Below are positions 1 to 64,000 of a DNA stretch of 64,000 bases, piece after piece (positions within the stretch are counted from its first letter, which is position 1; each line of letters opens with the position of its first letter). A model generated the notes under the pieces. That model did not search any database. It was not told the DNA's origin and saw only the letters and a list, made by a program, of their open reading frames with translations. The DNA is taken from the NCBI GenBank assembly GCA_010093605.1, contig MU004192.1, positions 1,124,882 through 1,188,881 on the forward strand, given 5' to 3'. The position numbers and the translations under genes are program-made. This stretch comes from Lophium mytilinum. Lineage: Eukaryota.

Positions 1-416
1 TCAACATGTTGAGGCCTCTCCCAAGGTGAGAAATATCGCATTTCGCGGTAGTTCCCGTCGTTCGCGAGCCAGAGCTTTGGGCGGATCATCAAGATCTTGG
101 AGTCTAGAGCGATGATACGGCAGTTGTAGCGGTTGTTCCGGTGAAGGATTGGCATTCCAATGTCAAGAATGATCCCTTGACATGACTTGTCTGTCAGGAT
201 GCGCTCTAGCATCTCCCAGCAGTGGAGGTATAGGTCTTGCTCCAGGAAGTGGTCAAGACAACCGTAACCACAGATCTCGAGCTCAGGGCCACACCTCAGA
301 CTAGCGCCAGCGGCTTTGGCTTCTTGGATGCTCTGGATAATCCGGGCAGTGTTGCCTTCGAAGTCCAAAGCCCATTGATTGAGAGAACATGTCGCCAACG
401 TAATGAGATGGCCCAT
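1..416 (-). CDS. QNS1: Glutamine-dependent NAD+ synthetase, 5' part (continues off the window start)
   Basis: Manual translation from ATG at 416: MGHLITLATCSLNQWALDFEGNTARIIQSI...GPELEICGYGCLDHF...HRNNRYNCRI...IRPKLWLANDGNYREMRYF, the nitrilase-like glutaminase N-terminus of eukaryotic NAD synthetase; absent from the ORF track because it is truncated. Confidence 0.95.
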   Translation of the reverse strand, partial: MGHLITLATCSLNQWALDFEGNTARIIQSIQEAKAAGASLRCGPELEICGYGCLDHFLEQDLYLHCWEMLERILTDKSCQGIILDIGMPILHRNNRYNCRIIALDSKILMIRPKLWLANDGNYREMRYFSPWERPQHV

Positions 417-854
417 GGTGAAGAGGGGCTGAGGAAAGTAATGACTATGAGAAGAAAGCAAACACTAGGCTTGGTGTAGTTGCAGGCTTTAGGGTGTACT
501 TTTCGCAGGCCTGAAGTAGAAAGGAGGCAGACTCTTGGATATAAAGAGCGAGGCGGATGTTGAACTGCTTAGTGAATGTGACGAGAAGATGATAGGTCCA
601 GGCCGCCACTTTGATCTTGAGGCCGCCGAATCGCGGAGGGCAAGTCTAGCCGAAGCTCCTCCTATCACCCGAACTCTCATTAGTAGTAACAAGACACAAC
701 TTCGGGCAGGCTATCTTTCTTGTTTCGTGCCAATTACAATCAGGTGCTAAGGGATCACAAACAGTGCCAAGCAGGCTCACGGTCACCAGGCGGAGTTTCT
801 CAATTCAAGCTCTCAGGTAATTAATGTCTTCTTAAATCCTTTCGAACGCATTAG

Positions 855-1345
855 AACACCTCTAACGGTGCGGAGTGAGAGGTTGCCTAGATTTTTATCA
901 ACGCAGTATACTAGGACACAAGTTTGAGCATGTCATCTTCTACAGCTCGTCTCGTTTTATAGTAATAAGCTGAAGCACCACCAACGGCGGTAAGTAGGTC
1001 GACTTTTAGCGTGCGAGACTGCTCTGGTTTAAGCTGTTAAGGACTTTATATCTTCTAAGAATTATTAAGATGCGTTGAAGCACCTCTAACGGTGGTAAGC
1101 GACTCTATATAGACTTGAATTAAGGCACCGTACAAGGTTCGGGCATGCCGTCTTCTACATCTCGTCTCGATTTATAATATTGCGCTGGAACACCACCAAC
1201 GGCGGCAAGTAGGTCGACTGTCAGCGTGCGAAACTGCTCTAGTATAAGCTCTCAAGGGCTCTAGATCTTCTAAAAAACCATTAAGATATCTTAGAGCACC
1301 TCTAACGGTGGTAAGCGACTGTATTTAGACTTTTGGCAAGGCACC
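855..1345. repeat. Degenerate ~216-bp tandem repeat (two ~105-115-bp subunits), each subunit carrying a CACCWCYAACGGYG motif
   Basis: cacctctaacggtg at 857, 1081, 1297; caccaccaacggcgg at 976, 1191; flanks also align (aagtaggtcgact..agcgtgcga.actgctct; gtaagcgact.tat.tagactt). Confidence 0.9.
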
Positions 1346-1439
1346 ATACTGCTCTATCAACACCTACTTGCACCTTTCCACCGCTGCTCGTAATGCTTCA
1401 ATATACTTACAAAAACCCGTTAAGAATCAATCGCACCTC

Positions 1440-2370
1440 TAGTGTGTACACCCATCTACCAGCGTCTGAAGGGCTCTGGCAGGTTATTGGGACTATTAAA
1501 ATGACCGGCTTCTGTTACGATTGAGTGATTCAGGGCACTTCAGACGGTAGTAACCTATCTAGAGCCTGGATTCTTCCATGACTCTGAGTAACAGTATTAC
1601 GCTCTTTACATCTCGTAGCTCTCAAGATTAGAAAGGCCAGGGGGGATATCTAGGCCTATCTCTTTCCTCGGCGATAATAATACAGACCGTCTACTTTAGG
1701 CCTCTACGTAAAAGGTGATTCGGACGTCTACCGTATAAACCCGTATATTAGCGTCTGAGGGGCTATGGCAAGTTATCGGGAATATCAAAAAAACATGTTT
1801 CTGTTTCTCTCGAGCTGTTTGAGGCACTTCAGACGGCGGTGAATGATGGTCCAGCCGCCCACTGTGTACACCCATCTACCAGCGTCTGAGGTGGCGTGGC
1901 AAGTTATCGGGACTATCAAAATAAACGCCTTGCGTTTTCCCCGAGCGGTTTGAGGTACTTCAGACGGCGGTAAAAGACGGTTCAATGGACTATTGTATAC
2001 ACTCATCTACCAGCGTCTAAGCTGGCACGTCAAGTTATTGCGGCTATTAAATAGATATACTTATTATTTCATTAAGTAGGTTGGGGCACTTCAGACGGCG
2101 GTAAAATATAGTTCAGCCGCGCAATACGTATGTATACCTGTGTACCAGCGTCTGAGGTGGCCTGTTAAGGTATTAGCATTGCCAAAATGATAAAATTATA
2201 TTTTTTTTGATAGATTCGAGGCACCTTAAACGGCGGTAACAGACATTTTAACCGTTACTGTGTGCACCTCTCTACCAGCGTCTAAGGTAGCCCGTCAAGC
2301 TATTAGGGTTGCTAAAACGATGCGTTTATGTTTCTATTGAATAGTTTAAGGCACCTTAAACGGCGTTAAG
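1440..2370. repeat. ~131-bp tandem array (about 4.5 units plus a detached unit at 1440-1552), each unit with an inverted motif pair
   Basis: g(c/t)ac(t/c)t(c/t)a(g/a)acggcg near 1823, 1954, 2085, 2220, 2350 (and a variant at 1535); inverse accagcgtct(g/a)ag near 1878, 2009, 2144, 2274 (variants at 1458, 1750). Confidence 0.92.
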
Positions 2371-2704
2371 CTAATAGCAAATCGATATCCTAGTACTACC
2401 GAAACGCAGAGACTGAATATGCGCCAATTCACAGCGCCTATAAATTTACTTCTATCCAGACTATACATAGCTCGTTGAGGCCTGTCAAATAGTGTCAAAT
2501 AGTATGCAAGGCGCATTCAAGACCAGGCCAATTCTCGCATTACAGCACTATGGGGTATAAAGCGGCCCAATTCCCACGCTAGGGAATTCCCATACTCCGG
2601 AGACCATGCTATGCCCGCTATGCCCGCTATGAAACGCCACATCAGGCCCAAAGGCCTATGAAAAATCCTAACCCTCATGCCAGGCCGAAGCCCCCCGTGC
2701 ACCC

Positions 2705-5700
2705 TTACGCCCCCTCCACTACCGTTCCCTCCGAGCCCTCATTCTCATCCCCTGGCCCGACGTCCCGCAACGCTGCCTCTAAATCACGCTGTCGGATAGG
2801 CTTGGTGAGGAAGCCGTCGATACCGGACGAGTATGCTTCCTGCTTTGCCTGCGCGCCGTCGAACCCGGACAGAGCTATGATCTTCGCAGGTTTGAGTCCA
2901 AACTCGCGTTCGTGAGCCCTGATTTGGCGGGTCGCTTCCATGCCATTCATATGAGGCATGGAGATGTCCTATGTTTCAAGTCAGTTTTCCAGTGTTCCAA
3001 TATGAAGGCAAAGAACAAAAACCTACCATGAAGACTGCGTCGAACCGAGGCGCCTCAGAGACCAGCAAATTGGTGGCTGATTCAGGTGCACTAGAAGTGG
3101 CGGTATTGCTGAGAGCACTGTATTTCTCGACTGCTTCAGCGCCGTTGGTGGCCGTGATGGGGTGGTGACTGAGCCTCAGAAGCCAGTTCCGCAGGAGATT
3201 CAGGTTAATTGAGTTATCGTCAACTGTCACACTGTTAGTTCTAATCTTCATCATTTGCATGATATCTTACTAACCTGCCAAGACATGGAGTGGGACGTGG
3301 TTAGGCGGTGGGGCTGGTATCTTAGCTGTCGAGACCGGGACAGCAGGAGAAGATGGATTAGTAGGCACGTCGTGGTGTGCCAACTTCGAGTCGGTTGAGG
3401 TCTTGACTTTCGTCGATGGATCCAACTTGAGCACAGCAAACGGTGATGGCACATCCATGAGTCCTTCGCTAGTGAGGCTCTGTGCAGGTTCGGCTCCAGC
3501 TACTGCGTACTGGGAGTTCTGATCGTTGAAGCTCTCGGAGTGTCTATTGAGGCATGAAGATAGCGCTCTTCCGAATTTCCGAGGTCCGCAAGGTTGGGTA
3601 ACATGTTCAAACACCTGCTCGTACTTTGCTGGTGCTACTGTGTTGCTGCTCGAATGACTTGACGATGCGGCCTTGCAGAGTACGATGACGGGAGGAGGCT
3701 TTGTGATCACTTGAGCACTCTGGGTGCTACCATGTCGTCCAGCTTTCGACTCAAACTGTGCTCTCAAAGCAGCTGCGCACCGCTCAGTAGCGACGAAAAG
3801 ATCTGGTTTAGTGGCATCCAAGCTAGTCCATGGTACCAAGACCATCCCGAACCACTCTCTGCAGATACTCTCGAGAGATTTTCTGACTATTGTGCCAACA
3901 GATCCATGCTTAAGCTTGCCCGGTGCATATTGAACCGGTTCAAGGTCTGTCATCTCGTCAAAGCCTACAACAGCGACCTTCATGCCTGTTGAATGGCTAA
4001 AGACATCAGAAAGCATGTTGTCCGGTGGCATGATTGGCGCGCCAGGATACGGTGTGACATTCTTCAGCCGACAGCTGACAGTAATCTTGGTGCCTTTACC
4101 AAGCTCGCTCTGGACGTCGATATTGCCTCCCAACGAATCGATTATGTTGCGCACAATACTCAGGCCGAGCCCTGTGCCCTGACTCAAAGGATTCTCCTGC
4201 GCGAACGAATGGAAAAGTCGATCTCGGATGTATTCGGGTGACATCCCTCGCCCCGAATCTGTGACAACAAGTCGAAGCTCTGATTCGTCTCCTAGTGCAT
4301 CCGAGGGCGTCGGCTTCACCTGGAGCTTCACCTTGATGAACCCTTTCTCGGTGTACTTCAACGCGTTCCCAAAAAGATTCATCAAAATCCTCCTCCATGC
4401 TCCAGCCTGAGTTTGGAAGATCCAGTTGTCCGCTTTGTTGACTTCAACAGCCACTGCTACTTCGTGCTTGATAGCATCTTGCGAAGGTATTAGCAAACCG
4501 GCAGGGGACTCCGCGATGGCATGCTGAATCTTGAAGGTCTCGTTAGGAGTAGTGTCCGGAGCCGAGAGGACGGCCGATGCACTCTTCTGAAAATTGTACC
4601 CTGTAAATACTGTTTCCAGGACTTCTTCGGCTACATTGCTTAGATCCACATCAGATATTAGACTCATAATATCATTTGCCGACTTTGAATTCCCGAGATT
4701 GTTTATCTTTGCATGGTCTAGAACGTGGTTAATAGTATCGAGCAAAGTCTGCGCGCATGACTCGATGCTCTGCGTCATGCTGACCTGAAAAGGGTCCAAT
4801 TTGGTTTCTGACACTAGTCCACAAGCGCCAAGGATGCCATGTAAAGGAGACCTGAGCTCATGGCTGATGGAGGAGATAAAATCTGCTTTAGCTCGATCCG
4901 CCTGGGTCGTATCTAATCTCGCAACCTCAGCCATCACAGTGTTTCCAAATGCTGTGAGATAGCTGAGCTCTTGCTCAACGGTGAATACGCGCATAGGATC
5001 GGTGCTCCAGATAACAGCGCCGGCAAACCATCGCGACCTGTGCGAGTCCCACATAGGGCAAAGCGCGAGACTGCGTGCGTCAGGGAACATGTCATGGAGT
5101 GTTTTCACGTCCTTCATGAGGTGATTGTGGTAGCTCGTCATCTTCGAAGAATATTGAGAAGCCTTCAAGGAGGATGTTTGATCTGCGGGAAGTCGAGGAG
5201 GTGTTGCTTGATCGCTCCCCATGTCTTCGAATGACTGGCCATGCTCATCGAAACTGAAAATATGGCCACGTGGATAATGCCGCAGCAGGCTTTTAAGAAC
5301 CTTCTCTTTCATCGAATAGGGATAATTAGACCCTACGAGTGAAGATCCGAGCACTTCGCAAAGTTTGTCTTCTACAACACTACCGTCGTCGGATGGTTGA
5401 ACTTGCAATAGTGGATCGGCGCGTTCGACGGTTGGCGTGATACCATCATACTGCCAATCTTGTGTTTCTGTGAGTGGTTCGGGGTCTAGAGTCTCTTCTA
5501 CTAATCCGCCGAAAGTTCCGATGCTGGCGTCAAAGAAGACAGCTCCATCAGCTTCAGTCGCTTCTAATACGATACGAGCAGCTCGACCAAAGGTGGACTT
5601 CACATCAGGTGCAAGAATTTGCTCTTGTAAGGGTTGTGTTTCTGCAGCCACAGATTCCTCGGAAATGGTGGGGAACAGTGGCTGCGTTTCTGCGTCGTAG

Positions 5701-6751
5701 TCTGGCTGTGAGTCCGTGATACTTGTGGCTGCGGTGGACGGATTTCTCGAATGCACTGTAGAAGCCAGTGAAGGCGCTTGCGTATCGGGGCTATATTCGG
5801 ACTCCACACTGGATTGAACTGGTAAACCAGGAACCACTCGAGGTTGGGACTGCTTGTTGGGTGACGCTGACCACGGATAGCTAGGGTCCTGCCACCAATC
5901 TTCTAGAGTGTCGTTCCCCTTCACGAAGGAGCCTAAGCTTCTGACCATGACACCTCCTCTCCTATGATGCTCCTTTATTTTCATCATCTCAAGATGGCGC
6001 ATCACGGTATCTGCCATTTCATGCATGAAAGAAATTTCGTAAGTGCGAAGGCCGTTCCGGGGCTTGTCGTCCATAATGCAGTAAGATCCAATGCTGTAGC
6101 CATTGGGACTCCGAATAGGAACACCAGCATAGAAGCGTGCGCGTGGCTCGTTAAGGACATATGGTTTATCCTTGAAGCGGTCATCCAAAGTCAAGTCGTT
6201 TACGATGAAGGATGTGACGTCGATATTGCCAGAATCAGTAGCCTCTTGCATCATTGCCATCTTGACAGTATAATCGCAGAGCCCATTGCCCTTAGTGAAC
6301 ATGGTCTCGCCCCAAACTATGCTGTCTTTGGGGTCCAAGGCTTTTCCAGTCTGCAGTGATAGAGTTCGGGTAGCTTCTGCCATGATGTAGTGATTCTTCC
6401 GGTCAAAGAACGATAGCATGCATCGTCGAGCATCCAGTCGGACCGCACCGAGCTGAGCGAAAGCGGTAAGAGCCTTGTCATCCGAGGGGACGGGACCGCT
6501 GGTAGCACACACGGAAGTCGGGACCTCAGGTGCATCGGGCTTGGTGAATGGAAGTGACGGGGGTCGGCGACGGTCACCACTCGCGGGATCCGATGGTTGG
6601 TAATATCTAGAGAGGCATCGTCAGCAGTGGAAGAGTCGTGACGGAGCCTCGCAAGGGTCTACCTGTAGAACTCGCGCTCGCGAAAGCTGTCCGAGATCTT
6701 CTTGGCTATGCCTGGGCGCGACGAGGCAGCAGAGGGTTGCGTCTCGTCCAT
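2705..6751 (-). CDS. Hybrid sensor histidine kinase (GAF - HisKA - HATPase_c - receiver), 3 introns
   Basis: ALTAFAQLG...RFYAGVPI..PNGYSIGSYCIMD (GAF); DFISSISHELRSPLHGILG (H box); RILMNLFGNALKYT, VTDSGRGM, GTGLGLSIV; receiver VDDN...FMDISMPHMNGMEATRQIR...FLTKP; ATG 6751 with intron 6662-6607, further introns near 3275-3225 and 3025-2970. Confidence 0.93.
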
Positions 6752-7867
6752 GGCTGGCGGCGAGGACGAGACGTGCGCCGTGTCTCCCGTGACCTAGGAG
6801 AAGTAGCGAAGAATGAAGTTGAAGATGGGCTGTGTGCACATGGCTCGAGGCCCCGCGGAGCGTTGGAGGAGTTGGAGGTTGCTGGGATGCGCGGCTAGAC
6901 TTGCAGGTGGCCGACGAGTAGTGGATGCAGGTTCGGTCGTGAGGTGGCCGCGCTGTGGTGGTTTCAGCGTCGGAGAGGCCGATGACGTCAAGGCTCGCAA
7001 AAAGGGACGAACTCGACTTGTGGGGGAGAACAAAGGGAGCATATGGCGTTTCGTCTTTTGCCCTCTGCACGTCAACTACTGTACTCCGAATTCCAGCTCC
7101 CGCGACAGACCGCTCGTTACCACCACTGGCAGTGCCAATCATCGACAGTGGCTGAAGTTCCTAGCCCAGATCTCGTACCATATGCAGCTATCGTCTAGCA
7201 GAGGCCCACCACGGCAGGGTGCTGCAGCCACCATGTGCCCATCCTGGCGGATCCAGCAGATGTGGGTAACAAGCCGCAAGATCGGCGACAGAATTTTGTG
7301 TTTGGGACCTGGTGTTCTTCAATCTGCGACTAGAAGGACAGCTTAAGCATCTTGGTGTTAGCAGAGGTGGCAGTCTGTGGATTCAGCTACGATACCAGTC
7401 TCTTCATGGCGGCCTGCGCTCCTCAATAGGAAGACAGACTTGACCGCTCCCATCCGCTAACCTCGAACCTCCAGGGACCATCCGGTTCGGGGGACACTCC
7501 GAACTAGTAGTGGGGGGCGCCGTGATAAACGACTCGGATTAGCGGGGTGACTTGTCAAATGAGGGCCCAGACCGTCATGATATTTGACATTATGATGTCT
7601 CTTCTTGATCTTTACCGACCACTACAAAGTACCCTTCTAGGGCTCCTCTAAGTAGAACTTTCAAGCAACAAACCTACGGCTTCCAAGCAATTCGGTATCA
7701 ATCAAACGTCAGTGAGTCAGTGAGAATGTGCTCTCCTCTTCATTAGGTGTGCAAAGACACCAGCTGTCAGATGAATCGTGGATGCCCAACTTGTTTTGCG
7801 TTTCCAAGATTCAAGAATTTTGCGGAAGGATGCAAGCGCGGGATCCAGGCCTTGCCCGTCGAATCGC

Positions 7868-8181
7868 TTGGACGATGGCCTGTTTCCCAGGCCGGATGGG
7901 AAGTCTCAATGACCTACTCCATGCAAGATGCTTGAGAGCCTCATATGTGTCGTCGAAAGATCTGTTGGCGGGGGTGGAACAGAGGCACGAGGGGCCAAAC
8001 GATTCATGAAGAGACTCGGCAAAATTGGACAGCGCTATCGCCGCCACGTGACAAATACCGATAACCCAGTCACAGATAAAGCAATTCAGATTATCTAGAT
8101 CATCCGTCAGTCCGAATTCTAGTAGGGGCATATCATTCTCACTCTCGCAAGGGAATAGGCTGGCGGCTCTGTGAGGAGGGT
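7868..8181. repeat. Diverged direct repeat, copy 1 (copy 2 at ~9676-10023)
   Basis: Shared blocks in the same order: tggacgatg, ctgttg.cgggg, tcatgaagagactcggcaaaa (exact at 8004 and 9739), gcgctatcgccgc, gtgacaa.tac, gtcacagata.agcaa, ctagatcatc, gtgaggaggg. Confidence 0.8.
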
Positions 8182-8395
8182 CTGTCATAGCAATTGGTAT
8201 TCCGATACCTCTTCTTACCACTAAGCAGGAACGGGCATGAGAAGTAGTACGTGGTAATGCGTATATTAGCGCGTTAAAGTAATCTAACTACAAAGACATC
8301 ACAGACGACATAGTCATCGGTCGTATTAGATTAGGTTGCCAAGGCAAAAACAATAAACGTAATCCGTCGTCTGTGAAAATTACTTTCCAGATTGC

Positions 8396-8968
8396 TCAGC
8401 TGCGCGCAGCGGCTTTGGCCTTTTCGTCGTCCTTGTCGGCCTCGATCACTTTTCCCGTGATAGTATCCGACCATACCAAGGGGCATTGCTTGTACTCTGG
8501 GTCCGCACTACCTCATGTTTTAGCCAAATGCCTCATAGGGGGGTGCGGCATAGCAACCTACCTGTAACGCCATACGCCCACCTTCCTGAACGCGCCGTGC
8601 TTGCACTTCTTGATCGCATGCTGAAACTCTTTCACACAATCGCTTACCCTCATATTGAACCCATTCTCATTGTTGTCGCTTGCAATAGAGATCTCGAAAA
8701 ACCACGCCTTGTCGGTGTTATCGTTGAATGATGGGTGACCATTTGAAAAGTCGACTTGTGGATAGGTGCGGCACGCAGTTCTGCTTGGTGAAAGTGGGTC
8801 GAAAGTGTCGCTACCCGTAGAGTTGATCATGTGTTCGCAGACGCTGAATAGGCTAGCCACAGCTAGGTCCTGGGCGAAAGCGTGCTCGCCGCTGCCGTAA
8901 CAGCCATGCCCGGCCAGGACGGAGGAGGTGAAGGAAAAGACGAGCACTGGAATTCGGAGGTGCTTCAT
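8396..8968 (-). CDS. Small secreted six-cysteine protein (effector-like; pattern recalls Y3-like glycan-binding proteins)
   Basis: Signal peptide MKHLRIPVLVFSFTSSVLA; GCYGSGE...C...C...DCVKEF...KCKHG...WRY; intron from 8561 (GTAGGT) gives exon 2 SADPEYKQCPLVW...AAARS*. Confidence 0.75.
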
Positions 8969-9675
8969 GTTGACTGGGCAATGCTCACGTATGAAGGATG
9001 ATGTGAGGTCCGAGACTTTGAATCTGATATTGGAGCGAAATGGAAAGGCTCGCAACCCGGGAAGGTCCAGAGCTTTATGCTATGCTCAGGAAATGCACCA
9101 CATTTGCGAAAAGCTACTAGATCTCTTAGAAAAGCCTACTTACGAAGATACCTGTTATAGACGTCGCTTAAATCCCGGAGCTCCAGAACCATATCTGGTG
9201 GGTCGCGTGGACTTAAAATAGATCAGTCGAATCCGTTCCCATCTATTGCAGTTACTGATTGGAAGATACCATTCTATAATGACCGTTTGAGTGGTAAAAA
9301 GAACTGGTACGGCCATCAGTAAGGTAGTTCCCAAGGAATGCAAGTTGCCGCTTGTGACCCAGACACAATGAGTCGGAATCTAGACATCGAGCGGGGTCAA
9401 AAGCTGGTGTAGTATTGTTGATCGTGAGAGAGTGAGCTCATTGCTCCTCTGGGCTATATGAAATACTACAAGTCCCGTGGATGGTAATGTGTCCATGAAA
9501 AGGCTAGAATTAGTCGATCCAGGGTAATTTTATGGTCTCCACCCCGCCACGTCAGCCTGTCACTTGTTCCATGGTTGATATCTTCAAAGACGCAGCCTCA
9601 ATCTATTAACATCGCATTGATGACGTAAAATTGCCACGCAAATCCCCACGCTTTAACTACCGGGATTTCGTGAAG

Positions 9676-10023
9676 TGGACGATGTTCCGTTGAAGGCTCT
9701 ATCGCCTGTTGACGGGGATGTAACAAGGGCCAGACGGCTCATGAAGAGACTCGGCAAAAATTGATGGCGCTATCGCCGCTGTGAGAGCTCGGTATGCAGT
9801 AAGAGAAAATGTATTGTGTTGGGGTTTTGGTGCGGAAGCCAGCAGGCCGTGAGAAGGAAAGATATACAGCTGCTTAGTAAGCGGCTACACGGGGAAAGGG
9901 CCAACACCGCCAGGTGACAAGTACAGACTACCCGGTCACAGATAGAGCAACTCTTCATATTCACTAGATCATCTATCAATTCACTTTTGTTAGGAAGCAA
10001 GCTTAGCAAATCCGTGAGGAGGG
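9676..10023. repeat. Diverged direct repeat, copy 2 (with ~120-bp insertion relative to copy 1)
   Basis: Same blocks as 7868-8181; extra sequence at ~9780-9905. Confidence 0.8.
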
Positions 10024-10589
10024 CGTAGTCGCTTTTTGTATACTTTTAGCGCCACCAGCTGGCCCCCTTATCTCACTTCTATATATTTCTATCGATATGG
10101 AGGCTATTAAGATAGGAGTAGCACCATGAAAATTGCGGCAGTTTCTTCTATGGTACTGCCCGATCGGCCCTAGATTTCAATCATTCCAATCAGCTGACTC
10201 TAAGAAGGAATATTACTTTACCCCTTTCTACAGCTACATAGCCCTAGTATCTAGGTTCAATAAAGATGTGCCTGTCCAATCTATAGGGCAGACTACTGCA
10301 AATCTACTGGTATAGCCGTAATCTTGATAGCGATTATATTTTTGACCTTCGCGGCTGGAGACAATGTGGCTCGCTAAGCCCGCTAAGCCATATTGGGTCG
10401 GCCGTGCACATATCAGACTAGAACCGCATTCTTGTGCTCAATCTCCACATAATTCCTCTTGTCCTTGATTACGCTTGTGCCTATTGAACACAAATGTGCT
10501 ACCAACAGATCTTATCAGGAGCGCGAGGCTAGTCGTGACAAAGGAGCGTAACCAGAGATCAGTGAAAGCATACAAGCTACCTTACCGGG

Positions 10590-11667
10590 CTACACGCCCT
10601 TTAGAGTTTCCAACTTCTCCTTCAAGAACCCAACTACCATCTCCGCCGCCTCCGCCGCCGGTTTGAAGCCAGGAAACACAGTGAACCCATGCGGACACCC
10701 CGGCCACACCCTCACCACCGCCTCCGCGCCCGCAGCCATCCACTTCACCCCCATCAATAATGTATCGTCCACCAACGGGTCCTCGCTACCCACGAGAAGC
10801 AACGCTGGCGGCAACTCCCCAATGCTGAAGTCAGCAAACAAGGGTGACACCTTTGCTCCCCTCATCTCCCCCTCCCCCATGCCCGGCAAATACGCATCTC
10901 TAAACTTCTCCATCTCCGCGAGATTGATGACGCGAGGCGGAACGGTAGTGCTAGTCGCGATTGAGGGGAGCGAGAGCGACATGTCGAACCAGCCGAATGG
11001 CAGGACGAGGCCTGCGAGCTTGTGCGCAGGTCGCGAGCGGATGAGGTGGAAAGCGGAAAGCACTGCGGCACATCCGCCAGCGGACTCACCACCCATGAAG
11101 AGAAGAGGGACGCCGTAGTCAGCAATAGCATGGTCGACGAGGTACTCGGCTGCATCGATGCAATCGTGGATGGGCCCGGGGTAGGGGACGGAGGGGGCGT
11201 GGCGGTAGCCGGCGCTGATGGCAGTCAGATGGCAGGAGTTGGCGTAGAGCTTTAGGGTGAGGTCCTGGCTTGAGGAGATCTTAGTTGGGAGGCAGACTGA
11301 GGAGGGGGATGGAGTAAGAAGCATACCATTGATGGTTCCCGAGGACGAATCCACCGCCGTGGAAATGGAGGAAGATGCCACGGCTCGGTCGACCATCGTC
11401 AGGCTTGTAGACGCGAAGAGGGATCGTGCGGCCCGGGTCTCGAGAGGGTATAGTAGCTTCTTGAGCTTCAGGAAGGTAGATGGGTGGAGGTAATGGGCTT
11501 TCGCCCGCTTCGCGCATTTGCTGATACTTTTCCGGTCCCACTTCGTGCCAATGAGGGCCTTTACGGCCAATTGCTTCCAGCATGGAGTTTATCTTCGTAG
11601 TCTCTACAGGTATGTTGCTTTCTTTGAACTTGGATTGCTCCAGGGTAAGGTCGCTCGGAGATGACAT
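10590..11667 (-). CDS. HSL-family alpha/beta hydrolase (esterase/lipase/amidase), 1 intron
   Basis: HFHGGGFVLG oxyanion motif, GYRHAP..PYPGPIHDC, GESAG nucleophile, DPLVDD, CPHGF; intron from 11326 (GTATGC) joins the two ORFs. Confidence 0.92.
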
Positions 11668-11773
11668 TCTAATGGTGATAGTACTCTTTCTTGTGGATTG
11701 TGTGTCTCTGAAATCAGACGATCAAAGAGCCAATATAGAGTAGATTGAAATGGATAGTAAGCAATTGATCTAT

Positions 11774-12230
11774 GAATTGACAAAGACACGACTTCATATA
11801 TCTTGGAAATGGAAGACACACCAGGCCCGGCCGAGCTTCAAATGATGTGGAACTCCACGACGGAACTCCGCTAGGAAGCATTTCGGGACCGATTGAGCAA
11901 ATGCACGTAAAGACAGATTTGGTGGTACAGGGAACAGGTTCGCGGGGATCTGGTGCGCGTACATGACGGAAGACTATTGGCTACAAGGATACGTCCGTAA
12001 CGCGCGATCCTGTGACTCCCTAGGCATAACGCGCGATCCGGTAACTCACTGGGCTGCATGTTTAGAAATCGACAAAGAAACAACTTTATACTACGTATAT
12101 GTTCGAGAAGGAAGACACAACACGCTCGGCCGAGCCTAAACGACGCGCGCACAGAGTGAAAGACAATTGGATACGAGCATACGTCCGTAACGCGCGATCC
12201 TGTGACTCACTAGTTCTAGGCTGCATATGC
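11774..12230. repeat. Local tandem duplication within the divergent esterase/ketopantoate-reductase promoter
   Basis: gacaaaga..c.act...ggaagacaca..cggccgagc at ~11778-11836 and ~12070-12136; atacgtccgtaacgcgcgatcctgtgactc identical at ~11989 and ~12178; third taacgcgcgatcc at 12027. Confidence 0.8.
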
Positions 12231-12578
12231 AATCAGCGATCTAGAAGCCACACTTTGGCTTCGTGTAGAGATAATGCTCATGTCGTGGTGTTGAAGAGAA
12301 GTCGTTCTAGCAAACATCGTGAAGCTTGAGAAACAAAAAAGCGGGGCGGCTTGATAAGCCCATAATTCCCGTTTGACTCTAAGCCTAAAGAGGATCACGT
12401 AGACGATGTACTGACGGAAAGAAGAGCGATATCGCACGCCTTTTGATTGATGATTCACGTCAATAGATAGAGAGGTAAATGAGCAGAGTGCAGACTGAAA
12501 ACCCGCATTTTTGAGCAACACCCTTTCCTTCTTTTCATCTACAGTCTACACATCAGTTCCAAGTCAATTTCTTTAGCT

Positions 12579-13586
12579 ATGACTGATCGCCCGAGTGTTC
12601 TTCTCTTTGGCACGGGTGCCGTGGGATCTGTATATCTCTACCTTCTCTCCAAAACCTGCGACACCACCGCAGTATGCCGCTCCAACTACGCCGCCGCAAA
12701 AGCAAACGGCTTCACAATCCACTCCCCCCAAATCTTCGGCGAAACCCTCCACTTCACGCCCCGCGTCGCGCGCACCTGCGCCGACGCCATCACCCTCGAT
12801 GACGGTTCACCCGTCAAGCCCTTCGACTATATAGTCATCTGCAGCAAAGTCACCCCGAACACCATCCCCGCGCTCATCGCACCCGCCGTAACCCCCTCCC
12901 ACACCGTGATCGTGCTGCTCCAAAACGGCATCAACATCGAAGCCGAATACACCACCGCCTTCCCCACCAACCCCATCGTCAGCGGCGTCGTCTACCTCCC
13001 CGTAACGCAGACCTCCCCCGGCGTCATCCAGCACGGCGATATCGAGCGCCTCGAGCTCGGCGCGTACCCCTCGTCCGCTTCGTCCGCCCCTACGAAGCGC
13101 TTCGCGGAGCTGATTCGCGCGGGCGGCGGGACGGCAGAGGTGTGGGAGGATGTGCAGTTTAAGCGGTGGGCGAAACTGCTGGTTAACGGGTCGTGGAACC
13201 CCATCTGCGCGCTGACGCGCTCCTCGGACGTGCGGTTTATGGCGTCGTCGGATGGGCCGATGGCGACGGACTTCGTGTTCGCGGTTATGTTGGAGATTGT
13301 GGCGATTGCGAAGGCGCATGGGTATGAGAAGGTGGATGAGAAGGTGGCGACGGCGCAGTTGGAGCGGTTTAAGAAGCGGATTGATACGAGTAAGGGGGTG
13401 GGGAGTGAGCCGAGTATGTTAGCGGACGTCAGGGAGGGGCGGAGAATGGAGGTCGAGGCGATTGTAGGGAACGCAGTAAGGGCCGCGAAGGGGAAGGGGG
13501 TGGAGTGTGTGAGGTTGGAGACGATTTACGTGCTGGCTAAAGGGTTGGATGAGGCGATTGGGAGGGCGTTGAAGGGGCAGAAGTGA
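12579..13586 (+). CDS. Ketopantoate reductase (ApbA/PanE)-like NAD(P)H-dependent reductase, intronless
   Basis: GTGAVG Rossmann motif, CRSNY, LLQNGINIE, WAKLLVNGSWNPICAL, PSMLADVREGRRMEVEAIVGN. Confidence 0.9.
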   Translation: MTDRPSVLLFGTGAVGSVYLYLLSKTCDTTAVCRSNYAAAKANGFTIHSPQIFGETLHFTPRVARTCADAITLDDGSPVKPFDYIVICSKVTPNTIPALIAPAVTPSHTVIVLLQNGINIEAEYTTAFPTNPIVSGVVYLPVTQTSPGVIQHGDIERLELGAYPSSASSAPTKRFAELIRAGGGTAEVWEDVQFKRWAKLLVNGSWNPICALTRSSDVRFMASSDGPMATDFVFAVMLEIVAIAKAHGYEKVDEKVATAQLERFKKRIDTSKGVGSEPSMLADVREGRRMEVEAIVGNAVRAAKGKGVECVRLETIYVLAKGLDEAIGRALKGQK

Positions 13587-13866
13587 AGGGGTGAAGGCTT
13601 TCTCGAAATGCATACTGGGCGCAGAAGGAGTGTAGATGATTTCCATGCCTAATTGATAGACTACTCATGCTTATAGATTGTATAGCGAGCTATTGGCTCT
13701 TCATAGCGACGTTGTTAAACTGATAGACAACAAGCTCGGGGGCAGCCCAAGTAAGTCTCCCAAATTCTCAGAATACATTGAAAGAACCTGCCAAATATCT
13801 GCATTCAAAACTGAAACAAACCTTAGCAATTTAATGAAAGATGCGCCACTTTTTCCTTCGCAGCAC

Positions 13867-14889
13867 TCAGTTACCATTGGTGTGAATACCATTGGTGCCG
13901 TTGGTCTTTGTGCCGTTGACACTACCAGCCTTATAACTGACTTCAAAGCTGTAAGCGGGGTCATAATGCATAGCCCAATATCCATCCCAGATCTTGTTCG
14001 TGATGGGGCCGATCTTGCCATCCTTCACCGGCTTCCCATCCAGACTCGTGATAGGCATAATGCCACCAGCCGTCGTACACATAAACAGCTCATCGCACTG
14101 ATACGCAAGCTCCACAGGCACCACCTCGACGCGAACCTCAACACCATTTGCCTTCGCGACATCGATGACACTCTTTCGGGTAACTCCATGGAGCACACCG
14201 CGATCAGGTGTATAGAGAACACCGTCTTTAATAAAGATGATGTTGAAGCCCGACCCCTCGGTGACATTCGCATCGCCATCCGTGAGAAAAGGATACGCAG
14301 CACCACGGTCCCTCGCCTCATGCATTGCTCGAGTCAGATCGCCCCACTGCAGATTCTTAATCGTCGGATCCATCGCCCCAGGTGGGGTACGTCGCACAGT
14401 CCGCGCGATAATGGCGCTGCCTCCCTCAAGCTGCATAGCCGGCTCCATGACCCAGACATAGGGCTGGATGAACATATAGAGGTTGTTCGTAATGTCCTCG
14501 GCCTTGTACTCTCGGACGCCTTTCAGGCCGCGCGTGACTATCAGCTCGACGAAGGCGTCACGGATGCCGCTCTTAGCGAGCATATCGATGAGGATCGATT
14601 TGACCTCTTCCCTTGGGAGCGGGAGCTTTAGGCGCATTTTGGTGCAGCTTGCGGTGAGGCGGTCGAGATGGTCATCGAGGCGGAAGAAACGGCCATCCCA
14701 GACTGATGGCACGTCATAGGTGAGGTCGCTGTGAAGGAAGCCTTGGTCCATAAGGGGGATGCGGGCTTCGGCGAGGGGAGTGAGTTCTCCTGATATCCAG
14801 GCAACTCCGCGGGCGTAGGGATTGCTGCTGCCCTGGAGGACGCCGTCTCGGGAATTGTAGCCTGCGAATGTCTTCTTCATGGTAGTCAT
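13867..14889 (-). CDS. (R)-selective amine transaminase (PLP fold type IV), intronless
   Basis: [51 protein letters not shown] (PLP Lys), TEGSGFN, CTTAGG: nearly colinear with the Aspergillus terreus (R)-ATA as I recall it, and carries the H..Y / FVE / W signature of (R)-ATAs rather than BCAT/DAAT residues. Confidence 0.93.
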
Positions 14890-15731
14890 TGCGAAGTCGA
14901 AATATGGGATTCGTACTGGGTAAGCGTTAACTTTGGACTCGAGCGGTGTATAGAACCACCAAAGTCAAGCATAGACATTCAATTAAAGACTTACAAGTGA
15001 ATTTTAATGGTCAAGTCAGGCTTGCAGTGACTGACTACAATTTTGGAATTGGCTGAAGGCCCAAAATAAGATGTTTGCTATGTCAGAGTTGGGGGGCCGA
15101 CGTTGATATGGCGGTTGGAGATATATTTAAGAAGAGAATGGAGTGTTGAACTTTTAGAGAGGGGTCTTATTTCAAGACTTGTCGTTCCAGCAGGGTCGTT
15201 ATAAAGCATAGCTACCCTAGTGCACAACTAAGTATGCCCCTCTCTGGAAGTTGCTTATCTGGTGGGGTAGAACTCGCCTTCCCGAAAGGGTAATTCCCGA
15301 TCTAGTAATAGAGCCACTGTTGTACAGTAACTCTACCATGGCCTTTGCGTCAATGGCGATCGTGTTCAATCATGATAAGCGTTTATGGCAACTTAACGTA
15401 ATTGGATGAATGAGGATACACACTGAAAGGGGAATTGCTGATAGTTTCGAGGTGGAAACGCGTGCGCGCGTTCCAACAGTCGTGCCCCTCATCTTCGGCT
15501 GCGAATGCCTAGTATGGGCATTCTTAGTGTAGCATTGTGTCAGCGTTCTCGCCCTTCGAAGCTTTCAAGAACACCAAGAGTCGTTCTTCACCAAGAAGAT
15601 TGTCCCACTCGTGTGACTGTGAGGTCTGAACCGGTCGCTGCTACTCTTAAGACCTTGAGACTTGCCCTGGAAGTCGAACTTATTTGGCTTTGTTAGTATT
15701 GTCTTAGCAAAAGACGAAAGTCGGAGTCATC

Positions 15732-17058
15732 ATGGCGCAGAAGAATATTGTTGTGATAGGGTAAGTACAACGCGCAAACCCTAAATTTTCAATTGACTTA
15801 CACAGATTGTCCGCAGAGCTGGAGTCGCAGGATTGACGACAGCATTGCTGTTGTCGAAACATCCCCAATACCGGATCGTAGTAGCTGCCAAACATATGCC
15901 TGGCGACTATGATATCGAATATGCATCACCCTGGGCGGGAGCAAATTACATGCCGTAAGTATGACTGGTCATCCATGAGGTCTTTCAAGGGACAAGCCAT
16001 TTGACAAAGGTTGCGTTTAGTGTTTCGGTTCGTGGTACTGAGGCTGCAGAGTGGGATAAGAACACATGGCCTCCCCTAGAAGATCTAGCACGGAACCACC
16101 CTGAGGCTGGCGTGCACTTTCAAGGTACGTCCAGATATACACTACCTTTTCCTGTATTAAAGATTGCTGACTAGATTAAAGAATGCGAGATCTTCAGTCG
16201 TTCCAAGGACATTGGTTCTGCAACAGCAGATTGGTTTGCTGAGTTACTGTCTCCGAACCCATGGTTCAAGGACGTTGTGCCGAATGTGAGCTGTCCCCTG
16301 GCTGTTCAGACATCATGCCCATACTCATTCGTCTCTCCTAGTTCCGTTCGCTTCCCAAGGAAACTCTGAGCCCTGAAATCGATTCTGCAACAGCTTTCAC
16401 CTCTGTTTGCATTAACACGGCCATATACCTTCCCTGGCTGGTCTCACAGTGTCTCAAAAACGGTGTTACCTTCAAACGTGCCGTATTTAAGCACATCTCC
16501 GAAGCGTCCTTGCCCGGAATCCACCCCTCAAGCAAGGCTGATCTCGTGGTCAATTGCACCGGCCTCATGGCAAGCACGCTTGGCGGCGTTGAGGACAAGT
16601 CCGTTATTCCCGCCCGAGGGCAGATTGTGGTCGTCCGCAATGTTGCTGACAGGATGGCTGATGTGTCCGGCACCGACGATGGAGATGGCGAGGCATGCTA
16701 TGTCATGACAAGAGCCGCAGGCGGCGGCACGATCCTGGGCGGGTCCTACCAGAAAGGCAATTGGGAGTCCCAGGTCGATCCTAATCTGGCCATTAGGATC
16801 ATGAAGAGAGCAGTGAAGCTGTGTCCTGAGCTGACAGGAGGAAGAGGAATCGAACACCTTGACATCATCAGACACGGTGTTGGATTGAGACCTGTTCGAC
16901 AAGGCGGAACGAGAATCGAAAAGGAGCGCATAGACAAAGTATTGGTGGTACACAACTATGGCGCCGGTGGGGCCGGATACCAGTCTTCGTACGGATGCGC
17001 GCAGGCTGCTGTAGCCTTGATAGAGGAAGCACTTTCGTCAACACGCGCTCGTTTGTAG
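15732..17058 (+). CDS. DAO1: D-amino-acid oxidase (FAD), 4 introns, C-terminal PTS1 (-ARL)
   Basis: Spliced MAQKNIVVIG|AGVAGLTTA...DIEYASPWAGAN; VVNCTGL, PARGQ, GVGLRPVR, HNYGAGGAGYQSSYGCA. Confidence 0.92.
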
Positions 17059-17577
17059 AGGCCGTAAACAAAAACTACACGCGTCGAGAATATCCCTCTT
17101 CCAGACTTGGTGGATGCGCAATGGAGCTTCCGATTTCCGCTTGATGGTTGGGAGCTTTGAGGAATTTGAAAATACCACTTCTCGGCGATATACTATCACG
17201 CTTGAGATGAAAAGAACAGAGACATCGATGCCATGAGTTTGTACCCCAAATTATGACGCAGCTTAGTCACAGTTCCCCATCGATGAAGCTAACCGTAGTT
17301 CGCTTGGTGCAAGATCCTCTTTGCTTATCGGTGAAATCGTGCAACTCCCTCTCCAACATCCACCCCGATGCTTCATCCTCTCATCCTTCCATTATTTCTC
17401 CCATCTCAATCCGCCAAATGCAAATCAGCTAGCGGCATAGAGCATGGGGTGACATAGCCTCCCGCGTCTTCCGCCGCTCTTTTCAACACTAGGCACGAAA
17501 CGAGACTCTGCATATGCTGTAACTCTAATCTACACCCACCACCTCGTAAGCAGAGGGCCCAACGTTTCTCGCCTCAA

Positions 17578-19821
17578 ATGGCATCCGTCCAGCATGTGAG
17601 ATCTGGTGCCAAGAATTCCGGTCATCGGACAAATTCCCTCGGTTACGCCAAGATTGATTGCCACACCTGCGCAGCATCGAAAGAGCCTTGCGATCGCCAA
17701 CGTCCCTGGTGTGGCACCTGCATTGCAGCTGGGCAGAAATGTGGTGGTTTTGCCATGGATCTAGTTTGGAAGGGCCTTGCAGTCGCCGATAACGCCACTC
17801 AGTCGTCTCCAAGCAGTGGATCGAGTGTGGACCGCAAACGGCAGAGACAGTCATCCAAAGAGCACCATGAATTCAAGTTCATTCAAGGCCGTCCCAAGAG
17901 AAAGCGCAAGCCAAAAAACTCCGACCAGCAGACGATGATAGGTAGCCTTCGTCCATTTCATCTAAGCGATCAGGTCGATGTTGTTGTGGCAGCAGCTCCG
18001 CAGACTGTTGTCAACCCTATCATTTCCGAACCTGGGTCTAGCTCTGGAGGTTCGGTATATGGCGACCTTACGGAGCTCAATGACGGGCCGTTTATACACG
18101 AGAATGCTTTGGGATCTCGCCTACCACACCTAATGTCCTTTGAATCCAACCCAGACATTACAGTAGAAATGCCCCAACCAGCCTACGATACGACAAGTGA
18201 CAACTTTTGGCACGACTCACCCGAATCGAATACACTTTTACCCCAGAATTTAAGCTCGCCGTCGCTCAATGACGCTAGATTCCTCGAAGACTTAGTTGCG
18301 GAAGGCCTTCAGCTAGTCACAGGTGGTTCCAACTTTGCACAAAGCCGGTTAATATCAGAGGGCTTCACGTTTCCAAACGAAGAAAACACCGACGAAGTCA
18401 CTTACGAAGAACAATTCCCACTCGCTGTCGGAGTTCCTTATCGAGATTTAGCTCACAAATATAGCCCAGTACTCGCGATGTGTTAGTGATCCTCTCTATT
18501 GTTAAGTAGCATGCTTTATTAATTCTATAGCTGACAATATTTAGATGACGAGGACTTTTGCGTTATGCCACTAAGCAGAGATTGCTCTACGAATCCGTTC
18601 CGCATTTGTATAAATCGTTCCCAAAGTTCTGCCTTTCTCCTACATGCGATTCTCGCCCTCTCTTCACAGCATCTGGCCAAAAAGAACGACTGTGCTGCTT
18701 TAATGACTGAAATGCACAATCACCGATCGAGTGCAATCCAATTGTTTAGTCAGGCTCTAGGCAATACGCAATCGAAATTCCGTCCGCTTCTGGACACAGT
18801 CTTAATATTAATTAATCTCGAGGTAACAATTCTCCATCATGGCGACATTCGTAGGCTGACAAGTCTCCCAACCAGATAACCCAATCAGCGCGTGGTATGT
18901 GGGGAGTGCATCTCAACGGCGCACGGAGACTTCTTGAGCAAGCTGGACCAGTGGAAAAATGTCAAGGAAACTCACGGATTCGTGCGCAGTTGGCGATGCT
19001 TGTCTGGTATGGTAGCGCCTTTCAATTTGATGAACTTTTAGGTCTATATTGACAACTGTTTGTGCAGGTGGGATGTCACCATCGCTTTCATCGCAAGGAA
19101 AGAGCCCCGCCTGCCTATCGCATACTTGGAGACGCTGATGGAGTATGACGAGACCGACGGCTGGACTTATTTCATACTGAACGGGTGCCCACCGGAGCTC
19201 GTTATGGCTATGGCCCGTCTCGCAAAATTAGCAGGGATATACGAAAAGACGACTCGGATGGAGTGGACGATGTTCAACCACGCTCCAGTCGACGCCATCG
19301 TTGAAGAGGTCAAGAACTTTGTCAACGACGCGGATGTGGATCTAGATGACCTTGAGCATATGGAAGAGGATGCGGATACGCGACGTAATCGATTCCATTG
19401 CATCGAGGCTTGGAGGCATGCCATTCTACTTCATGTCTGTCGTGTTTTCACTCCAAAGCAAGACGCATTCGGACTGCGATTGATCAGTCACCTATCCCGT
19501 GTTGTCCTTGACCATGTCCGATGCATACCGGCTACAGAGGTCATTCAGAAACAGGTACTTCTGCCGATATTTCTCGCTGCGTCCGAAGCCGGCGATGAGC
19601 ACAGCCGTTCTTTTGCCCGCCAATACTGTGAACACTGGAACATCGCATCCCGAACTTCTCATTTTCAAGCCACTGCGGAGTTGCTCGAAGACATCTGGAA
19701 AGATTGGAGGCATTCAACGAGAGATGTCTACTGGTGGGGTCTCAAAACCGGTGGTCAGGTTTGGCCGCAGACTGGTAGCGGAGAAGATCAATCCATGGTC
19801 TCGGAACTGCTTCTGGGATGA
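17578..19821 (+). CDS. Zn(II)2Cys6 transcription factor with fungal-specific C-terminal domain, 3 introns
   Basis: CHTCAASKEPCDRQRPWCGTCIAAGQKC; NPFR...LLHAILALS..HL; EAWRHAILL; LLPIFLAASEA. Confidence 0.88.
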
Positions 19822-20179
19822 AAGGAAGCTGGAGATATTCTCGTATGACTTTGGAAGAATTCGTTCGGCACACGGATATCCCGCTGTCTGCTTACCACTC
19901 TTGAATCCTGGACGATGACACGACACTGACGGATGATGAGTTGAACCTAAATGGGTATAGCTATACCACGGGAGCGCGAATCATGCAGAACGGAATGGTT
20001 ATGGATGGGATTCTGTGCACAGGCTGGGAGGAGTCCGGCTGCTAATGCGGGCATTCACCGGCCTAAATACCCCTTCTCCTTTCTTTTCCTTCTTTCTGTG
20101 GATACTCGGAAGTTCCCGAATGTTATCGTAGTATAGCAGCATAACCACAAGAATAACTAATAAATCTCAAGTTTGTATC

Positions 20180-20700
20180 GTTGGTACCTCGCAACGATGG
20201 CGTCTGAGGTTTCTCGAGCTATTTTCTAATTTCCCAAAACAGTGAATTTTCAGTCCTTTCAGGTGTCTGATACCACTTCGAAGCACTTCAGACAGTACCA
20301 ACCCGGGCTACATACGAATAAAGGCGTGCTCAACTGTGCCATGCTGAATCCAGCACAGAGCTTGCAGAGGATCTTCCAAATGGTACCTCCTCAGAAGCAT
20401 GTGGACACTTTTGCAAAGCGACGTCTGAGGTGGCCCAGCTGGTTCACTGACTGTTCAAGAAGATCTGATCTCTCCTGTTCTAACTTGATGAACGTATTTT
20501 GAAGGACAACATGCAGTGGTGAAGCGGTCTACACAGCTTTTCAGCGCAAGGCAAGCCCCCCCGCCCCCCAACGCCATCACTTGGTATCCAAGTGTGCACC
20601 CTGCTATTACTCAAGAACATGCTCAAACTCCAACAGAACAGATTTTACACCGCATCCCGATTTTCCAAAGGCTACGGAGACACCTCAAGCAGTGTCATAA
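20180..20700. repeat. Cluster of the same dispersed motif (inverted pair plus singles)
   Basis: gcgtctgaggtt at ~20200, gcacttcagacag at 20283, cgtctgaggtggccc at ~20422, cacctcaagcagtg at ~20681; cores match the 1440-2370 array. Confidence 0.75.
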
Positions 20701-20867
20701 GAGTGTGCACAGACTTCCCAGCAAAAACACCATCTTCGATGTCATCTCATAGCACTCATGCAGATAACAAATATTCAGAACTCCGCTTACAATTCTCAGC
20801 ACCACAAGAGCCTACGAAATCACACTACTAAACAACAAATGTTTCCACCCATCAAAGCCCTTCCCCA

Positions 20868-22700
20868 TCACGACTTCTGCGCCATCCCCACAGCATCCTC
20901 ACTATTCTGCGTACTCAACCCATCCACAACCTCCAACCTCCCCACAATAGCCGCATGCCTCCTCTCCTCCAACAACGCATAATTAACATGCGGCCCCACA
21001 AACTTCCCCTTCTTCGACGTAAACCACAACGCAATCACAAACGCCACCAGCCCCGTCGACACAACGGACACGTAGCTCATGTTCTGAGGCGTAACCGGCA
21101 TGGAAGTCGGGAAGCAGTACAGGATGTCGAGAAACACGACCCAGGCGACCGACACGCCGTTGATGGCGGCGCCGCACTTGCCCAGGCTGAAGTAGCGCTC
21201 GGGCAGGACTTTGTCGCGGCCGCGGTAGAGGAGGATGGCTTGTGGGATGACGCAGGAGGTTTGGAGGAAGACGATGGCGGCGCTGAGCATGGCGGAGAAG
21301 GCGGTGGTGGAGCCGATGAAGATGACGCCGTAGATCTGGTAGTGGTGTTAGTTGGGGGTCTGCTTCTGGGAGGGAGAGGGCGGGTTGCGGACCGAGATGC
21401 ATGATGCGGAGAGTAGCATGGCGTTCAATGGCATTTGGAAGCGAGGGTGGACGGCCATCCAGATCTTAGAGTAGGGTAAGGCTCCGTCGCGGGAGAAGGC
21501 CCATAGGGTGCGCGATGCGGTGGTAGCTAGATACTTGCGTTAGTCCGGCTCGAAGACGAAATGCCATGCTCAGGTGGCTCACCGTTAGCGACCAAGTTGC
21601 TGAAGAAACAGAACGCAAAAACAGCCATCAGTATCGATGCGGCAACGTTGGAACCAGTCCCTTGGCGGTAAATTTCGATCAAAGGCAGTCCCGTCGGGGT
21701 GGCTAAGACAGCACTGAGATCCGTGATCGCGTACATCAAAGCAGCAGCAAAAGGAAACGCAGTAATAAGCCCCATGAGGAGAGGGTACATGATGACCTTG
21801 GGGACGTTTTTCCCTGGCAGTGGAATTTCTAGATAGGAAATTAGCGAAGCACGCGTGCTTAAGCTCACTGAAGTTTACCTTCGCAAAGATGGGCGCCGCC
21901 ATCACTGCCTAAGAAAGAGTAGACAGCGTTACCAACCGCGAGCATGAACGTCCAGCCCTCGCTTGACCAGCCGCTTTTGCTAGTGGTGTCCGTGAATATG
22001 AATGAAGCTGTTGCGTGGTGGTGGCGACCGACCACAAAAAGGACGATCATTGTGCTGGTGAGAGTAACGATCGACAGCAAAAACACAAACTTATTATAAA
22101 GCGGGATCCATTGAGAGCCAAAGACATTGATGGCCACAGCTACCCAAATGAGGCCGACGTAGATCAAGTATTGCTGCCAGTGTTGTTGGCTGTAGTCTGG
22201 ATACCAGACGTACACAATGTCCAAGATCATCGATGAGACGAAGTTGGCCACGGAGCCGGCTCCTAGCCACCAGCCGAGTACGCTGACCCATCCGTTGCTA
22301 AGAAGAGCACGAAAGTCAGTGTCTGTATTCTTCGTCCTGAAATGGTGGAAGCTTACACAAAAGACAAGAACGGCTTGTACTCGTCGCTTGATACCATAAA
22401 CGACCAGTAGTACTGCGCACCAGCACAGGGATATGCAGATGCTAGCTCTGCCATTCCAGCTGACACTACCAGTGTCATCATCCCAGCGATCGGGAGAGAC
22501 CATAGCGTGCCAGCAGATGAGGCTTCCGTCAGACTGATGCCAACGGATGACCCGGTCCCAAGCCAGGTGCAGGTCAGGGTGAAGGAGAGTGCACTCAGAG
22601 ACCAGAGGGAGAACTGACGGGGCATCGACTGCTTGTAGCCAGCGGCTTCAAGCTCGAGGTTGTCGAGCCGGGCAGCATCGTCGCCGAGATCCAGTGACAT
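20868..22700 (-). CDS. APC-superfamily amino acid/choline/polyamine permease (HNM1/UGA4-like), 4 introns
   Basis: MAELASAYPCAGAQYYWS, GWVSVLGW, SGWSSEGWTFML, GSDGGAHLCE|EIP.PGKNVPK, SRTLWAFSRDGALPYS, FPTSMPVTPQNMSYVSVV. Confidence 0.9.
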
Positions 22701-23761
22701 TGTTGAGTGGTATTGAGTGATTGGGAGTAAGGCGTTGAGTTGGTATTGTCAACCAAGTGGAGAAGGCAAGTTGAGCTATGCGAGGGAAAACAATGGCAAC
22801 ATGACCTGTATAGATATAGGAATACAAGTGGCTTGGATGGGGGTGCTCTATCATGGAGGACGCACGCTATGTCCAGATATCAGCTTGCGGGTGATCTTAG
22901 ATAGAGCAGCATTGTATGGCTCGGCGGGCCTTAGCATGATAACACGGTTTCTACATCGGGGATTCATCCCAGTGCCATCCTCGTGGCTTTGCACCACGGA
23001 TAGCTATCATTGTGGTGCGCTGCGAGGGCGCTTTGTGCACGGATAAGTCATGGGTAAGTCCTGGGGAAGACGAAGTGTGGAGAAAAATTTACCCGATGCG
23101 GCAGGCGAGATAAGACCGCCCGTCGGGAGTCACGTGTTGATGCATGATCCGCAAGGTCAAGAATCTAATCTCGGATACTCAAATAGGTAGATCGGGTCGT
23201 CAGCAAGCTAATCCTGTAGTAGGGTCTTGCGAGTATGGTCCGCAATCTGAGCCCAACTATCTGTGAGCTGATGGCAGGCGGGTGGAAATTGCCACGATAG
23301 GATGCAATAAGGCTGAAATCAACACAACCCCATTGGACGTATCGAAAAGGGGTCAAGCGAGACCGGTGTGCTGGGAAACCTTAGGGTGTTCCCAGCTGTG
23401 ACATCTGAAAAGCACCATCTTTTAGCATGGGTTCCTAACGATTGCAATCATCATCGGCATCATTCGGAGCGGACTGCCAGGCTCCGGATGGCCAAGAATA
23501 CGTGGGGAGTATCTCATCACGCCTGCGTATTTGTACTCTCGTGTATTTTGATAACTTAACGCCACGTGTTCAAGATGAAGATAATATATGACTTTCCGGC
23601 GGTCTGATTAGCATAGAGGAGTGCATTAGTGCTCGCTCTCTGTAAGGCTTTCATCTGAAATTTAGATATGAAAATTACCCGTGATGAAGTAAGTAACTGG
23701 CCGAGCCACGTGAAATTCGTACGTTCTATATACAAGGTAGCGTTATTGCGAGAACATGTCG

Positions 23762-24777
23762 TTATCGAGGCCGCTGGTACCCAGCTGGTGAGTACCCTGC
23801 CTGGCTCTGGTAAGGCGCTGGAGCGCCTAGCGGTAGTCCTGGCTCTGCTTGTTGTGCTTGTTGCTCCCTCAGCCGTATCTGTTCTCTCACCGACAGCCTC
23901 GCCGCCGGTCTGGCCGGCTGGTCTCTCTACCATTCCATGCGCATCAGTGACTGCTAGGAGAAAAAAAGAGAGGAACACATACCGGTGCCGCCTGAGGAGA
24001 AACTCGGCGCGTTTGCATAGGTACGCCTGCGCCGCGGCGCCACCCTCTGCTGGCGCCCCGTCGGCGCCCTGAACTACCTGAGGAAGCTGAGCGGGGTGGG
24101 TTTGCGGGACCTCTGGGCGCGCTGGCAGATTGGGATCCAGCGGGTTGGTTCCTGGCCGCTCGGTTTGCAGTAGCTTGGTCCCCAATGACTGGACCTCCAG
24201 CGGCTTGCCCTCCAGCAGCTTGCCCTCCCGCAGGTTGGTTTCCAGCGGGTTGGTTTCTGACGACTTGGCCTCTATTGCGTTGGCCTCTAGGCTGGGGATT
24301 TACTGGCGGAATTGGATCTCTTGGCGGGCCTGGATCTCTGGGCGGAACTGGATCTCTAGGTGGAACTGGAGCTCTAGGTGAATTCCGAATTCTCGGAGGC
24401 CTGGGTGGAATAGGGGTCCTGGGTGGGTTTCGCTGTCGCGGCTGGACTGTGCTATACGACTCATCTGATACCTCTGAAGCAGGCCTACCAAAGGGCCCGC
24501 CTTTCGACCCCCAGGAGCAACAACAGAATATTACAAGAAGTAGTATGCATGCCGTAAAAGTTCCAATCGCAGCGCCGAGTTTGCCGGCAAACGACAGTCC
24601 TCCCCCTCTTTCTAACAGCCTTGGTGCGGGGGCTAGGTGCCCCCCTCCTACGATAGCGGTAGTGGATGAAGAGATACTGAGGGCCAGAGCGGTGGTGAGG
24701 GTGTGTGTTTCCCAGGCCTTTCCGTCGGTAGTGGTGTGGTGCAGAGCCGAAGGCGCTGTTGTGGTACGAAGAAGCAT
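23762..24777 (-). CDS. Hypothetical single-pass membrane protein with Pro/Arg-rich repetitive tail, 1 intron
   Basis: Hydrophobic LGAAIGTFTACILLLVIFCCC; PPRDP (18-bp) and QPAGx/QAAGG (15-bp) repeats; GTATGT...CTGAT...TAG intron gives in-frame RDQPARP...YQRPR*. Confidence 0.6.
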
Positions 24778-25554
24778 TGACTTGGGTTCGCGCGCAGATT
24801 GGGTGAGGCTGGTGGGTGTTGTGCCAAGGGAATTCGGGGAGAGCCACCAGGGCGCGTGCAGCCGAAACGGATGGCGTCGATCTTTATTTCTCCGACATGG
24901 AGGATGTCGATGTTCAGTTATGACGCGCTCGGTCTAACAGCACTGCTAGACATGCACAGGAGACTGCGCGAAACGGGCGCTGGTCGTTATGGCAACTTCA
25001 GGCGGTTGAGGCTGTGGAGACATAGGGGCCGTCTTGTCGGACCATCCATGTCCATGCTGCAGATAGAATAGTTCTAGCTTCTACCGCATCCCGCTGCCAA
25101 GCCTCGTCAACAGTGCCGTACTCGGGCCATCGATGAAACCGCGACTTGGAACCGGGTAGGCATATAACCCCGGCAATGGGCCTTCTGAGGCAGGTTAAGG
25201 ACCCAGACATGGACGCTCCTCGTCGAATACAGGGCTTAGAACTGAGGTGAGACTCACGGTGCGCGGACCCCATGATGGTCACAGCTTAGGCCGCAGAATG
25301 GGCATGCTACTTGCTTATATGGGAAAGGAAGATGCTCATAGGCACATCGGAGGAGAGAAGGGGGATTATACTACATGAGGTACCTAATATACATATAGCG
25401 CCTCATGTTTCCACTATCATTAACAAAAGAAAAGATGCAGAGACCGACTTCTATACAGCCTATTAATGTCAAAGCTGGACCACAGATTGGTATCACCATA
25501 GAAATAAACAACCTCTCACTCATTACCCACTTACTTCCCCCTCACCCAGCCCTC

Positions 25555-27525
25555 CTATGCCGGCGATGTCACCTGCTTTCTCCTGATATCGTTCCACCCC
25601 ACTCCCCACACAACACAGAAGCAAGCGCACGCCCCACCAGCACTCAGATAGAACACCCGATCAATCGAATCCGCATACGCATGCAATACCCCCTCCAAAG
25701 CCGCCCCCTTGAGTACCTTCCTGAACCCCCGCGCTCCTGCATTGACCACAAACTGCACATCAACGCCGGGGGCATATTGCGGGATCTTTGTTTTGAGGGA
25801 ATTGTTGAGAATCGTGTTCGCGGAGGTGAGCATAATGGAGCCCATAAAGGTTTGGCTGAACATGACGCAGGAGATGGCGAGAGCGACCTGCCTCTCCGGG
25901 ACGCCGTTCTGGGCGGCGAGGATAGCCTGAGCGGGGGGTGTTAGCTTATTGGGTCTTTTGCCAATGTGGGAAAAAGGGAGCATTTTCGAGATCAGGTAGG
26001 AGTAAGGAAAGGTGGAGAGGAACTCACGATTTGGGTACCCATACCCTGACCCGCACCGAGCAGGACTTGGAAACCGACTTGTCTGGCCTCTGGGGTGTGC
26101 ACTGAGAATGTAGAGAAGAGCCCCGCGGCAATAGCTAGAAAAACGCTGGAGGCAACGCCAAAGGGAAGGTAATAACCGAGTTTCGAGACTGCGTAGATGT
26201 TAGTAGACACTCATCATAGACGCATCTCTCCGCCTGAACAACGTACTAGCGACGCCTGTGCTAACCCCAAATGCAATATTGACCATAATATTTGGCAGCA
26301 GATCGACCCCACTCATTGTTGGCGAGCGACCCTTGACTGTCTGGAAGAAAATAGGCAAGTAGTAGGACGAGAGGAACGTGCCAGCCATCAGGAATGCCAT
26401 GAACATGCAGGCGCAGTAGATGATGCGCCGAGAAATCATCGAGGGCGGGATCATGGCCACGTCGCCCATTCGCTTCTCCCAGAAGAAGAACACGATGTAT
26501 GTAGCGCCGCCACCGCAGAACAGCCCGATGACGACCGAGCTGTCCCAAGGGTGCGAGACGCCGCCGAATTGGAGGGCCATGAGGACCATGATGGACGCGG
26601 ACGCAAACAACACGAATCCAGCTAGATCGAGTTTGCCCCAGACATTACGGATGACAATCGAGAACTTCTCCTTGGGTATCTGGTCGGGAACGTCGACGAA
26701 GAGGAGGGAGGCAGCGGCAACGCCACCAATCGGAAGGTTGATATAGAAGCCTAAGGATCAAAGGAATCATGTTAGCATACTGCCAGAAAATCCGGGGTGA
26801 ACAAGGGTAGAATGGGAGGGGATCTTACACCATCGCCATGATACGTATTGAGTAAACGCGCCTCCGAGTACTGGCCCGATGACTAGACCGAGCTGAGCCC
26901 CTCCCATGCAAATCCCTTGTAGGGCAGGTAAGCGAGATTTCGGAACGGCTGCGCTGATCAACGTTAGGGCGCCGTTTTGGAGGCCTGAAGATCCCATGCC
27001 TGCAACCGCTCGTCCAATAATCAGCATTTTCGAGGACGTGGCCAAGCCGCATATCAAAGACCCAACCTCGAATACCGCAAAGCAGATGAGGAATAACCAT
27101 TTCAGGCGAAAGTAGGTGTATAGTTTCCCCGTCATTGGTTGGAGAGCAGCGTTGGCAAGTGTGTAGGCGCCGCCATACCAACCGACGTCGGGTACGCTGT
27201 GAAAGGCATCGGTGATGCTAGGGATCGCAGTGCCAATGATGACGATATCGAGCAGCGTAAGAAAGCAGATAAACGTCACAGAGCTCATGAGGAGCAAGAG
27301 CTTCGTGCCTAGGATGTACTCCTTCTGGGGTTCGGTATCCTCGTGCGGTGTCTCTGTCTTTTCATCATTCACGGATGGCGAGTGCGTCGAAGGCTCTGTG
27401 TTTCTTTCCACTTTGTCATCATGATCGTGTGGCAGCACTGCGTTTTTGCCTCTCGGAGACGACGAAAGCGTAGACACGCTTTTGCGTTTCTCTGATTCAT
27501 AGTCTGGTCCTTGGGAAGTGTCCAT
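25555..27525 (-). CDS. MFS drug:H+ antiporter (DHA2, 14-TM efflux family), 3 introns
   Basis: [86 protein letters not shown]. Confidence 0.92.
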
Positions 27526-28465
27526 AATGGTAGTCAAGATATGTGCTTGGAAAGTCGTGCATTAGACGTGCTCTGAATGTAATTCGGACATTTCAGTATA
27601 ATAGGGATATGTATTTTGGATTCTAGGGCTGTTAGCAGGTTCCCATGATCTTTAAAAGATCTCGCATGCTGAAAACGAAGCTATGGCTCACCTAACTAGG
27701 ACTAGCGTCCGGATTTCAGGCGTTTCTGAATCCCGAAATTCGAGGAAGTAAGTGATCTCCGCCAATTGAGTCAAACACGTAGGTACGCTTTGCGCCTAAA
27801 AAAGAGGCGTGGTTCCCCGCGGAACCCCCGTTATCGCCGCCGCAAAGGACCTGATAGAGATCTCCGATCACCAGTTATCGTTTACTTTGCCAATGAGACG
27901 CATCGCTTAGCACGCTAACTGATCACTTAGGCCTATCCAAGTAGTTGCGGTCGAAAGTCGGGCCGCCAAGCGCCGACCGGCCCTCCATTCACTTCAAAAG
28001 CGGTAAACTGATTCGCCGACTCGTATGCTTAAAACCGCGTATGAATTAAAGTGATTCACTGTTTCGAGAACAAACTGTATTTTGTTCAGTGAATGTTGGT
28101 TAAGAAAAAGGGCTGATCTAACCTAATGTTGTACCAGGATTGTCGATCCCAAGGGCGCAAATACGAAGTGAGTCAATGCGATACCCAACAGTCCAATCTC
28201 GCCCCCGGATTATCGTATGAACTGCAGTCGGCCTTACGAGGGCAGTACTATGTATTCTGTGCTTCGACAAGCGTAGCTGGGCATATCATACTATGCTCCG
28301 TTGTACAGGAGTTGACTCATTATGTTCTCATGAGGTCTAGCCTTCCTGTCAGGCGCCGAATCCGGAGCTTGCGTGAATGTACATTGCGTAGTCGTACAGA
28401 GTATCCTGATATTGCCTGGTTGCGATAGACTCATCTTAGCGTGAAGATCACGCCTGGCCTGCGTT

Positions 28466-30584
28466 CTAGAAATCCCAGGCAGAAAAGACGTCTGACACCC
28501 ACCAGTTCTCTGGTAGGTCCATACTGATATTCGGCATCTCCAAATCCGTCATTGGCATCATCGGCACGGCTGGGACGCGTACCGGGGCGGAACTCAAGGC
28601 AGCCAGCTTGGCCTCCCATCTTTCTCTCGTTGCATCAAATGTCTCCGCATATCTCGGGTACACATCACTCGCGAGCAGGTTGGTGGCGACCATACGAAGA
28701 ACATCAGCAACACCGTAGGTGTTGCGGGCCACGTTTTTATCCCATAGTGGATCGTCTAGAGCTGAGAGCCTATAGAGGACTACTAGGCAGCGCATGAACT
28801 GAGAAAAGACGGAAAATGGAAGTCCGGTGTATCTGGCAGGCGGTATGGTGAAGAATATGTCGAGCCAGGACTTGAGGGAGCGTAGAGAGGCGTACAGACA
28901 TTCAACTTCCTGATAGTCTGTATTGTTGGACGAGGCAGCTGACTTCAACGATCCAAGCTCGCTGACGTAGAGAGCAGTGCTATGGAGATGTAATAGTATA
29001 ACCTCTGTGATGAAGTTAAGAGGATAGAACCAAGATGAGTAGACTTATTCAGGGCTTACCATGCTGGAAACTACCCGAAACATTCTTCTCTATTTCCTGG
29101 AGCTGGCCTTGGAGTGCGAGTCTGTAAAGAGATGGTGGTGTCTGGGAAAAGTCATTGCTCCCTATCTCTCCATAATGCGCAGAGAACTGTACAGCTTTAT
29201 CCACAATTAACTGCATCCTAACCAGCTGGACCAAGGTGTCGTCTGTCGGATGCTCTTTGACTTCCGCAAGAACGTCGAGGCATTCATTCATATGGGGTGT
29301 CCACCGCAATGGGTCCATGTATCGAAGGAACGCAGACACGCTTGAACTGAATTAGCAAGCAGCGGTTGCAGTTTAACACCGAGACAACCTACAATGAGGT
29401 GACTAAAAAGCAGCCCAACACGGCTCTTCGTTCCTCCAAGGTCCGGACAGCGCTGGCAAGCTGTTTGGATGCTTCTGGTGCATTTATCTTGCAGTTCAAC
29501 AACATCGTCTGGAAACTTGACCCTGGAGGTTTGTTGAGGCCGAGTTGAAATACTAGGGATATCGCTAATTGAGTGAACACTGCCAATGACGGTTTCTTTA
29601 CTCCTGTACTCGGTGGGTTGGACCTTTAAGTTGATTAGCTAGTATGCTCAAGAACAGAATACCGACATTATTGACACACCAAGCAACACAAACGAGTACA
29701 CCGAGTAGCAAATCCAGGTTATGTTCTTGTCCAATCACCATTGCTTCGCTTAGCATGGTTCGAACTTTGAGCGGCAGTGATTCTTGCTGTGGGCGTGATT
29801 TGGTCGAGGCAAGCACGATACAGTACCACAAGAAGGGTCTCTCCTGAAAAAGTTCCTCGGATGAGGTGCTAGGTGGAATGTGTATGAAGGGAACAAACGG
29901 TAACTTGTGGGTCCGAAAATCATGAAGACACTCTTCGCCATCTGGCGGTATAGGCTCGGGAAGTGCTAAAGTTGGGGCGTAGTTCATAGAGCTGTTCGTT
30001 GCAAACGGCATGTGATTGTATGACCCAAGCGTTGAAGCTGCAAACGAGGTGGTAGACGGTGAGCTATCCTTTGTTGAGCTGTGATTGAGGCTCTCGTCAC
30101 TCGAGTCAGCGTTAGCGGGGAGAGTTTGATTGTTGTTTTTGAGAAGCTGAACGATGTTATCGAGCTTCTGCTCTAACTGCATGGCCTTAGACGCTGCTGT
30201 TCTCCGAGAATGCTTTACTCGAACTGTCGGCGCTGGACGACATTCCCGATTCAACCGATGACATCTAAAAAGAGTTAGAAAGTAAAAAGTAATATTATGA
30301 TGACTTGCAGAGTGGAAGAAGTGGTCATCATTGGCCGAATGGTGCTTAAGCATGTGATGAAGTTGTGCATGGAACTAGGGATTAAGCTTTTGGAATGAAT
30401 GGATCAGAAAGATTCATTCGACTCTAGAAACACTCACGCACCTTTCACAGGCCCCCCCAGGCGTCCTCACAATACATTTACACTTGCTCCTCGCGCAATC
30501 CACGCAAGCACGGCCATAAGGGGCCGGAGCGCCGACCGCCAACGGCTTAGAGCCACCGACAGTCCTGGAATTAGACGCCTCCAT
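28466..30584 (-). CDS. Zn(II)2Cys6 transcription factor, multi-exon
   Basis: Exon 1 MEASN...GAPAPYGRACVDCARSKCKCIVRTPGGACER spliced to CHRLNREC; QLEQKLDNIVQLL; PFVPFIHIP; RTLEERRAVLGCF. Confidence 0.87.
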
Positions 30585-31464
30585 CGAACCCTCAATCCCG
30601 TTGGAAGCGCCTACGACTAAGTGGACTCGGAAATGGCGTTGTGAATCCCTACGCGAGCAAGGAATTGGGCTCGGCGCGGAGGTGTTGTTCTAATCAAGCG
30701 AGCCGAAAACCGATCATTCAACCCAGAAATCCAGGAGTGTAAACTGGTGCGTGAAAGCCGACAGGCAATCGTGAAATATTGGGAGACTCATAGTGCGGCG
30801 AGGTGGAGGGAATAGGGTGATGAAAGAGATTCGGGCGTTGTCCCAATCCCGAAACCCGCGGACGCTAGCTTCATGCGGGCTGGCATGCTAAAAATATGAG
30901 GCCCGCAAGGCTGATCTGGATCCTTCGGAGATATATACAGCAGAAGGATGAATTTTCGTCCGCAGTCTGTTCTACGACTCTCGGCGTACAGCCAGAAATC
31001 TATCCCTAGAACAGTTCAACAGAGTCCTGACGTCACCCGCAAAACAAAACCTGCTGTATAGAATAGAGCTGGTCCCAGAACCAACTTTATGGTACCTTCA
31101 TCACTACTATAGTGTTGCAGTATACATGGAGAAGAAGACGGGTTTTTGGTGATGGGAGGCCCGAGGAGGAGGCCTGATCATCATCCGCACTTCTTATAGG
31201 CTATATGTGGGTAACAATTTCGGAGGGGGGTGATAACATTGGGGGCGGTATGCTCTTCCTACTCGTGCAGGGTAGGGATGTTGATTAGGTGTCATATTAG
31301 GTGCCAGATTAGGTCGCTTTAAAGATTCGTTCTTGTCGTTGGACTCGGTATCATGGCTGAACGCGATAGCAGCAAATACGCCATAAAATACCCACCCGAC
31401 AGACTCAAAGCATTCGTCAAAACCCGTCCCAACTCCATCATGTCATCATGTCAATGGCGAGACC

Positions 31465-33133
31465 CTAAGCCAGCGCACCCATCGGATCCCACAAATCCAG
31501 CATCTTCGGCTTCTGCTCCAGCACCTTTCTCACCGCTGCACTGACCACACTGGGATCAACAACTGCCTGATACACAAACTCATCCATCCAGGCGTCACTC
31601 ATCACAAAGTAGCCTTGGGAGCCTGCGGTCTCCGACCATGAGTTCTCCACACGCCACCGTACCGGCTTGCCATCAACAACATGCACAGCGGTGAGCACCA
31701 TCGCGTGCGTCATGGCGCTCTCGGACGTCATGAGCCGCTCCGCCTTCTTCATGCCTAGACGCACGTTGAAGCCGAGTTCGTAATCAAAGAGTGCCGTGTC
31801 CATGATACCCTTGGCAGAGTCCGAGTACTTGCCAACGTCTGAGCCGAAGAAAATGGGCAGGCCGCGCTTGAGGGTCGTGATGCAGGCGTCTTTCATGGTT
31901 TTCATGTCCACATTGACATAAGTCACAGGCCGGCCAGACCAGATGTTTCCAAGACGAGACACAGAAAGAAGGCGGTTGTAGGGGTTGCGAGGGTCATTGA
32001 CGATGCTGAAGAGTTGGGTGACGTCTGTGCCGCCGAGGGCACGCACCGTACGTGAATCGCTAAGCTCCTTTGCGAAAGCAGTAGGGCGAGTAGTAACAGA
32101 GCAGAATTGCCCGTCTTTGTCGGTGAATTCCCAGGTGAATGGTTTAGTAGATGAAGGCGGCGGACCAAGCATGAGGGTTAGGATCAGATGGATTTCGCGG
32201 AGCATCTTGTCTTTCGTTGCGCCCAGAGAGGACTTCAGGACCTCGGGATCCGTAGTGCTGCTTGCAAGGCTACGGAGACGAAGGGCGTCTTCGCGGAGCT
32301 TAGTAGTGATGAGACGGTCCATGGAAGATGAGTTCATGGCGTTGAAGGAGTCGGGGTATAGACTCTGGGGCACAAGGCCATACTTCTGCACCAAGTTCGC
32401 AACCATGTCCCATTGGCCGCCATCACTGACCGGGCTTGCAAGTAACGCTTGTATAAGACGACCATCCAGAGGCTCATCCACTGTATCGAGTATGTTTTCG
32501 AGGAAGTAATTAGCTTTCTCGAGCTTATCCCAGTAGAAGAGGTATGCTTGAGAGAGCTCGAAGGACGCCAGACGGTATTTCTTCATGATAGCAACACGAA
32601 ACACGTTTGTAGACGCAAAAAGCCAGCATCGGCCTGAAGCTCTCTGGTTCGTGACTGGAGTCCCCTCCAGTGGTATCTTGACATTGAAGTTCTGGGTATC
32701 GGCGATTGTAGCCGCGCGGGAGCTTAGGACGTTGTTCGCATTGTTGGAGCTGAGGGCTGCAAGGGCGAGACGATTCTGCAGAGCGTTAGTATCTCGATTA
32801 CCCAGTAACTGAACATGGTCCTACCTTCGGGTCTTCCAAGAGCTCTTTGGCCCATTCCTCTATCGTGGTTGTGGATACGTCCGTCTTGTATGGGGCGAAG
32901 GGGACCTTTTCTTGGGCTACATAGCTACTGTCAGATACAGCCTCGAGATGTACAGAGTAGTAGATTCACTTACAGCTCTCCTCGCCGATAAACACATAGT
33001 CCTTCTCAACGTTGGTGTTGTGCTTAAGCTGTAAGGCCTGGAGTCTCTCAACGAGCTGTTGGCGCATCCTCTCATCTTCGATATAGGAGACCGATAGCGG
33101 GCTAGACGAGAGCTTAGACGGAGCGCTACCCAT
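31465..33133 (-). CDS. LAP3: Bleomycin hydrolase / cysteine aminopeptidase (peptidase C1B), 2 introns
   Basis: VTNQRASGRCWLFAST (catalytic Cys), LSQAYLFYWDKLEKAN, DGGQWDM, AMTHAMVLTAV (His), VENSW (Asn), C-terminus WDPMGALA; ATG 33133 MGSAPSK. Confidence 0.95.
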
Positions 33134-33449
33134 GATTTCAGAGGTAACTTGGGTATAGGCGGGTGGTATAAATCCAGTGTAATCGAGGGATGGAAAGTCG
33201 AGGTGATGAGGGGTGAGGGTGGAGTCGGTTGAGACGGGTCAAGATCGAAGCTTTGACCACGGCGATAAGGACGCAGGACAATGCCGACATCAAGGTACCC
33301 ACGCAGGGCAAGAAACAAGTGGCACACCCAGCTAGCATTCTGCCATTTATACACCTGTGTGCCTGTCTGCCGCCATTTATGGTCCTTTAATGCATTGTTA
33401 CAGCTATAGTTAAGATAGCAACCCTTAGATTTAGGCTATATAGAAACTT

Positions 33450-33700
33450 TCCGAGGCACTCTATACAGTGGGAAATAGGTGCACTAACCTACTTGGTACT
33501 CTAAAACAGCATAGGAGCATAAAATAATATTCTATAAATCTGTAAGATATGCGTATTACTTTTATATTTATATACGCTTGTATAGCACCGTCTAGGGTCC
33601 TCTGGTATCCTATTGCTATCTATAGAACGGCAGCTTTGGCAAGCCTAATAGCTCTCCGGGCCGCCTCAGACGGTGTTGAACTGCTGGAGTGTGCCACTTT
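33450..33700. repeat. Cluster of the dispersed motif in TA-rich intergenic DNA
   Basis: ggcactctatacagtgg at ~33455; inverted pair gcaccgtctagggtcc (33585) / ccgcctcagacggtg (33661). Confidence 0.65.
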
Positions 33701-33988
33701 TTTCCTGCCTAGCGTGGTACCTACCTCGGAGTGCTTTCTCCATCATCAACACCAGCAGGTCCAGTAGAGATGCACAATCTGAAACCTGTCAACTCCGCAA
33801 ATGGAAATGTCATAGCTGTAGCATATGATTTAGTAGCAAAACGAGCTCACTGAACGGAAAGTATTTCGTTGTGGTTTGTTACGCATTGCTTTCGTGCTCT
33901 CCCTCATGCATATCAGTTGCGATGTAATGATCATTGGCCACCAGAACCACCCTCAAGACGCCCTCACCTTCCCAATAAAAGCACCCTC

Positions 33989-34997
33989 TCAACCCATCTT
34001 CTCCCACGGCAACCCCTTCGCCATCCTCATAACCCCCCTCTCTGCATATCTCACCGTCCCCGCCACATCCGGCACCTTCTGCGCATAAACCTTCTGGAAG
34101 TTCTCCTTCACCACCTTCCACGCATCCCCATCCATCTCCTCTTCGTCGTCCCCCTCCGCATCCCCTTCCATACTCAACGCCGCCTCCATCTTCTTCATCG
34201 CAATCTTATACCCAATTCCCAGCACCCTCTTCGTCCTCGCCTCCTCACCCCTCAAAGTCTCCGGCAACGCTTTATCCGCCTCCGGCACCGCGTTCTCGAT
34301 CCGCAACGCCATGTCGTCGTAGTCACTGAGCATATCATGCGAGCGCTGCACGATGACTGCCGCAGAGCGGAGGTTCGCGAAGAAGTCTGCGGCGGGCTTT
34401 CCACCAGCAGCGGCAGCGTGGCTTTTAGGCTTGTCGGTGTCGGACTGCGCTTTCGAGGCCTCTTGGAAGATCTTGAGGACTTGAGCAGTGATATCGTTGC
34501 GGTGCTTCTCTTCTTTGGCGAGGCTAGTAGGTTTGGTTAGTCGGCTAGAATAGTAAGAGTAGACAGAAGGAGGGCGGGAACGCACGCGTCGGCCATCCGC
34601 GTCTTGAGCAGGGCTTCGAGGTCTTTTCGGTCGCTTTCGATTTTGCGTTTGAACGATGCGATTTCGTCGTCCTTGGGCTTTGGGTCCTGGGCCTGCTTTG
34701 AGGGCTGTACGGGCTTTCTGGGGTCGGGGTTAGTAATTTACACCGGGAGAGCGCACGTAGTGGATTGAGAAGAGCGACGCACTGCTTTGAAGTGATGGTA
34801 GGCTTGTAGTATTCTACTGGTTGATGGGTGTCTTGGGTGCTGCTAGGAGGGTTTGCGTAGTCCGCATGCTTCGACCGGCGATGGGACTGGGGTGAGGCAT
34901 CGTCGGTATCTACATCAAATTCGGTGAGTGATTTTAGGGAGGAATTCACTGTGAGAGAAGCTATACCATCTGATCTACGCTTACGCCCTTTCGTCAT
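33989..34997 (-). CDS. Hypothetical protein (basic N-terminus, coiled-coil), 2 introns
   Basis: MTKGRKRRSDG...; two GTGCGT...CTAAC...AG introns link exons KPVQPSK...DLEALLKTRMADA and LAKEEKHR...YAERGVMRMAKGLP. Confidence 0.65.
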
Positions 34998-35378
34998 GTT
35001 GGTGGATGTCGAAGAGTTGAAGTGTGGGATCGACTGAGGTTGAAATAAGGTAGGCAGATGAGGTACTTCCCGATACAGACCACCACCAAGAAATCATCAA
35101 CACGCATCTTTTGCACCTGTGAATGAGAGGGGAGACTGTTCAGTTGATATCTTGATTAGTCTATTAAGAATTGATGCTCAATTGCGACAGAAACATTTTA
35201 ACCTCCAAGCGCCAGTCATCAACGCCAACATTGAAGCATAAACGCCGTCCATCCCAAACCCCCGAAAGCGCAGAGAAAAATCTACCACCAGCTCGCTGAA
35301 CAGCCGGGAGAAAAGTCATGTTGAAACGCCCTCGCATTCCTCCACTTCGTCGATGGTGGGCATAACCTCCAAATTCGA

Positions 35379-38208
35379 TTAAGCGCCGCAACCCATGTTG
35401 AACACAGCGCTATCATTAAAGACAGCACCGTCCATAGCCTCATCCCAGTTGAATAGCTCCAGCTCTCCGGCATCTCCATCCATGATCTGAGGATGTGCCT
35501 CTTCGCAGTCCATCTCCGCAATCTGACCCCATCCAGGATATTTGAAGCACTCATTCACGGTACCCAGGCCGAGATCCAATCCCATATTCGTGCTCCCGTC
35601 GAGTATAGGCTCGCCCTTGCCGTTACAGTCGAGCTCTGGGATGGTATTGTTCGCAAGCATGGAGTACGCCTCCATAGGCGGGTGGTGGATGTTGACACCA
35701 CAGTCCTCCAATGCGTCGTAGACGTCAAAGTCAGCAGGCACATCTACGATGCCGTGCGCCTTTTTGAAGAGCGCCAGCCACTCAGGGTTATCTGCCGCTG
35801 TCTGGTTCCACGGGTCGTCGTCGTTATACAGGATGCGGCGCGCTTCGGCCTGCAGTTTCTCGTCGGTGCAGCTGCCTGGTCCTTCTGTAACCATCTTCTG
35901 ACGCACGAAGCGACCGAGACGGAGCGTCAGGATCTCCCAACAGGTTGCAGTGGCAATGTTCGGGTTCGAGTTCGGGGAGGCGTTGGAGTTTGTGGTGGTA
36001 TTGCTGGCCCAGGTGGGCGTTGTGATAGCCGACGTGCCCATGGGTGTTCCGAAGCCAGGGAAAGTTGTCACATCGCAAGACTCTGCCATGAACATATCGG
36101 TGTTGAACTGGTGAAGTTCAGCTGTCATGTTCTGACCTGGCAGGCCCTCTTGGGTCAAGGGACTGGGTGTCCTGTTCGCCTTGCTCCTCGCTGTGGGAAT
36201 AGTGTATTCCAGGTCTGTCATTTGGCCAAGTGGGTGGACATGGTGGGCCATGCTGGCAGTGTTGCTCGCAGAGAATGGGAACGGGCTCTTGCTTTCGTTA
36301 CCAATGAGATACGGCGGCATAGCATTCGTGACCAGAGCCGCCACATGAGGGTCCAATCCTCGGCAGCCCTTCCAGTCCTTCATCTTTGCACCGTTGCGGA
36401 ACTCCTTTGCAAGATGGTCAACTCGATCCTGCCATCTTGTGAACTCTGCTCCACAGAAACCACAGCGACACCTGATGAATGTGGCCTCCGACTTCCAGGT
36501 TTCCATGCTGGGCGTCATCTTACAGTTGTGAATAAGGCGCAGATGCTGGCGAAGATGGTCTTTTCGATAGAAGGTACGGGCCTCTAGGCCTTTTTCTTCG
36601 CAGGAAGCATGGTTGTGGGTTTCAAGATGATCGCGGGACGCATCCAGAGCGTCGCAGTAGGTACACTTCCGCTTCCCCGAAGCAGGATCTGTGATAACAT
36701 CTCCGAGAGGAGCACAAATCCACTTCTCAAGCGAGAGGTGAAGAGACTTCTCATGACGAGACCAGTCGTACTTAGACTTGAAAGTGTCAGTGCAGAAAGT
36801 GCATTGGAACATGCGTGCGTTGGCCAGGCTAGAGTCGATTTTGGATGGGCGAGTTTGAACCCGACGGCGGCGGCGCCGTTCTTTAGTCGGGTTGCTGCCA
36901 AAAGAGTCGAATGTGTTGAAAGAAGTGCGAGAGTTGCGAGAGCCGTGCGACCACACGGAGTGTTGGGAGGCAGATCCAGAGGAGATGTTCGTGGTGCCCG
37001 TATCCAGCGACGTGGTTGACGGCGCTCGGAAGACGGAAAAGCTTCCAGAGCTTCCATTAGACCGTCCCTTGCGACTGTGCTCTATTCCAAGGCTGCTCGA
37101 GAGACTTGTAGGCTCTGGAGGGTCGAAGTTCTCCACGGCCTTCTGAATAGCAGTCATGGGTGCAGGTTCGTTCTCAGGGGGGGAGTGCTTCCATCGCTCG
37201 AAGGGATTAAGGGACTCCCATGTTCGACCAGCTGGAATGTCTATAGCTTCTGATGGGCGAATGCTTGGAGAGGCGGTTCGTTTAGGACGAGCCTTCTGCC
37301 TTCGGCGAGTATTGGCCATCCAGTTCGAGATTTGGCTGCTAGTGAGCCCCGTCTTCTCCTTCAAGTCGTTTTTGTCCTCTTCTGTGGGATAGGGGTGATC
37401 GACATGCTCATCCATCCAGTCCTTGAGAATCTTGATTGCGACGCGAGGGAATCGGATACCACCCTTCTTCGCGTCTTTGCTGTCGGCGAAACCCTCATCC
37501 TCAATAGGACCCATGTGACCAAGGGATCGCATCGGTCTGGTCTTCATTGTCAAGCCACCAAAGACATGAGCGCTGTCCTCAGTCACGATGTCTAAGGTGT
37601 CGAGACGCTTCCTTGATTGCCTCATGGGTTCTGCAGAGGTCTGGACAAAGCTGCAAGGCCGGAACAGCGCGTTACACGGCGAACAGCCGCTTTGGCCCTC
37701 GTAAGTGATGAAACACTCGAGATGTCGAGAGTGGCAGTAGTCACAAGCTTGCTCGGGCTTGGAGTATCGGGGAATCCAGCTCGAGAAATCAGGGTTCCAC
37801 TCGGCTTTGTCGGCTGGCTGGGCAGTGGTCTCCGGAATCTCGAAGTCGCCCATGAAACCGACACAGACGCACCTGGCTACCATTAGAACAACGTTCAAGG
37901 TTTGACGATAGAATTCTCTTTCGGGATTTATGAGACAAGAAGCAGGATGAGATATGTGGAAGTGTGCTGGGGTCGGACCTGACTACATTTCCATAACGTA
38001 TGTGGACTGAGGTTTTGCGCACATGGAGTAGAGTTGGAAATGAATAGACTTACCCGTCCGTCGACTCGGTGCCGTGTGCTAGACACAGACTGTTCGGCTC
38101 TGCCACGGGTGCGACGTCCTCTGCCAGATGGTGGATCACATCCGGCATAGCAGCCTCGCCAAAGTCGAAGAACTCGGCGATATCCGAGTGCACGTTGGTG
38201 TTCTCCAT
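35379..38208 (-). CDS. TALE-class homeobox plus C2H2 zinc-finger transcription factor with an additional Zn2Cys6-like motif
   Basis: ILKDWMDEHVDHPYPTEEDK...QISNWMANTRRR; FQCTFCTDTFKSKYDWSRHEKSLH; RKDHLRQHLRLIH; CDYC-x6-C-x9-CSPC-x6-C; likely ATG at 38208 (MENTNVHSDIAEFFDFG) with short 5' exons. Confidence 0.87.
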
Positions 38209-38764
38209 CGCGACAACTGAAGGGAGCAGAACTCGCCCTTCGCACGATTGCTGGCAACAACACGCCCTTTGCTTGGAAGATTGATGACGCGAGAAGAATG
38301 GGGATTACGAAAGGCGTGGAGGAGAGACGGGTGTTTTTAGGACGACGAGCACGAGGGCGCATGGCGGGGACAACGACTCACATCCTTGCGCCATGTCAAA
38401 AACTCGGCACGGCATCCCAAAGCGGGCACAGAAGGGCGCGCTGCCTTGAAGGCCTGTCCACGCCAGCGGCTGTGAGAGGCCCAATTGTCTGCGCTTGTTC
38501 TGCACCACTTCAGCCCTAGACGCGCCGCAATCGGCCAGTCAGCCGGCAAGTCAGCTATCGTCAAGATTCGATTGGCCATGGAAGCAGGTTTCTGTTTTCT
38601 AGAACATGGTGGCGCCGCACAAGTGAACCATGTGGGGAGCAGTGCGCCTTGACCGCTGCTCAGAGCCACCATCCGAGGGCGTGCCGCTTACCAATTTGTA
38701 GCATCGCTACCCTGGTCCGGGGCACACCCTTGACTATCCTGTGCTCTCCGGAGAATATGTGCTA

Positions 38765-40098
38765 CAGTCGGTTGATAAAAGTATGTTCCGACTAACGCAC
38801 GGGCCTGAAAATCAAATTCTATAATCGAACGTCTATGTACAACAACGTGAGGAAATCAAGCCAAATTTAGTGTTAAGGCTCGCTCGGTCCTAGTACTTAG
38901 TTTACTAGCCCTTAGCCTTTCTTACTGCCTCTAGGCGCTTAGGCATGCTCTTAATAAGTAACCTAATAGTTAAATTAGATATCTTTATCTATACCTTTTT
39001 TAAAGCAGCCTTTAAGGTATTCTAATTCTTTTTTAAGTTACCTATTATAGCTAGCTCTAAATAAAGCTTATAGACTATCTTCTTAAGCGCCCACTATATA
39101 TACTTAATAGAGTTTAAGTCTAGTAAATAGAGGGGCTATTTAAGCATCTAAATTCTATAGGTTTCTAGCTAATTCTTAGTCTAATTAGTATTATAAATTA
39201 GCACATTATCTTATATAAAGATATGCCTAGATAGATACTATAGTAGTAGCTCTTTCTCTAAAGTTTAGGTATAGCTCTTATTTAAATACCTATTCTTCTT
39301 AGCTATAAAGTCCCTTTCTATAATAATTAGAGGTAACTAGCTAACCTAGCTACTTAGGGTTACCTAAATAGCCCTCTATACTATCTAGAATATTCTTTTA
39401 TTCTTCTTTTTCTCTATTACTATCTTAGGGTTAAATTTCTTATCTAGAAACTAAAAGTACTACTCTACCTACTTACTAGAACTCTATTAGACTAAATATT
39501 TATTAGTAAACTTAATAACCCGGCGTTTTTAATTAAAATTTCTATACCTTTTAGTAAATTAGCGTTATAAAATAGTATACTCCAGCTTTAGCTTAGGTCT
39601 CTTAGTATAATAGTAGTTTCTTAGGCTAAAACTCTAGAGAATCCGTGCTATAGTTCTTATAGAAGGGGGCTTAGCCCAGGCTAAGAGGCTAGCCTCTTTT
39701 ATTAGCTGGGAGTACTCTATTTTAGGGTATTTTTAAGTAAGCTAAAAGAGTATTCTCTTCTCCTGGACTATAGCTATTACTAGCCGGCCGCTTTAGGCTA
39801 AGAAAGTAGTAGTATTATAAAGTTTCTAGCGCTTAATTATATTATAGACTATCTTAGGAGAATAGCTAAATTCTATAGCTAGATCTTAATTAGTAACGCC
39901 GGCTTTATACTTTACTAGCATAGCTAAGCAAGTATTAGATGAAAGCTCTTTTAATCCTTAAGCGTTCCCGCTAATTTCCTGGCTAAAGGAACGTCGTGGT
40001 ATAGTGGTGGTGGTGTTGGAAGGTAAGAACGCGACGCGTTTAACGCGTTTTAGTGGGGTGCGCACAGTTCATCAGCACATACTTTTGTCTTAGTACTG
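38765..40098 (-). mobile_element. Tc1/mariner DNA transposon, full length (~1.33 kb), inactivated by RIP
   Basis: TA flanks on both sides (38763-64, 40099-100); imperfect TIRs CAGT-n5-GAYAAAAGTATGT; AT-rich, TpA-rich interior; transposase relic inside. Confidence 0.9.
38890..40002 (-). pseudogene. RIP-mutated Tc1-family DDE transposase
   Basis: Start ATG>ATA; relic motifs *SGRL (RSGRP), FI*DNVLIY (FMQDNAPIH), *PLYLLDLNSIKY (WPPYSPDLNPIEH), SMPKRLEAVRKAKG**TKY*; many TAA/TAG stops explicable by C>T/G>A. Confidence 0.9.
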
Positions 40099-42248
40099 TA
40101 TGTAAGTCCTGTCGTCGGACTAGAAGTTGGGGTCAAACTCCCTCAGTCATATCGCAAACTATTCCTTTTGGCGCGTGTGGCGCGTCAGTGACGATTTCTC
40201 GCGTTTCTACCACCAGCCTATGTCGGCCACTACCACGGACACGCGGAGAAGACCCTTAAGTTGCATATACTGATTCATTACGACGGATGTCTGATCCAAA
40301 GGACATACAAATTCTCTAAGATCCCGATGTTGTTTGCATTTGTTCAAGTATTTATATCTATATTCATTATAATTTACCCGCAGTTTCTACAGCTGATGAT
40401 TTCTCAACACTGACTTCACATCCTTTGATTAGCTAGTTCCAAAAGATCCCCAGCACGAAATACGTCAAATGACCCGGTCGCTTCCGCCCTCATGACCACG
40501 GACACATGGATCCAAATACATCTCGCTTTCAGATTCGCCAGCAGAATAAAGAACACGCCACCACGTCTCTAAGCTTCTTCCACACCCCTCATCTGACCGA
40601 CACCTGCGTAAGCCCAGCCTTGTCGAACCCCTGTGCCCTCTCCGCCGTCCAGTGCAGCGCACCGAGCAATCGCACTCGCAATTCGGTCCATTTCAGCAAA
40701 AATCGAAGATGTGACCATCTGCGAGAACATCGATAGTTGCCCAGCGATATTCTAGTGAGGACGGTCGAAGCTGAACAAGTGTAGTGCTACTTCATCCACG
40801 GTCACATCAGTGAGGACGCGCTTGATGGTGCTATCTGGCTATTCTGAGACGTGCCAATCCCGCGAACCCGGAACCAACATAATCCGCTGGCGGCGAGCGA
40901 TGTGAGATAACTTTGGTGACAAGTACAGCGAGGCCAGGTGATGATATATTACGCGTACAACAATCGAGCCGTCAAGCCAACAGGGTGAATAGGAGCCTTA
41001 GTGGTGAAGGTAGGTTAGTGCTTGTCACAGCCAAGCTTGACCGTTAGCTAATCAAATTCGAATTTACAACATAGAGCGGCATGAAAGTTGAAGTGATGTT
41101 CCCGTTGGTCTTCCCTGTTGCGGCCTGGTGAAGCACGTCAATTCCCCATTCGTATCCATGTGCGGAGCTTTCGAAGAAGACCTTTCAGAGAACCAGAGGG
41201 AGAGGCTCTGTACTTGAACCTTGCCGGCTATCGTCCGCAACCAGCAGATGACCGCAGATGGCGCTGGAGACTGTTGAAGGGTAGAGGCAGAGGACAGCGC
41301 AGTCTTGCTAAGGCTATTTCATTTCACGACTAGACCGAAGGAGGTTATCAAAGAACTGCAGTCGACTTGAAGATTTCCCAATACCTGAGGAGCGCAGGAT
41401 AAGGAATGGGACCATCACTTACTGGACACATGGGTTGTTGTCGCTGGAGAAAAGTTAATCACCAATTGTGGTCTAGAAAAAGGATAGAGAGAGTGGAAAT
41501 ACTTACTGCTTATAGAAGCGCTGGCTAAGGCAGCGGCTTGGAAGCCCAAAAGTAGACAGTCGAATGCTCTTCGATATAAGTGCACTCTCGACTACATTTG
41601 TCTGTAACGCTTCGATGTATCTATGGAGTCCGCATGTGCACTGTCTCGATCGTGCTTAACAATATATTCTACGGAGACGCCTAGCCGCGTCAGACAGCGT
41701 TATGCTGCAAGCTGCGAATACAACGATGAATGCAAGAAGCCCGTAAAATACACATTCCTACCAAGGGGTCCAGAGCTGGTGTTGGCGGGATGGGAGGCGA
41801 GGAGGGGTGCCTGGCCGGATTAACTCGGACCGACGCGCCCAGGGTCTTGGTTGGTGGCGGGCAGCTGGTGGCAGCGTGGATGACAATGACTTGAGAGAAG
41901 GCTCTCGAAGACATCACTCCCTTTTGCTCTTGGTTTGTTTCCTCCACGCAGCGTCGACGTTTTCGACGCGAGGGCCGCATAGGCTCTGCTTCTTCGGCTT
42001 TGCATGTCTCGTCCTTGAGGCTCAACTTCATTGCCATTCTCGGCCCGGCAGCTCTACAGCACTACCTACATTTACGGTGGATATTGTTCAACTGCTCTAC
42101 TTTCCCTGATTCTTCATCACCGCCACGAGCTTGCCCAATATTCAGGGCGTTCCGGGGATCAACCTGCAGCTCCAACCACTCGGTACATCTCGTAATAAGA
42201 CAGCTATCCTGCCTGCGAACTCAAACTAACACCACTCTCTAGTCCAGC

Positions 42249-45200
42249 ATGTTCACGACGTTTAGCGGAAGCACGCGGCGGCCCCGTCAAGTCAACCTCT
42301 CCGGCCGCGGCTCTAGCAGCTTCGGAAATGTGGGCTCTGGATCTGGATCGCAAGCTGCCTTGGATCGTGCGCAACAAGAACGACAGCAGCGCCAACGCGA
42401 GCGAGACAGGCTACGAGCGGCGAGGCTTCTACAACGAGCATGGAGGGGGCATTCGACCCGACAAGACATTCGCAGAGATCTCCGACAACAATGGGATGCC
42501 ATAGAGGATTCCGTCTCGCATCCGCAAGCATACGCCTCGGCGACTGAGGCTCTGGAACAACTGCAGCGGCTTCTCAATTTTGCGCAGACAAGAAACGAGG
42601 AGGATACTCAGCGCATAAAACATTTTGGCGCCCGTCAAATGCAGACTGTCCAGGTCCAAGGGATCGATTGCTCGAGCGAGCCATGGCCGTTGGCTTATCT
42701 CAGGCTTGAGAAGAAGATTCTGGTCGTATTAGACCGGCGCTGCAAGGAACATAATACTCCATGGGAAAGCTACACTGGCCTAGTCAAACTCTTGCAGTTC
42801 CTAGCTGAGCGAATACCCGCAGAAACCGCCCAGAATGCGAAACACTTCTACAGTACTCTTGCAGCGATTGCCCAATTGTTTACCATGAGCTACGTGGCGT
42901 CGGATAGAAACTCGGAACTAGTTCCCGGGGACGACTTCAACGATTCCAAATCTTTCGCGCTCGTAATAGAGACGGCTTTAACTCCATTGAAAACTTTCGC
43001 GGCATATACCATCAACGCCTACGAAGCCTTTGGCGCCTCATTCCTTACTATACCCATTGTGACTCGGATTGACGACACGAACCTACCCAATCAGATATTA
43101 CCTTGGCTCGCAGACCACGTCAACTATAAACTTCTGGCAAGCGCGCTTAGCACTATGATCAATACGGCCGGGTTCGGAGCATATCCAGAGCTCACAGAAC
43201 CCTTAGGTCGAGGCCGGCTCCTGGCATGTTTCATTTACTTTCACCGACAAGCTCACAACTTCAACAACCCTCAAGCGTACTCTTCGCACAAAGATTTTGT
43301 CTCTGTTGTATCTGCCTTGCTGAATTCCCTCCTGCCCACCGAGAACGTAGAGAGACAGACTCCCGACCCAGACCAGCCGGAGGATATTGATACGCCAGGG
43401 CCTCATCGTACTGGAAACACTTTCCTGCGAGAACAAATACAGTCGCTAGTGAACCAAGAGAGCGTCGGAAGCTTGTTGTCGAGCTCCTCTTCGGAGCCAG
43501 CATCCTCCCACGATGAGAAAGTCGAGGAGGCTCGACAGCTCGCAAATTACGCACTTTCACTCCTTCGCTTCTTCCCACATAGAGGTGATGACATTCGAAT
43601 GTGGCTTTATCTAGGGCCGTCACCTTCCAACTCTGAAGGATCTTCACAAGCGTTGCCTGCGATTCGGTACTTTTGGGAGGCTACTAAGAGATCCAACATA
43701 TTCAACTCTATCATTCGAGACTCACGAGCAGCCATCGAACTGTTGAAATCAAAGCCCTCAGCGACAGAACATGGTTGGCACGCGCCGAACTCCGACGTGA
43801 CGCCCTTGTCTCCTACTAGTGACGAATGGAGAGTAATCCTAGTATTTCTTGAACTTTACACGTTCGTTCTCAAGGTCATGGACGACGAGGAATTCTTTTC
43901 CGGAAACAACACTGGGTATACGAGTCGGGCCGCCTCCTCATTGATGACTCGCGATAACGCTTTGCCACTCACAGACGTCAAAGATCTCACGACGTTTCTC
44001 AAGAACTTAGGATTCACGTTGTACTTCAACGCGGTTGACATTGTCGATTCCGAGGACCAGGACTTAACCAGATCTGCTTCGTTTCACTTTTCCAACAGTT
44101 CCGCCCAAGTTTCGGAGCTGCTGCAGCAAACAATGAAGGCGGTAGAGCCGTCGGTAGGAGGTGTAACTGGCCTGACCATCGACTACATGAAGGGTCTGGT
44201 GACTGGTCTACTTCGTATGGTGTATGAACGAGATTCGCGGCGAAATTTCCTCCCTTCGAATCATTGGTTAATGACGTCGAGACTTGACATGACGGGCTTC
44301 ATTCCAACGGTAGTTGAAGAAGAAGAAAGCCGTCACAGAATCGAGGAAGAGGATATCGAAGATACGTTTCAGGATGACGACGAAGAGGAGTCAGAAGACA
44401 CAAACCATATCATTGGCACGAACCGTGCACAACAAGCCCGGCGGTTAGACCGACTGCAACGACAACAGCGCAAGGCTTCACGGAGGAGGTATCTTCAAGC
44501 TGTCGCGCCTCGACTAGAGATTCTGCAAAACATGCCGTTCCTGATCCCTTTTACAACACGAGTTCAGATCTTCCGGGAGTTTGTTTCTTTGAACATGGTC
44601 AGCTATTTTTTATTATTCTGTTGTTAGTCGCATTTGCTAACAAAAATTAGACTAAACGTAGAGGGAGTTCCGACCCAGAGATGTGGCGCATTCTGATGAT
44701 GAACCGTCCAGATGCGCCGCAACAGTTCGAAAAACACCACGCAAAGATCCAACGAGGGAATGAATTTGAAGATGCATTGGACCAATTCTACGATCTGGGC
44801 GAAGGCCTCAAAGAGCCCATTCAGATTACGTTCGTCGATCAATTCGATACCCCAGAAGCTGGTATTGACGGCGGTGGAGTAACGAAAGAATTTTTGACAA
44901 GCGTCACGCAGAAGGCTTTCAATCCCTCGGATGGAGTCGACCTGTTCATCGACAATGACCAACATCTCCTCTATCCCAATCCCTCGGCTGTCGAGGAGGA
45001 GAGAGAGAGTCTTCGCGAAAAAGGACTTGAGGACAATGCAGTCGCTTTTCGCATGGCGCTCGTGAAGCTCCTACAACGTTACGAGTTCATGGGTCGCATC
45101 ATTGGCAAGTGTCTCTATGAAGGCATTTTGGTTGATGTGAATTTTGCGCCTTTCTTCCTCCGAAAGTGGGCTCTGACGGGCGGATCCGGGTCTGCTCCCA

Positions 45201-45997
45201 ACGAATCAGGATATCGCGCGACGCTCAATGATCTCCGTGACCTGGACGAGGAACTCTATGATGGACTTGTAAGTTACAGCCCTATTCTAATGTAGGAAGA
45301 TGACTAACCTGCTGTGCAGCACCAACTTAAGAACTACGACGGGGATGTTGAAGACTTCTCTCTCAACTTTACCGTAACAGATACCATCCGGAGGGCCGAC
45401 GATCGCGGCGGTACGAAAACTGTTACGAGGGAACTGAAGCCCGATGGCTCCAACATACCCGTCACAAATCGTAATCGCCTGGTTTACATATCATACGTGG
45501 CCCGTCATCGCCTTCAGAACGAACCTGCGATGCAAACAAACGCCTTCCTTCGTGGTCTCTCGACCATGATAAATCCGGCGTGGCTCAGCATGTTCAATCA
45601 CAGCGAGTTACAGACCCTAGTCGGCGGTACCTCGTCTTCCATCGACGTGGACGATCTTCGTCGCAACACAATCTACGGAGGCGTCTATCAGCGAGGTGAT
45701 GATAGTCGTGATCATCCAACCATCGATCTTTTCTGGCGTGTCATGGAACAGTTCAACGACGGAGAACGTCGTGCCGTACTGAAGTTTGTCACCTCAACCC
45801 CACGATCACCTCTGTTAGGATTCGGCACACTCCGTCCACCGTTCAGTATCCGAGACGCGGGTGGCGACGAAGAGAGGCTGCCGAGCGCGAGTACCTGCGT
45901 CAACCTCTTGAAGCTCCCCATCTACAAGGACGAGAATGTGCTCAAAGAGAAACTTCTCTACTCGGTGTTCTCTGGGGCCGGATTCGACTTGTCATAG
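42249..45997 (+). CDS. HUL5: IQ-motif HECT E3 ubiquitin ligase (Hul5/UBE3C-like), 2 introns
   Basis: AARLLQRAWRGH (IQ), LEILQNMPFLIPFTTRVQIFREF, EAGIDGGGVTKEF, LKFVTSTPRSPLLGF, LPSASTCVNLLKLP, GAGFDLS*. Confidence 0.92.
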
Positions 45998-46414
45998 ACA
46001 GTCAACATTTGCACGCAACGAACAGGGACGGTGACACGATGCGGCGTTACTAAGGCCGCTTATAGACTAATTAAGCCCTGGAAAGCGTGTTACTTGGTCA
46101 ATCCAAGTTGTACATTTTGGCGTGGAATTATGATGCTTTTGGCACCAGGGCTAGTGGAAAGTTGGCCACTTGTTTGGCTTTTTCCTGAAATGGTTGCGCT
46201 ACAGCCCGTAGGTACTAGGTTGCTGTACAGCATCAGCCGTACATTGTAGGTAGCAAAAATGATCCAGGATATTTTCTTGGTCATGAATGTGTCTTCTTCT
46301 CGTGTATTGCTCTGGTAAAGTGATACCTCAGTCTGTGTACGATTTGCTGCTATTGTCAAGGGGGGTGCTGGAGATTTCAATTACGGTGTCCTGTTAAAGG
46401 TTTGTGCCAGCCGT

Positions 46415-46700
46415 TCACCGCTGCTTGGGGTACTCCTATCGGGCTCTCAAATTGAGATCACGATGTCAAAGCCAGTACAACAGAACTCAGACTACCTCAT
46501 GAATGGTCAGCTCTGTGCTGGCTGGGCTACTCCTTACAGTGGTGTCCAGCGAGCAAGAGCATACCCATGTAGGGCTTTGATGCATCCCAGGACAATCCAA
46601 TGGTTGGTGCAGTAGAAATCAGGCTACCACTTGACTGCCAGGCTGCATGCTAGCTAGGTACCTCTTACAGTGGTGTATAGCAAGCAAGATCGGGGCCCGA
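46415..46700. repeat. Dispersed-motif cluster with a 131-bp-spaced direct repeat
   Basis: accgctgcttggggtac (46417, reverse); tgctggctgggctactccttacagtggtgtccagcgagcaaga and tgctagctaggtacctcttacagtggtgtatagcaagcaaga (ttacagtggtgt at 46534 and 46665). Confidence 0.75.
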
Positions 46701-47149
46701 ACAGTGTAAATCCGGGTCTCCAATACTATAACCTCGTACAGTATGCTTGTAGACACCCGCACAAAGCGGAAGCTTAGGATTTTAATTTACCGGTAGAAGA
46801 GGAAGATTTCACATGAGCTTCTAACGAAGTGCCGGCTCTTTTGTCAGATTTGTTGGAAGATACCACAATCCTACATTCACCTACATTAACGTCACTTGCG
46901 ATGGCAATTTTCACGCCTCTTAGCGAGCAGATGGTCGCCTAATTACCTGTCTATAAGAGGGAGCAGCTCACATGACTTTGCTGGCTCAACTACTTAAACT
47001 TAAAATCTGGTTCAACCACCCACCTTCACCCGTGGACCTCAACCGAACCACCTGTCCTCCGCCTCCACCACCACAACATCCTCCATCAACACAACCTCCA
47101 ACATCACATCTTGTACCCGCAACGTGTCGCCGCGAGGCCACTCAACGGC

Positions 47150-48739
47150 ATGAAGGCTTTCATCAAGGCAATGCGAGCCCTGCCTCGGGGCCGCGCCGTG
47201 CATGACCGGCTGCTGAAGCCCGCCGCGTCCCCGCAACACTGTGACATCGAGCGCCAGGTGCTCAAGGCCAAGAACGACGAGCTGGAGAGTGTGCTTGAGG
47301 TGATCAAGTCGGACATCAAAGCGCTACAGCGAAAGCACGATGCTCTGGACGATGACTACACGAAGCTCATCTTCAAGCATACCGCATCCAAAGCTGTGCG
47401 TGACCATCTCAAAGTCTCAAAAGAACATTTGGAGCGTGAGCTTGGGGCGGCAAAGGACTACATCAAGACACTCCAGTCTATCTACGATGCACTTGATGCT
47501 GAATATACGAAAGTCAAGACTCAGCTGGAGATATCGAACGCTAAGATCGAGACTCTCAACTCAACGTTGTCGGCGAAGAATGGCCAGATCCAGTACCTCA
47601 TCGGGCAGTATGACAGACAGTATGTCTCGGCAGCCGAGAAGTTTCTCGCTGAGAAGGGCTTTGTGCAAGGAGCATTGCAGGGTCTTCAGTCTCGGTTCTC
47701 CCCAGGCCAAGTTCTCCTTGATGCACATATCAATCGGATGTCCGCTTTTCGCTTGATGAAATTACCCGGAGAGCTTCGCAATCGCATCTACGAGTTCGCG
47801 CTTGTGCTCGGCCATCCTGTCGACCTTTGGCCTATCAACGGGTTCGCTCTCGGCCTGTCCAACTTGGTATCAAAGCCTCCCATCAAGAGCCGCGATGAAA
47901 TCCTCCAGAAAGACCTCGCGAACATCAACATCGCCTTGCTACGTGTCTCGAAGCAAGTGTACAAGGAAACTGTTGGGATGCTATATGGCCACAACACCTT
48001 TCAGTTTTCGGGCCACGAAGCATTCGTTCCAATGACAGCATTCCTCCGGCACATCGGCTCTGGGTGCAACTTTATCACATCAATATCAATTGAATGCCCC
48101 AGAGACTCCTTTCAAACTGTCAATCGTTCATGGAAGCTGGACGAGGATAAGAACGAGTTCATGCAGGAAAAAGAATCTGCTCTGGACGCGTTCTACAGGC
48201 GGCTTAGAGTGTCTGGATACTACTCTGTCATAGGACATCCTCACGAGAGCTTCGTGGTTGGGGAAGGAGAACGAATCCTTGGCAGACTGCCAGCCCTCAG
48301 ATCTTTCACGATGCTCGTTCCTCATGCCATGGCAATACGATCTTCCTCATACTTGGTCAGAGAGAACGTCAACCGTAGAGTCGATATGCTGCGCTGGGAA
48401 GCCGATGCGCAGACGAAGCAGTTCGCAGCAGCCACAGCAGCAGGCACCCAAGTAGAGAAGTCTGTGGTTTTCATCAGGCGACACGAGACGCAGCCAAAGA
48501 TTTACAAGGATGTTTGGGACAAGGTTACCGACCTTGATGACGAGAAACAGATGGGCTGGGAGGACTTCAAGAAGGTGAAAGAGCACTATGGCTGGAAGAT
48601 TGAGCACGCGTCGTACACCATGCAACCGGATGGCCCTGCCTTCATTGTCGACAAGCCCAAGCCTCTGCGTGTGGAGCAGGCTCACCAAGTCGAGTCAGAT
48701 AAGGACGATGAACCGTTCCCACTCGATTATGTCGCTTGA
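47150..48739 (+). CDS. Intronless hypothetical protein: N-terminal coiled coil followed by an F-box-like domain
   Basis: Heptad-rich ~150 aa; FRLMKLPGELRNRIYEFAL...ALLRVSKQVYKETVGMLYGHNTFQF, typical of fungal F-box-like families; first ATG at 47150. Confidence 0.75.
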   Translation: MKAFIKAMRALPRGRAVHDRLLKPAASPQHCDIERQVLKAKNDELESVLEVIKSDIKALQRKHDALDDDYTKLIFKHTASKAVRDHLKVSKEHLERELGAAKDYIKTLQSIYDALDAEYTKVKTQLEISNAKIETLNSTLSAKNGQIQYLIGQYDRQYVSAAEKFLAEKGFVQGALQGLQSRFSPGQVLLDAHINRMSAFRLMKLPGELRNRIYEFALVLGHPVDLWPINGFALGLSNLVSKPPIKSRDEILQKDLANINIALLRVSKQVYKETVGMLYGHNTFQFSGHEAFVPMTAFLRHIGSGCNFITSISIECPRDSFQTVNRSWKLDEDKNEFMQEKESALDAFYRRLRVSGYYSVIGHPHESFVVGEGERILGRLPALRSFTMLVPHAMAIRSSSYLVRENVNRRVDMLRWEADAQTKQFAAATAAGTQVEKSVVFIRRHETQPKIYKDVWDKVTDLDDEKQMGWEDFKKVKEHYGWKIEHASYTMQPDGPAFIVDKPKPLRVEQAHQVESDKDDEPFPLDYVA

Positions 48740-49324
48740 AACTGCAGGCAGCGTAGCGATGGGTGGACATGGGGGCTATGTAGCGTCACGACGAGTAGGC
48801 TAATACCTACTACCCCTTGCGGGCAATAAACTCGTAGTTGAAACAAATGCAGAAGAAGAGCCGTAAACGTGACCGCTGACCTATGTGACTAACGTTGAGG
48901 TACCTTAAACACTACTATATGTCACGACGCGTATTCATTGAGTGATAATGTGTGGCCTGCACTGTACCTTAGGAGACGTGGAGGATCACGACGTGTGTTC
49001 CTTTAGTGAGAACTTGCGACCCGCAGCGTGTTTTAGTGGACGTGGAGGTCACTACTTCTACCACTTGTTCCGGTTTAAATGGCGGAGTTTTCGGTTCTAC
49101 TTCCTGATGATCCAGTTGTTTCCCACGCGGCGTGACCATATTTGAACGACGTGTTCGGGTCTAATGTAGCTTTTTAACACCTTACGTTGTTCATAAGAAT
49201 GTACTCTATGGAGAGTTGGCCGACCTTTTGCACAAGTTGCAGAAGCAAGACCAATAGTTAATGTATGAAGCGACTAATAGTAGATTTTACTCTTGAGCCA
49301 TGACTATAGGATGCACCTTTAATA

Positions 49325-49930
49325 AGGGGCAAGTAGACAGATCGTTTGATATCCGGCTCGCACTGTTTGAGGTGCCCTAATGCATGAAACCAGAATATGA
49401 TGTCAAATGCTTAAGACCGTGAATTGCACCTACTCTATTAATATTACTTCTAAGCTAATACTATGTGGCAAAGGTTTAAAGGGGTCTAGTAGACGGTAGG
49501 TTTGAACTTCGTTCAGCGCTGTTCGAGGTAGCCTGATGCTTGATAGGAAACCAAATTACAATGTCAAAATTTCAAGACCGTGAATTGAACCTACGTTATC
49601 AGTGTCACTGGCGAGCCATTACCATGTGATGGAGCTACAATATAGGTCTAGTAAACGGTATATTTGTACTTCGTTCAGCACTCTTTGAGGTGCCCTAACG
49701 CATGATACCAATCCAGAATATAATTTCAAATGCTCAAGACCGTGAATTGCACCTACGTTATTAGTGTCACCCGTGAGCCATCATTATCTGATGAAGCTTC
49801 GAACACGGGCCAGTAGATAGTGTATTTGAACTTCATCTACCACTGTTTGAGGTGCCCTGATGCATGATGTGAAACCAGAACACAATGTCAAATGCTCTGG
49901 ACCGTGATTTGCACCTGCATTACCAGTGTC
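49325..49930. repeat. ~162-bp tandem array, 4 units, carrying the dispersed motif
   Basis: cactgtttgaggtgccc or close variants at 49361, 49517, 49679, 49841; gaccgtga(a/t)ttg at 49415, 49576, 49738, 49900. Confidence 0.92.
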
Positions 49931-50044
49931 TGTATTCCGAGGCCTAGCACAACGCTAGTGTGCAACACAGTGAATTACACAAACGAATGAGCAATTTGGC
50001 TACGCTCGTATCGCAGATCACGGACCCTTACGCAAATCCATAGC

Positions 50045-50450
50045 TACAGTACTAGGCCATACGTTTGGACACACGAATAGATATGACTGCTTTAGTGCCG
50101 CCTTTGCAGGCTGGATACCACTGTCAGGGGCAGCCCCATTGCGAGGATACCTCTCAGTCAATAGGAAGATAAGATTACACCTCTTAAACTTGACTCGACG
50201 CCTGAATTGTGCTCCGTCCATACTGTAGGGGCACTCCTGACAGCGGTAAACGAGTGCCCAAATTGATGACCATAGATATACAATACTAGGCCATGTGTTT
50301 GGGCACACGGATGTCACTTCTTGAGTGTCGCTTTCGCACGCTGGACGGCACTGTCAGGGGCGGTCCCAATGTGAGGATATTTTTTGGTCAATAGGAAGCT
50401 CAAATTGCACTACTTATCCCACGGGGGCACCCCTATCAGTGGCAAACGAG
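50045..50450. repeat. ~230-bp tandem duplication with inverted motif pairs
   Basis: tactaggccat..gtttgg.cacacg at 50050 and 50284; cactgtcagggg at 50119 and 50349; gtcaataggaag at 50157 and 50387; gggcactcctgacagcgg (~50229), gggcacccctatcagtgg (~50425). Confidence 0.85.
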
Positions 50451-50925
50451 GTGCACGGAGTTGTGGTCGGAGATCGATGTCGGCGTCCCGAGTCCCAGGC
50501 CGATGTTGTTCCTCCGAACCTCGGGTGGGCCGGCACTATTCCGAGTCTACCTAGGCACTCTCCAACCAGGCCTGGCCCTGGATGCATGACCGGACTACCT
50601 ACACAGTCACAGGTCTCGTGGCGGCTTGTTTTTCTACCTAACACGCGGAGGCGCCTTCTACCAGCGGTATGTCTACATAGCACTCGGAAGCCGCCCGGCG
50701 TCCCGCGCGGATCCGCACACCTTCCCTCAGTCATTAGGGTCATTCTTCTGTCCCGAGACGCCGACAACGGCGGGGTTTTCTTCATCGTTGCTTCCGCTTA
50801 CAAACTTATTGACCAACACTTGCTAAGTGTCGTCAACACAGCGTCTTCTACAGTTCACACTTAGATCAAGACGAGGCTTTATATGCCGAAGACCGTAACT
50901 AGCCAGTCCTCGTGCTCACGTCTCA

Positions 50926-51770
50926 ATGCCTGGATCAACGAACGGGACTGCCTCTGCGGCGGCGCAGAATGGCGTCAACAGCAACACGATTAACAGTCTC
51001 CTCAATTCCAGCAATGGCAATGGCACCGCTACAGTCTCCCACCACGCATTCGACTCTATAGAAGACACCATCGCCGCATTCGGTTTGGCTGCCTCCCCCA
51101 ATCCACCATTAACAAACACTGACTCCTCAAAGCGCGCGACGATTTCGTGGTTGTCCTCGACTCACCCTCCCGAGAGAACGAAGGCGACCTGATCATCGCT
51201 GCGTCTGCCCTCACGCCCGCCAAAATGGCTTTCATGATCCGCTACACATCCGGCTACATCTGCGCCCCCCTCTCTGTTACCCGCGCCGCTGCGCTGCATC
51301 TCCCGCAGATGGTAGAGAACAGCACCGACCCAAATCGCACCGCGTATACCGTGTCGGTGGATGCGATAGGGCCGGAGATGAGCACGGGCATCAGTGCGTC
51401 AGATCGCGCCCAGACGTGCCGCATGCTAGCAGACCCCAACATGAGCCACACCAACTTCCGGAGACCGGGTCACATACTGCCCCTGCAGGCGCGAGATGGT
51501 GGCGTAAGAGTGCGGAGGGGACACACGGAGGCGGCGGTGGAACTTTGCAGACTGGCGGGAAAGCAGCAGGTTGGGGCGATTTGCGAGCTGATCTCGGACG
51601 GCGAGGTGGTTGCTGGCACGCCGGAGATGGTCGGTGGGGGGATGATGCGGACGGAGGAGTGCTTGGCCTTTGGCAGGAAATGGGGACTCAAGGTTTGCAC
51701 TATCGAGGATCTAGTGACGTATATCGAGAAGACTGAGGGTAAGCTTGGCGTGGAGGGCAGTGACTACTAA
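50926..51770 (+). CDS. RIB3: 3,4-dihydroxy-2-butanone 4-phosphate synthase, 1 intron
   Basis: FDSIEDTIAAF|..FVVVLDSPSRENEGDLI, TAYTVSVDA, TGISASDRA, FRRPGHILPL, RRGHTEAAVELCRLAG. Confidence 0.96.
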
Positions 51771-52499
51771 GTTTTGCTGCGACGTACTAACCCACTTTTC
51801 TTTCCAAGCTTTGTCTTCTTTCTGTTATAGGTTCGATGGACAGTGGAGGACTTTTACCACTCGGGATCTTGCATGGACGTTGACGGGAGTGGGAATGACG
51901 GGCCATGGTCACTAGATCACTGCAGTGGGCAGGGTCAGTTTGTTTCACACCACTCTTCGGTTCGACACTCCTCGAGGAGCACTGGATCACTGCAGCGGAC
52001 AGACTCGGTTTCTTTCACACCTTTTCTTGGTTCGACACTTCTTAAGAGCATCGTCGGTCTAGATGGATGCTGCGGAAGCGGCAAACTTGCATGGTATCTT
52101 GGAGAACCGGCGTTTCGGGGGCATGCCGCTGTTAGGGTGGCTACAAAAGTAGTCCACTTTGAAGACTACACTCCATTACAGTCTAGAATCAGTTGCATGC
52201 TCGCATGCAAACACTATACACACCAATCAAGTGAATCTTTGGTTACAAAGAGGCATTGCGATATCTCATATGAGCATCAAATTCTCTTCCTCTCCTTCCG
52301 AGGTATTTGTATAACAGTTTTGCGATATCACGTGGACCACAATTTATCGATAGTCCCGCGCCAAGACAATCGCGGGGCAGGGGGCTAAAAACATTGCTGG
52401 TGATGGATGAGTCGACAAACGCACTCCCAGCGGGGTTCATAAATTCAAACAACAGTCACAACAGCACCGTACCGTCTCACCTCTACAAACAACACTATC

Positions 52500-54686
52500 A
52501 TGGCCACCGAGCAGGGTGCAAGCACTGACTTGCCCTCGCGCCCTGCCGCCGAGGGCGCAGACAATCTGCACAAGGACGATGTCACTGGGGAGATGATCTC
52601 CAAGTCTGAGCGTAGGTTTAATCCGTATTCGATCAATTGCCGACGAAAAGGGAATCTAATGATTGCATAGTCAAGAGACGCCAGAAGCAGCGCGCGACTG
52701 AGGCTAAGAAGGCTGAGAAGGCTGCTAAGGCGCCTCCGAAGCCGAAGAAGGCGGCGAATGAGTTGGACAACTCTGATTTGAATCCGAATGTATGGCATTT
52801 TTCGTTTGCTACACTGTTCACGGGCTTCGGATTTCTATTACTTCTAGAACACGTCACTAACGCAAGACAGCAATACTTCGAGATTCGATCCCGACAAGTC
52901 CAGAAGCTCCGCGAGACCAAGGAGCCGAACCCATACCCGCACAAGTTCCTCGTCAATACCAGTATCCCGAGCTTCATCGAGAAGTACTCTAGCCTCAAGA
53001 CTGGCGAGACCAAGGAGGATGTGCCTATTAGGATTGGCGCTAGGATATTGACCATGCGGTCTTCGGGCAACAAGCTTCGCTTCTACGATGTCAAGGCAGA
53101 AGGAACACGAGTCCAGGTTATGTGCCAGGCCCAGTTTGCTACTGGCGATGTTCCGTTTATTGGTATGTACCTGCCTCGAGGGATAGTTGGCTGTCGGTGG
53201 TCTAACACTTGAGGGCAGACCAGCATGAACCTCTGAGGAGAGGAGATTGGATTGGCATAGTTGGGTATGAATTGTCTAGTCCGATATAGAATAGTCGGTT
53301 GCTAACACTGCAAAAGCTTCCCTGGCCGTACGAACCCGGCGTCCAAGGCCGACAAGGAAGAAGAGGGCGAACTATCAGTCTTCGCTCAATCCGTCACGCT
53401 ACTCACACCATGCCTCCATCAACTTCCCACAGACTACTATGGCTTCAAGGATCAAGAGCAGCGTCATCGCCAGAAGTTCTTGGATTTGATGATGAACGAT
53501 GCTACACGGAACACCTTCGTCACACGAACTAAGATCGTCAAATACGTCCGAAGCTTCTTCGATGCTCGGGAGTTCCTCGAAGTCCAGACACCAATGATGA
53601 ACAAGATCGCTGGCGGTGCCACAGCCAAGCCTTTCAAGACCTTCCACAACGACTTGAATATGGACCTGTACATGCGAGTTGCACCAGAGCTGTATCTCAA
53701 GATGCTAGTCGTTGGTGGCCTCGAGCGAGTCTACGAGATCGGCAGGCAGTTCAGAAACGAGGGTATCGATCTGACTCACAACCCTGAGTTCACTACCTGC
53801 GAGTTCTACCAGGCTTTCGCAGACTACTACGATCTCATTGAGATCACTGAAGACCTGGTCTCAGAGATGGTCAAGTCGGTGACTGGAGGCTACACGACCA
53901 AGTACCACACTCAGCACGGAGAGGAGTACGAGGTGAACTGGGCCAAGCCATGGAAGAGGATAGAGATGATACCCGCGCTGGAGGAGGCTACTGGAGAGAC
54001 GTTCCCACCAGGAGACCAGCTCCATACACAGGAGACGAACGAGTTCCTCAAGCGTACGACTCCTATAGTTTTCCAATTCAATTCGAAGCTAATAACCATA
54101 TAGGTGTGATGAAGAAGGTCAAGGTAGAATGCAGTCCACCCCTCACCAACGCCCGAATGATCGACAAGCTCGTCGGCGAATTCATCGGTAAGTACTCTAC
54201 TCAACTCGCATCCCACAACGCTAACAAACCCCAACAGAGGAAAAATGCATAAACCCAACCTTCATAACCGGGCACCCGCAAATGATGTCCCCACTCGCCA
54301 AATACCACCGCTCCACCCCCGGTCTCTGCGAACGCTTCGAAGCCTTTGTATGCAAGAAAGAGATTGTCAACGCCTACACCGAGTTGAACGACCCCTTCGA
54401 CCAGCGCCTGCGCTTCGAAGAGCAGGCCAACCAGAAGGCCCAAGGCGACGACGAGGCCCAGCTCATCGACGAGACCTTCTGCCAGTCCCTCGAGTACGGC
54501 CTGCCGCCTACCGGCGGCTGGGGCATGGGCATCGATCGCATTGTCATGTTCCTCACCGACCACTACAGCATCAAGGAGGTGCTGACGTTCCCGTTTATGA
54601 GGGACCTGCCTAGTGAGCATACTAAGACGGCGGCGGAGGTTGTGGGCGTGCAGCCGGTGCCGGAAGAGGGGATTCCACACAAGTGA
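52500..54686 (+). CDS. KRS1: Cytosolic lysyl-tRNA synthetase, 6 introns
   Basis: [86 protein letters not shown]. Confidence 0.97.
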
Positions 54687-55713
54687 GAGTATGTGCCGCT
54701 GCGAACGAGGGTTCGGTTTCTGAGAAAGGAGCTAGTGTGTTTCTGTGAGGTGGGGGGTTGGTTTCCTCTGAGGCTCATGTGTTTGAGTAAAGGGATTGGG
54801 AACAGTTAACCGTGTCTGTACCGGAAACGGCCCATGTCTACTATAGAGCCTCTAAAACAACGAAAATCCTATCTGATTCTACAAGTTTGATTGTCTGTAT
54901 TGCTGTGTGCTGATGGAGATCCGGTGGTAGTGTTAGAGACTTTGGAGCGTCGGTTAGGCCACTTCCCACTCGACTTCATATTGAGGGTATTGACGCAAGA
55001 CTCGTGTCTTCATCTTGTAGCACGCGGTACACTACGCTTCACAATCACCAAGCCATGACAAATCAAACACGAATTAAAGAGTCAACTGATTATTACACCG
55101 ACCCGGACCAAAAAGACATCGCTCACTCTAAACCGCCTCCGTTCATCCCCTCCCCCGTCTCTCCCCTTCCCACTTTCCAAAACCAATCATGTCAACCCCG
55201 CTCAAGGCCAGGCCTCGCATAACATGACCAGTAACGAAAACCCGAAGGAAGAGAGAAGGAAAGAGACGGGATCAACCGCTCATCGACGCTTTTCGAGAGT
55301 AACATAGTACACGGCTTCCCCCTAACATATCCGCAAGAGACTAGAATCCGGGAAAACCGCCACGAGGAAAACATGTAGAGAAAAGGGAAAAAGGAAGAAA
55401 AGAGAAAGGAAAAGGGGGCTGCACGAATTCGGTCCTCGTAGAATCCGTGCCGTTCGTTCCGTCACGCTTTTGCTAAGAGTTCCGCTTTATTTCATGAGCA
55501 AAGCACACACGCCGTTTAACATTCGTATTGAGGGGTCGACTCTCGAGGGCCCGAGGGTGATGTCCGGGAAGTCGTGAGGGGCCGTCTCCGTCGTTGATTA
55601 TGAACATCGCTATGTATTTGGGGGGTAATGTCGTTTGTCTGCACCAAGAGGGCTGGCGGGCCAGGAAGCTTGTCGGGGCTAGAGAGACGGGCTAGCCGGT
55701 TGTTGGCGAGCGT

Positions 55714-57261
55714 TTAGTACGCGGGCTCGGCGACCGGAGCTGGGGCCGAGTGCTCGGTGGTTGGGATGGGCGTGTCCCTGGGGGCGGTGGGGAAGTCCTC
55801 CTTCTTGACGGAGACCTCGGGGGAGGTGGAACGGCCGCGGTACTGGTTGATCGTGGACTGGGCCTTGTTGGAGTACTCTCCGGCGTAGTTCTGGAAGGTC
55901 TTGGCGGCGTTTCCAGTGTGGGTGGCTGCCAAGTCCTTGATCTGCTTGGCTTGCTGATTGGCAATATGGCTAGCCTGCTGAAGCTGGCCGTCAATGGCCT
56001 CTTTGTTCTTGATGTAGACGAGCGGTGCGAGGTACGCAACCGAGGTGGTGATCAGTGAGAGACCCCAGAGCGGGACAAACTTGATCAGGAAGTAGGAAAC
56101 AAAGGCAGAGAGGAAAGCCTAGGAGCATAGGATTAGTATTCAAGTTCTGAGGTTGGATTCATACAATCTGGGAACATACCCCGACGGTAACGTAGACATT
56201 CTCGGCGAAAACAATTCGCTGGGCCTCAACAACGAAGAAGTTGATGAACTGCTCAGCATCATCGAGAGCGCGCTCGAGGGAAGCCTTCGGGATCATGAAG
56301 TACTTGCGTGGCCTCAGGCTCTGGGAGACGATGCCATTGCCAATCACACTCTTGCTGGCAATCTCGGTAGCAGCGCTCACTTTACGAAGTCAGCTCCATT
56401 ATCAGTCAAGTATTTGGTGTGTACGTACCACCCAGAACGATGTATATGCCCTTGAAGGTGTATCGGAGGATGTTGATATAGCGAGCAGCGAAGATGAACA
56501 GGACGGAAGCTGCGAAAGCGATAGCAGTCGCGCGGGGGTTCTTCCACTGGATAGTGTTAGCTTGCAGCACTACGGAGCAAGTGCCAGGCAGATACATACG
56601 CTCAGGAGGCGATAGAACAGGGAGTGATAGTCTGTCCCACGTCAGTGCCCATTCTAGGATGTTTTGCAAGCTCACAAAGGGTGCCTACGAGTCAAAGGCT
56701 GGCCGGTGGCAGCGGGCTGCTCCGGGGTGACGCGAGAGTTGGCAAGTTCGGCGAAGTCATTCTTCGTCTTTGCACCCTCGTCCTTGACGCTCTGCGCGAT
56801 GGGTCCTAGGGATGTCAGTGTCATGATCGAGAGGGGAAGTGTTTGCTGTGCGGCGCTGTTCGGGATAGTGGTTAGCCTGCGGTTCCTGAGTTTCATCGGG
56901 GCGGGTTGCACATACCTCACCGTTGTTGAAGGTGTCCTTTGCCTGCTGGGTAGCCGGGTGGCTAGCGACGGAGTTCATGGCTGATCGTGCTGCTTTGTGG
57001 TGGTCAGGCTCTGAAAATGTTGGTCGTGTGGGAGGAGCAGATAAGACTGTGAGGCACCGCGTTAGCTGCGTCTCGGCAAGGATCGGGCATCGTTTGGCCG
57101 CGTACCTTACTATCTAGAACGCTGTTCTTGGTGCTCTCTACAGTGTTGCCTCCGTTGGCAGTGCTGTTGCCGTTGCTGTAGCTGTCCAGGTTCGACGGTG
57201 CCGACGGGTCGAGATCAGGGAACCCGCTCGTATTGAGCTCGATGTGCGGTGCTTCAGACAT
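55714..57261 (-). CDS. RTN1: Reticulon-like ER-shaping protein, multi-exon, with two stwintron-type intervening sequences
   Basis: GQPLTHYHSLFYRLLS|WKNPRATAIAF...FINFFVVEAQRIVFAENV...SYFLIKFVPLWGLSLITTSVAYLAPLVYIKNKEAIDGQL. Confidence 0.9.
56806..56920 (-). other. [D5,6] spliceosomal twin intron 2
   Basis: GTGAG|GTATGT...CTAAC...CAG|C...CTGAC...TAG; removing the 60-nt internal intron (56915-56856) builds donor GTGAGC. Confidence 0.78.
56990..57110 (-). other. [D5,6] spliceosomal twin intron 1
   Basis: GTAAG|GTACGC...CTAAC...CAG|T...CTGAC...AAGCAG; removing the 59-nt internal intron (57105-57047) builds donor GTAAGT. Confidence 0.8.
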
Positions 57262-59235
57262 TTGGCGTAGCACAGGGGGTTGCAGAGAAGGCAGAGGTGT
57301 GGCTGGGAGCGAAAAGTGAGGATAGCAGGAGAGCAGAGGGCGTGATGTGGTTGGAGTGCACGAGGAGGAGGTGGAGGTTGTGCTGTTGTACTGTGGCTTA
57401 GCGTTTGGGCAAGTTTTGTGCTGGCCGCACTTGCTTGTGTGAGGAGCTTCGATGACGTGAAACACTGCGCTACTGACAACAAACGCTGCAGGAAATGCTG
57501 CTCCCTAGCCTGGCAGATGACGTTTGACTTGCCGCCTGCTTAATGGCAAACCTGTCCTCATTGTCACTGTCGCGCCATAGTGACTCTCCACTGCTACCAG
57601 AGCCCTACAAGCCACGCACTCCTCTATTCGAGCTGGTCTTGCATGTGATTGGGAAGCGATCACGACTTCGAAGCACGCGAGCACCTACGCACCGTCTTAG
57701 AGCACAATCGAGACACAATTGCGAGTTACATCTCTTATGACCACGTATCTAGCCTTGCATACTTTGACACTGCTTCAGTTCACCAGTTTAAGTCAATTTG
57801 CATAGTCTTGGTCCTTTGTGCACCGTCGATCACTTCCATTAACTCTACAGAGCTGTGTCTCTCTTCTAGCTTCATTGAATATAGTTCCCGAAGTCATGTG
57901 ACTGTCCAAACAGGCTGCCACAGGATTGGCCAGTCGGGTCGTCGCCATTCAGTCAGATCAATTCAGGCTTTGCAAACAATCAACAGAGTCATGCGGATAG
58001 CCACAGGCGAGACACTGAGAGACAGGTGTTGCAGGTGTCCCACAAGGCGAGATCTGGCTTGGTAGTAGGACTAATCTACAGATTCAAACGCCGGGAGAGG
58101 CCGCACGGCGTTACGGGGCCCCATTTACGCCGGCAGTTCGGTCCAAGCATGGACTGGTAGGAAATTTTCCATTCTTGCAGCACCAACAGTCTTTTGTCAG
58201 GTAATAGACTACGTAGGCGGACCAATCCAGCATGCCGGGTCCCGCAAGCGTTATACTACGGCAGATCTGCCGTAGCTAGGCAAGTCTATCCGGTGTTGAA
58301 AAGATGGCCTGATTGTTGCTCTGTGCCATGTGGAGTTCGCCTACTGTGCGAGTGCTGCTTGTTTCGACTTCTCTTGCTTCGAGATCTACCCCAGCATTAG
58401 TCTGCGTGGTATGCGTGTTACTCCTGCCCTTCTGATTGGATGGCTGTAGCTAATGTGATTGGCCCATTAAGGGAATACGACGCTATCAAGGTGTTGTACC
58501 AAGCGTAAGATTGGGACTCAGTCAGGTAAATGGGCTTGAGACTCGGAGACGATAGCAGTGTTGAAGTGACTTGACCCCCCACGAATTTAGCTGGAGAATT
58601 TCCAAAATGACTGAACTGATACACACGGGATCCGCGTCGAATTAGGACAATATTGAGGCTTCGCAGTCCGTATACCAGGCTCGACGAGGAAGTCCACGAG
58701 GTTGCTTCGGGCATGCAGCCAGGTAATGCAGCGGCTGTAAGCGGGAGCGGCAAAATCTTTTGTGGTGGCACGAGAATCTCGCGACAGTGCAGTGGTTTGT
58801 GTTTTAATAGGCGCTGAGGCATATTCTATGTCCCGAGCCGGTCCGTAGGACAGATTCTTAGTGACCCTGCCAGCGCAGCAAGCGGTCAGTGATAAGGGAG
58901 TCCTAGGAGTAACGGGCGGCATCGTGCGAGGGGCGGCACAGTCCAGATGTGCTCTGTAGTTGTGGGGGAGTAACGATGCAGTGCCATCTAGGATATGACA
59001 GCCGTGGGGCTGCATACGTCTCAGGATGCATACAAAAACCCCTTTGAAGCCGCGCACAGAGTCAGCTGGAGAACCTGGACCCATACCTACGCCCTCACTG
59101 CTTCCTCCATCCCTACGCGGACTATTTCTATACTCCTCAGATCTTCAAATCTCGTGGCTGGCCTCCGAAGGGCGATATCCCAGCAGCGGGCTCGCTTCCC
59201 ACCGGAACCCTTGACTCGTGCACTGACCGCGCGGA

Positions 59236-60070
59236 ATGGTGTTTCCTCAGGGTGAGTTTGGCCTCTCCTTCATCATCCCCATCATCGAGTGCGCATCCAG
59301 CGCTGGGGACATTGCATCGTATGAGAAGATTTGCAAGATCCTCCGCCAATCCAGATGCGCAATCCCCGAGGCTCTAGCAAAGCAATGCCCCAGGAGGCCC
59401 CCGGTTCACACTTGGCAAGGACAGGCTGACCTGGGATTCTCACCTGATTTTAGACGCGCTTGACCGAGTTGTTGCCGGCAATAGGACATACGCAAAGAAG
59501 ACGGCCGAGCGGGACCCCGAATTTTTCAAGACCCTAGCTACTGGCCAGAGCCCCGAGATTCTTTGGATTGGCTGTGCCGACAGTCGCGTTCCCGAAACAA
59601 CCATCTGCGACTGTCAGCCTGGCGACATCTTCGTCCACCGCAACATCGCCAACTGTCTCCACGCCCAGGACCTCAATGCCTCCAGTGTCATCGAGTATGC
59701 CACTACCCACCTGAAGGTCAAAAAGATCGTCGTCTGCGGCCATACCATGTGCGGAGGTGCGAATGCTGCGCTAGGGGACGCCGACTTGGGCGAAGCGCTC
59801 AACACATGGCTACTACCCATAAGAGAGCTACGGCGGAAGAACAAAGCAGTTCTAGACAAGCTGCCTAGTGACGATGCCCGAGGCAACAAGTTGGCCGAAC
59901 TCAACGTGCAGCAGTCTCTCGAAGTTCTCCGACAAATACCAACCGTAAGCAAGGCCATAAGGGACCGCGGCCTTTCTCTCCACGGCTTGATATACGATAT
60001 CGCAGCGGGGGAGTTGGTGGCCCTAGAAGAGACCAAGAAGGGCAATGGTCTATGGAGTGCTTCTGCTTAG
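59236..60070 (+). CDS. NCE103: Beta-class carbonic anhydrase, 1 intron (~59252-59453)
   Basis: MVFPQ|DALDRVVAGN...GQSPEILWIGCADSRVPE...GDIFVHRNIAN...VVCGHTMCGG...ELNVQQS...HGLIYDI. Confidence 0.92.
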
Positions 60071-61257
60071 GTGGGTTAGGTTACGGCGTAAAAGCGTTGT
60101 TGGCTAGTATCATATTGGTGGAGTTTGGTCTTTCAAAGTCACGCGGGCTTGGCGAATAGTCTCGCCCCCAAGGTTTAGGGGTCACTCTCAAGGTCACGTT
60201 TATTTGTTCTGGAGTCATCGATACTCGGACTTTTCTCGCTTTTTCGCATCCTTGAGTTTTGTCGTGCTAGTGACTCTCGCACGCGGATCTAGATGCCTTC
60301 ATGATAAGCGATGACGAAATGCTACCAGAGTTTTGACCAACCATCAGGTATTTAAAGACATGTTTTTCAGCATTTACTTCTTCAAATATCACTCAAAACA
60401 TCCGTCAATTCCATTGTATCAGACTCCAAATCCCATCATCAGCCTGAACGAGTTACGCTAGTCTCAAACAATCTCAAGGATCCTACAACAACGTTTAAGA
60501 TGGTTCCAACAACCTATAACCCGAAGTCCCAACAATCAAGCCAACCCAAGTGGGCATCTGAACGCGAGTTCTTCCTTGGAGGCACAGTAATCGGAGACGA
60601 ACTACCGTTCGAACGACCACCCCTTAAAGAGCCAATACGTCTCACAGACTCCTCAGCCTCCTCTAGAAAGTCTAGTTTAGTCTCCTCAAAATCATAGAGA
60701 CTACTGAAGGGTGTAATGTTAGTCCTTGCTAGGTACGTCCTCGAAAATATCGATGCACGCTGTTTGATCCTATCCACAACGGACAAATAGCAACCTCCTC
60801 GAGCAATAGGCCGTACTTGGTGCATATAAATGACTGCTGACACCTTGAAGATCTAGTCCAGAATTTTGAAGCATGACCGGCGGCAGTCCGTCAATTGGGA
60901 CGGCAACATTCATAACACCGGGTGGTATCCCACCCAATATGACGATAATACTTGGCTTCTTGTCACAGTCCCCCGTAGTCGACTTTAATACGCTACTTCG
61001 CGACCGCCACCGTTCCACCTTGGCATATGGATACCGCTTTCGCAGCCAATGAGCGGTTTATTCCAGAATTTGGAAAGGTTATTTGATTCTCGCCTGATCG
61101 ACTCCGCGTTCCGCTTGTAATCCGGGCATTGCCGTCAAATCATACATAGTTGTATAGGTTTATACTGACTTGTTATTTGTCCCTCTATGCACAAGGTCTA
61201 GACTGTATTTGTCTAGATTGTCACCTCGTCGTGTACCCACAGGTACCCCTAGTCAGA

Positions 61258-61274
61258 ATACCTCAAGCAGCGGT
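61258..61274 (+). repeat. Single copy of the dispersed motif
   Basis: tacctcaagcagcggt matches the reverse complement of 46417-46432 (taccccaagcagcggt) at 15/16. Confidence 0.5.
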
Positions 61275-61917
61275 AAACCGATGTAGGCAGACTGATGTCC
61301 ATCAGCATCCCCCTGAGTTTACCACTTCCTTAGCGCCAAATGCTCACTGAACTCAATTTCGCGCAAAACATCGGACGAAAGCTCGTAGAATGTCGTAGAA
61401 ACTGGCCGAACAATCTACACTTCTATAGCGGCTGCTGCCTAACGTCCAGGGGATGTATCACCGCCCTCCCAGCCTCCTTTCTGCCGCCAAATCACTTTCC
61501 GGCTTAACACCATCCCTCCATTTTGAAGAGACGCTATCGAAACGCCACGAACAGCGGTATGCGTTATGCCTATTGATGGCTTTTATTGTCTATTCTAGCA
61601 CGGTCACTGACAACTGTCGTCTCGGAGCTGCCATTGCGTTGATCAACAATCTCTCTGCGATCATGCAAACGCCGACCCTCCTGCCGCGATGAAACGTCTC
61701 TCGGTACCCTGGAAGATATGAGCATAAATGCTGCGATTCACTACTTCGTGCAAGGGGTACTTAAGCTACTCCCTTTTCTTCGACTCTTAGTTCACTTCCA
61801 TTATGAACTTCAGCCACGACACCATTTCTGCCATCCATCTAGAAAAATAACTTGTCTCCATGAATTCCACATCCATCTCCTCCGCATCTTGCAACTACTT
61901 CCTTGTAGTAGTTAGCT

Positions 61918-62600
61918 ATGACGCGAAATACTTCTCCTCCAAGACAGCGAAGATCAGAGCACGTCCCAACTACTCCCACGCCCCTTCGACAGCCATCTGG
62001 TCTAGCAGATTCCACGTTCATAGTTATTCAATTTAAACTTTATGGCCACGAGGAAACGCCTGCTGCTGGCTCTACATCGAACTTCAATGCGGAAGCTCCC
62101 GAGTCCGTCCCACGTATGCTCGTAAGACCAAATGGCAAAGAGAAGGCGTAAGAAGCAGAAGTACATATACCACAAGACACAGAGAGCGTGCCATTGCCGT
62201 CACCGGAGGTTCTTTTCGTAGTGGAGAAGCTAGCGCAGCTTTTCGACGAAGTCCTCGGTGTTGGAAATTCACTGTCCCATAATCCTGAATGGCGATTCAC
62301 TTGTGCACGGAAGCTATAAATCAGGAGACTGTGCACCAAAATAGTCGAGTCCAAGGCGAGAGATATGCTTGGGGCAAATGTGGCTCCCACAGCTCCAACG
62401 AGTCGTACTTCACGGAATTCTATTGAGTTCGGCAAGGAGCTCAGGGCGAAAGCATGGGAAGCCACTGAGAAGCTCTAAGCTAGCCCTGTTGAAACGACAT
62501 TATGGTCTCAGATTTGTCGATGAGCTCAATGAACCAGACGAGGAGTTCGATCACTTTCTAGACACCCTCCCGACAACCGAGGGATGCGGCGCGGTTCTAT
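61918..62600 (+). pseudogene. Possible degraded gene (reading frame broken by three in-frame TAA)
   Basis: MTRNTSPPRQRRSEHVPTTPTPLRQ...KEKA*EAEVH...VVEKLAQLFDEVL...RKL*IRRLC...AWEATEKL*; no family recognised. Confidence 0.3.
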
Positions 62601-63301
62601 AGCGTTACAATTGGATGGTTTAAAGTCTTTTCTTACTCTCTAATAGCCCTGAAGGCCTTCAGGAAAGTAGCATCAATCTGGACCTGATTCACGATCTCAT
62701 AGCCATTAAATCTCGGTTCTGTTTCCGTGTATATGCATAAGGTGGTCAACGTGGTCAATTAGGTTCGCAGTAAGTCAGTAGTACCGTTGCAATTTGAAGA
62801 TGTAGGTAAACAGCCGGAAGCAACCTAGGAGTGAAGTACGCTTTGCCAGCAACCGCTCCTTATCTCTCTGTGAAATTTCCATAAAGTTAGAAGGTAGCAA
62901 TGATAGCCTCTTTGTCATTTCTAGTATCGTACCGAAACCCCATGCTCTAGCCGAATTGCGTCTGTTGAACGATCTTGTAAGCATAAACGATGAAACTCAG
63001 GTCGGCGTCATCAGCCACATCAGTGCTTCATGCCACTTTCATTCACTTAGGTCAACATTGTAAGTCCACCGCCGAAATTCAAGGGTAGACACGCAAAGAG
63101 TGTCTATTTAAGTCGCACCGTCCACTGACTTCGACTTCTTCTCGTCAACGTCATCCTCCACACCGTCCACACACCACCACCACCCATCCCCTCTTTTCAG
63201 AAACCTCGACAAACTGCACCAACTCAACGCCTCGTCCATATTGATCGCCTGTCAGCATTGTAACTGCCTCACGCGTGGTCATACCAGATCGCTAACCAGC
63301 C

Positions 63302-64000
63302 ATGGGTCCAGCAAGAGCGACGCGTCGTTCAAAACCCAAAAAACCCTCAACGAACCCACCCGTAACCCCGAGTCCTCTTCGACAAGAAACGGTTCCAGAA
63401 GGGGTCACAGCATCTGGAAAGGCCGCCAATAGTAGTACCAAGAGACCCAGTCTGTTTTCGCAACCCCTGGGATCAAGCCCTCCACTCTTCGGTCAGCAAC
63501 CCCAAGGGTACCGCCCTCTGATTTTCGGTCCAGGGTCAAACACTTCACTCTTCGGTCAGCAACCCCTAGGCCCCCGCCCTTCACTCTTCGATCAGCAACC
63601 CCAAGGGTTCCGCCCTCCGCTTTTTGGTCAACAGCCCCAAGGGTCCCGCTCTCTGCTTTTCGGTCAGCAAGTCCTAGGATCAACATCTCCTCTTTTCCCG
63701 GGACGCAGCTTCTTTAACGACCCAGAAACAACGTTCCCTTACCCAGTCCCCCCTTTGCACCTACAATCACACCCGGGTTCAAGCCCTTCAGTTGTAAATC
63801 GAGGACCAGACAGCGTTGCTCAGTCCCATCTCCCGCACTTACATTCACCTCCTGGCTCAAGCCCTCCGCTCAGCAACTCCACACCCAACGTTCTCCTCGC
63901 CCACCGCCGCTTGCAGGAAGCACAATCAATTCCTGCTTCAAGCCCTCTGTCTTCAAGCCCTCCAGGCCCCAGCACTTCAAGTTTAGTTTCGAGTAGTCGC
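63302..64000 (+). CDS. Low-complexity protein with xLFGQQ repeats, 5' part (runs off the window end)
   Basis: Open from ATG 63302 to the end (233 codons): MGPARATRRSKPKKP...PVTPSPLRQ...PPLFGQQPQG..LIFG..SLFGQQPLG..SLFDQQPQG..PLFGQQPQG..LLFGQQ. Confidence 0.65.
   Translation, partial: MGPARATRRSKPKKPSTNPPVTPSPLRQETVPEGVTASGKAANSSTKRPSLFSQPLGSSPPLFGQQPQGYRPLIFGPGSNTSLFGQQPLGPRPSLFDQQPQGFRPPLFGQQPQGSRSLLFGQQVLGSTSPLFPGRSFFNDPETTFPYPVPPLHLQSHPGSSPSVVNRGPDSVAQSHLPHLHSPPGSSPPLSNSTPNVLLAHRRLQEAQSIPASSPLSSSPPGPSTSSLVSSSR
63459..63690. repeat. 36-bp coding minisatellite, about 6 units
   Basis: Unit like gcaacccc(t/a)(g/a)gg...ccct.c.ct.ttcggtca, one unit shortened to 27 bp; frame preserved. Confidence 0.88.

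Follow-up and report, generated by a model that had tools for sequence, protein, structure and literature searches.

Motif clusters in the window

The window, a gene-dense stretch of 64 kb of fungal DNA from a Dothideomycete, contains intergenic repeat arrays, transposon-like elements and single sites that share an 18-bp motif, the consensus of which is GGCACCTCARACRGYGGT. The features are as follows.

693–1350, + strand: array A, ~108-bp monomers arranged as 216-bp dimers, with forward motifs at 855, 974, 1079, 1189 and 1295, plus a weaker motif at 751
1418–2385, unstranded: array B, six 131-bp two-arm units in one orientation
20180–20710, unstranded: cluster C, two two-arm units (20198/20282 and 20417/20503), plus one forward motif, at 20679
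33295–33299, + strand: left target-site duplication (TSD), GTACC
33300–33716, unstranded: element D, 417 bp, non-coding, with 28-bp imperfect TIRs (33300–33327 and 33689–33716)
33717–33721, + strand: right TSD, GTACC
41684–41701, + strand: single motif J (held-out p=2.5e-5), in a divergent intergenic spacer
46384–46741, unstranded: element E, ends tentative, TA-flanked, with motifs at 46417 (−), 46526 (+) and 46657 (+)
48899–48964, + strand: single motif I, with a TA-flanked CAGT-type end after it
49284–49930, − strand: array F, four 162-bp units with one reverse motif each (49359, 49515, 49677 and 49839)
50047–50460, unstranded: cluster G, a tandem pair of ~230-bp two-arm units (50117/50230 and 50347/50426)
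61257–61274, + strand: single motif H, with a weaker one at 61541

Motifs I and J are absent from the sites listed in the initial annotation of this DNA, which had proposed the existence of the motif. Its proposal was borne out. Scored with a held-out matrix, from which the tested cluster and its adjacent cluster were both excluded, and against a background of ~120,000 positions, all 38 sites have p≤1.2e-3, and 33 of them have p≤2.5e-5. Scores >12 are obtained for 37 sites in the 3,960 bp of clusters, three of these ranges having been drawn around matches already seen, and for three in the other 60,040 bp. The consensus first given has 3, 6, 14, 19 and 34 matches in the window at 0 to 4 mismatches, respectively; its short core has 18, of which 14 lie within clusters. 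Among the 38 matrix-picked sites, 37 have C at positions 5 and 12, and C>T changes number nine at C3 and seven at C8. Searches of mainly openly accessible papers, in their main texts, gave no description of either the motif or the family. The paired-arm pattern has three matches in metagenome contigs, approximately the number estimated by chance; they lie in ORF-dense, bacterial-looking contigs (GC 0.56–0.72), have no second arm by the matrix and are uninformative on relatives.

The reported repeat periods of 108/216, 131, 162 and 230 bp were all recovered. The reported layout of a reverse copy, a spacer and a forward copy applies to 24 of the 38 sites, with spacers of 56–95 nt and a weak left arm in two pairs; the 108-bp array, in contrast, is forward-only, and the 162-bp array is reverse-only. 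Degenerate partner arms seen by eye in these two arrays (A and F) were rejected, as they score at background level except for one borderline case. The unit of array B consists of a reverse motif, 58 nt and a forward motif; its copies start at 1458, 1747, 1878, 2009, 2144 and 2274, and ~160 nt of other sequence follows the first copy. Array A has a RIP-like dinucleotide index.

The surrounding units had been described as different in sequence, which is largely right, but the interiors of some distant units are homologous (z 6.6–6.9 and 6.2–6.8). Such homology joins B with D and C with E, the interior of C unit 20417 being homologous to that of the reversed unit 46417 (z 6.2–6.8). Outer arms join E, G and I, and the non-motif links of A, F, H and J to other clusters are weak. 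Overall, the similarity of flanks across clusters is approximately two to three times that expected by chance (14 versus 7 and 19 versus 7 of 675 pairs), with a null slightly inflated by overlapping draws.

Two claims, on gene context and on spacing, lack significant support. The motif clusters were said to lie always 3' of a gene; with approximated gene models, the bias is not significant (p=0.17 by count and 0.10 by length). The six occupied intergenic spacers comprise four tandem and two convergent ones, and the additional site at 41684 lies in a divergent spacer. As for a regular distance of ~11–19 kb, the gaps are 18.9, 13.1, 13.0, 3.1 and 11.7 kb (p=0.07, or 0.12 with site 41684); a value of p=0.006 is reached only by merging two clusters and dropping 41684, a post-hoc choice.

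Element ends and dispersed copies

Contrary to the earlier statement that the repeats have no shared element ends, positions 33300–33716 are bounded by TIRs and a perfect 5-bp TSD. Element D has CAC...GTG ends, and its TIRs, starting with CAC, match at 16 of the 20 terminal positions (z 7.3). It is the sole match in the window to the combination of CAC..GTG, TIR and 5-bp TSD, for which 20 Markov shuffles gave none. Three motif sites and a weak fourth lie inside D, in two internal two-arm units (33369, the weak one, with 33455, and 33584 with 33660) that are homologous to each other (z 4.7). A systematic search of the window for TIRs with TSDs gave convincing ends for D only, and no TSD around the units of A, B, C, F and H.

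Contigs carrying related sequences, from four of six runs (X1, X3, X4 and X5), were compared over positions 33001–51500; because the copy-number comparison covered this interval only, A, B, C and H were assigned to the family by homology alone. In the genome run (X1), 72 contigs overlap position 33663 with a G>A change that restores the consensus, and the summed depth at this position, which is not a true copy number, is ~150 times the single-copy depth. Seventeen contigs exit behind 33716 into flanks that are unlike one another (agreement 0.42), and those exiting before 33631 share a related interior (0.7–0.79). A 9.9-kb contig holds one whole diverged copy of D (33299–33710), and a contig of 359 nt, twice as deep as single-copy sequence, begins precisely at 33300 and has five differences. 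Related copies of D number in the dozens elsewhere in the genome, with both element ends shared. Because the contig boundaries are at 33300 and 33716, a TA-TSD reading of D was rejected; with these boundaries, the Tc1/mariner format does not fit either. A CACTA/EnSpm reading with a 3-bp TSD (TAC; 33299–33717) fits the window alone and is contradicted by the loose ends behind 33716. In the dispersed copies, the arm is better kept than the interior, the summed depth being 24,403 at 33663 versus 1,289–1,789 at 33624–33630.

Elements with another type of ends are also multi-copy. The first unit of G is TA-flanked, starts with CAGT and has degenerate TIRs of ~30 bp (left versus right z 3.9–4.6). 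The right outer arm of E is homologous to the left arms of G (z 5.1–5.6), and the comparison of its own left and right ends gives p=0.05; E also contains an internal duplication of ~131 bp, and its positions 46521–46558 are multi-copy in the contig comparison. The end following motif I resembles that of G (z 4.2). The TA and CAGT-like ends of G unit 1, E and I are all degenerate, and those of E and G appear Tc1-like. Joints in the contigs (33683>33637, 50363>50120 and 50180>50418) correspond to tandem and single-unit forms elsewhere in the genome, and G occurs there in both forms. The same motif lies inside two end types, CAC with a 5-bp TSD and TA with CAGT, and alignment between the TIRs of the two is weak (p 0.01 and 0.05). 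The window contains one Tc1-like relic, whose end shows weak similarity (z 2.7) and which has one marginal motif match (10.0).

RNA-type contigs often contain copies of the family (in X3, 38 contigs cover 33663), and one spliced RNA-type contig spans the 46.4–46.7 kb cluster (E). The D arm is present in the relatives X4 and X5, whose spliced contigs do not span the intergenic spacers from E to G; no empty orthologous site was observed. Neither these gaps nor the missing coverage of X3 at 49043–49659 carries evidential weight. X3 to X5 were taken as RNA solely from their spliced GT..AG joints.

Origin and retention of the motif

In two arrays, the motif is better preserved than its spacers. In A, its conservation is 0.83 versus 0.49 for the rest among monomers and 0.94 versus 0.79 among dimers (p=0.017). 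In B, the arms reach 0.81 versus 0.58 for the rest, with transversions in 4 of 36 arm columns versus 41 of 94 others (p=0.0004). The excess in both arrays also holds for transversions, at GC and AT columns alike, a pattern that duplication and subsequent neutral decay do not predict. In contrast, the motif of F is not clearly more conserved (0.81 versus 0.72, p=0.13), the difference in E is not significant (p=0.11) and G has no excess (0.78 versus 0.78). The earlier idea of a retained binding site accordingly keeps partial support, restricted to the excess in the 108- and 131-bp arrays.

We think that the motif is probably a subterminal cis-element, located just within the TIR, of non-autonomous cut-and-paste transposons (MITEs) that form an old and diversified family and have been locally amplified into arrays, although its decay in two arrays has been slower than simple drift predicts. 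Element D is short, non-coding and bounded by TIRs, those of G unit 1 being weaker. GTACC is duplicated on both sides of D, and TA lies beside G, E and I. D, E and G each have numerous copies dispersed in the genome that share boundaries. This evidence favours the decayed MITE-type repeats that the initial annotation had held as a fallback, and the matches in D, E and G are explained by transposon ends, an outcome that it had named as telling against its preferred reading.

The basic module consists of two inverted motif copies around a spacer of 58–95 nt. A transposase, the predicted binder, would be supplied in trans and bind both the TIRs and the inner motifs to form a synaptic complex; we found no transposase linked to the motif family. 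The interiors of the lineages would be free to change while the motif was kept, so that one motif would come to lie within unlike units. Duplication of the module inside elements may explain why D holds two and E an extra arm, and duplication beside elements may have produced the 108-, 131-, 162- and 230-bp arrays, including A, B and F, which would then have been eroded, partly by RIP. All clusters would have a common origin.

The motif excess in A and B would also be expected if a host protein bound the motif, perhaps exapted from MITEs, and selection kept it while the spacers drifted. The nearly invariant C at positions 5 and 12, set against the C>T changes at C3 and C8, the ~6% of a gene-dense window occupied by clusters and the presence of the motif in two end types agree with this reading. 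We nevertheless regard it as rather unlikely, given the results for E, F and G and the absence of a significant 3' bias or regular spacing; furthermore, the conservation of arm over interior in dispersed copies is explained by selection at the level of the element. Nothing points to an insulator, cohesin or origin role, the proxies for which, 3' bias and even spacing, are not significant, and a hard transcription roadblock at 46.4–46.7 kb is weakly contradicted by the RNA-type contig that bridges E. It is unlikely that one host or transposon-domesticated DNA-binding protein recognises the 18-bp site, in a module carried by transposons, arrayed and held by selection. The module would therefore be carried by transposons that differ in cutting chemistry, both TA/Tc1-like and CAC/5-bp Transib-like ones, and the outcome would be a transposon-spread, genome-wide binding platform with approximately one cluster per 8–10 kb of gene-rich fungal DNA.

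The two-arm module might instead represent a non-autonomous Helitron2/Helentron (HINE-like), with the motif as its subterminal inverted repeat, arrays formed by rolling-circle replication or self-insertion and D as a MITE with two captured modules. HINE families have near-identical subTIRs of 12–15 bp despite <70% identity, sometimes palindromic, and no TSD (PMC4067079, in extract), and fungal Helitron2 has asymmetric inverted repeats (PMC5148889, in extract). The motif pair fits such a subTIR pair in form, with approximate unit termini; the units of A, B and F lack TSDs and form same-orientation tandems, and right-type arms are weakly self-complementary (2.6 versus 1.5 pairs of 6). We judge this origin decidedly unlikely: stem-loops beyond the arms are not enriched (6 of 27 versus a background of 31%), the arm hairpin shows no covariation (p 0.07–0.21), D has a TSD, and the G and E ends resemble TA-flanked TIRs. 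In addition, a scan that left out D found a single hairpin–CTRR configuration near the clusters, at 2371, a match at H being a slicing artefact. Finally, the ability of the arms to pair and the frequency of family copies in RNA-type contigs are compatible with structured RNA of 3' UTRs or terminator-like (REP-like) hairpins kept for arm–arm pairing. This is very improbable, since folding z values range from −2.3 to +1.0 (1 of 11 below −2), the window has no Rfam match at the gathering score, 14 of the 38 sites are unpaired, and the complementarity of arms is 11.5 of 18 with their own partners versus 10.2 across clusters.

Comparison with known transposon systems

The proposed MITE family resembles the EFT MITEs of Epichloe, short non-coding TIR elements of high copy number with 49–90% identity and many deleted copies; the EFT-27mA and EFT-27mB subfamilies share ends and not interiors (PMC3227409, in extract). 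Unit G has the format of the Fusarium mimp elements, ~230 bp with TIRs of ~28 bp and TA (PMC3599309, in extract). In contrast, the extract of PMC3227409 lists for the EFT families no 18-bp inner motif held in common, no tandem arrays of several units and no 5-bp-TSD end type, and no parent element was identified for the family described here. With HINE/DINE-1 and Helitron2, it shares tandem internal repeats and may share a conserved subterminal inverted repeat common to unlike families (extracts of PMC4067079 and PMC5148889); it differs by the TSD of D and by having no enriched 3' stem-loop.

The subterminal repeats of the Emigrant MITE are bound by the pogo-like transposase Lemi1, and they too lie inside the TIRs in direct and inverted arrangement (PMC1636448, in extract). 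However, the subterminal repeat of Emigrant and Sleeping Beauty is the inner half of the TIR (same extract), and the motif here does not resemble the TIRs, in which the best matrix scores are −3 to −12. A motif that is repeated subterminally and has no relation to the TIR, together with CAC...GTG ends, is found in the TnpA sites of CACTA/En-Spm (PMC2613891, in extract), and TSDs of the CMCT clade range from 2 to 5 bp (PMC12730594, in extract); EnSpm differs by its 3-bp TSD, compared with 5 bp in D, and no coding partner lies in the window.

Seen as a MITE family, these sequences are of modest interest, as uncatalogued repeats that make up ~6% of a gene-rich window and enter transcripts. One inner motif that occurs across end types and outlasts spacers in two arrays offers a test of the exaptation of transposon-borne sites in fungi. 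Element D also shares the CAC start and 5-bp TSD of Transib (PMC1131882, in extract). An RSS-like nonamer (12- or 23-bp spacer, AA at nonamer positions 5–6) was not found at its ends, which have an A-run at positions 13–19 and, on the right, GTGGCACAC and CAGCAGTTC in the nonamer slots; the 64-kb window encodes no RAG1-like transposase. D bears the Transib signature, CAC...GTG ends plus a 5-bp duplication, within the fungi, from which Transib is reported to be absent (PMC5751038, in extract).

Motif sites and their surroundings

This gene-dense ascomycete DNA (~23 genes in the window) encodes a DHBP synthase with 100% identity to a protein listed at NCBI under Lophium mytilinum (Dothideomycetes). 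The motif, of consensus GGCACCTCARACRGYGGT, was scored with a matrix from which the tested cluster and its neighbour were left out each time. All 38 sites reached p<=1.2e-3, and 33 of them p<=2.5e-5; the recurrent motif proposed in the initial annotation is thus genuine. The total includes two sites not listed there (I and J), and the short core proposed there finds 14 of the 38.

Motif clusters and single sites
A, 693-1350, array
B, 1418-2385, array of 131-bp units
C, 20180-20710, cluster
D, 33300-33716, element with 28-bp imperfect inverted ends starting CAC and GTACC on each side
E, 46384-46741, cluster
F, 49284-49930, array
G, 50047-50460, ~230-bp units; unit 1 runs from TA/CAGT to TA and has degenerate terminal inverted repeats (TIRs) of ~30 bp (z 3.9-4.6)
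H, 61257-61274, single site
I, 48899, single site
J, 41684, single site

The proposed inverted-pair layout stands in part: reverse-spacer-forward pairs (two-arm modules) hold 24/38 sites, whereas in array A (108 bp) and array F (162 bp) the motif has one orientation throughout. The motif had also been described as always 3' of a gene, a bias that reflects gene layout (p=0.17 by count, 0.10 by length); four of the six motif-bearing spacers lie 5' of a gene just as much as 3', and site J is in a divergent spacer. Regular spacing was not borne out either (p=0.07-0.12), p=0.006 being obtained solely if E is merged with F/G and J is dropped. As had been claimed, the motif is the main feature common to the clusters, their likeness outside it being slight (~2-3x chance).

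Short intergenic direct repeats devoid of the motif occur at 11791-12213, 48922-49048 and 51910-52042 (periods 190/299, 64 and 70 bp), and direct repeats of 77-87% identity (7992-8109 and 9727-9978) flank a small predicted secreted-protein gene without Pfam match (8558-9079). A 36-bp, FGQQP-like coding tandem repeat lies at 63460-63700 in an unannotated ORF. Genes for a class IV transaminase, a D-amino-acid oxidase, a fungal transcription factor and an amino-acid permease adjoin one another at 13867-22748. Upstream of the homeodomain/C2H2 gene, a splice-like joint (37870-38052) in RNA-type contigs of runs X3 and X5 suggests a short additional exon.

Element ends and dispersed copies

The nature of cluster D is settled by its ends, inverted repeats with a GTACC duplication, a configuration found once in the window and in 0 of 20 Markov shuffles. 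Its interior comprises two two-arm modules homologous to each other (z 4.7), and it behaved as a MITE in the tests that could be run.

Evidence on other loci, including copy number, came from public contigs aligned to 33001-51500 only, a span outside which A, B, C and H lie; contigs of the genome run X1 (single-copy depth ~160), which may stem from the very source of this DNA, served solely for this. At 33663, the base in 72 X1 contigs is an A, which returns the motif to its consensus; the summed depth there, 24,403, is not a true copy number but indicates dozens to about 10^2 relatives. Depth falls to only 1,289-1,789 at 33624-33630, in the interior, so that among dispersed copies the arm is the better preserved part. 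Behind 33716, 17 X1 contigs depart from the window into unlike flanks; a complete, diverged copy lies in a 9.9-kb contig, and another contig, of 359 nt and double depth, begins at 33300 with five differences. The arm is also present in a relative (RNA-type runs X4 and X5) that differs by about 1-4% in HECT coding pieces.

Segments of E (46521-46558) and G (50065-50180) are multi-copy too, in both single-unit and tandem forms elsewhere. Ends related to those of G were found at the right end of E (z 5.1-5.6) and at site I (z 4.2), and interior homology links B with D (z 6.6-6.9) and C with E (z 6.2-6.8). Two end types enclose the motif, and their 28-bp TIRs align weakly (p=0.01 and 0.05).

A 1.3-kb element at 38763-40100 (GC ~0.3, RIP-wrecked) has TA/CAGT inverted ends and no clear motif inside. 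Its minus-strand frame gives weak transposase HTH matches (E 0.008 and 0.027), a less mutated copy is present in X3, and it is probably a Tc1-like relic. Beside it, a 947-nt X3 contig (40063-41009) with no ORF of 120 aa is a possible non-coding or unannotated transcript.

Motif retention and its possible causes

The motif is better conserved than its spacers in arrays A (0.83 vs 0.49) and B (0.81 vs 0.58, p<1e-4), but not in G (0.78 vs 0.78); with p=0.13 for F and p=0.11 for E, motif and spacer are roughly alike in these two. Neutral decay after local duplication should erode both alike, a pattern into which A and B do not fit neatly. In B, GC and AT columns alike show the excess, and so do transversions (4/36 vs 41/94, p=0.0004); hence, neither RIP nor composition explains it. 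Interior similarity is higher among the B units (0.50-0.76) than between them and D (0.36-0.50). The excess may reflect either duplication within, or serial insertion from, still-mobile elements, or host selection on the motif; MITE multimers are described in PMC5172404.

We consider it probable that a trans-acting transposase would bind the TIR plus the inner motif pair, then pair the element ends and cut. The motif would be retained while elements are mobile, with interiors drifting, and the arrays would be expansions of the two-arm module. That the motif is a present-day host binding site appears unlikely. A spliced X3 contig of the same sequence as the window (41928-48849) crosses cluster E and connects the HECT ligase gene with the DUF7730 gene, which counts weakly against a transcription roadblock, a contig not being a transcript. 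The relative's HECT contigs end at 46214 and 46244, short of E, which is compatible with both views. No X4 or X5 contig covers the DUF7730 gene. A Helitron2/HINE origin of the two-arm module would be somewhat less likely still, as no stem-loop is enriched and the arm hairpin shows no covariation, and we give very little credence to the motif units being structured RNA.

Relation to known elements

The feature is real, and a repeat of known type accounts for most of it. Two points go beyond a plain repeat explanation, namely the constraint inside arrays and the sharing of one motif by two end types. Paper searches yielded no description of the motif; PMC12910237 reports that L. mytilinum went through two TE expansions in the past, without using the term MITE.

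D shares the CAC start and 5-bp target-site duplication (TSD) with Transib and lacks the nonamer (PMC1131882); Transib is absent from fungi according to PMC5751038. D fits the broad description of the CMCT clade in PMC12730594 (CA..TG ends, 2-5 bp TSD), and we regard it as a fungal MITE, so far unclassified, whose ends are Transib-like, rather than as a Transib. The TA/CAGT format of G resembles that of mimp elements, described as 200-220 bp long with ~27-bp TIRs (PMC3599309). Precedents for transposase binding at subterminal motifs are provided by Emigrant/Lemi1 (PMC1636448) and by the TnpA sites of En/Spm (PMC2613891). The Emigrant motif copies its TIR, whereas the Lophium motif is not a TIR copy.

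Follow-up and report, generated by a model that had tools for sequence, protein, structure and literature searches.

A conserved fungal gene grouping of an (R)-selective amine transaminase with a D-amino-acid oxidase

Gene content of the locus

The window, i.e. the whole stretch of 64,000 nucleotides analysed here, carries a transaminase (ATA), a divergently oriented D-amino-acid oxidase (DAO), a Zn2Cys6 transcription factor (TF) and a permease. This is the gene set proposed by a first-pass annotation; Pfam and PDB matches together with the gene models bear out all four members, and its figure of about 840 bp for the divergent spacer agrees with the length found.

13867..14889, minus strand: (R)-selective amine transaminase (fold type IV), a single coding exon, intron-less, 340 aa
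14890-15731, no strand: spacer separating the start codons of the divergent ATA and DAO genes, 842 bp ATG-to-ATG, putative shared control region
14916..14994, minus strand: intron in the 5'UTR of the transaminase mRNA, joint 14915/14995 in contigs of X3 and X4
15732..17058, plus strand: D-amino-acid oxidase, five exons (15732-15760, 15817-15954, 16021-16124, 16182-16285, 16342-17058; ATG at 15732), 363 aa, C-terminal -ARL
17578-19821, plus strand: Zn2Cys6 / Fungal_trans_2 transcription factor, four exons (17578-18481, 18545-18822, 18876-19006, 19068-19821), 688 aa, model guided by the intron-less orthologue of metagenome locus L005
20868..22700, minus strand: APC-superfamily permease (ACT-type, TIGR00907-like), five exons (22700-22357, 22297-21879, 21828-21583, 21526-21393, 21335-20868), 536 aa, model identical to database protein P0246

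The ATA matches Pfam Aminotran_4 with 159.3 bits (cut-off 28.5), and the solved structures nearest to it are fungal (R)-amine transaminases, namely 8zm7 (1.4e-187), followed by 6fte, 4ce5, 4chi and 4cmd. Both (R)-ATA motifs, [HR]-x4-Y-x-[VT]-x-[HSAPT] and [YF]-V-[EAQN] (Hohne motifs, quoted in PMC8048526), are found in its translation, the first as a ten-residue stretch at residue 53 and the second as FVE at 113, and 117 of the 120 best database matches carry both as well. Lysine K178, within KNLQWGD, aligns to the catalytic lysine of the solved ATAs, and reading of the alignment revealed no R-x-H, the RxH carboxylate trap, in the 14 residues after FVE. Judging from 72-81% identity to database matches and E-values reaching 1e-187 against assayed enzymes, the protein is predicted to be active on (R)-amines with pyruvate; the pyruvate/D-alanine pair is used by its relatives and would by analogy be used here, and the available part of PMC3907554 describes the A. 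terreus enzyme as both consuming and producing D-alanine. The ATA ends in -NGN and has no PTS1.

For the DAO, the last exon matches Pfam DAO with 89 bits and aligns best, among solved structures, with the Rasamsonia emersonii enzyme (ReDAAO; 7ct4, 1.7e-102). The FAD-binding GXGXXG is encoded as GAGVAG by exons 1 and 2, GANYMPV is the counterpart of Asn53-Val57 of ReDAAO, and acY, glRp and GaGgaGyQ align with 7ct4; according to this alignment and the translation, the substrate-binding residues Tyr244, Arg308, Gly335, Gln339 and Asn53 are all kept. DAAOs are told from D-aspartate oxidases by an Asn at the substrate site, where the latter have His, together with the residue list as for ReDAAO, and by these residues the window protein is a DAAO and not a D-aspartate oxidase; its orthologues, at 74-94% identity, carry the name D-amino-acid oxidase. 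The terminal -ARL, put forward earlier as a PTS1, fits PS00342 (PROSITE pattern as quoted in PMC6697736). ReDAAO, the closest characterised oxidase, acts on D-alanine with a kcat of 189 per s, a Km of 2.7 mM and a relative activity of 70% (available part of PMC6697736), and by relationship the window DAO would be expected to oxidise D-alanine as well.

A Zn2Cys6 factor is recognised by a CX2CX6CX5-12CX2CX6-8C cluster plus a fungal-specific middle domain, and the window TF has both: the pattern CX2CX6CX6CX2CX6C is readable in its translation and Pfam Fungal_trans_2 is matched with 58.5 bits, while Zn_clus reaches 18.2 bits, under the cut-off of 21 (24.3 for the orthologue in locus L033). The permease matches Pfam AA_permease_2 and covers TIGR00907 (2A0304) over positions 1-482 of 482, with 393.9 bits against a model cut-off of 598. 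Its earlier description as HNM1/UGA4-like is therefore true at the family level only, and the database names of its relatives vary from 'choline transport protein' to 'amino acid/polyamine transporter I'.

Transcript evidence came from spliced contigs of two public runs, X3 (at least 99% identical) and X4 (a relative at 90-99%). Run X3 shows transcripts and splicing for all four genes, as presence and not as expression levels, and contigs of X4 cover the ATA, the DAO, the TF and part of the permease. Introns are removed in these contigs at four of four positions in the DAO, three of three in the TF and three of four in the permease; the 5'UTR joint of the ATA has CT..AC ends, i.e. GT..AG on the minus strand, and one X3 contig spans the spacer without break.

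Recurrence of the grouping in other genomes

A lack of recurrent linkage had been named beforehand as an outcome that would refute a nitrogen-scavenging cluster; the neighbourhood survey found linkage recurring in metagenome loci as well as in named genomes. Among 29 fungal-like metagenome loci (GC <= 0.575) retrieved with the ATA, nine have a DAO-family gene beside it, eight of them distinct because L034 and L035 are identical. The DAO is of the window type in L001, L005, L008, L033, L034 and L035, and of a second type in L009, L011 and L017, these three loci representing a second DAAO clade nearest to RgDAAO (1c0i). Orthologues of the TF adjoin the ATA in L005, L008, L033 and L007; the full four-gene set is present in L005, L008 and L033, in gene orders unlike that of the window, and partial sets occur in L007 (ATA and TF) and L012 (ATA and permease). 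Order and orientation are rearranged from locus to locus and the flanks are not conserved: all-against-all ORF clustering of the DAO-linked loci gave no further gene family in common, and Pfam scans of their flanks returned unrelated genes. Linkage is not universal, as roughly half of the assessable loci are without a DAO; it is absent in 8 loci having at least 4.9 kb of upstream sequence, which make up about four ATA lineages in the ATA tree, and 12 of the 29 loci have less than 3.5 kb upstream of the ATA. In L033, an additional class I/II aminotransferase gene was seen close to the DAO.

In named genomes, neighbourhood was judged, indirectly, from consecutive accessions or locus tags in the 10 species with ATA and DAO both among the matches listed. 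The two genes lie at most two records apart in six of them, with consecutive accessions in Lophiotrema nucula, Lentithecium fluviatile, Aspergillus japonicus and A. pseudonomiae and a distance of two records in Capronia coronata and Penicillium olsonii. Two further species, Exophiala xenobiotica and P. salamii, have them 8-10 records apart on the same contig (the gene of the E. xenobiotica ATA, PDB 6FTE, being 8 protein records from a DAO), and in the remaining two, Talaromyces proteolyticus and A. avenaceus, they are on separate contigs. The ATA adjoins the permease in Scytalidium lignicola. Overall, linkage among named genomes spans Eurotiales, Chaetothyriales, Pleosporales and Hypocreales. 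The co-localisation is conserved across distant taxa and the flanks are not, as is characteristic of a fungal metabolic cluster. We found no published description of ATA-DAO gene linkage in the literature.

A comparable pairing occurs in bacteria, where a full or contig-cut gene for the D-amino-acid dehydrogenase DadA lies within 10 kb of the ATA homologue in 8 of 51 bacterial-like loci. The gene order DadA-PF10014-ATA-MFS is common to L047, L050, L052, L053 and L062, which belong to a single lineage; the other DadA-bearing loci, L060, L070 and L071, are separate from it. With NF001933 (cut-off 383), the DadA of L052 reaches 662.7 bits. No DadA lies within 8 kb of the ATA homologue in any of 24 loci taken from bacterial genomes.

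Such synteny could also be inherited or hitch-hiked, possibly spread by transfer of DNA segments, with genes that act independently of one another. Related sequences share ancestry, so that raw locus counts overstate independence, several lineages are without linkage, and five ATA-DAO spacers have no motif in common, the window spacer sharing no k-mer with the four orthologous ones. However, it is the cluster genes alone, and not their flanks, that stay together across Pezizomycotina classes, and they do so despite varying order and orientation; moreover, the ATA is linked to two DAAO clades in fungi and its homologues to DadA in bacteria, and the biochemistry of ATA and DAO converges on one metabolite pair. 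A grouping devoid of functional coupling seems quite improbable to us.

A proposed D-alanine/pyruvate shuttle

(R)-amine transaminases have so far been familiar mostly through industrial chemistry, and to our knowledge none of them has been matched to a natural (R)-amine substrate. In the available parts of PMC3907554, PMC8048526 and PMC5131300 the words 'physiological' and 'in vivo' are absent, and 'natural' appears in PMC3907554 alone, in an unrelated sense. The recurrent grouping of ATA and DAO in distant fungi gives the (R)-ATA a testable natural role. On balance, we regard it as somewhat more likely than not that the genes form a conserved catabolic cluster in which ATA and DAO run a D-alanine/pyruvate shuttle that frees ammonia from an amine taken up by the cell; the substrate, the flux and co-induction of the genes are parts that we infer. 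The recurrent linkage supports the earlier reading as a nitrogen-scavenging cluster.

The cluster would then act as a two-enzyme 'split amine oxidase' for nitrogen scavenging. The permease would bring in the amine, possibly an (R)-amine, or its inducer; the (R)-ATA would pass the amino group to pyruvate, giving a ketone or aldehyde and D-alanine; the peroxisomal DAAO would convert D-alanine to pyruvate, NH4+ and H2O2; and the Zn2Cys6 factor would turn on the cluster genes. The net reaction would be amine + O2 + H2O -> carbonyl + NH4+ + H2O2, with D-alanine/pyruvate as the catalytic carrier. PTS1-like tails are present on 42 of 49 full-length DAO matches and 31 of 120 ATA matches, and on 7 of the 15 ATAs among the loci; as the window DAO has a PTS1 and the window ATA has none, D-alanine would in this species need to cross the peroxisomal membrane, a point against the shuttle.

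Alternatively, the cluster may serve the utilisation or detoxification of D-amino acids, with the permease importing them, the DAAO as main catabolic enzyme and the ATA acting on D-amino acids, either to channel D-Ser, D-Thr or D-homoalanine into D-Ala or to provide a route free of H2O2; chemists would then be using a side activity when they apply it to (R)-amines. When the DAO-permease pair alone is considered, the distance is two records or locus tags in six named species (Thelonectria olida, P. roqueforti, P. psychrosexuale, Exophiala spinifera, Knufia peltigerae and Stylonectria norvegica), and Mytilinidion resinicola has a DAO 94% identical to that of the window, with no comparably close ATA among the ATA matches listed. 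Furthermore, the A. terreus ATA accepts several D-amino acids (available part of PMC3907554), and R. emersonii, whose DAAO is broad in substrates, is able to grow with D-amino acids as its only source of nitrogen (available part of PMC6697736). Such a broad DAAO would, on the other hand, make a funnelling transaminase largely redundant; the window ATA has both (R)-ATA motifs and no visible RxH trap after FVE, the permease belongs to a choline/GABA-type family (TIGR00907-like) and not to the usual amino-acid permease family, and the bacterial ATA-DadA operons are without an amino-acid racemase or D-amino-acid transporter. We consider this alternative rather unlikely. It also counts against the shuttle that the DAO-TF-permease trio might be a self-standing D-amino-acid module, as the case of M. 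resinicola illustrates.

A biosynthetic cluster, in which the ATA would use D-alanine to aminate a ketone and so form an (R)-amine metabolite, with the DAO controlling the D-alanine pool or removing surplus donor and the permease exporting or importing an intermediate, is very unlikely. Transamination is reversible, fold-IV transaminases occur in biosynthetic routes and L033 has its extra aminotransferase, but no PKS, NRPS, terpene synthase or tailoring enzyme is present in the window and none recurs in the loci, no alanine racemase is present as a source of D-alanine, and an oxidase destroying the amino donor opposes synthesis.

Coming back to the catabolic shuttle, a wider and more tentative reading is that fungal (R)-ATA and DAAO make up an ancient 'split amine oxidase', peroxisomal for the most part and with free D-alanine as dedicated amino-group carrier, which travels through Pezizomycotina in clusters of two to four genes that can be rearranged, the same logic having been built in bacteria with DadA; the transaminase may be of alphaproteobacterial origin. 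If true, D-alanine would have a physiological role in filamentous fungi, and permease and regulator would give clues to the natural (R)-ATA substrates that have long been sought.

Comparison with known systems

Compared with fungal peroxisomal DAAOs (ReDAAO, available part of PMC6697736; RgDAAO, 1c0i), the window DAO is an orthologue-level relative of ReDAAO, with binding residues and PTS1 in common; its gene has those for an amine transaminase, an ACT-type permease and a Zn2Cys6 factor as linked neighbours, and such a linkage goes unmentioned for ReDAAO in that part of the paper. The characterised fungal (R)-ATAs, from A. terreus (4ce5), A. fumigatus (4chi), Nectria haematococca (4cmd) and Exophiala xenobiotica (6fte), share their motifs with the window ATA, at E-values of 1e-158 to 1e-187; they have been studied as catalysts.

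In biocatalysis, a cascade is in use in which an (R)-transaminase makes D-alanine from pyruvate and a D-amino-acid oxidase regenerates the pyruvate. Enzyme families and metabolite pair are identical to those of the cluster; unlike that cascade, the fungal pairing is genomic and conserved in nature and comes with a dedicated regulator, a permease and peroxisomal targeting, and would exert its function in vivo. In bacterial Tpa/Ald modules, the gene for taurine:pyruvate aminotransferase lies beside that for alanine dehydrogenase, by which pyruvate is regenerated and ammonium released. Both there and in the window, an amine:pyruvate transaminase is encoded beside an enzyme deaminating the resulting alanine, but Tpa/Ald employs L-alanine, an NAD-dependent dehydrogenase and a class-III transaminase, while the window has a fold-IV transaminase and an FAD oxidase (DadA in bacteria) for D-alanine. 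Finally, the proline and nicotinate utilisation clusters of Aspergillus nidulans combine catabolic enzymes with a Zn2Cys6 factor, a transporter and divergent promoters; the window cluster has the architecture of these nitrogen-catabolic clusters and differs from them in its enzymes and in its proposed co-substrate-shuttle logic.

Gene models and transcription

All four genes that the first-pass annotation had assigned to a candidate amine cluster are found in the stretch, together with a convergent neighbour:

12576-13586, plus strand: ApbA/PanE (ketopantoate-reductase-like) gene, convergent with the transaminase gene, 280 bp between the stop codons
14889..13867, minus strand: fold-IV (R)-amine transaminase (ATA), a single uninterrupted ORF of 340 aa, Pfam Aminotran_4
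14916-14994, minus strand: unannotated intron in the ATA 5'UTR, seen in spliced contigs of both X3 and X4
ATG at 15732, opposite strand to ATA: D-amino-acid oxidase (DAO), hand-built five-exon model of 363 aa
17578-19821: regulator, four exons, 688 aa, six-cysteine pattern and Fungal_trans_2 domain
22700..20868: permease, five exons, 536 aa, the model being exactly database protein P0246

(R)-selective amine transaminases are the workhorses of chiral-amine manufacture, and a PDB search with the window ATA returned, as its closest solved structures, only fungal enzymes of this class, led by 8zm7 (1.4e-187) and followed by 6fte, 4ce5, 4chi and 4cmd. Its lysine is K178, and it carries both diagnostic (R)-ATA motifs as quoted in an excerpt of PMC8048526, a ten-residue motif at residue 53 and FVE at 113. 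The gap between ATA and DAO measures 842 bp, in agreement with the divergent promoter of about 840 bp proposed before. The DAO model contains GAGVAG and GANYMPV, and its spliced product ends in the -ARL tail previously ascribed to it. Its last exon, the part compared with the PDB, matches the structure of Rasamsonia emersonii DAAO (ReDAAO, 7ct4) at 1.7e-102. Tyr244, Arg308, Gly335 and Gln339, named as substrate-binding in an excerpt of PMC6697736, are all kept in the alignment of the translated window DAO, as is the fungal-DAAO Asn53.

The designation of the regulator as a Zn2Cys6 factor is upheld by the six-cysteine pattern and the Fungal_trans_2 domain, with a Zn_clus Pfam score of 18.2, just under the cut-off of 21. 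The permease belongs to the APC superfamily and matches TIGR00907 end to end; with 393.9 bits it stays under the cut-off of 598, so its earlier description as HNM1/UGA4-like holds at the family level and no further.

Spliced contigs came from two public sequence runs, one at least 99% identical to the window (X3) and one from a relative at 90-99% (X4); no run listed with the window sequence is on record as RNA, the contigs nonetheless being spliced. Introns are removed at the predicted sites in DAO (4/4), the regulator (3/3) and the permease (three of four). A single unbroken X3 contig (12486-17164) covers the ApbA-like gene, ATA, the whole spacer and DAO, with the introns of both strands removed. 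Because it is continuous across the spacer, the divergent transcripts of ATA and DAO meet or overlap there, and because it runs across both ApbA and ATA, their convergent 3' ends overlap. The cluster genes are expressed, and so is the ApbA/PanE-like gene on the same kind of evidence; the contigs speak to expression only, not to levels or co-induction.

Recurrence of the gene neighbourhood

Searching metagenomes with an alignment built from 20 fungal ATAs yielded 80 loci, 29 of them fungal-like as defined by a GC content of at most 0.575. A DAO-family gene lies beside ATA in nine of these 29, eight of which are distinct (L034 and L035 have the same sequence), in a sample baited with ATA and containing related, non-independent loci. 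The head-to-head arrangement of the window occurs in L001, L005, L008 and L034, with spacers of about 0.5-0.9 kb. All four genes are present in L005, L008 and L033 in orders differing from that of the window, the regulator lying beyond the 3' end of ATA in L005 and L008 and the permease standing head-to-head with ATA in L033. Partial sets comprise ATA and permease in L012 and ATA and regulator in L007. No DAO was found in eight fungal-like loci with at least 4.9 kb upstream of ATA, and a further 12 have less than 3.5 kb there. In a quick, poorly resolved ATA tree, the DAO-linked loci are spread over Dothideomycete- and Eurotiomycete-like branches, and the unlinked ones form about four lineages.

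Pfam revealed unrelated flanks of the DAO-linked loci (sugar transporter, cupin, PhyH, acyl-CoA dehydrogenase, FEN1), and all-against-all clustering of every ORF in the loci yielded no further gene family recurring with them. That the genes are merely neighbours, sharing synteny without function, appears improbable, fitting poorly with a clustering conserved despite unconserved flanks and changing gene order. A biosynthetic role is more improbable still, neither biosynthetic core genes nor a source of D-alanine having been found in the window or the loci. Five ATA-DAO spacers, subjected to a crude and little informative test, contained no common 7- to 10-mer above shuffle level and no common spacing of CGG/CCG pairs.

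Two neighbours in the window were considered as members and rejected: the ApbA/PanE-like reductase, which has a homologue in none of the 80 loci, and an MFS transporter (25558-27561), whose likeness to the MFS near ATA in L014/L015 (46% over 143 aa) is general and at family level only. In L001 (5393-7915), DAO is followed by a short Zn-cluster-like match (56% over 43 aa), beyond which lies a transporter of the Sugar_tr/MFS type in place of the APC permease; a transporter of a different family may occupy the permease slot there. A PhyH-type dioxygenase is located near the ATA-DAO pair in fungal L034 (5960-6820) and near ATA in eight bacterial loci, e.g. L054:2809-4923.

For named genomes, adjacency was judged by accession or locus-tag order, an inference from database practice with the DNA not inspected. 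Ten species have both ATA and DAO among the best 120 matches of each. The two occupy neighbouring records in Lophiotrema nucula, Lentithecium fluviatile, Aspergillus japonicus and A. pseudonomiae. Their distance is two records in Capronia coronata and in one assembly of Penicillium olsonii (37-38 in two further assemblies of the latter), and 8-10 records, within a single contig, in P. salamii and Exophiala xenobiotica; PDB entry 6FTE represents the E. xenobiotica ATA. In Talaromyces proteolyticus and A. avenaceus the two genes are on separate contigs. A distance of two records or tags between DAO and permease, matching the DAO-regulator-permease spacing of the window, is seen in Thelonectria olida, P. 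roqueforti, P. psychrosexuale, Exophiala spinifera, Knufia peltigerae and Stylonectria norvegica; by the same ordering, the permease adjoins ATA in Scytalidium lignicola. Recurrent linkage of ATA with DAO, which the first-pass annotation had put forward as a check, is seen in both metagenome loci and named genomes, though not everywhere.

The DAO-regulator-permease trio may also occur without ATA, and the DAO of Mytilinidion resinicola is 94% identical to that of the window, while the best match to the window ATA in the whole list reaches only 81%. Both points would suit a D-amino-acid utilisation cluster in which ATA acts on D-amino acids, a reading that we regard as possible but rather unlikely. 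As ATA served as bait, the locus sample is uninformative on the share of DAO genes without ATA.

Compartment, bacterial homologues and D-alanine

(R)-ATAs are usually treated as cytosolic. PTS1-like tails are present on 42 of the 49 full-length DAO orthologues among the matches listed and, unexpectedly, also on ATAs, namely on 31 of the 120 best database matches (P0001-P0120) and, among 15 ATAs from the loci, on seven (-GKL, -AKL or -SKL; L005, L008, L009, L010, L012, L016 and L037). Both enzymes are thus probably peroxisomal in many fungi; the window ATA ends in -NGN and, judging from this tail, is probably not.

In L009, L011 and L017, a different, distant DAAO stands beside ATA, 28-34% identical to the window DAO, closest to RgDAAO (1c0i) and ending in -ARL or -ARI. 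The 51 bacterial-like loci encode ATAs 54-66% identical to the fungal enzyme, and in eight of them a D-amino-acid dehydrogenase of the DadA type is encoded no more than 10 kb from ATA, that of L052 scoring 662.7 bits against NF001933 (cut-off 383). Five of the eight (L047, L050, L052, L053, L062) are one lineage with the order DadA, PF10014 2OG-Fe dioxygenase, ATA, MFS; L060, L070 and L071 are separate from it, and two further loci (L040, L043) contain DadA fragments only. The bacterial link is partial, since all 24 loci taken from genomes of bacterial species lack DadA within 8 kb of ATA.

ReDAAO, the closest characterised oxidase, reaches 70% of its top rate with D-alanine (kcat 189 per s, Km 2.7 mM); D-alanine also supports growth of its host as sole nitrogen source, according to the excerpt of PMC6697736. 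D-alanine is one of a few D-amino acids that the ATA of A. terreus both uses and forms, according to an excerpt of PMC3907554. This chemistry, the second DAAO clade and the bacterial DadA are independent lines pointing to D-alanine.

The DadA array lies on one strand and is operon-like (e.g. L052:7123-12380). In L049, L056, L057 and L058, a class-III aminotransferase directly precedes the fold-IV ATA homologue on the same strand, so that transaminases of both fold types are paired there; the pairing also occurs in L059, L065 (8683-9918), L068 and L073. The class-III protein resembles glutamate-1-semialdehyde aminomutase and scores below the respective cut-offs. Fungal ATAs are 60-66% identical to Caulobacterales and Rhizobiaceae homologues, and the quick, poorly resolved tree places them amid bacterial sequences, a hint of inter-domain transfer in either direction.

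Proposed amine route and comparison with known systems

In the route that we favour as the most likely mechanism, albeit with some reserve, the permease would bring an amine into the cell, ATA would hand its amino group to pyruvate, and DAAO would convert the D-alanine so formed back to pyruvate, freeing ammonium and H2O2 in the peroxisome, with the Zn2Cys6 factor governing the gene set. The identity and splicing of the genes, their conserved clustering and the targeting signals are shown here directly, and the ATA and DAAO half-reactions are established for relatives; we infer the in-vivo coupling of these reactions, the identity and chirality of the substrate, the co-regulation, and the parts played by regulator and permease.

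Searches of the full-text literature outside subscription journals turned up neither an ATA-DAO gene linkage nor a natural function for fungal (R)-ATAs, and the text excerpted from PMC5169069, PMC9309667 and PMC7653285 has no bearing on either. The (R)-ATA papers found are, in their excerpted text, purely catalyst studies silent on the role in the organism. An earlier description of the linkage may exist elsewhere. The conserved partnership with a D-alanine oxidase, a regulator and a transporter opens the natural role of (R)-ATAs to ordinary experiments on growth with amines, knock-out mutants, induction, enzyme localisation and transport. It suggests where to seek natural (R)-ATA substrates and is a possible source of naturally matched ATA/DAAO pairs for cascades. 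The amine route, if true, would add a way of nitrogen scavenging with D-alanine as catalytic intermediate.

Chemists have an ATA/DAAO cascade, and the route proposed for the window cluster follows the same logic; this logic also resembles that of the existing bacterial pairs of taurine:pyruvate aminotransferase and alanine dehydrogenase, and the architecture of the cluster is that of fungal nitrogen-catabolic clusters.
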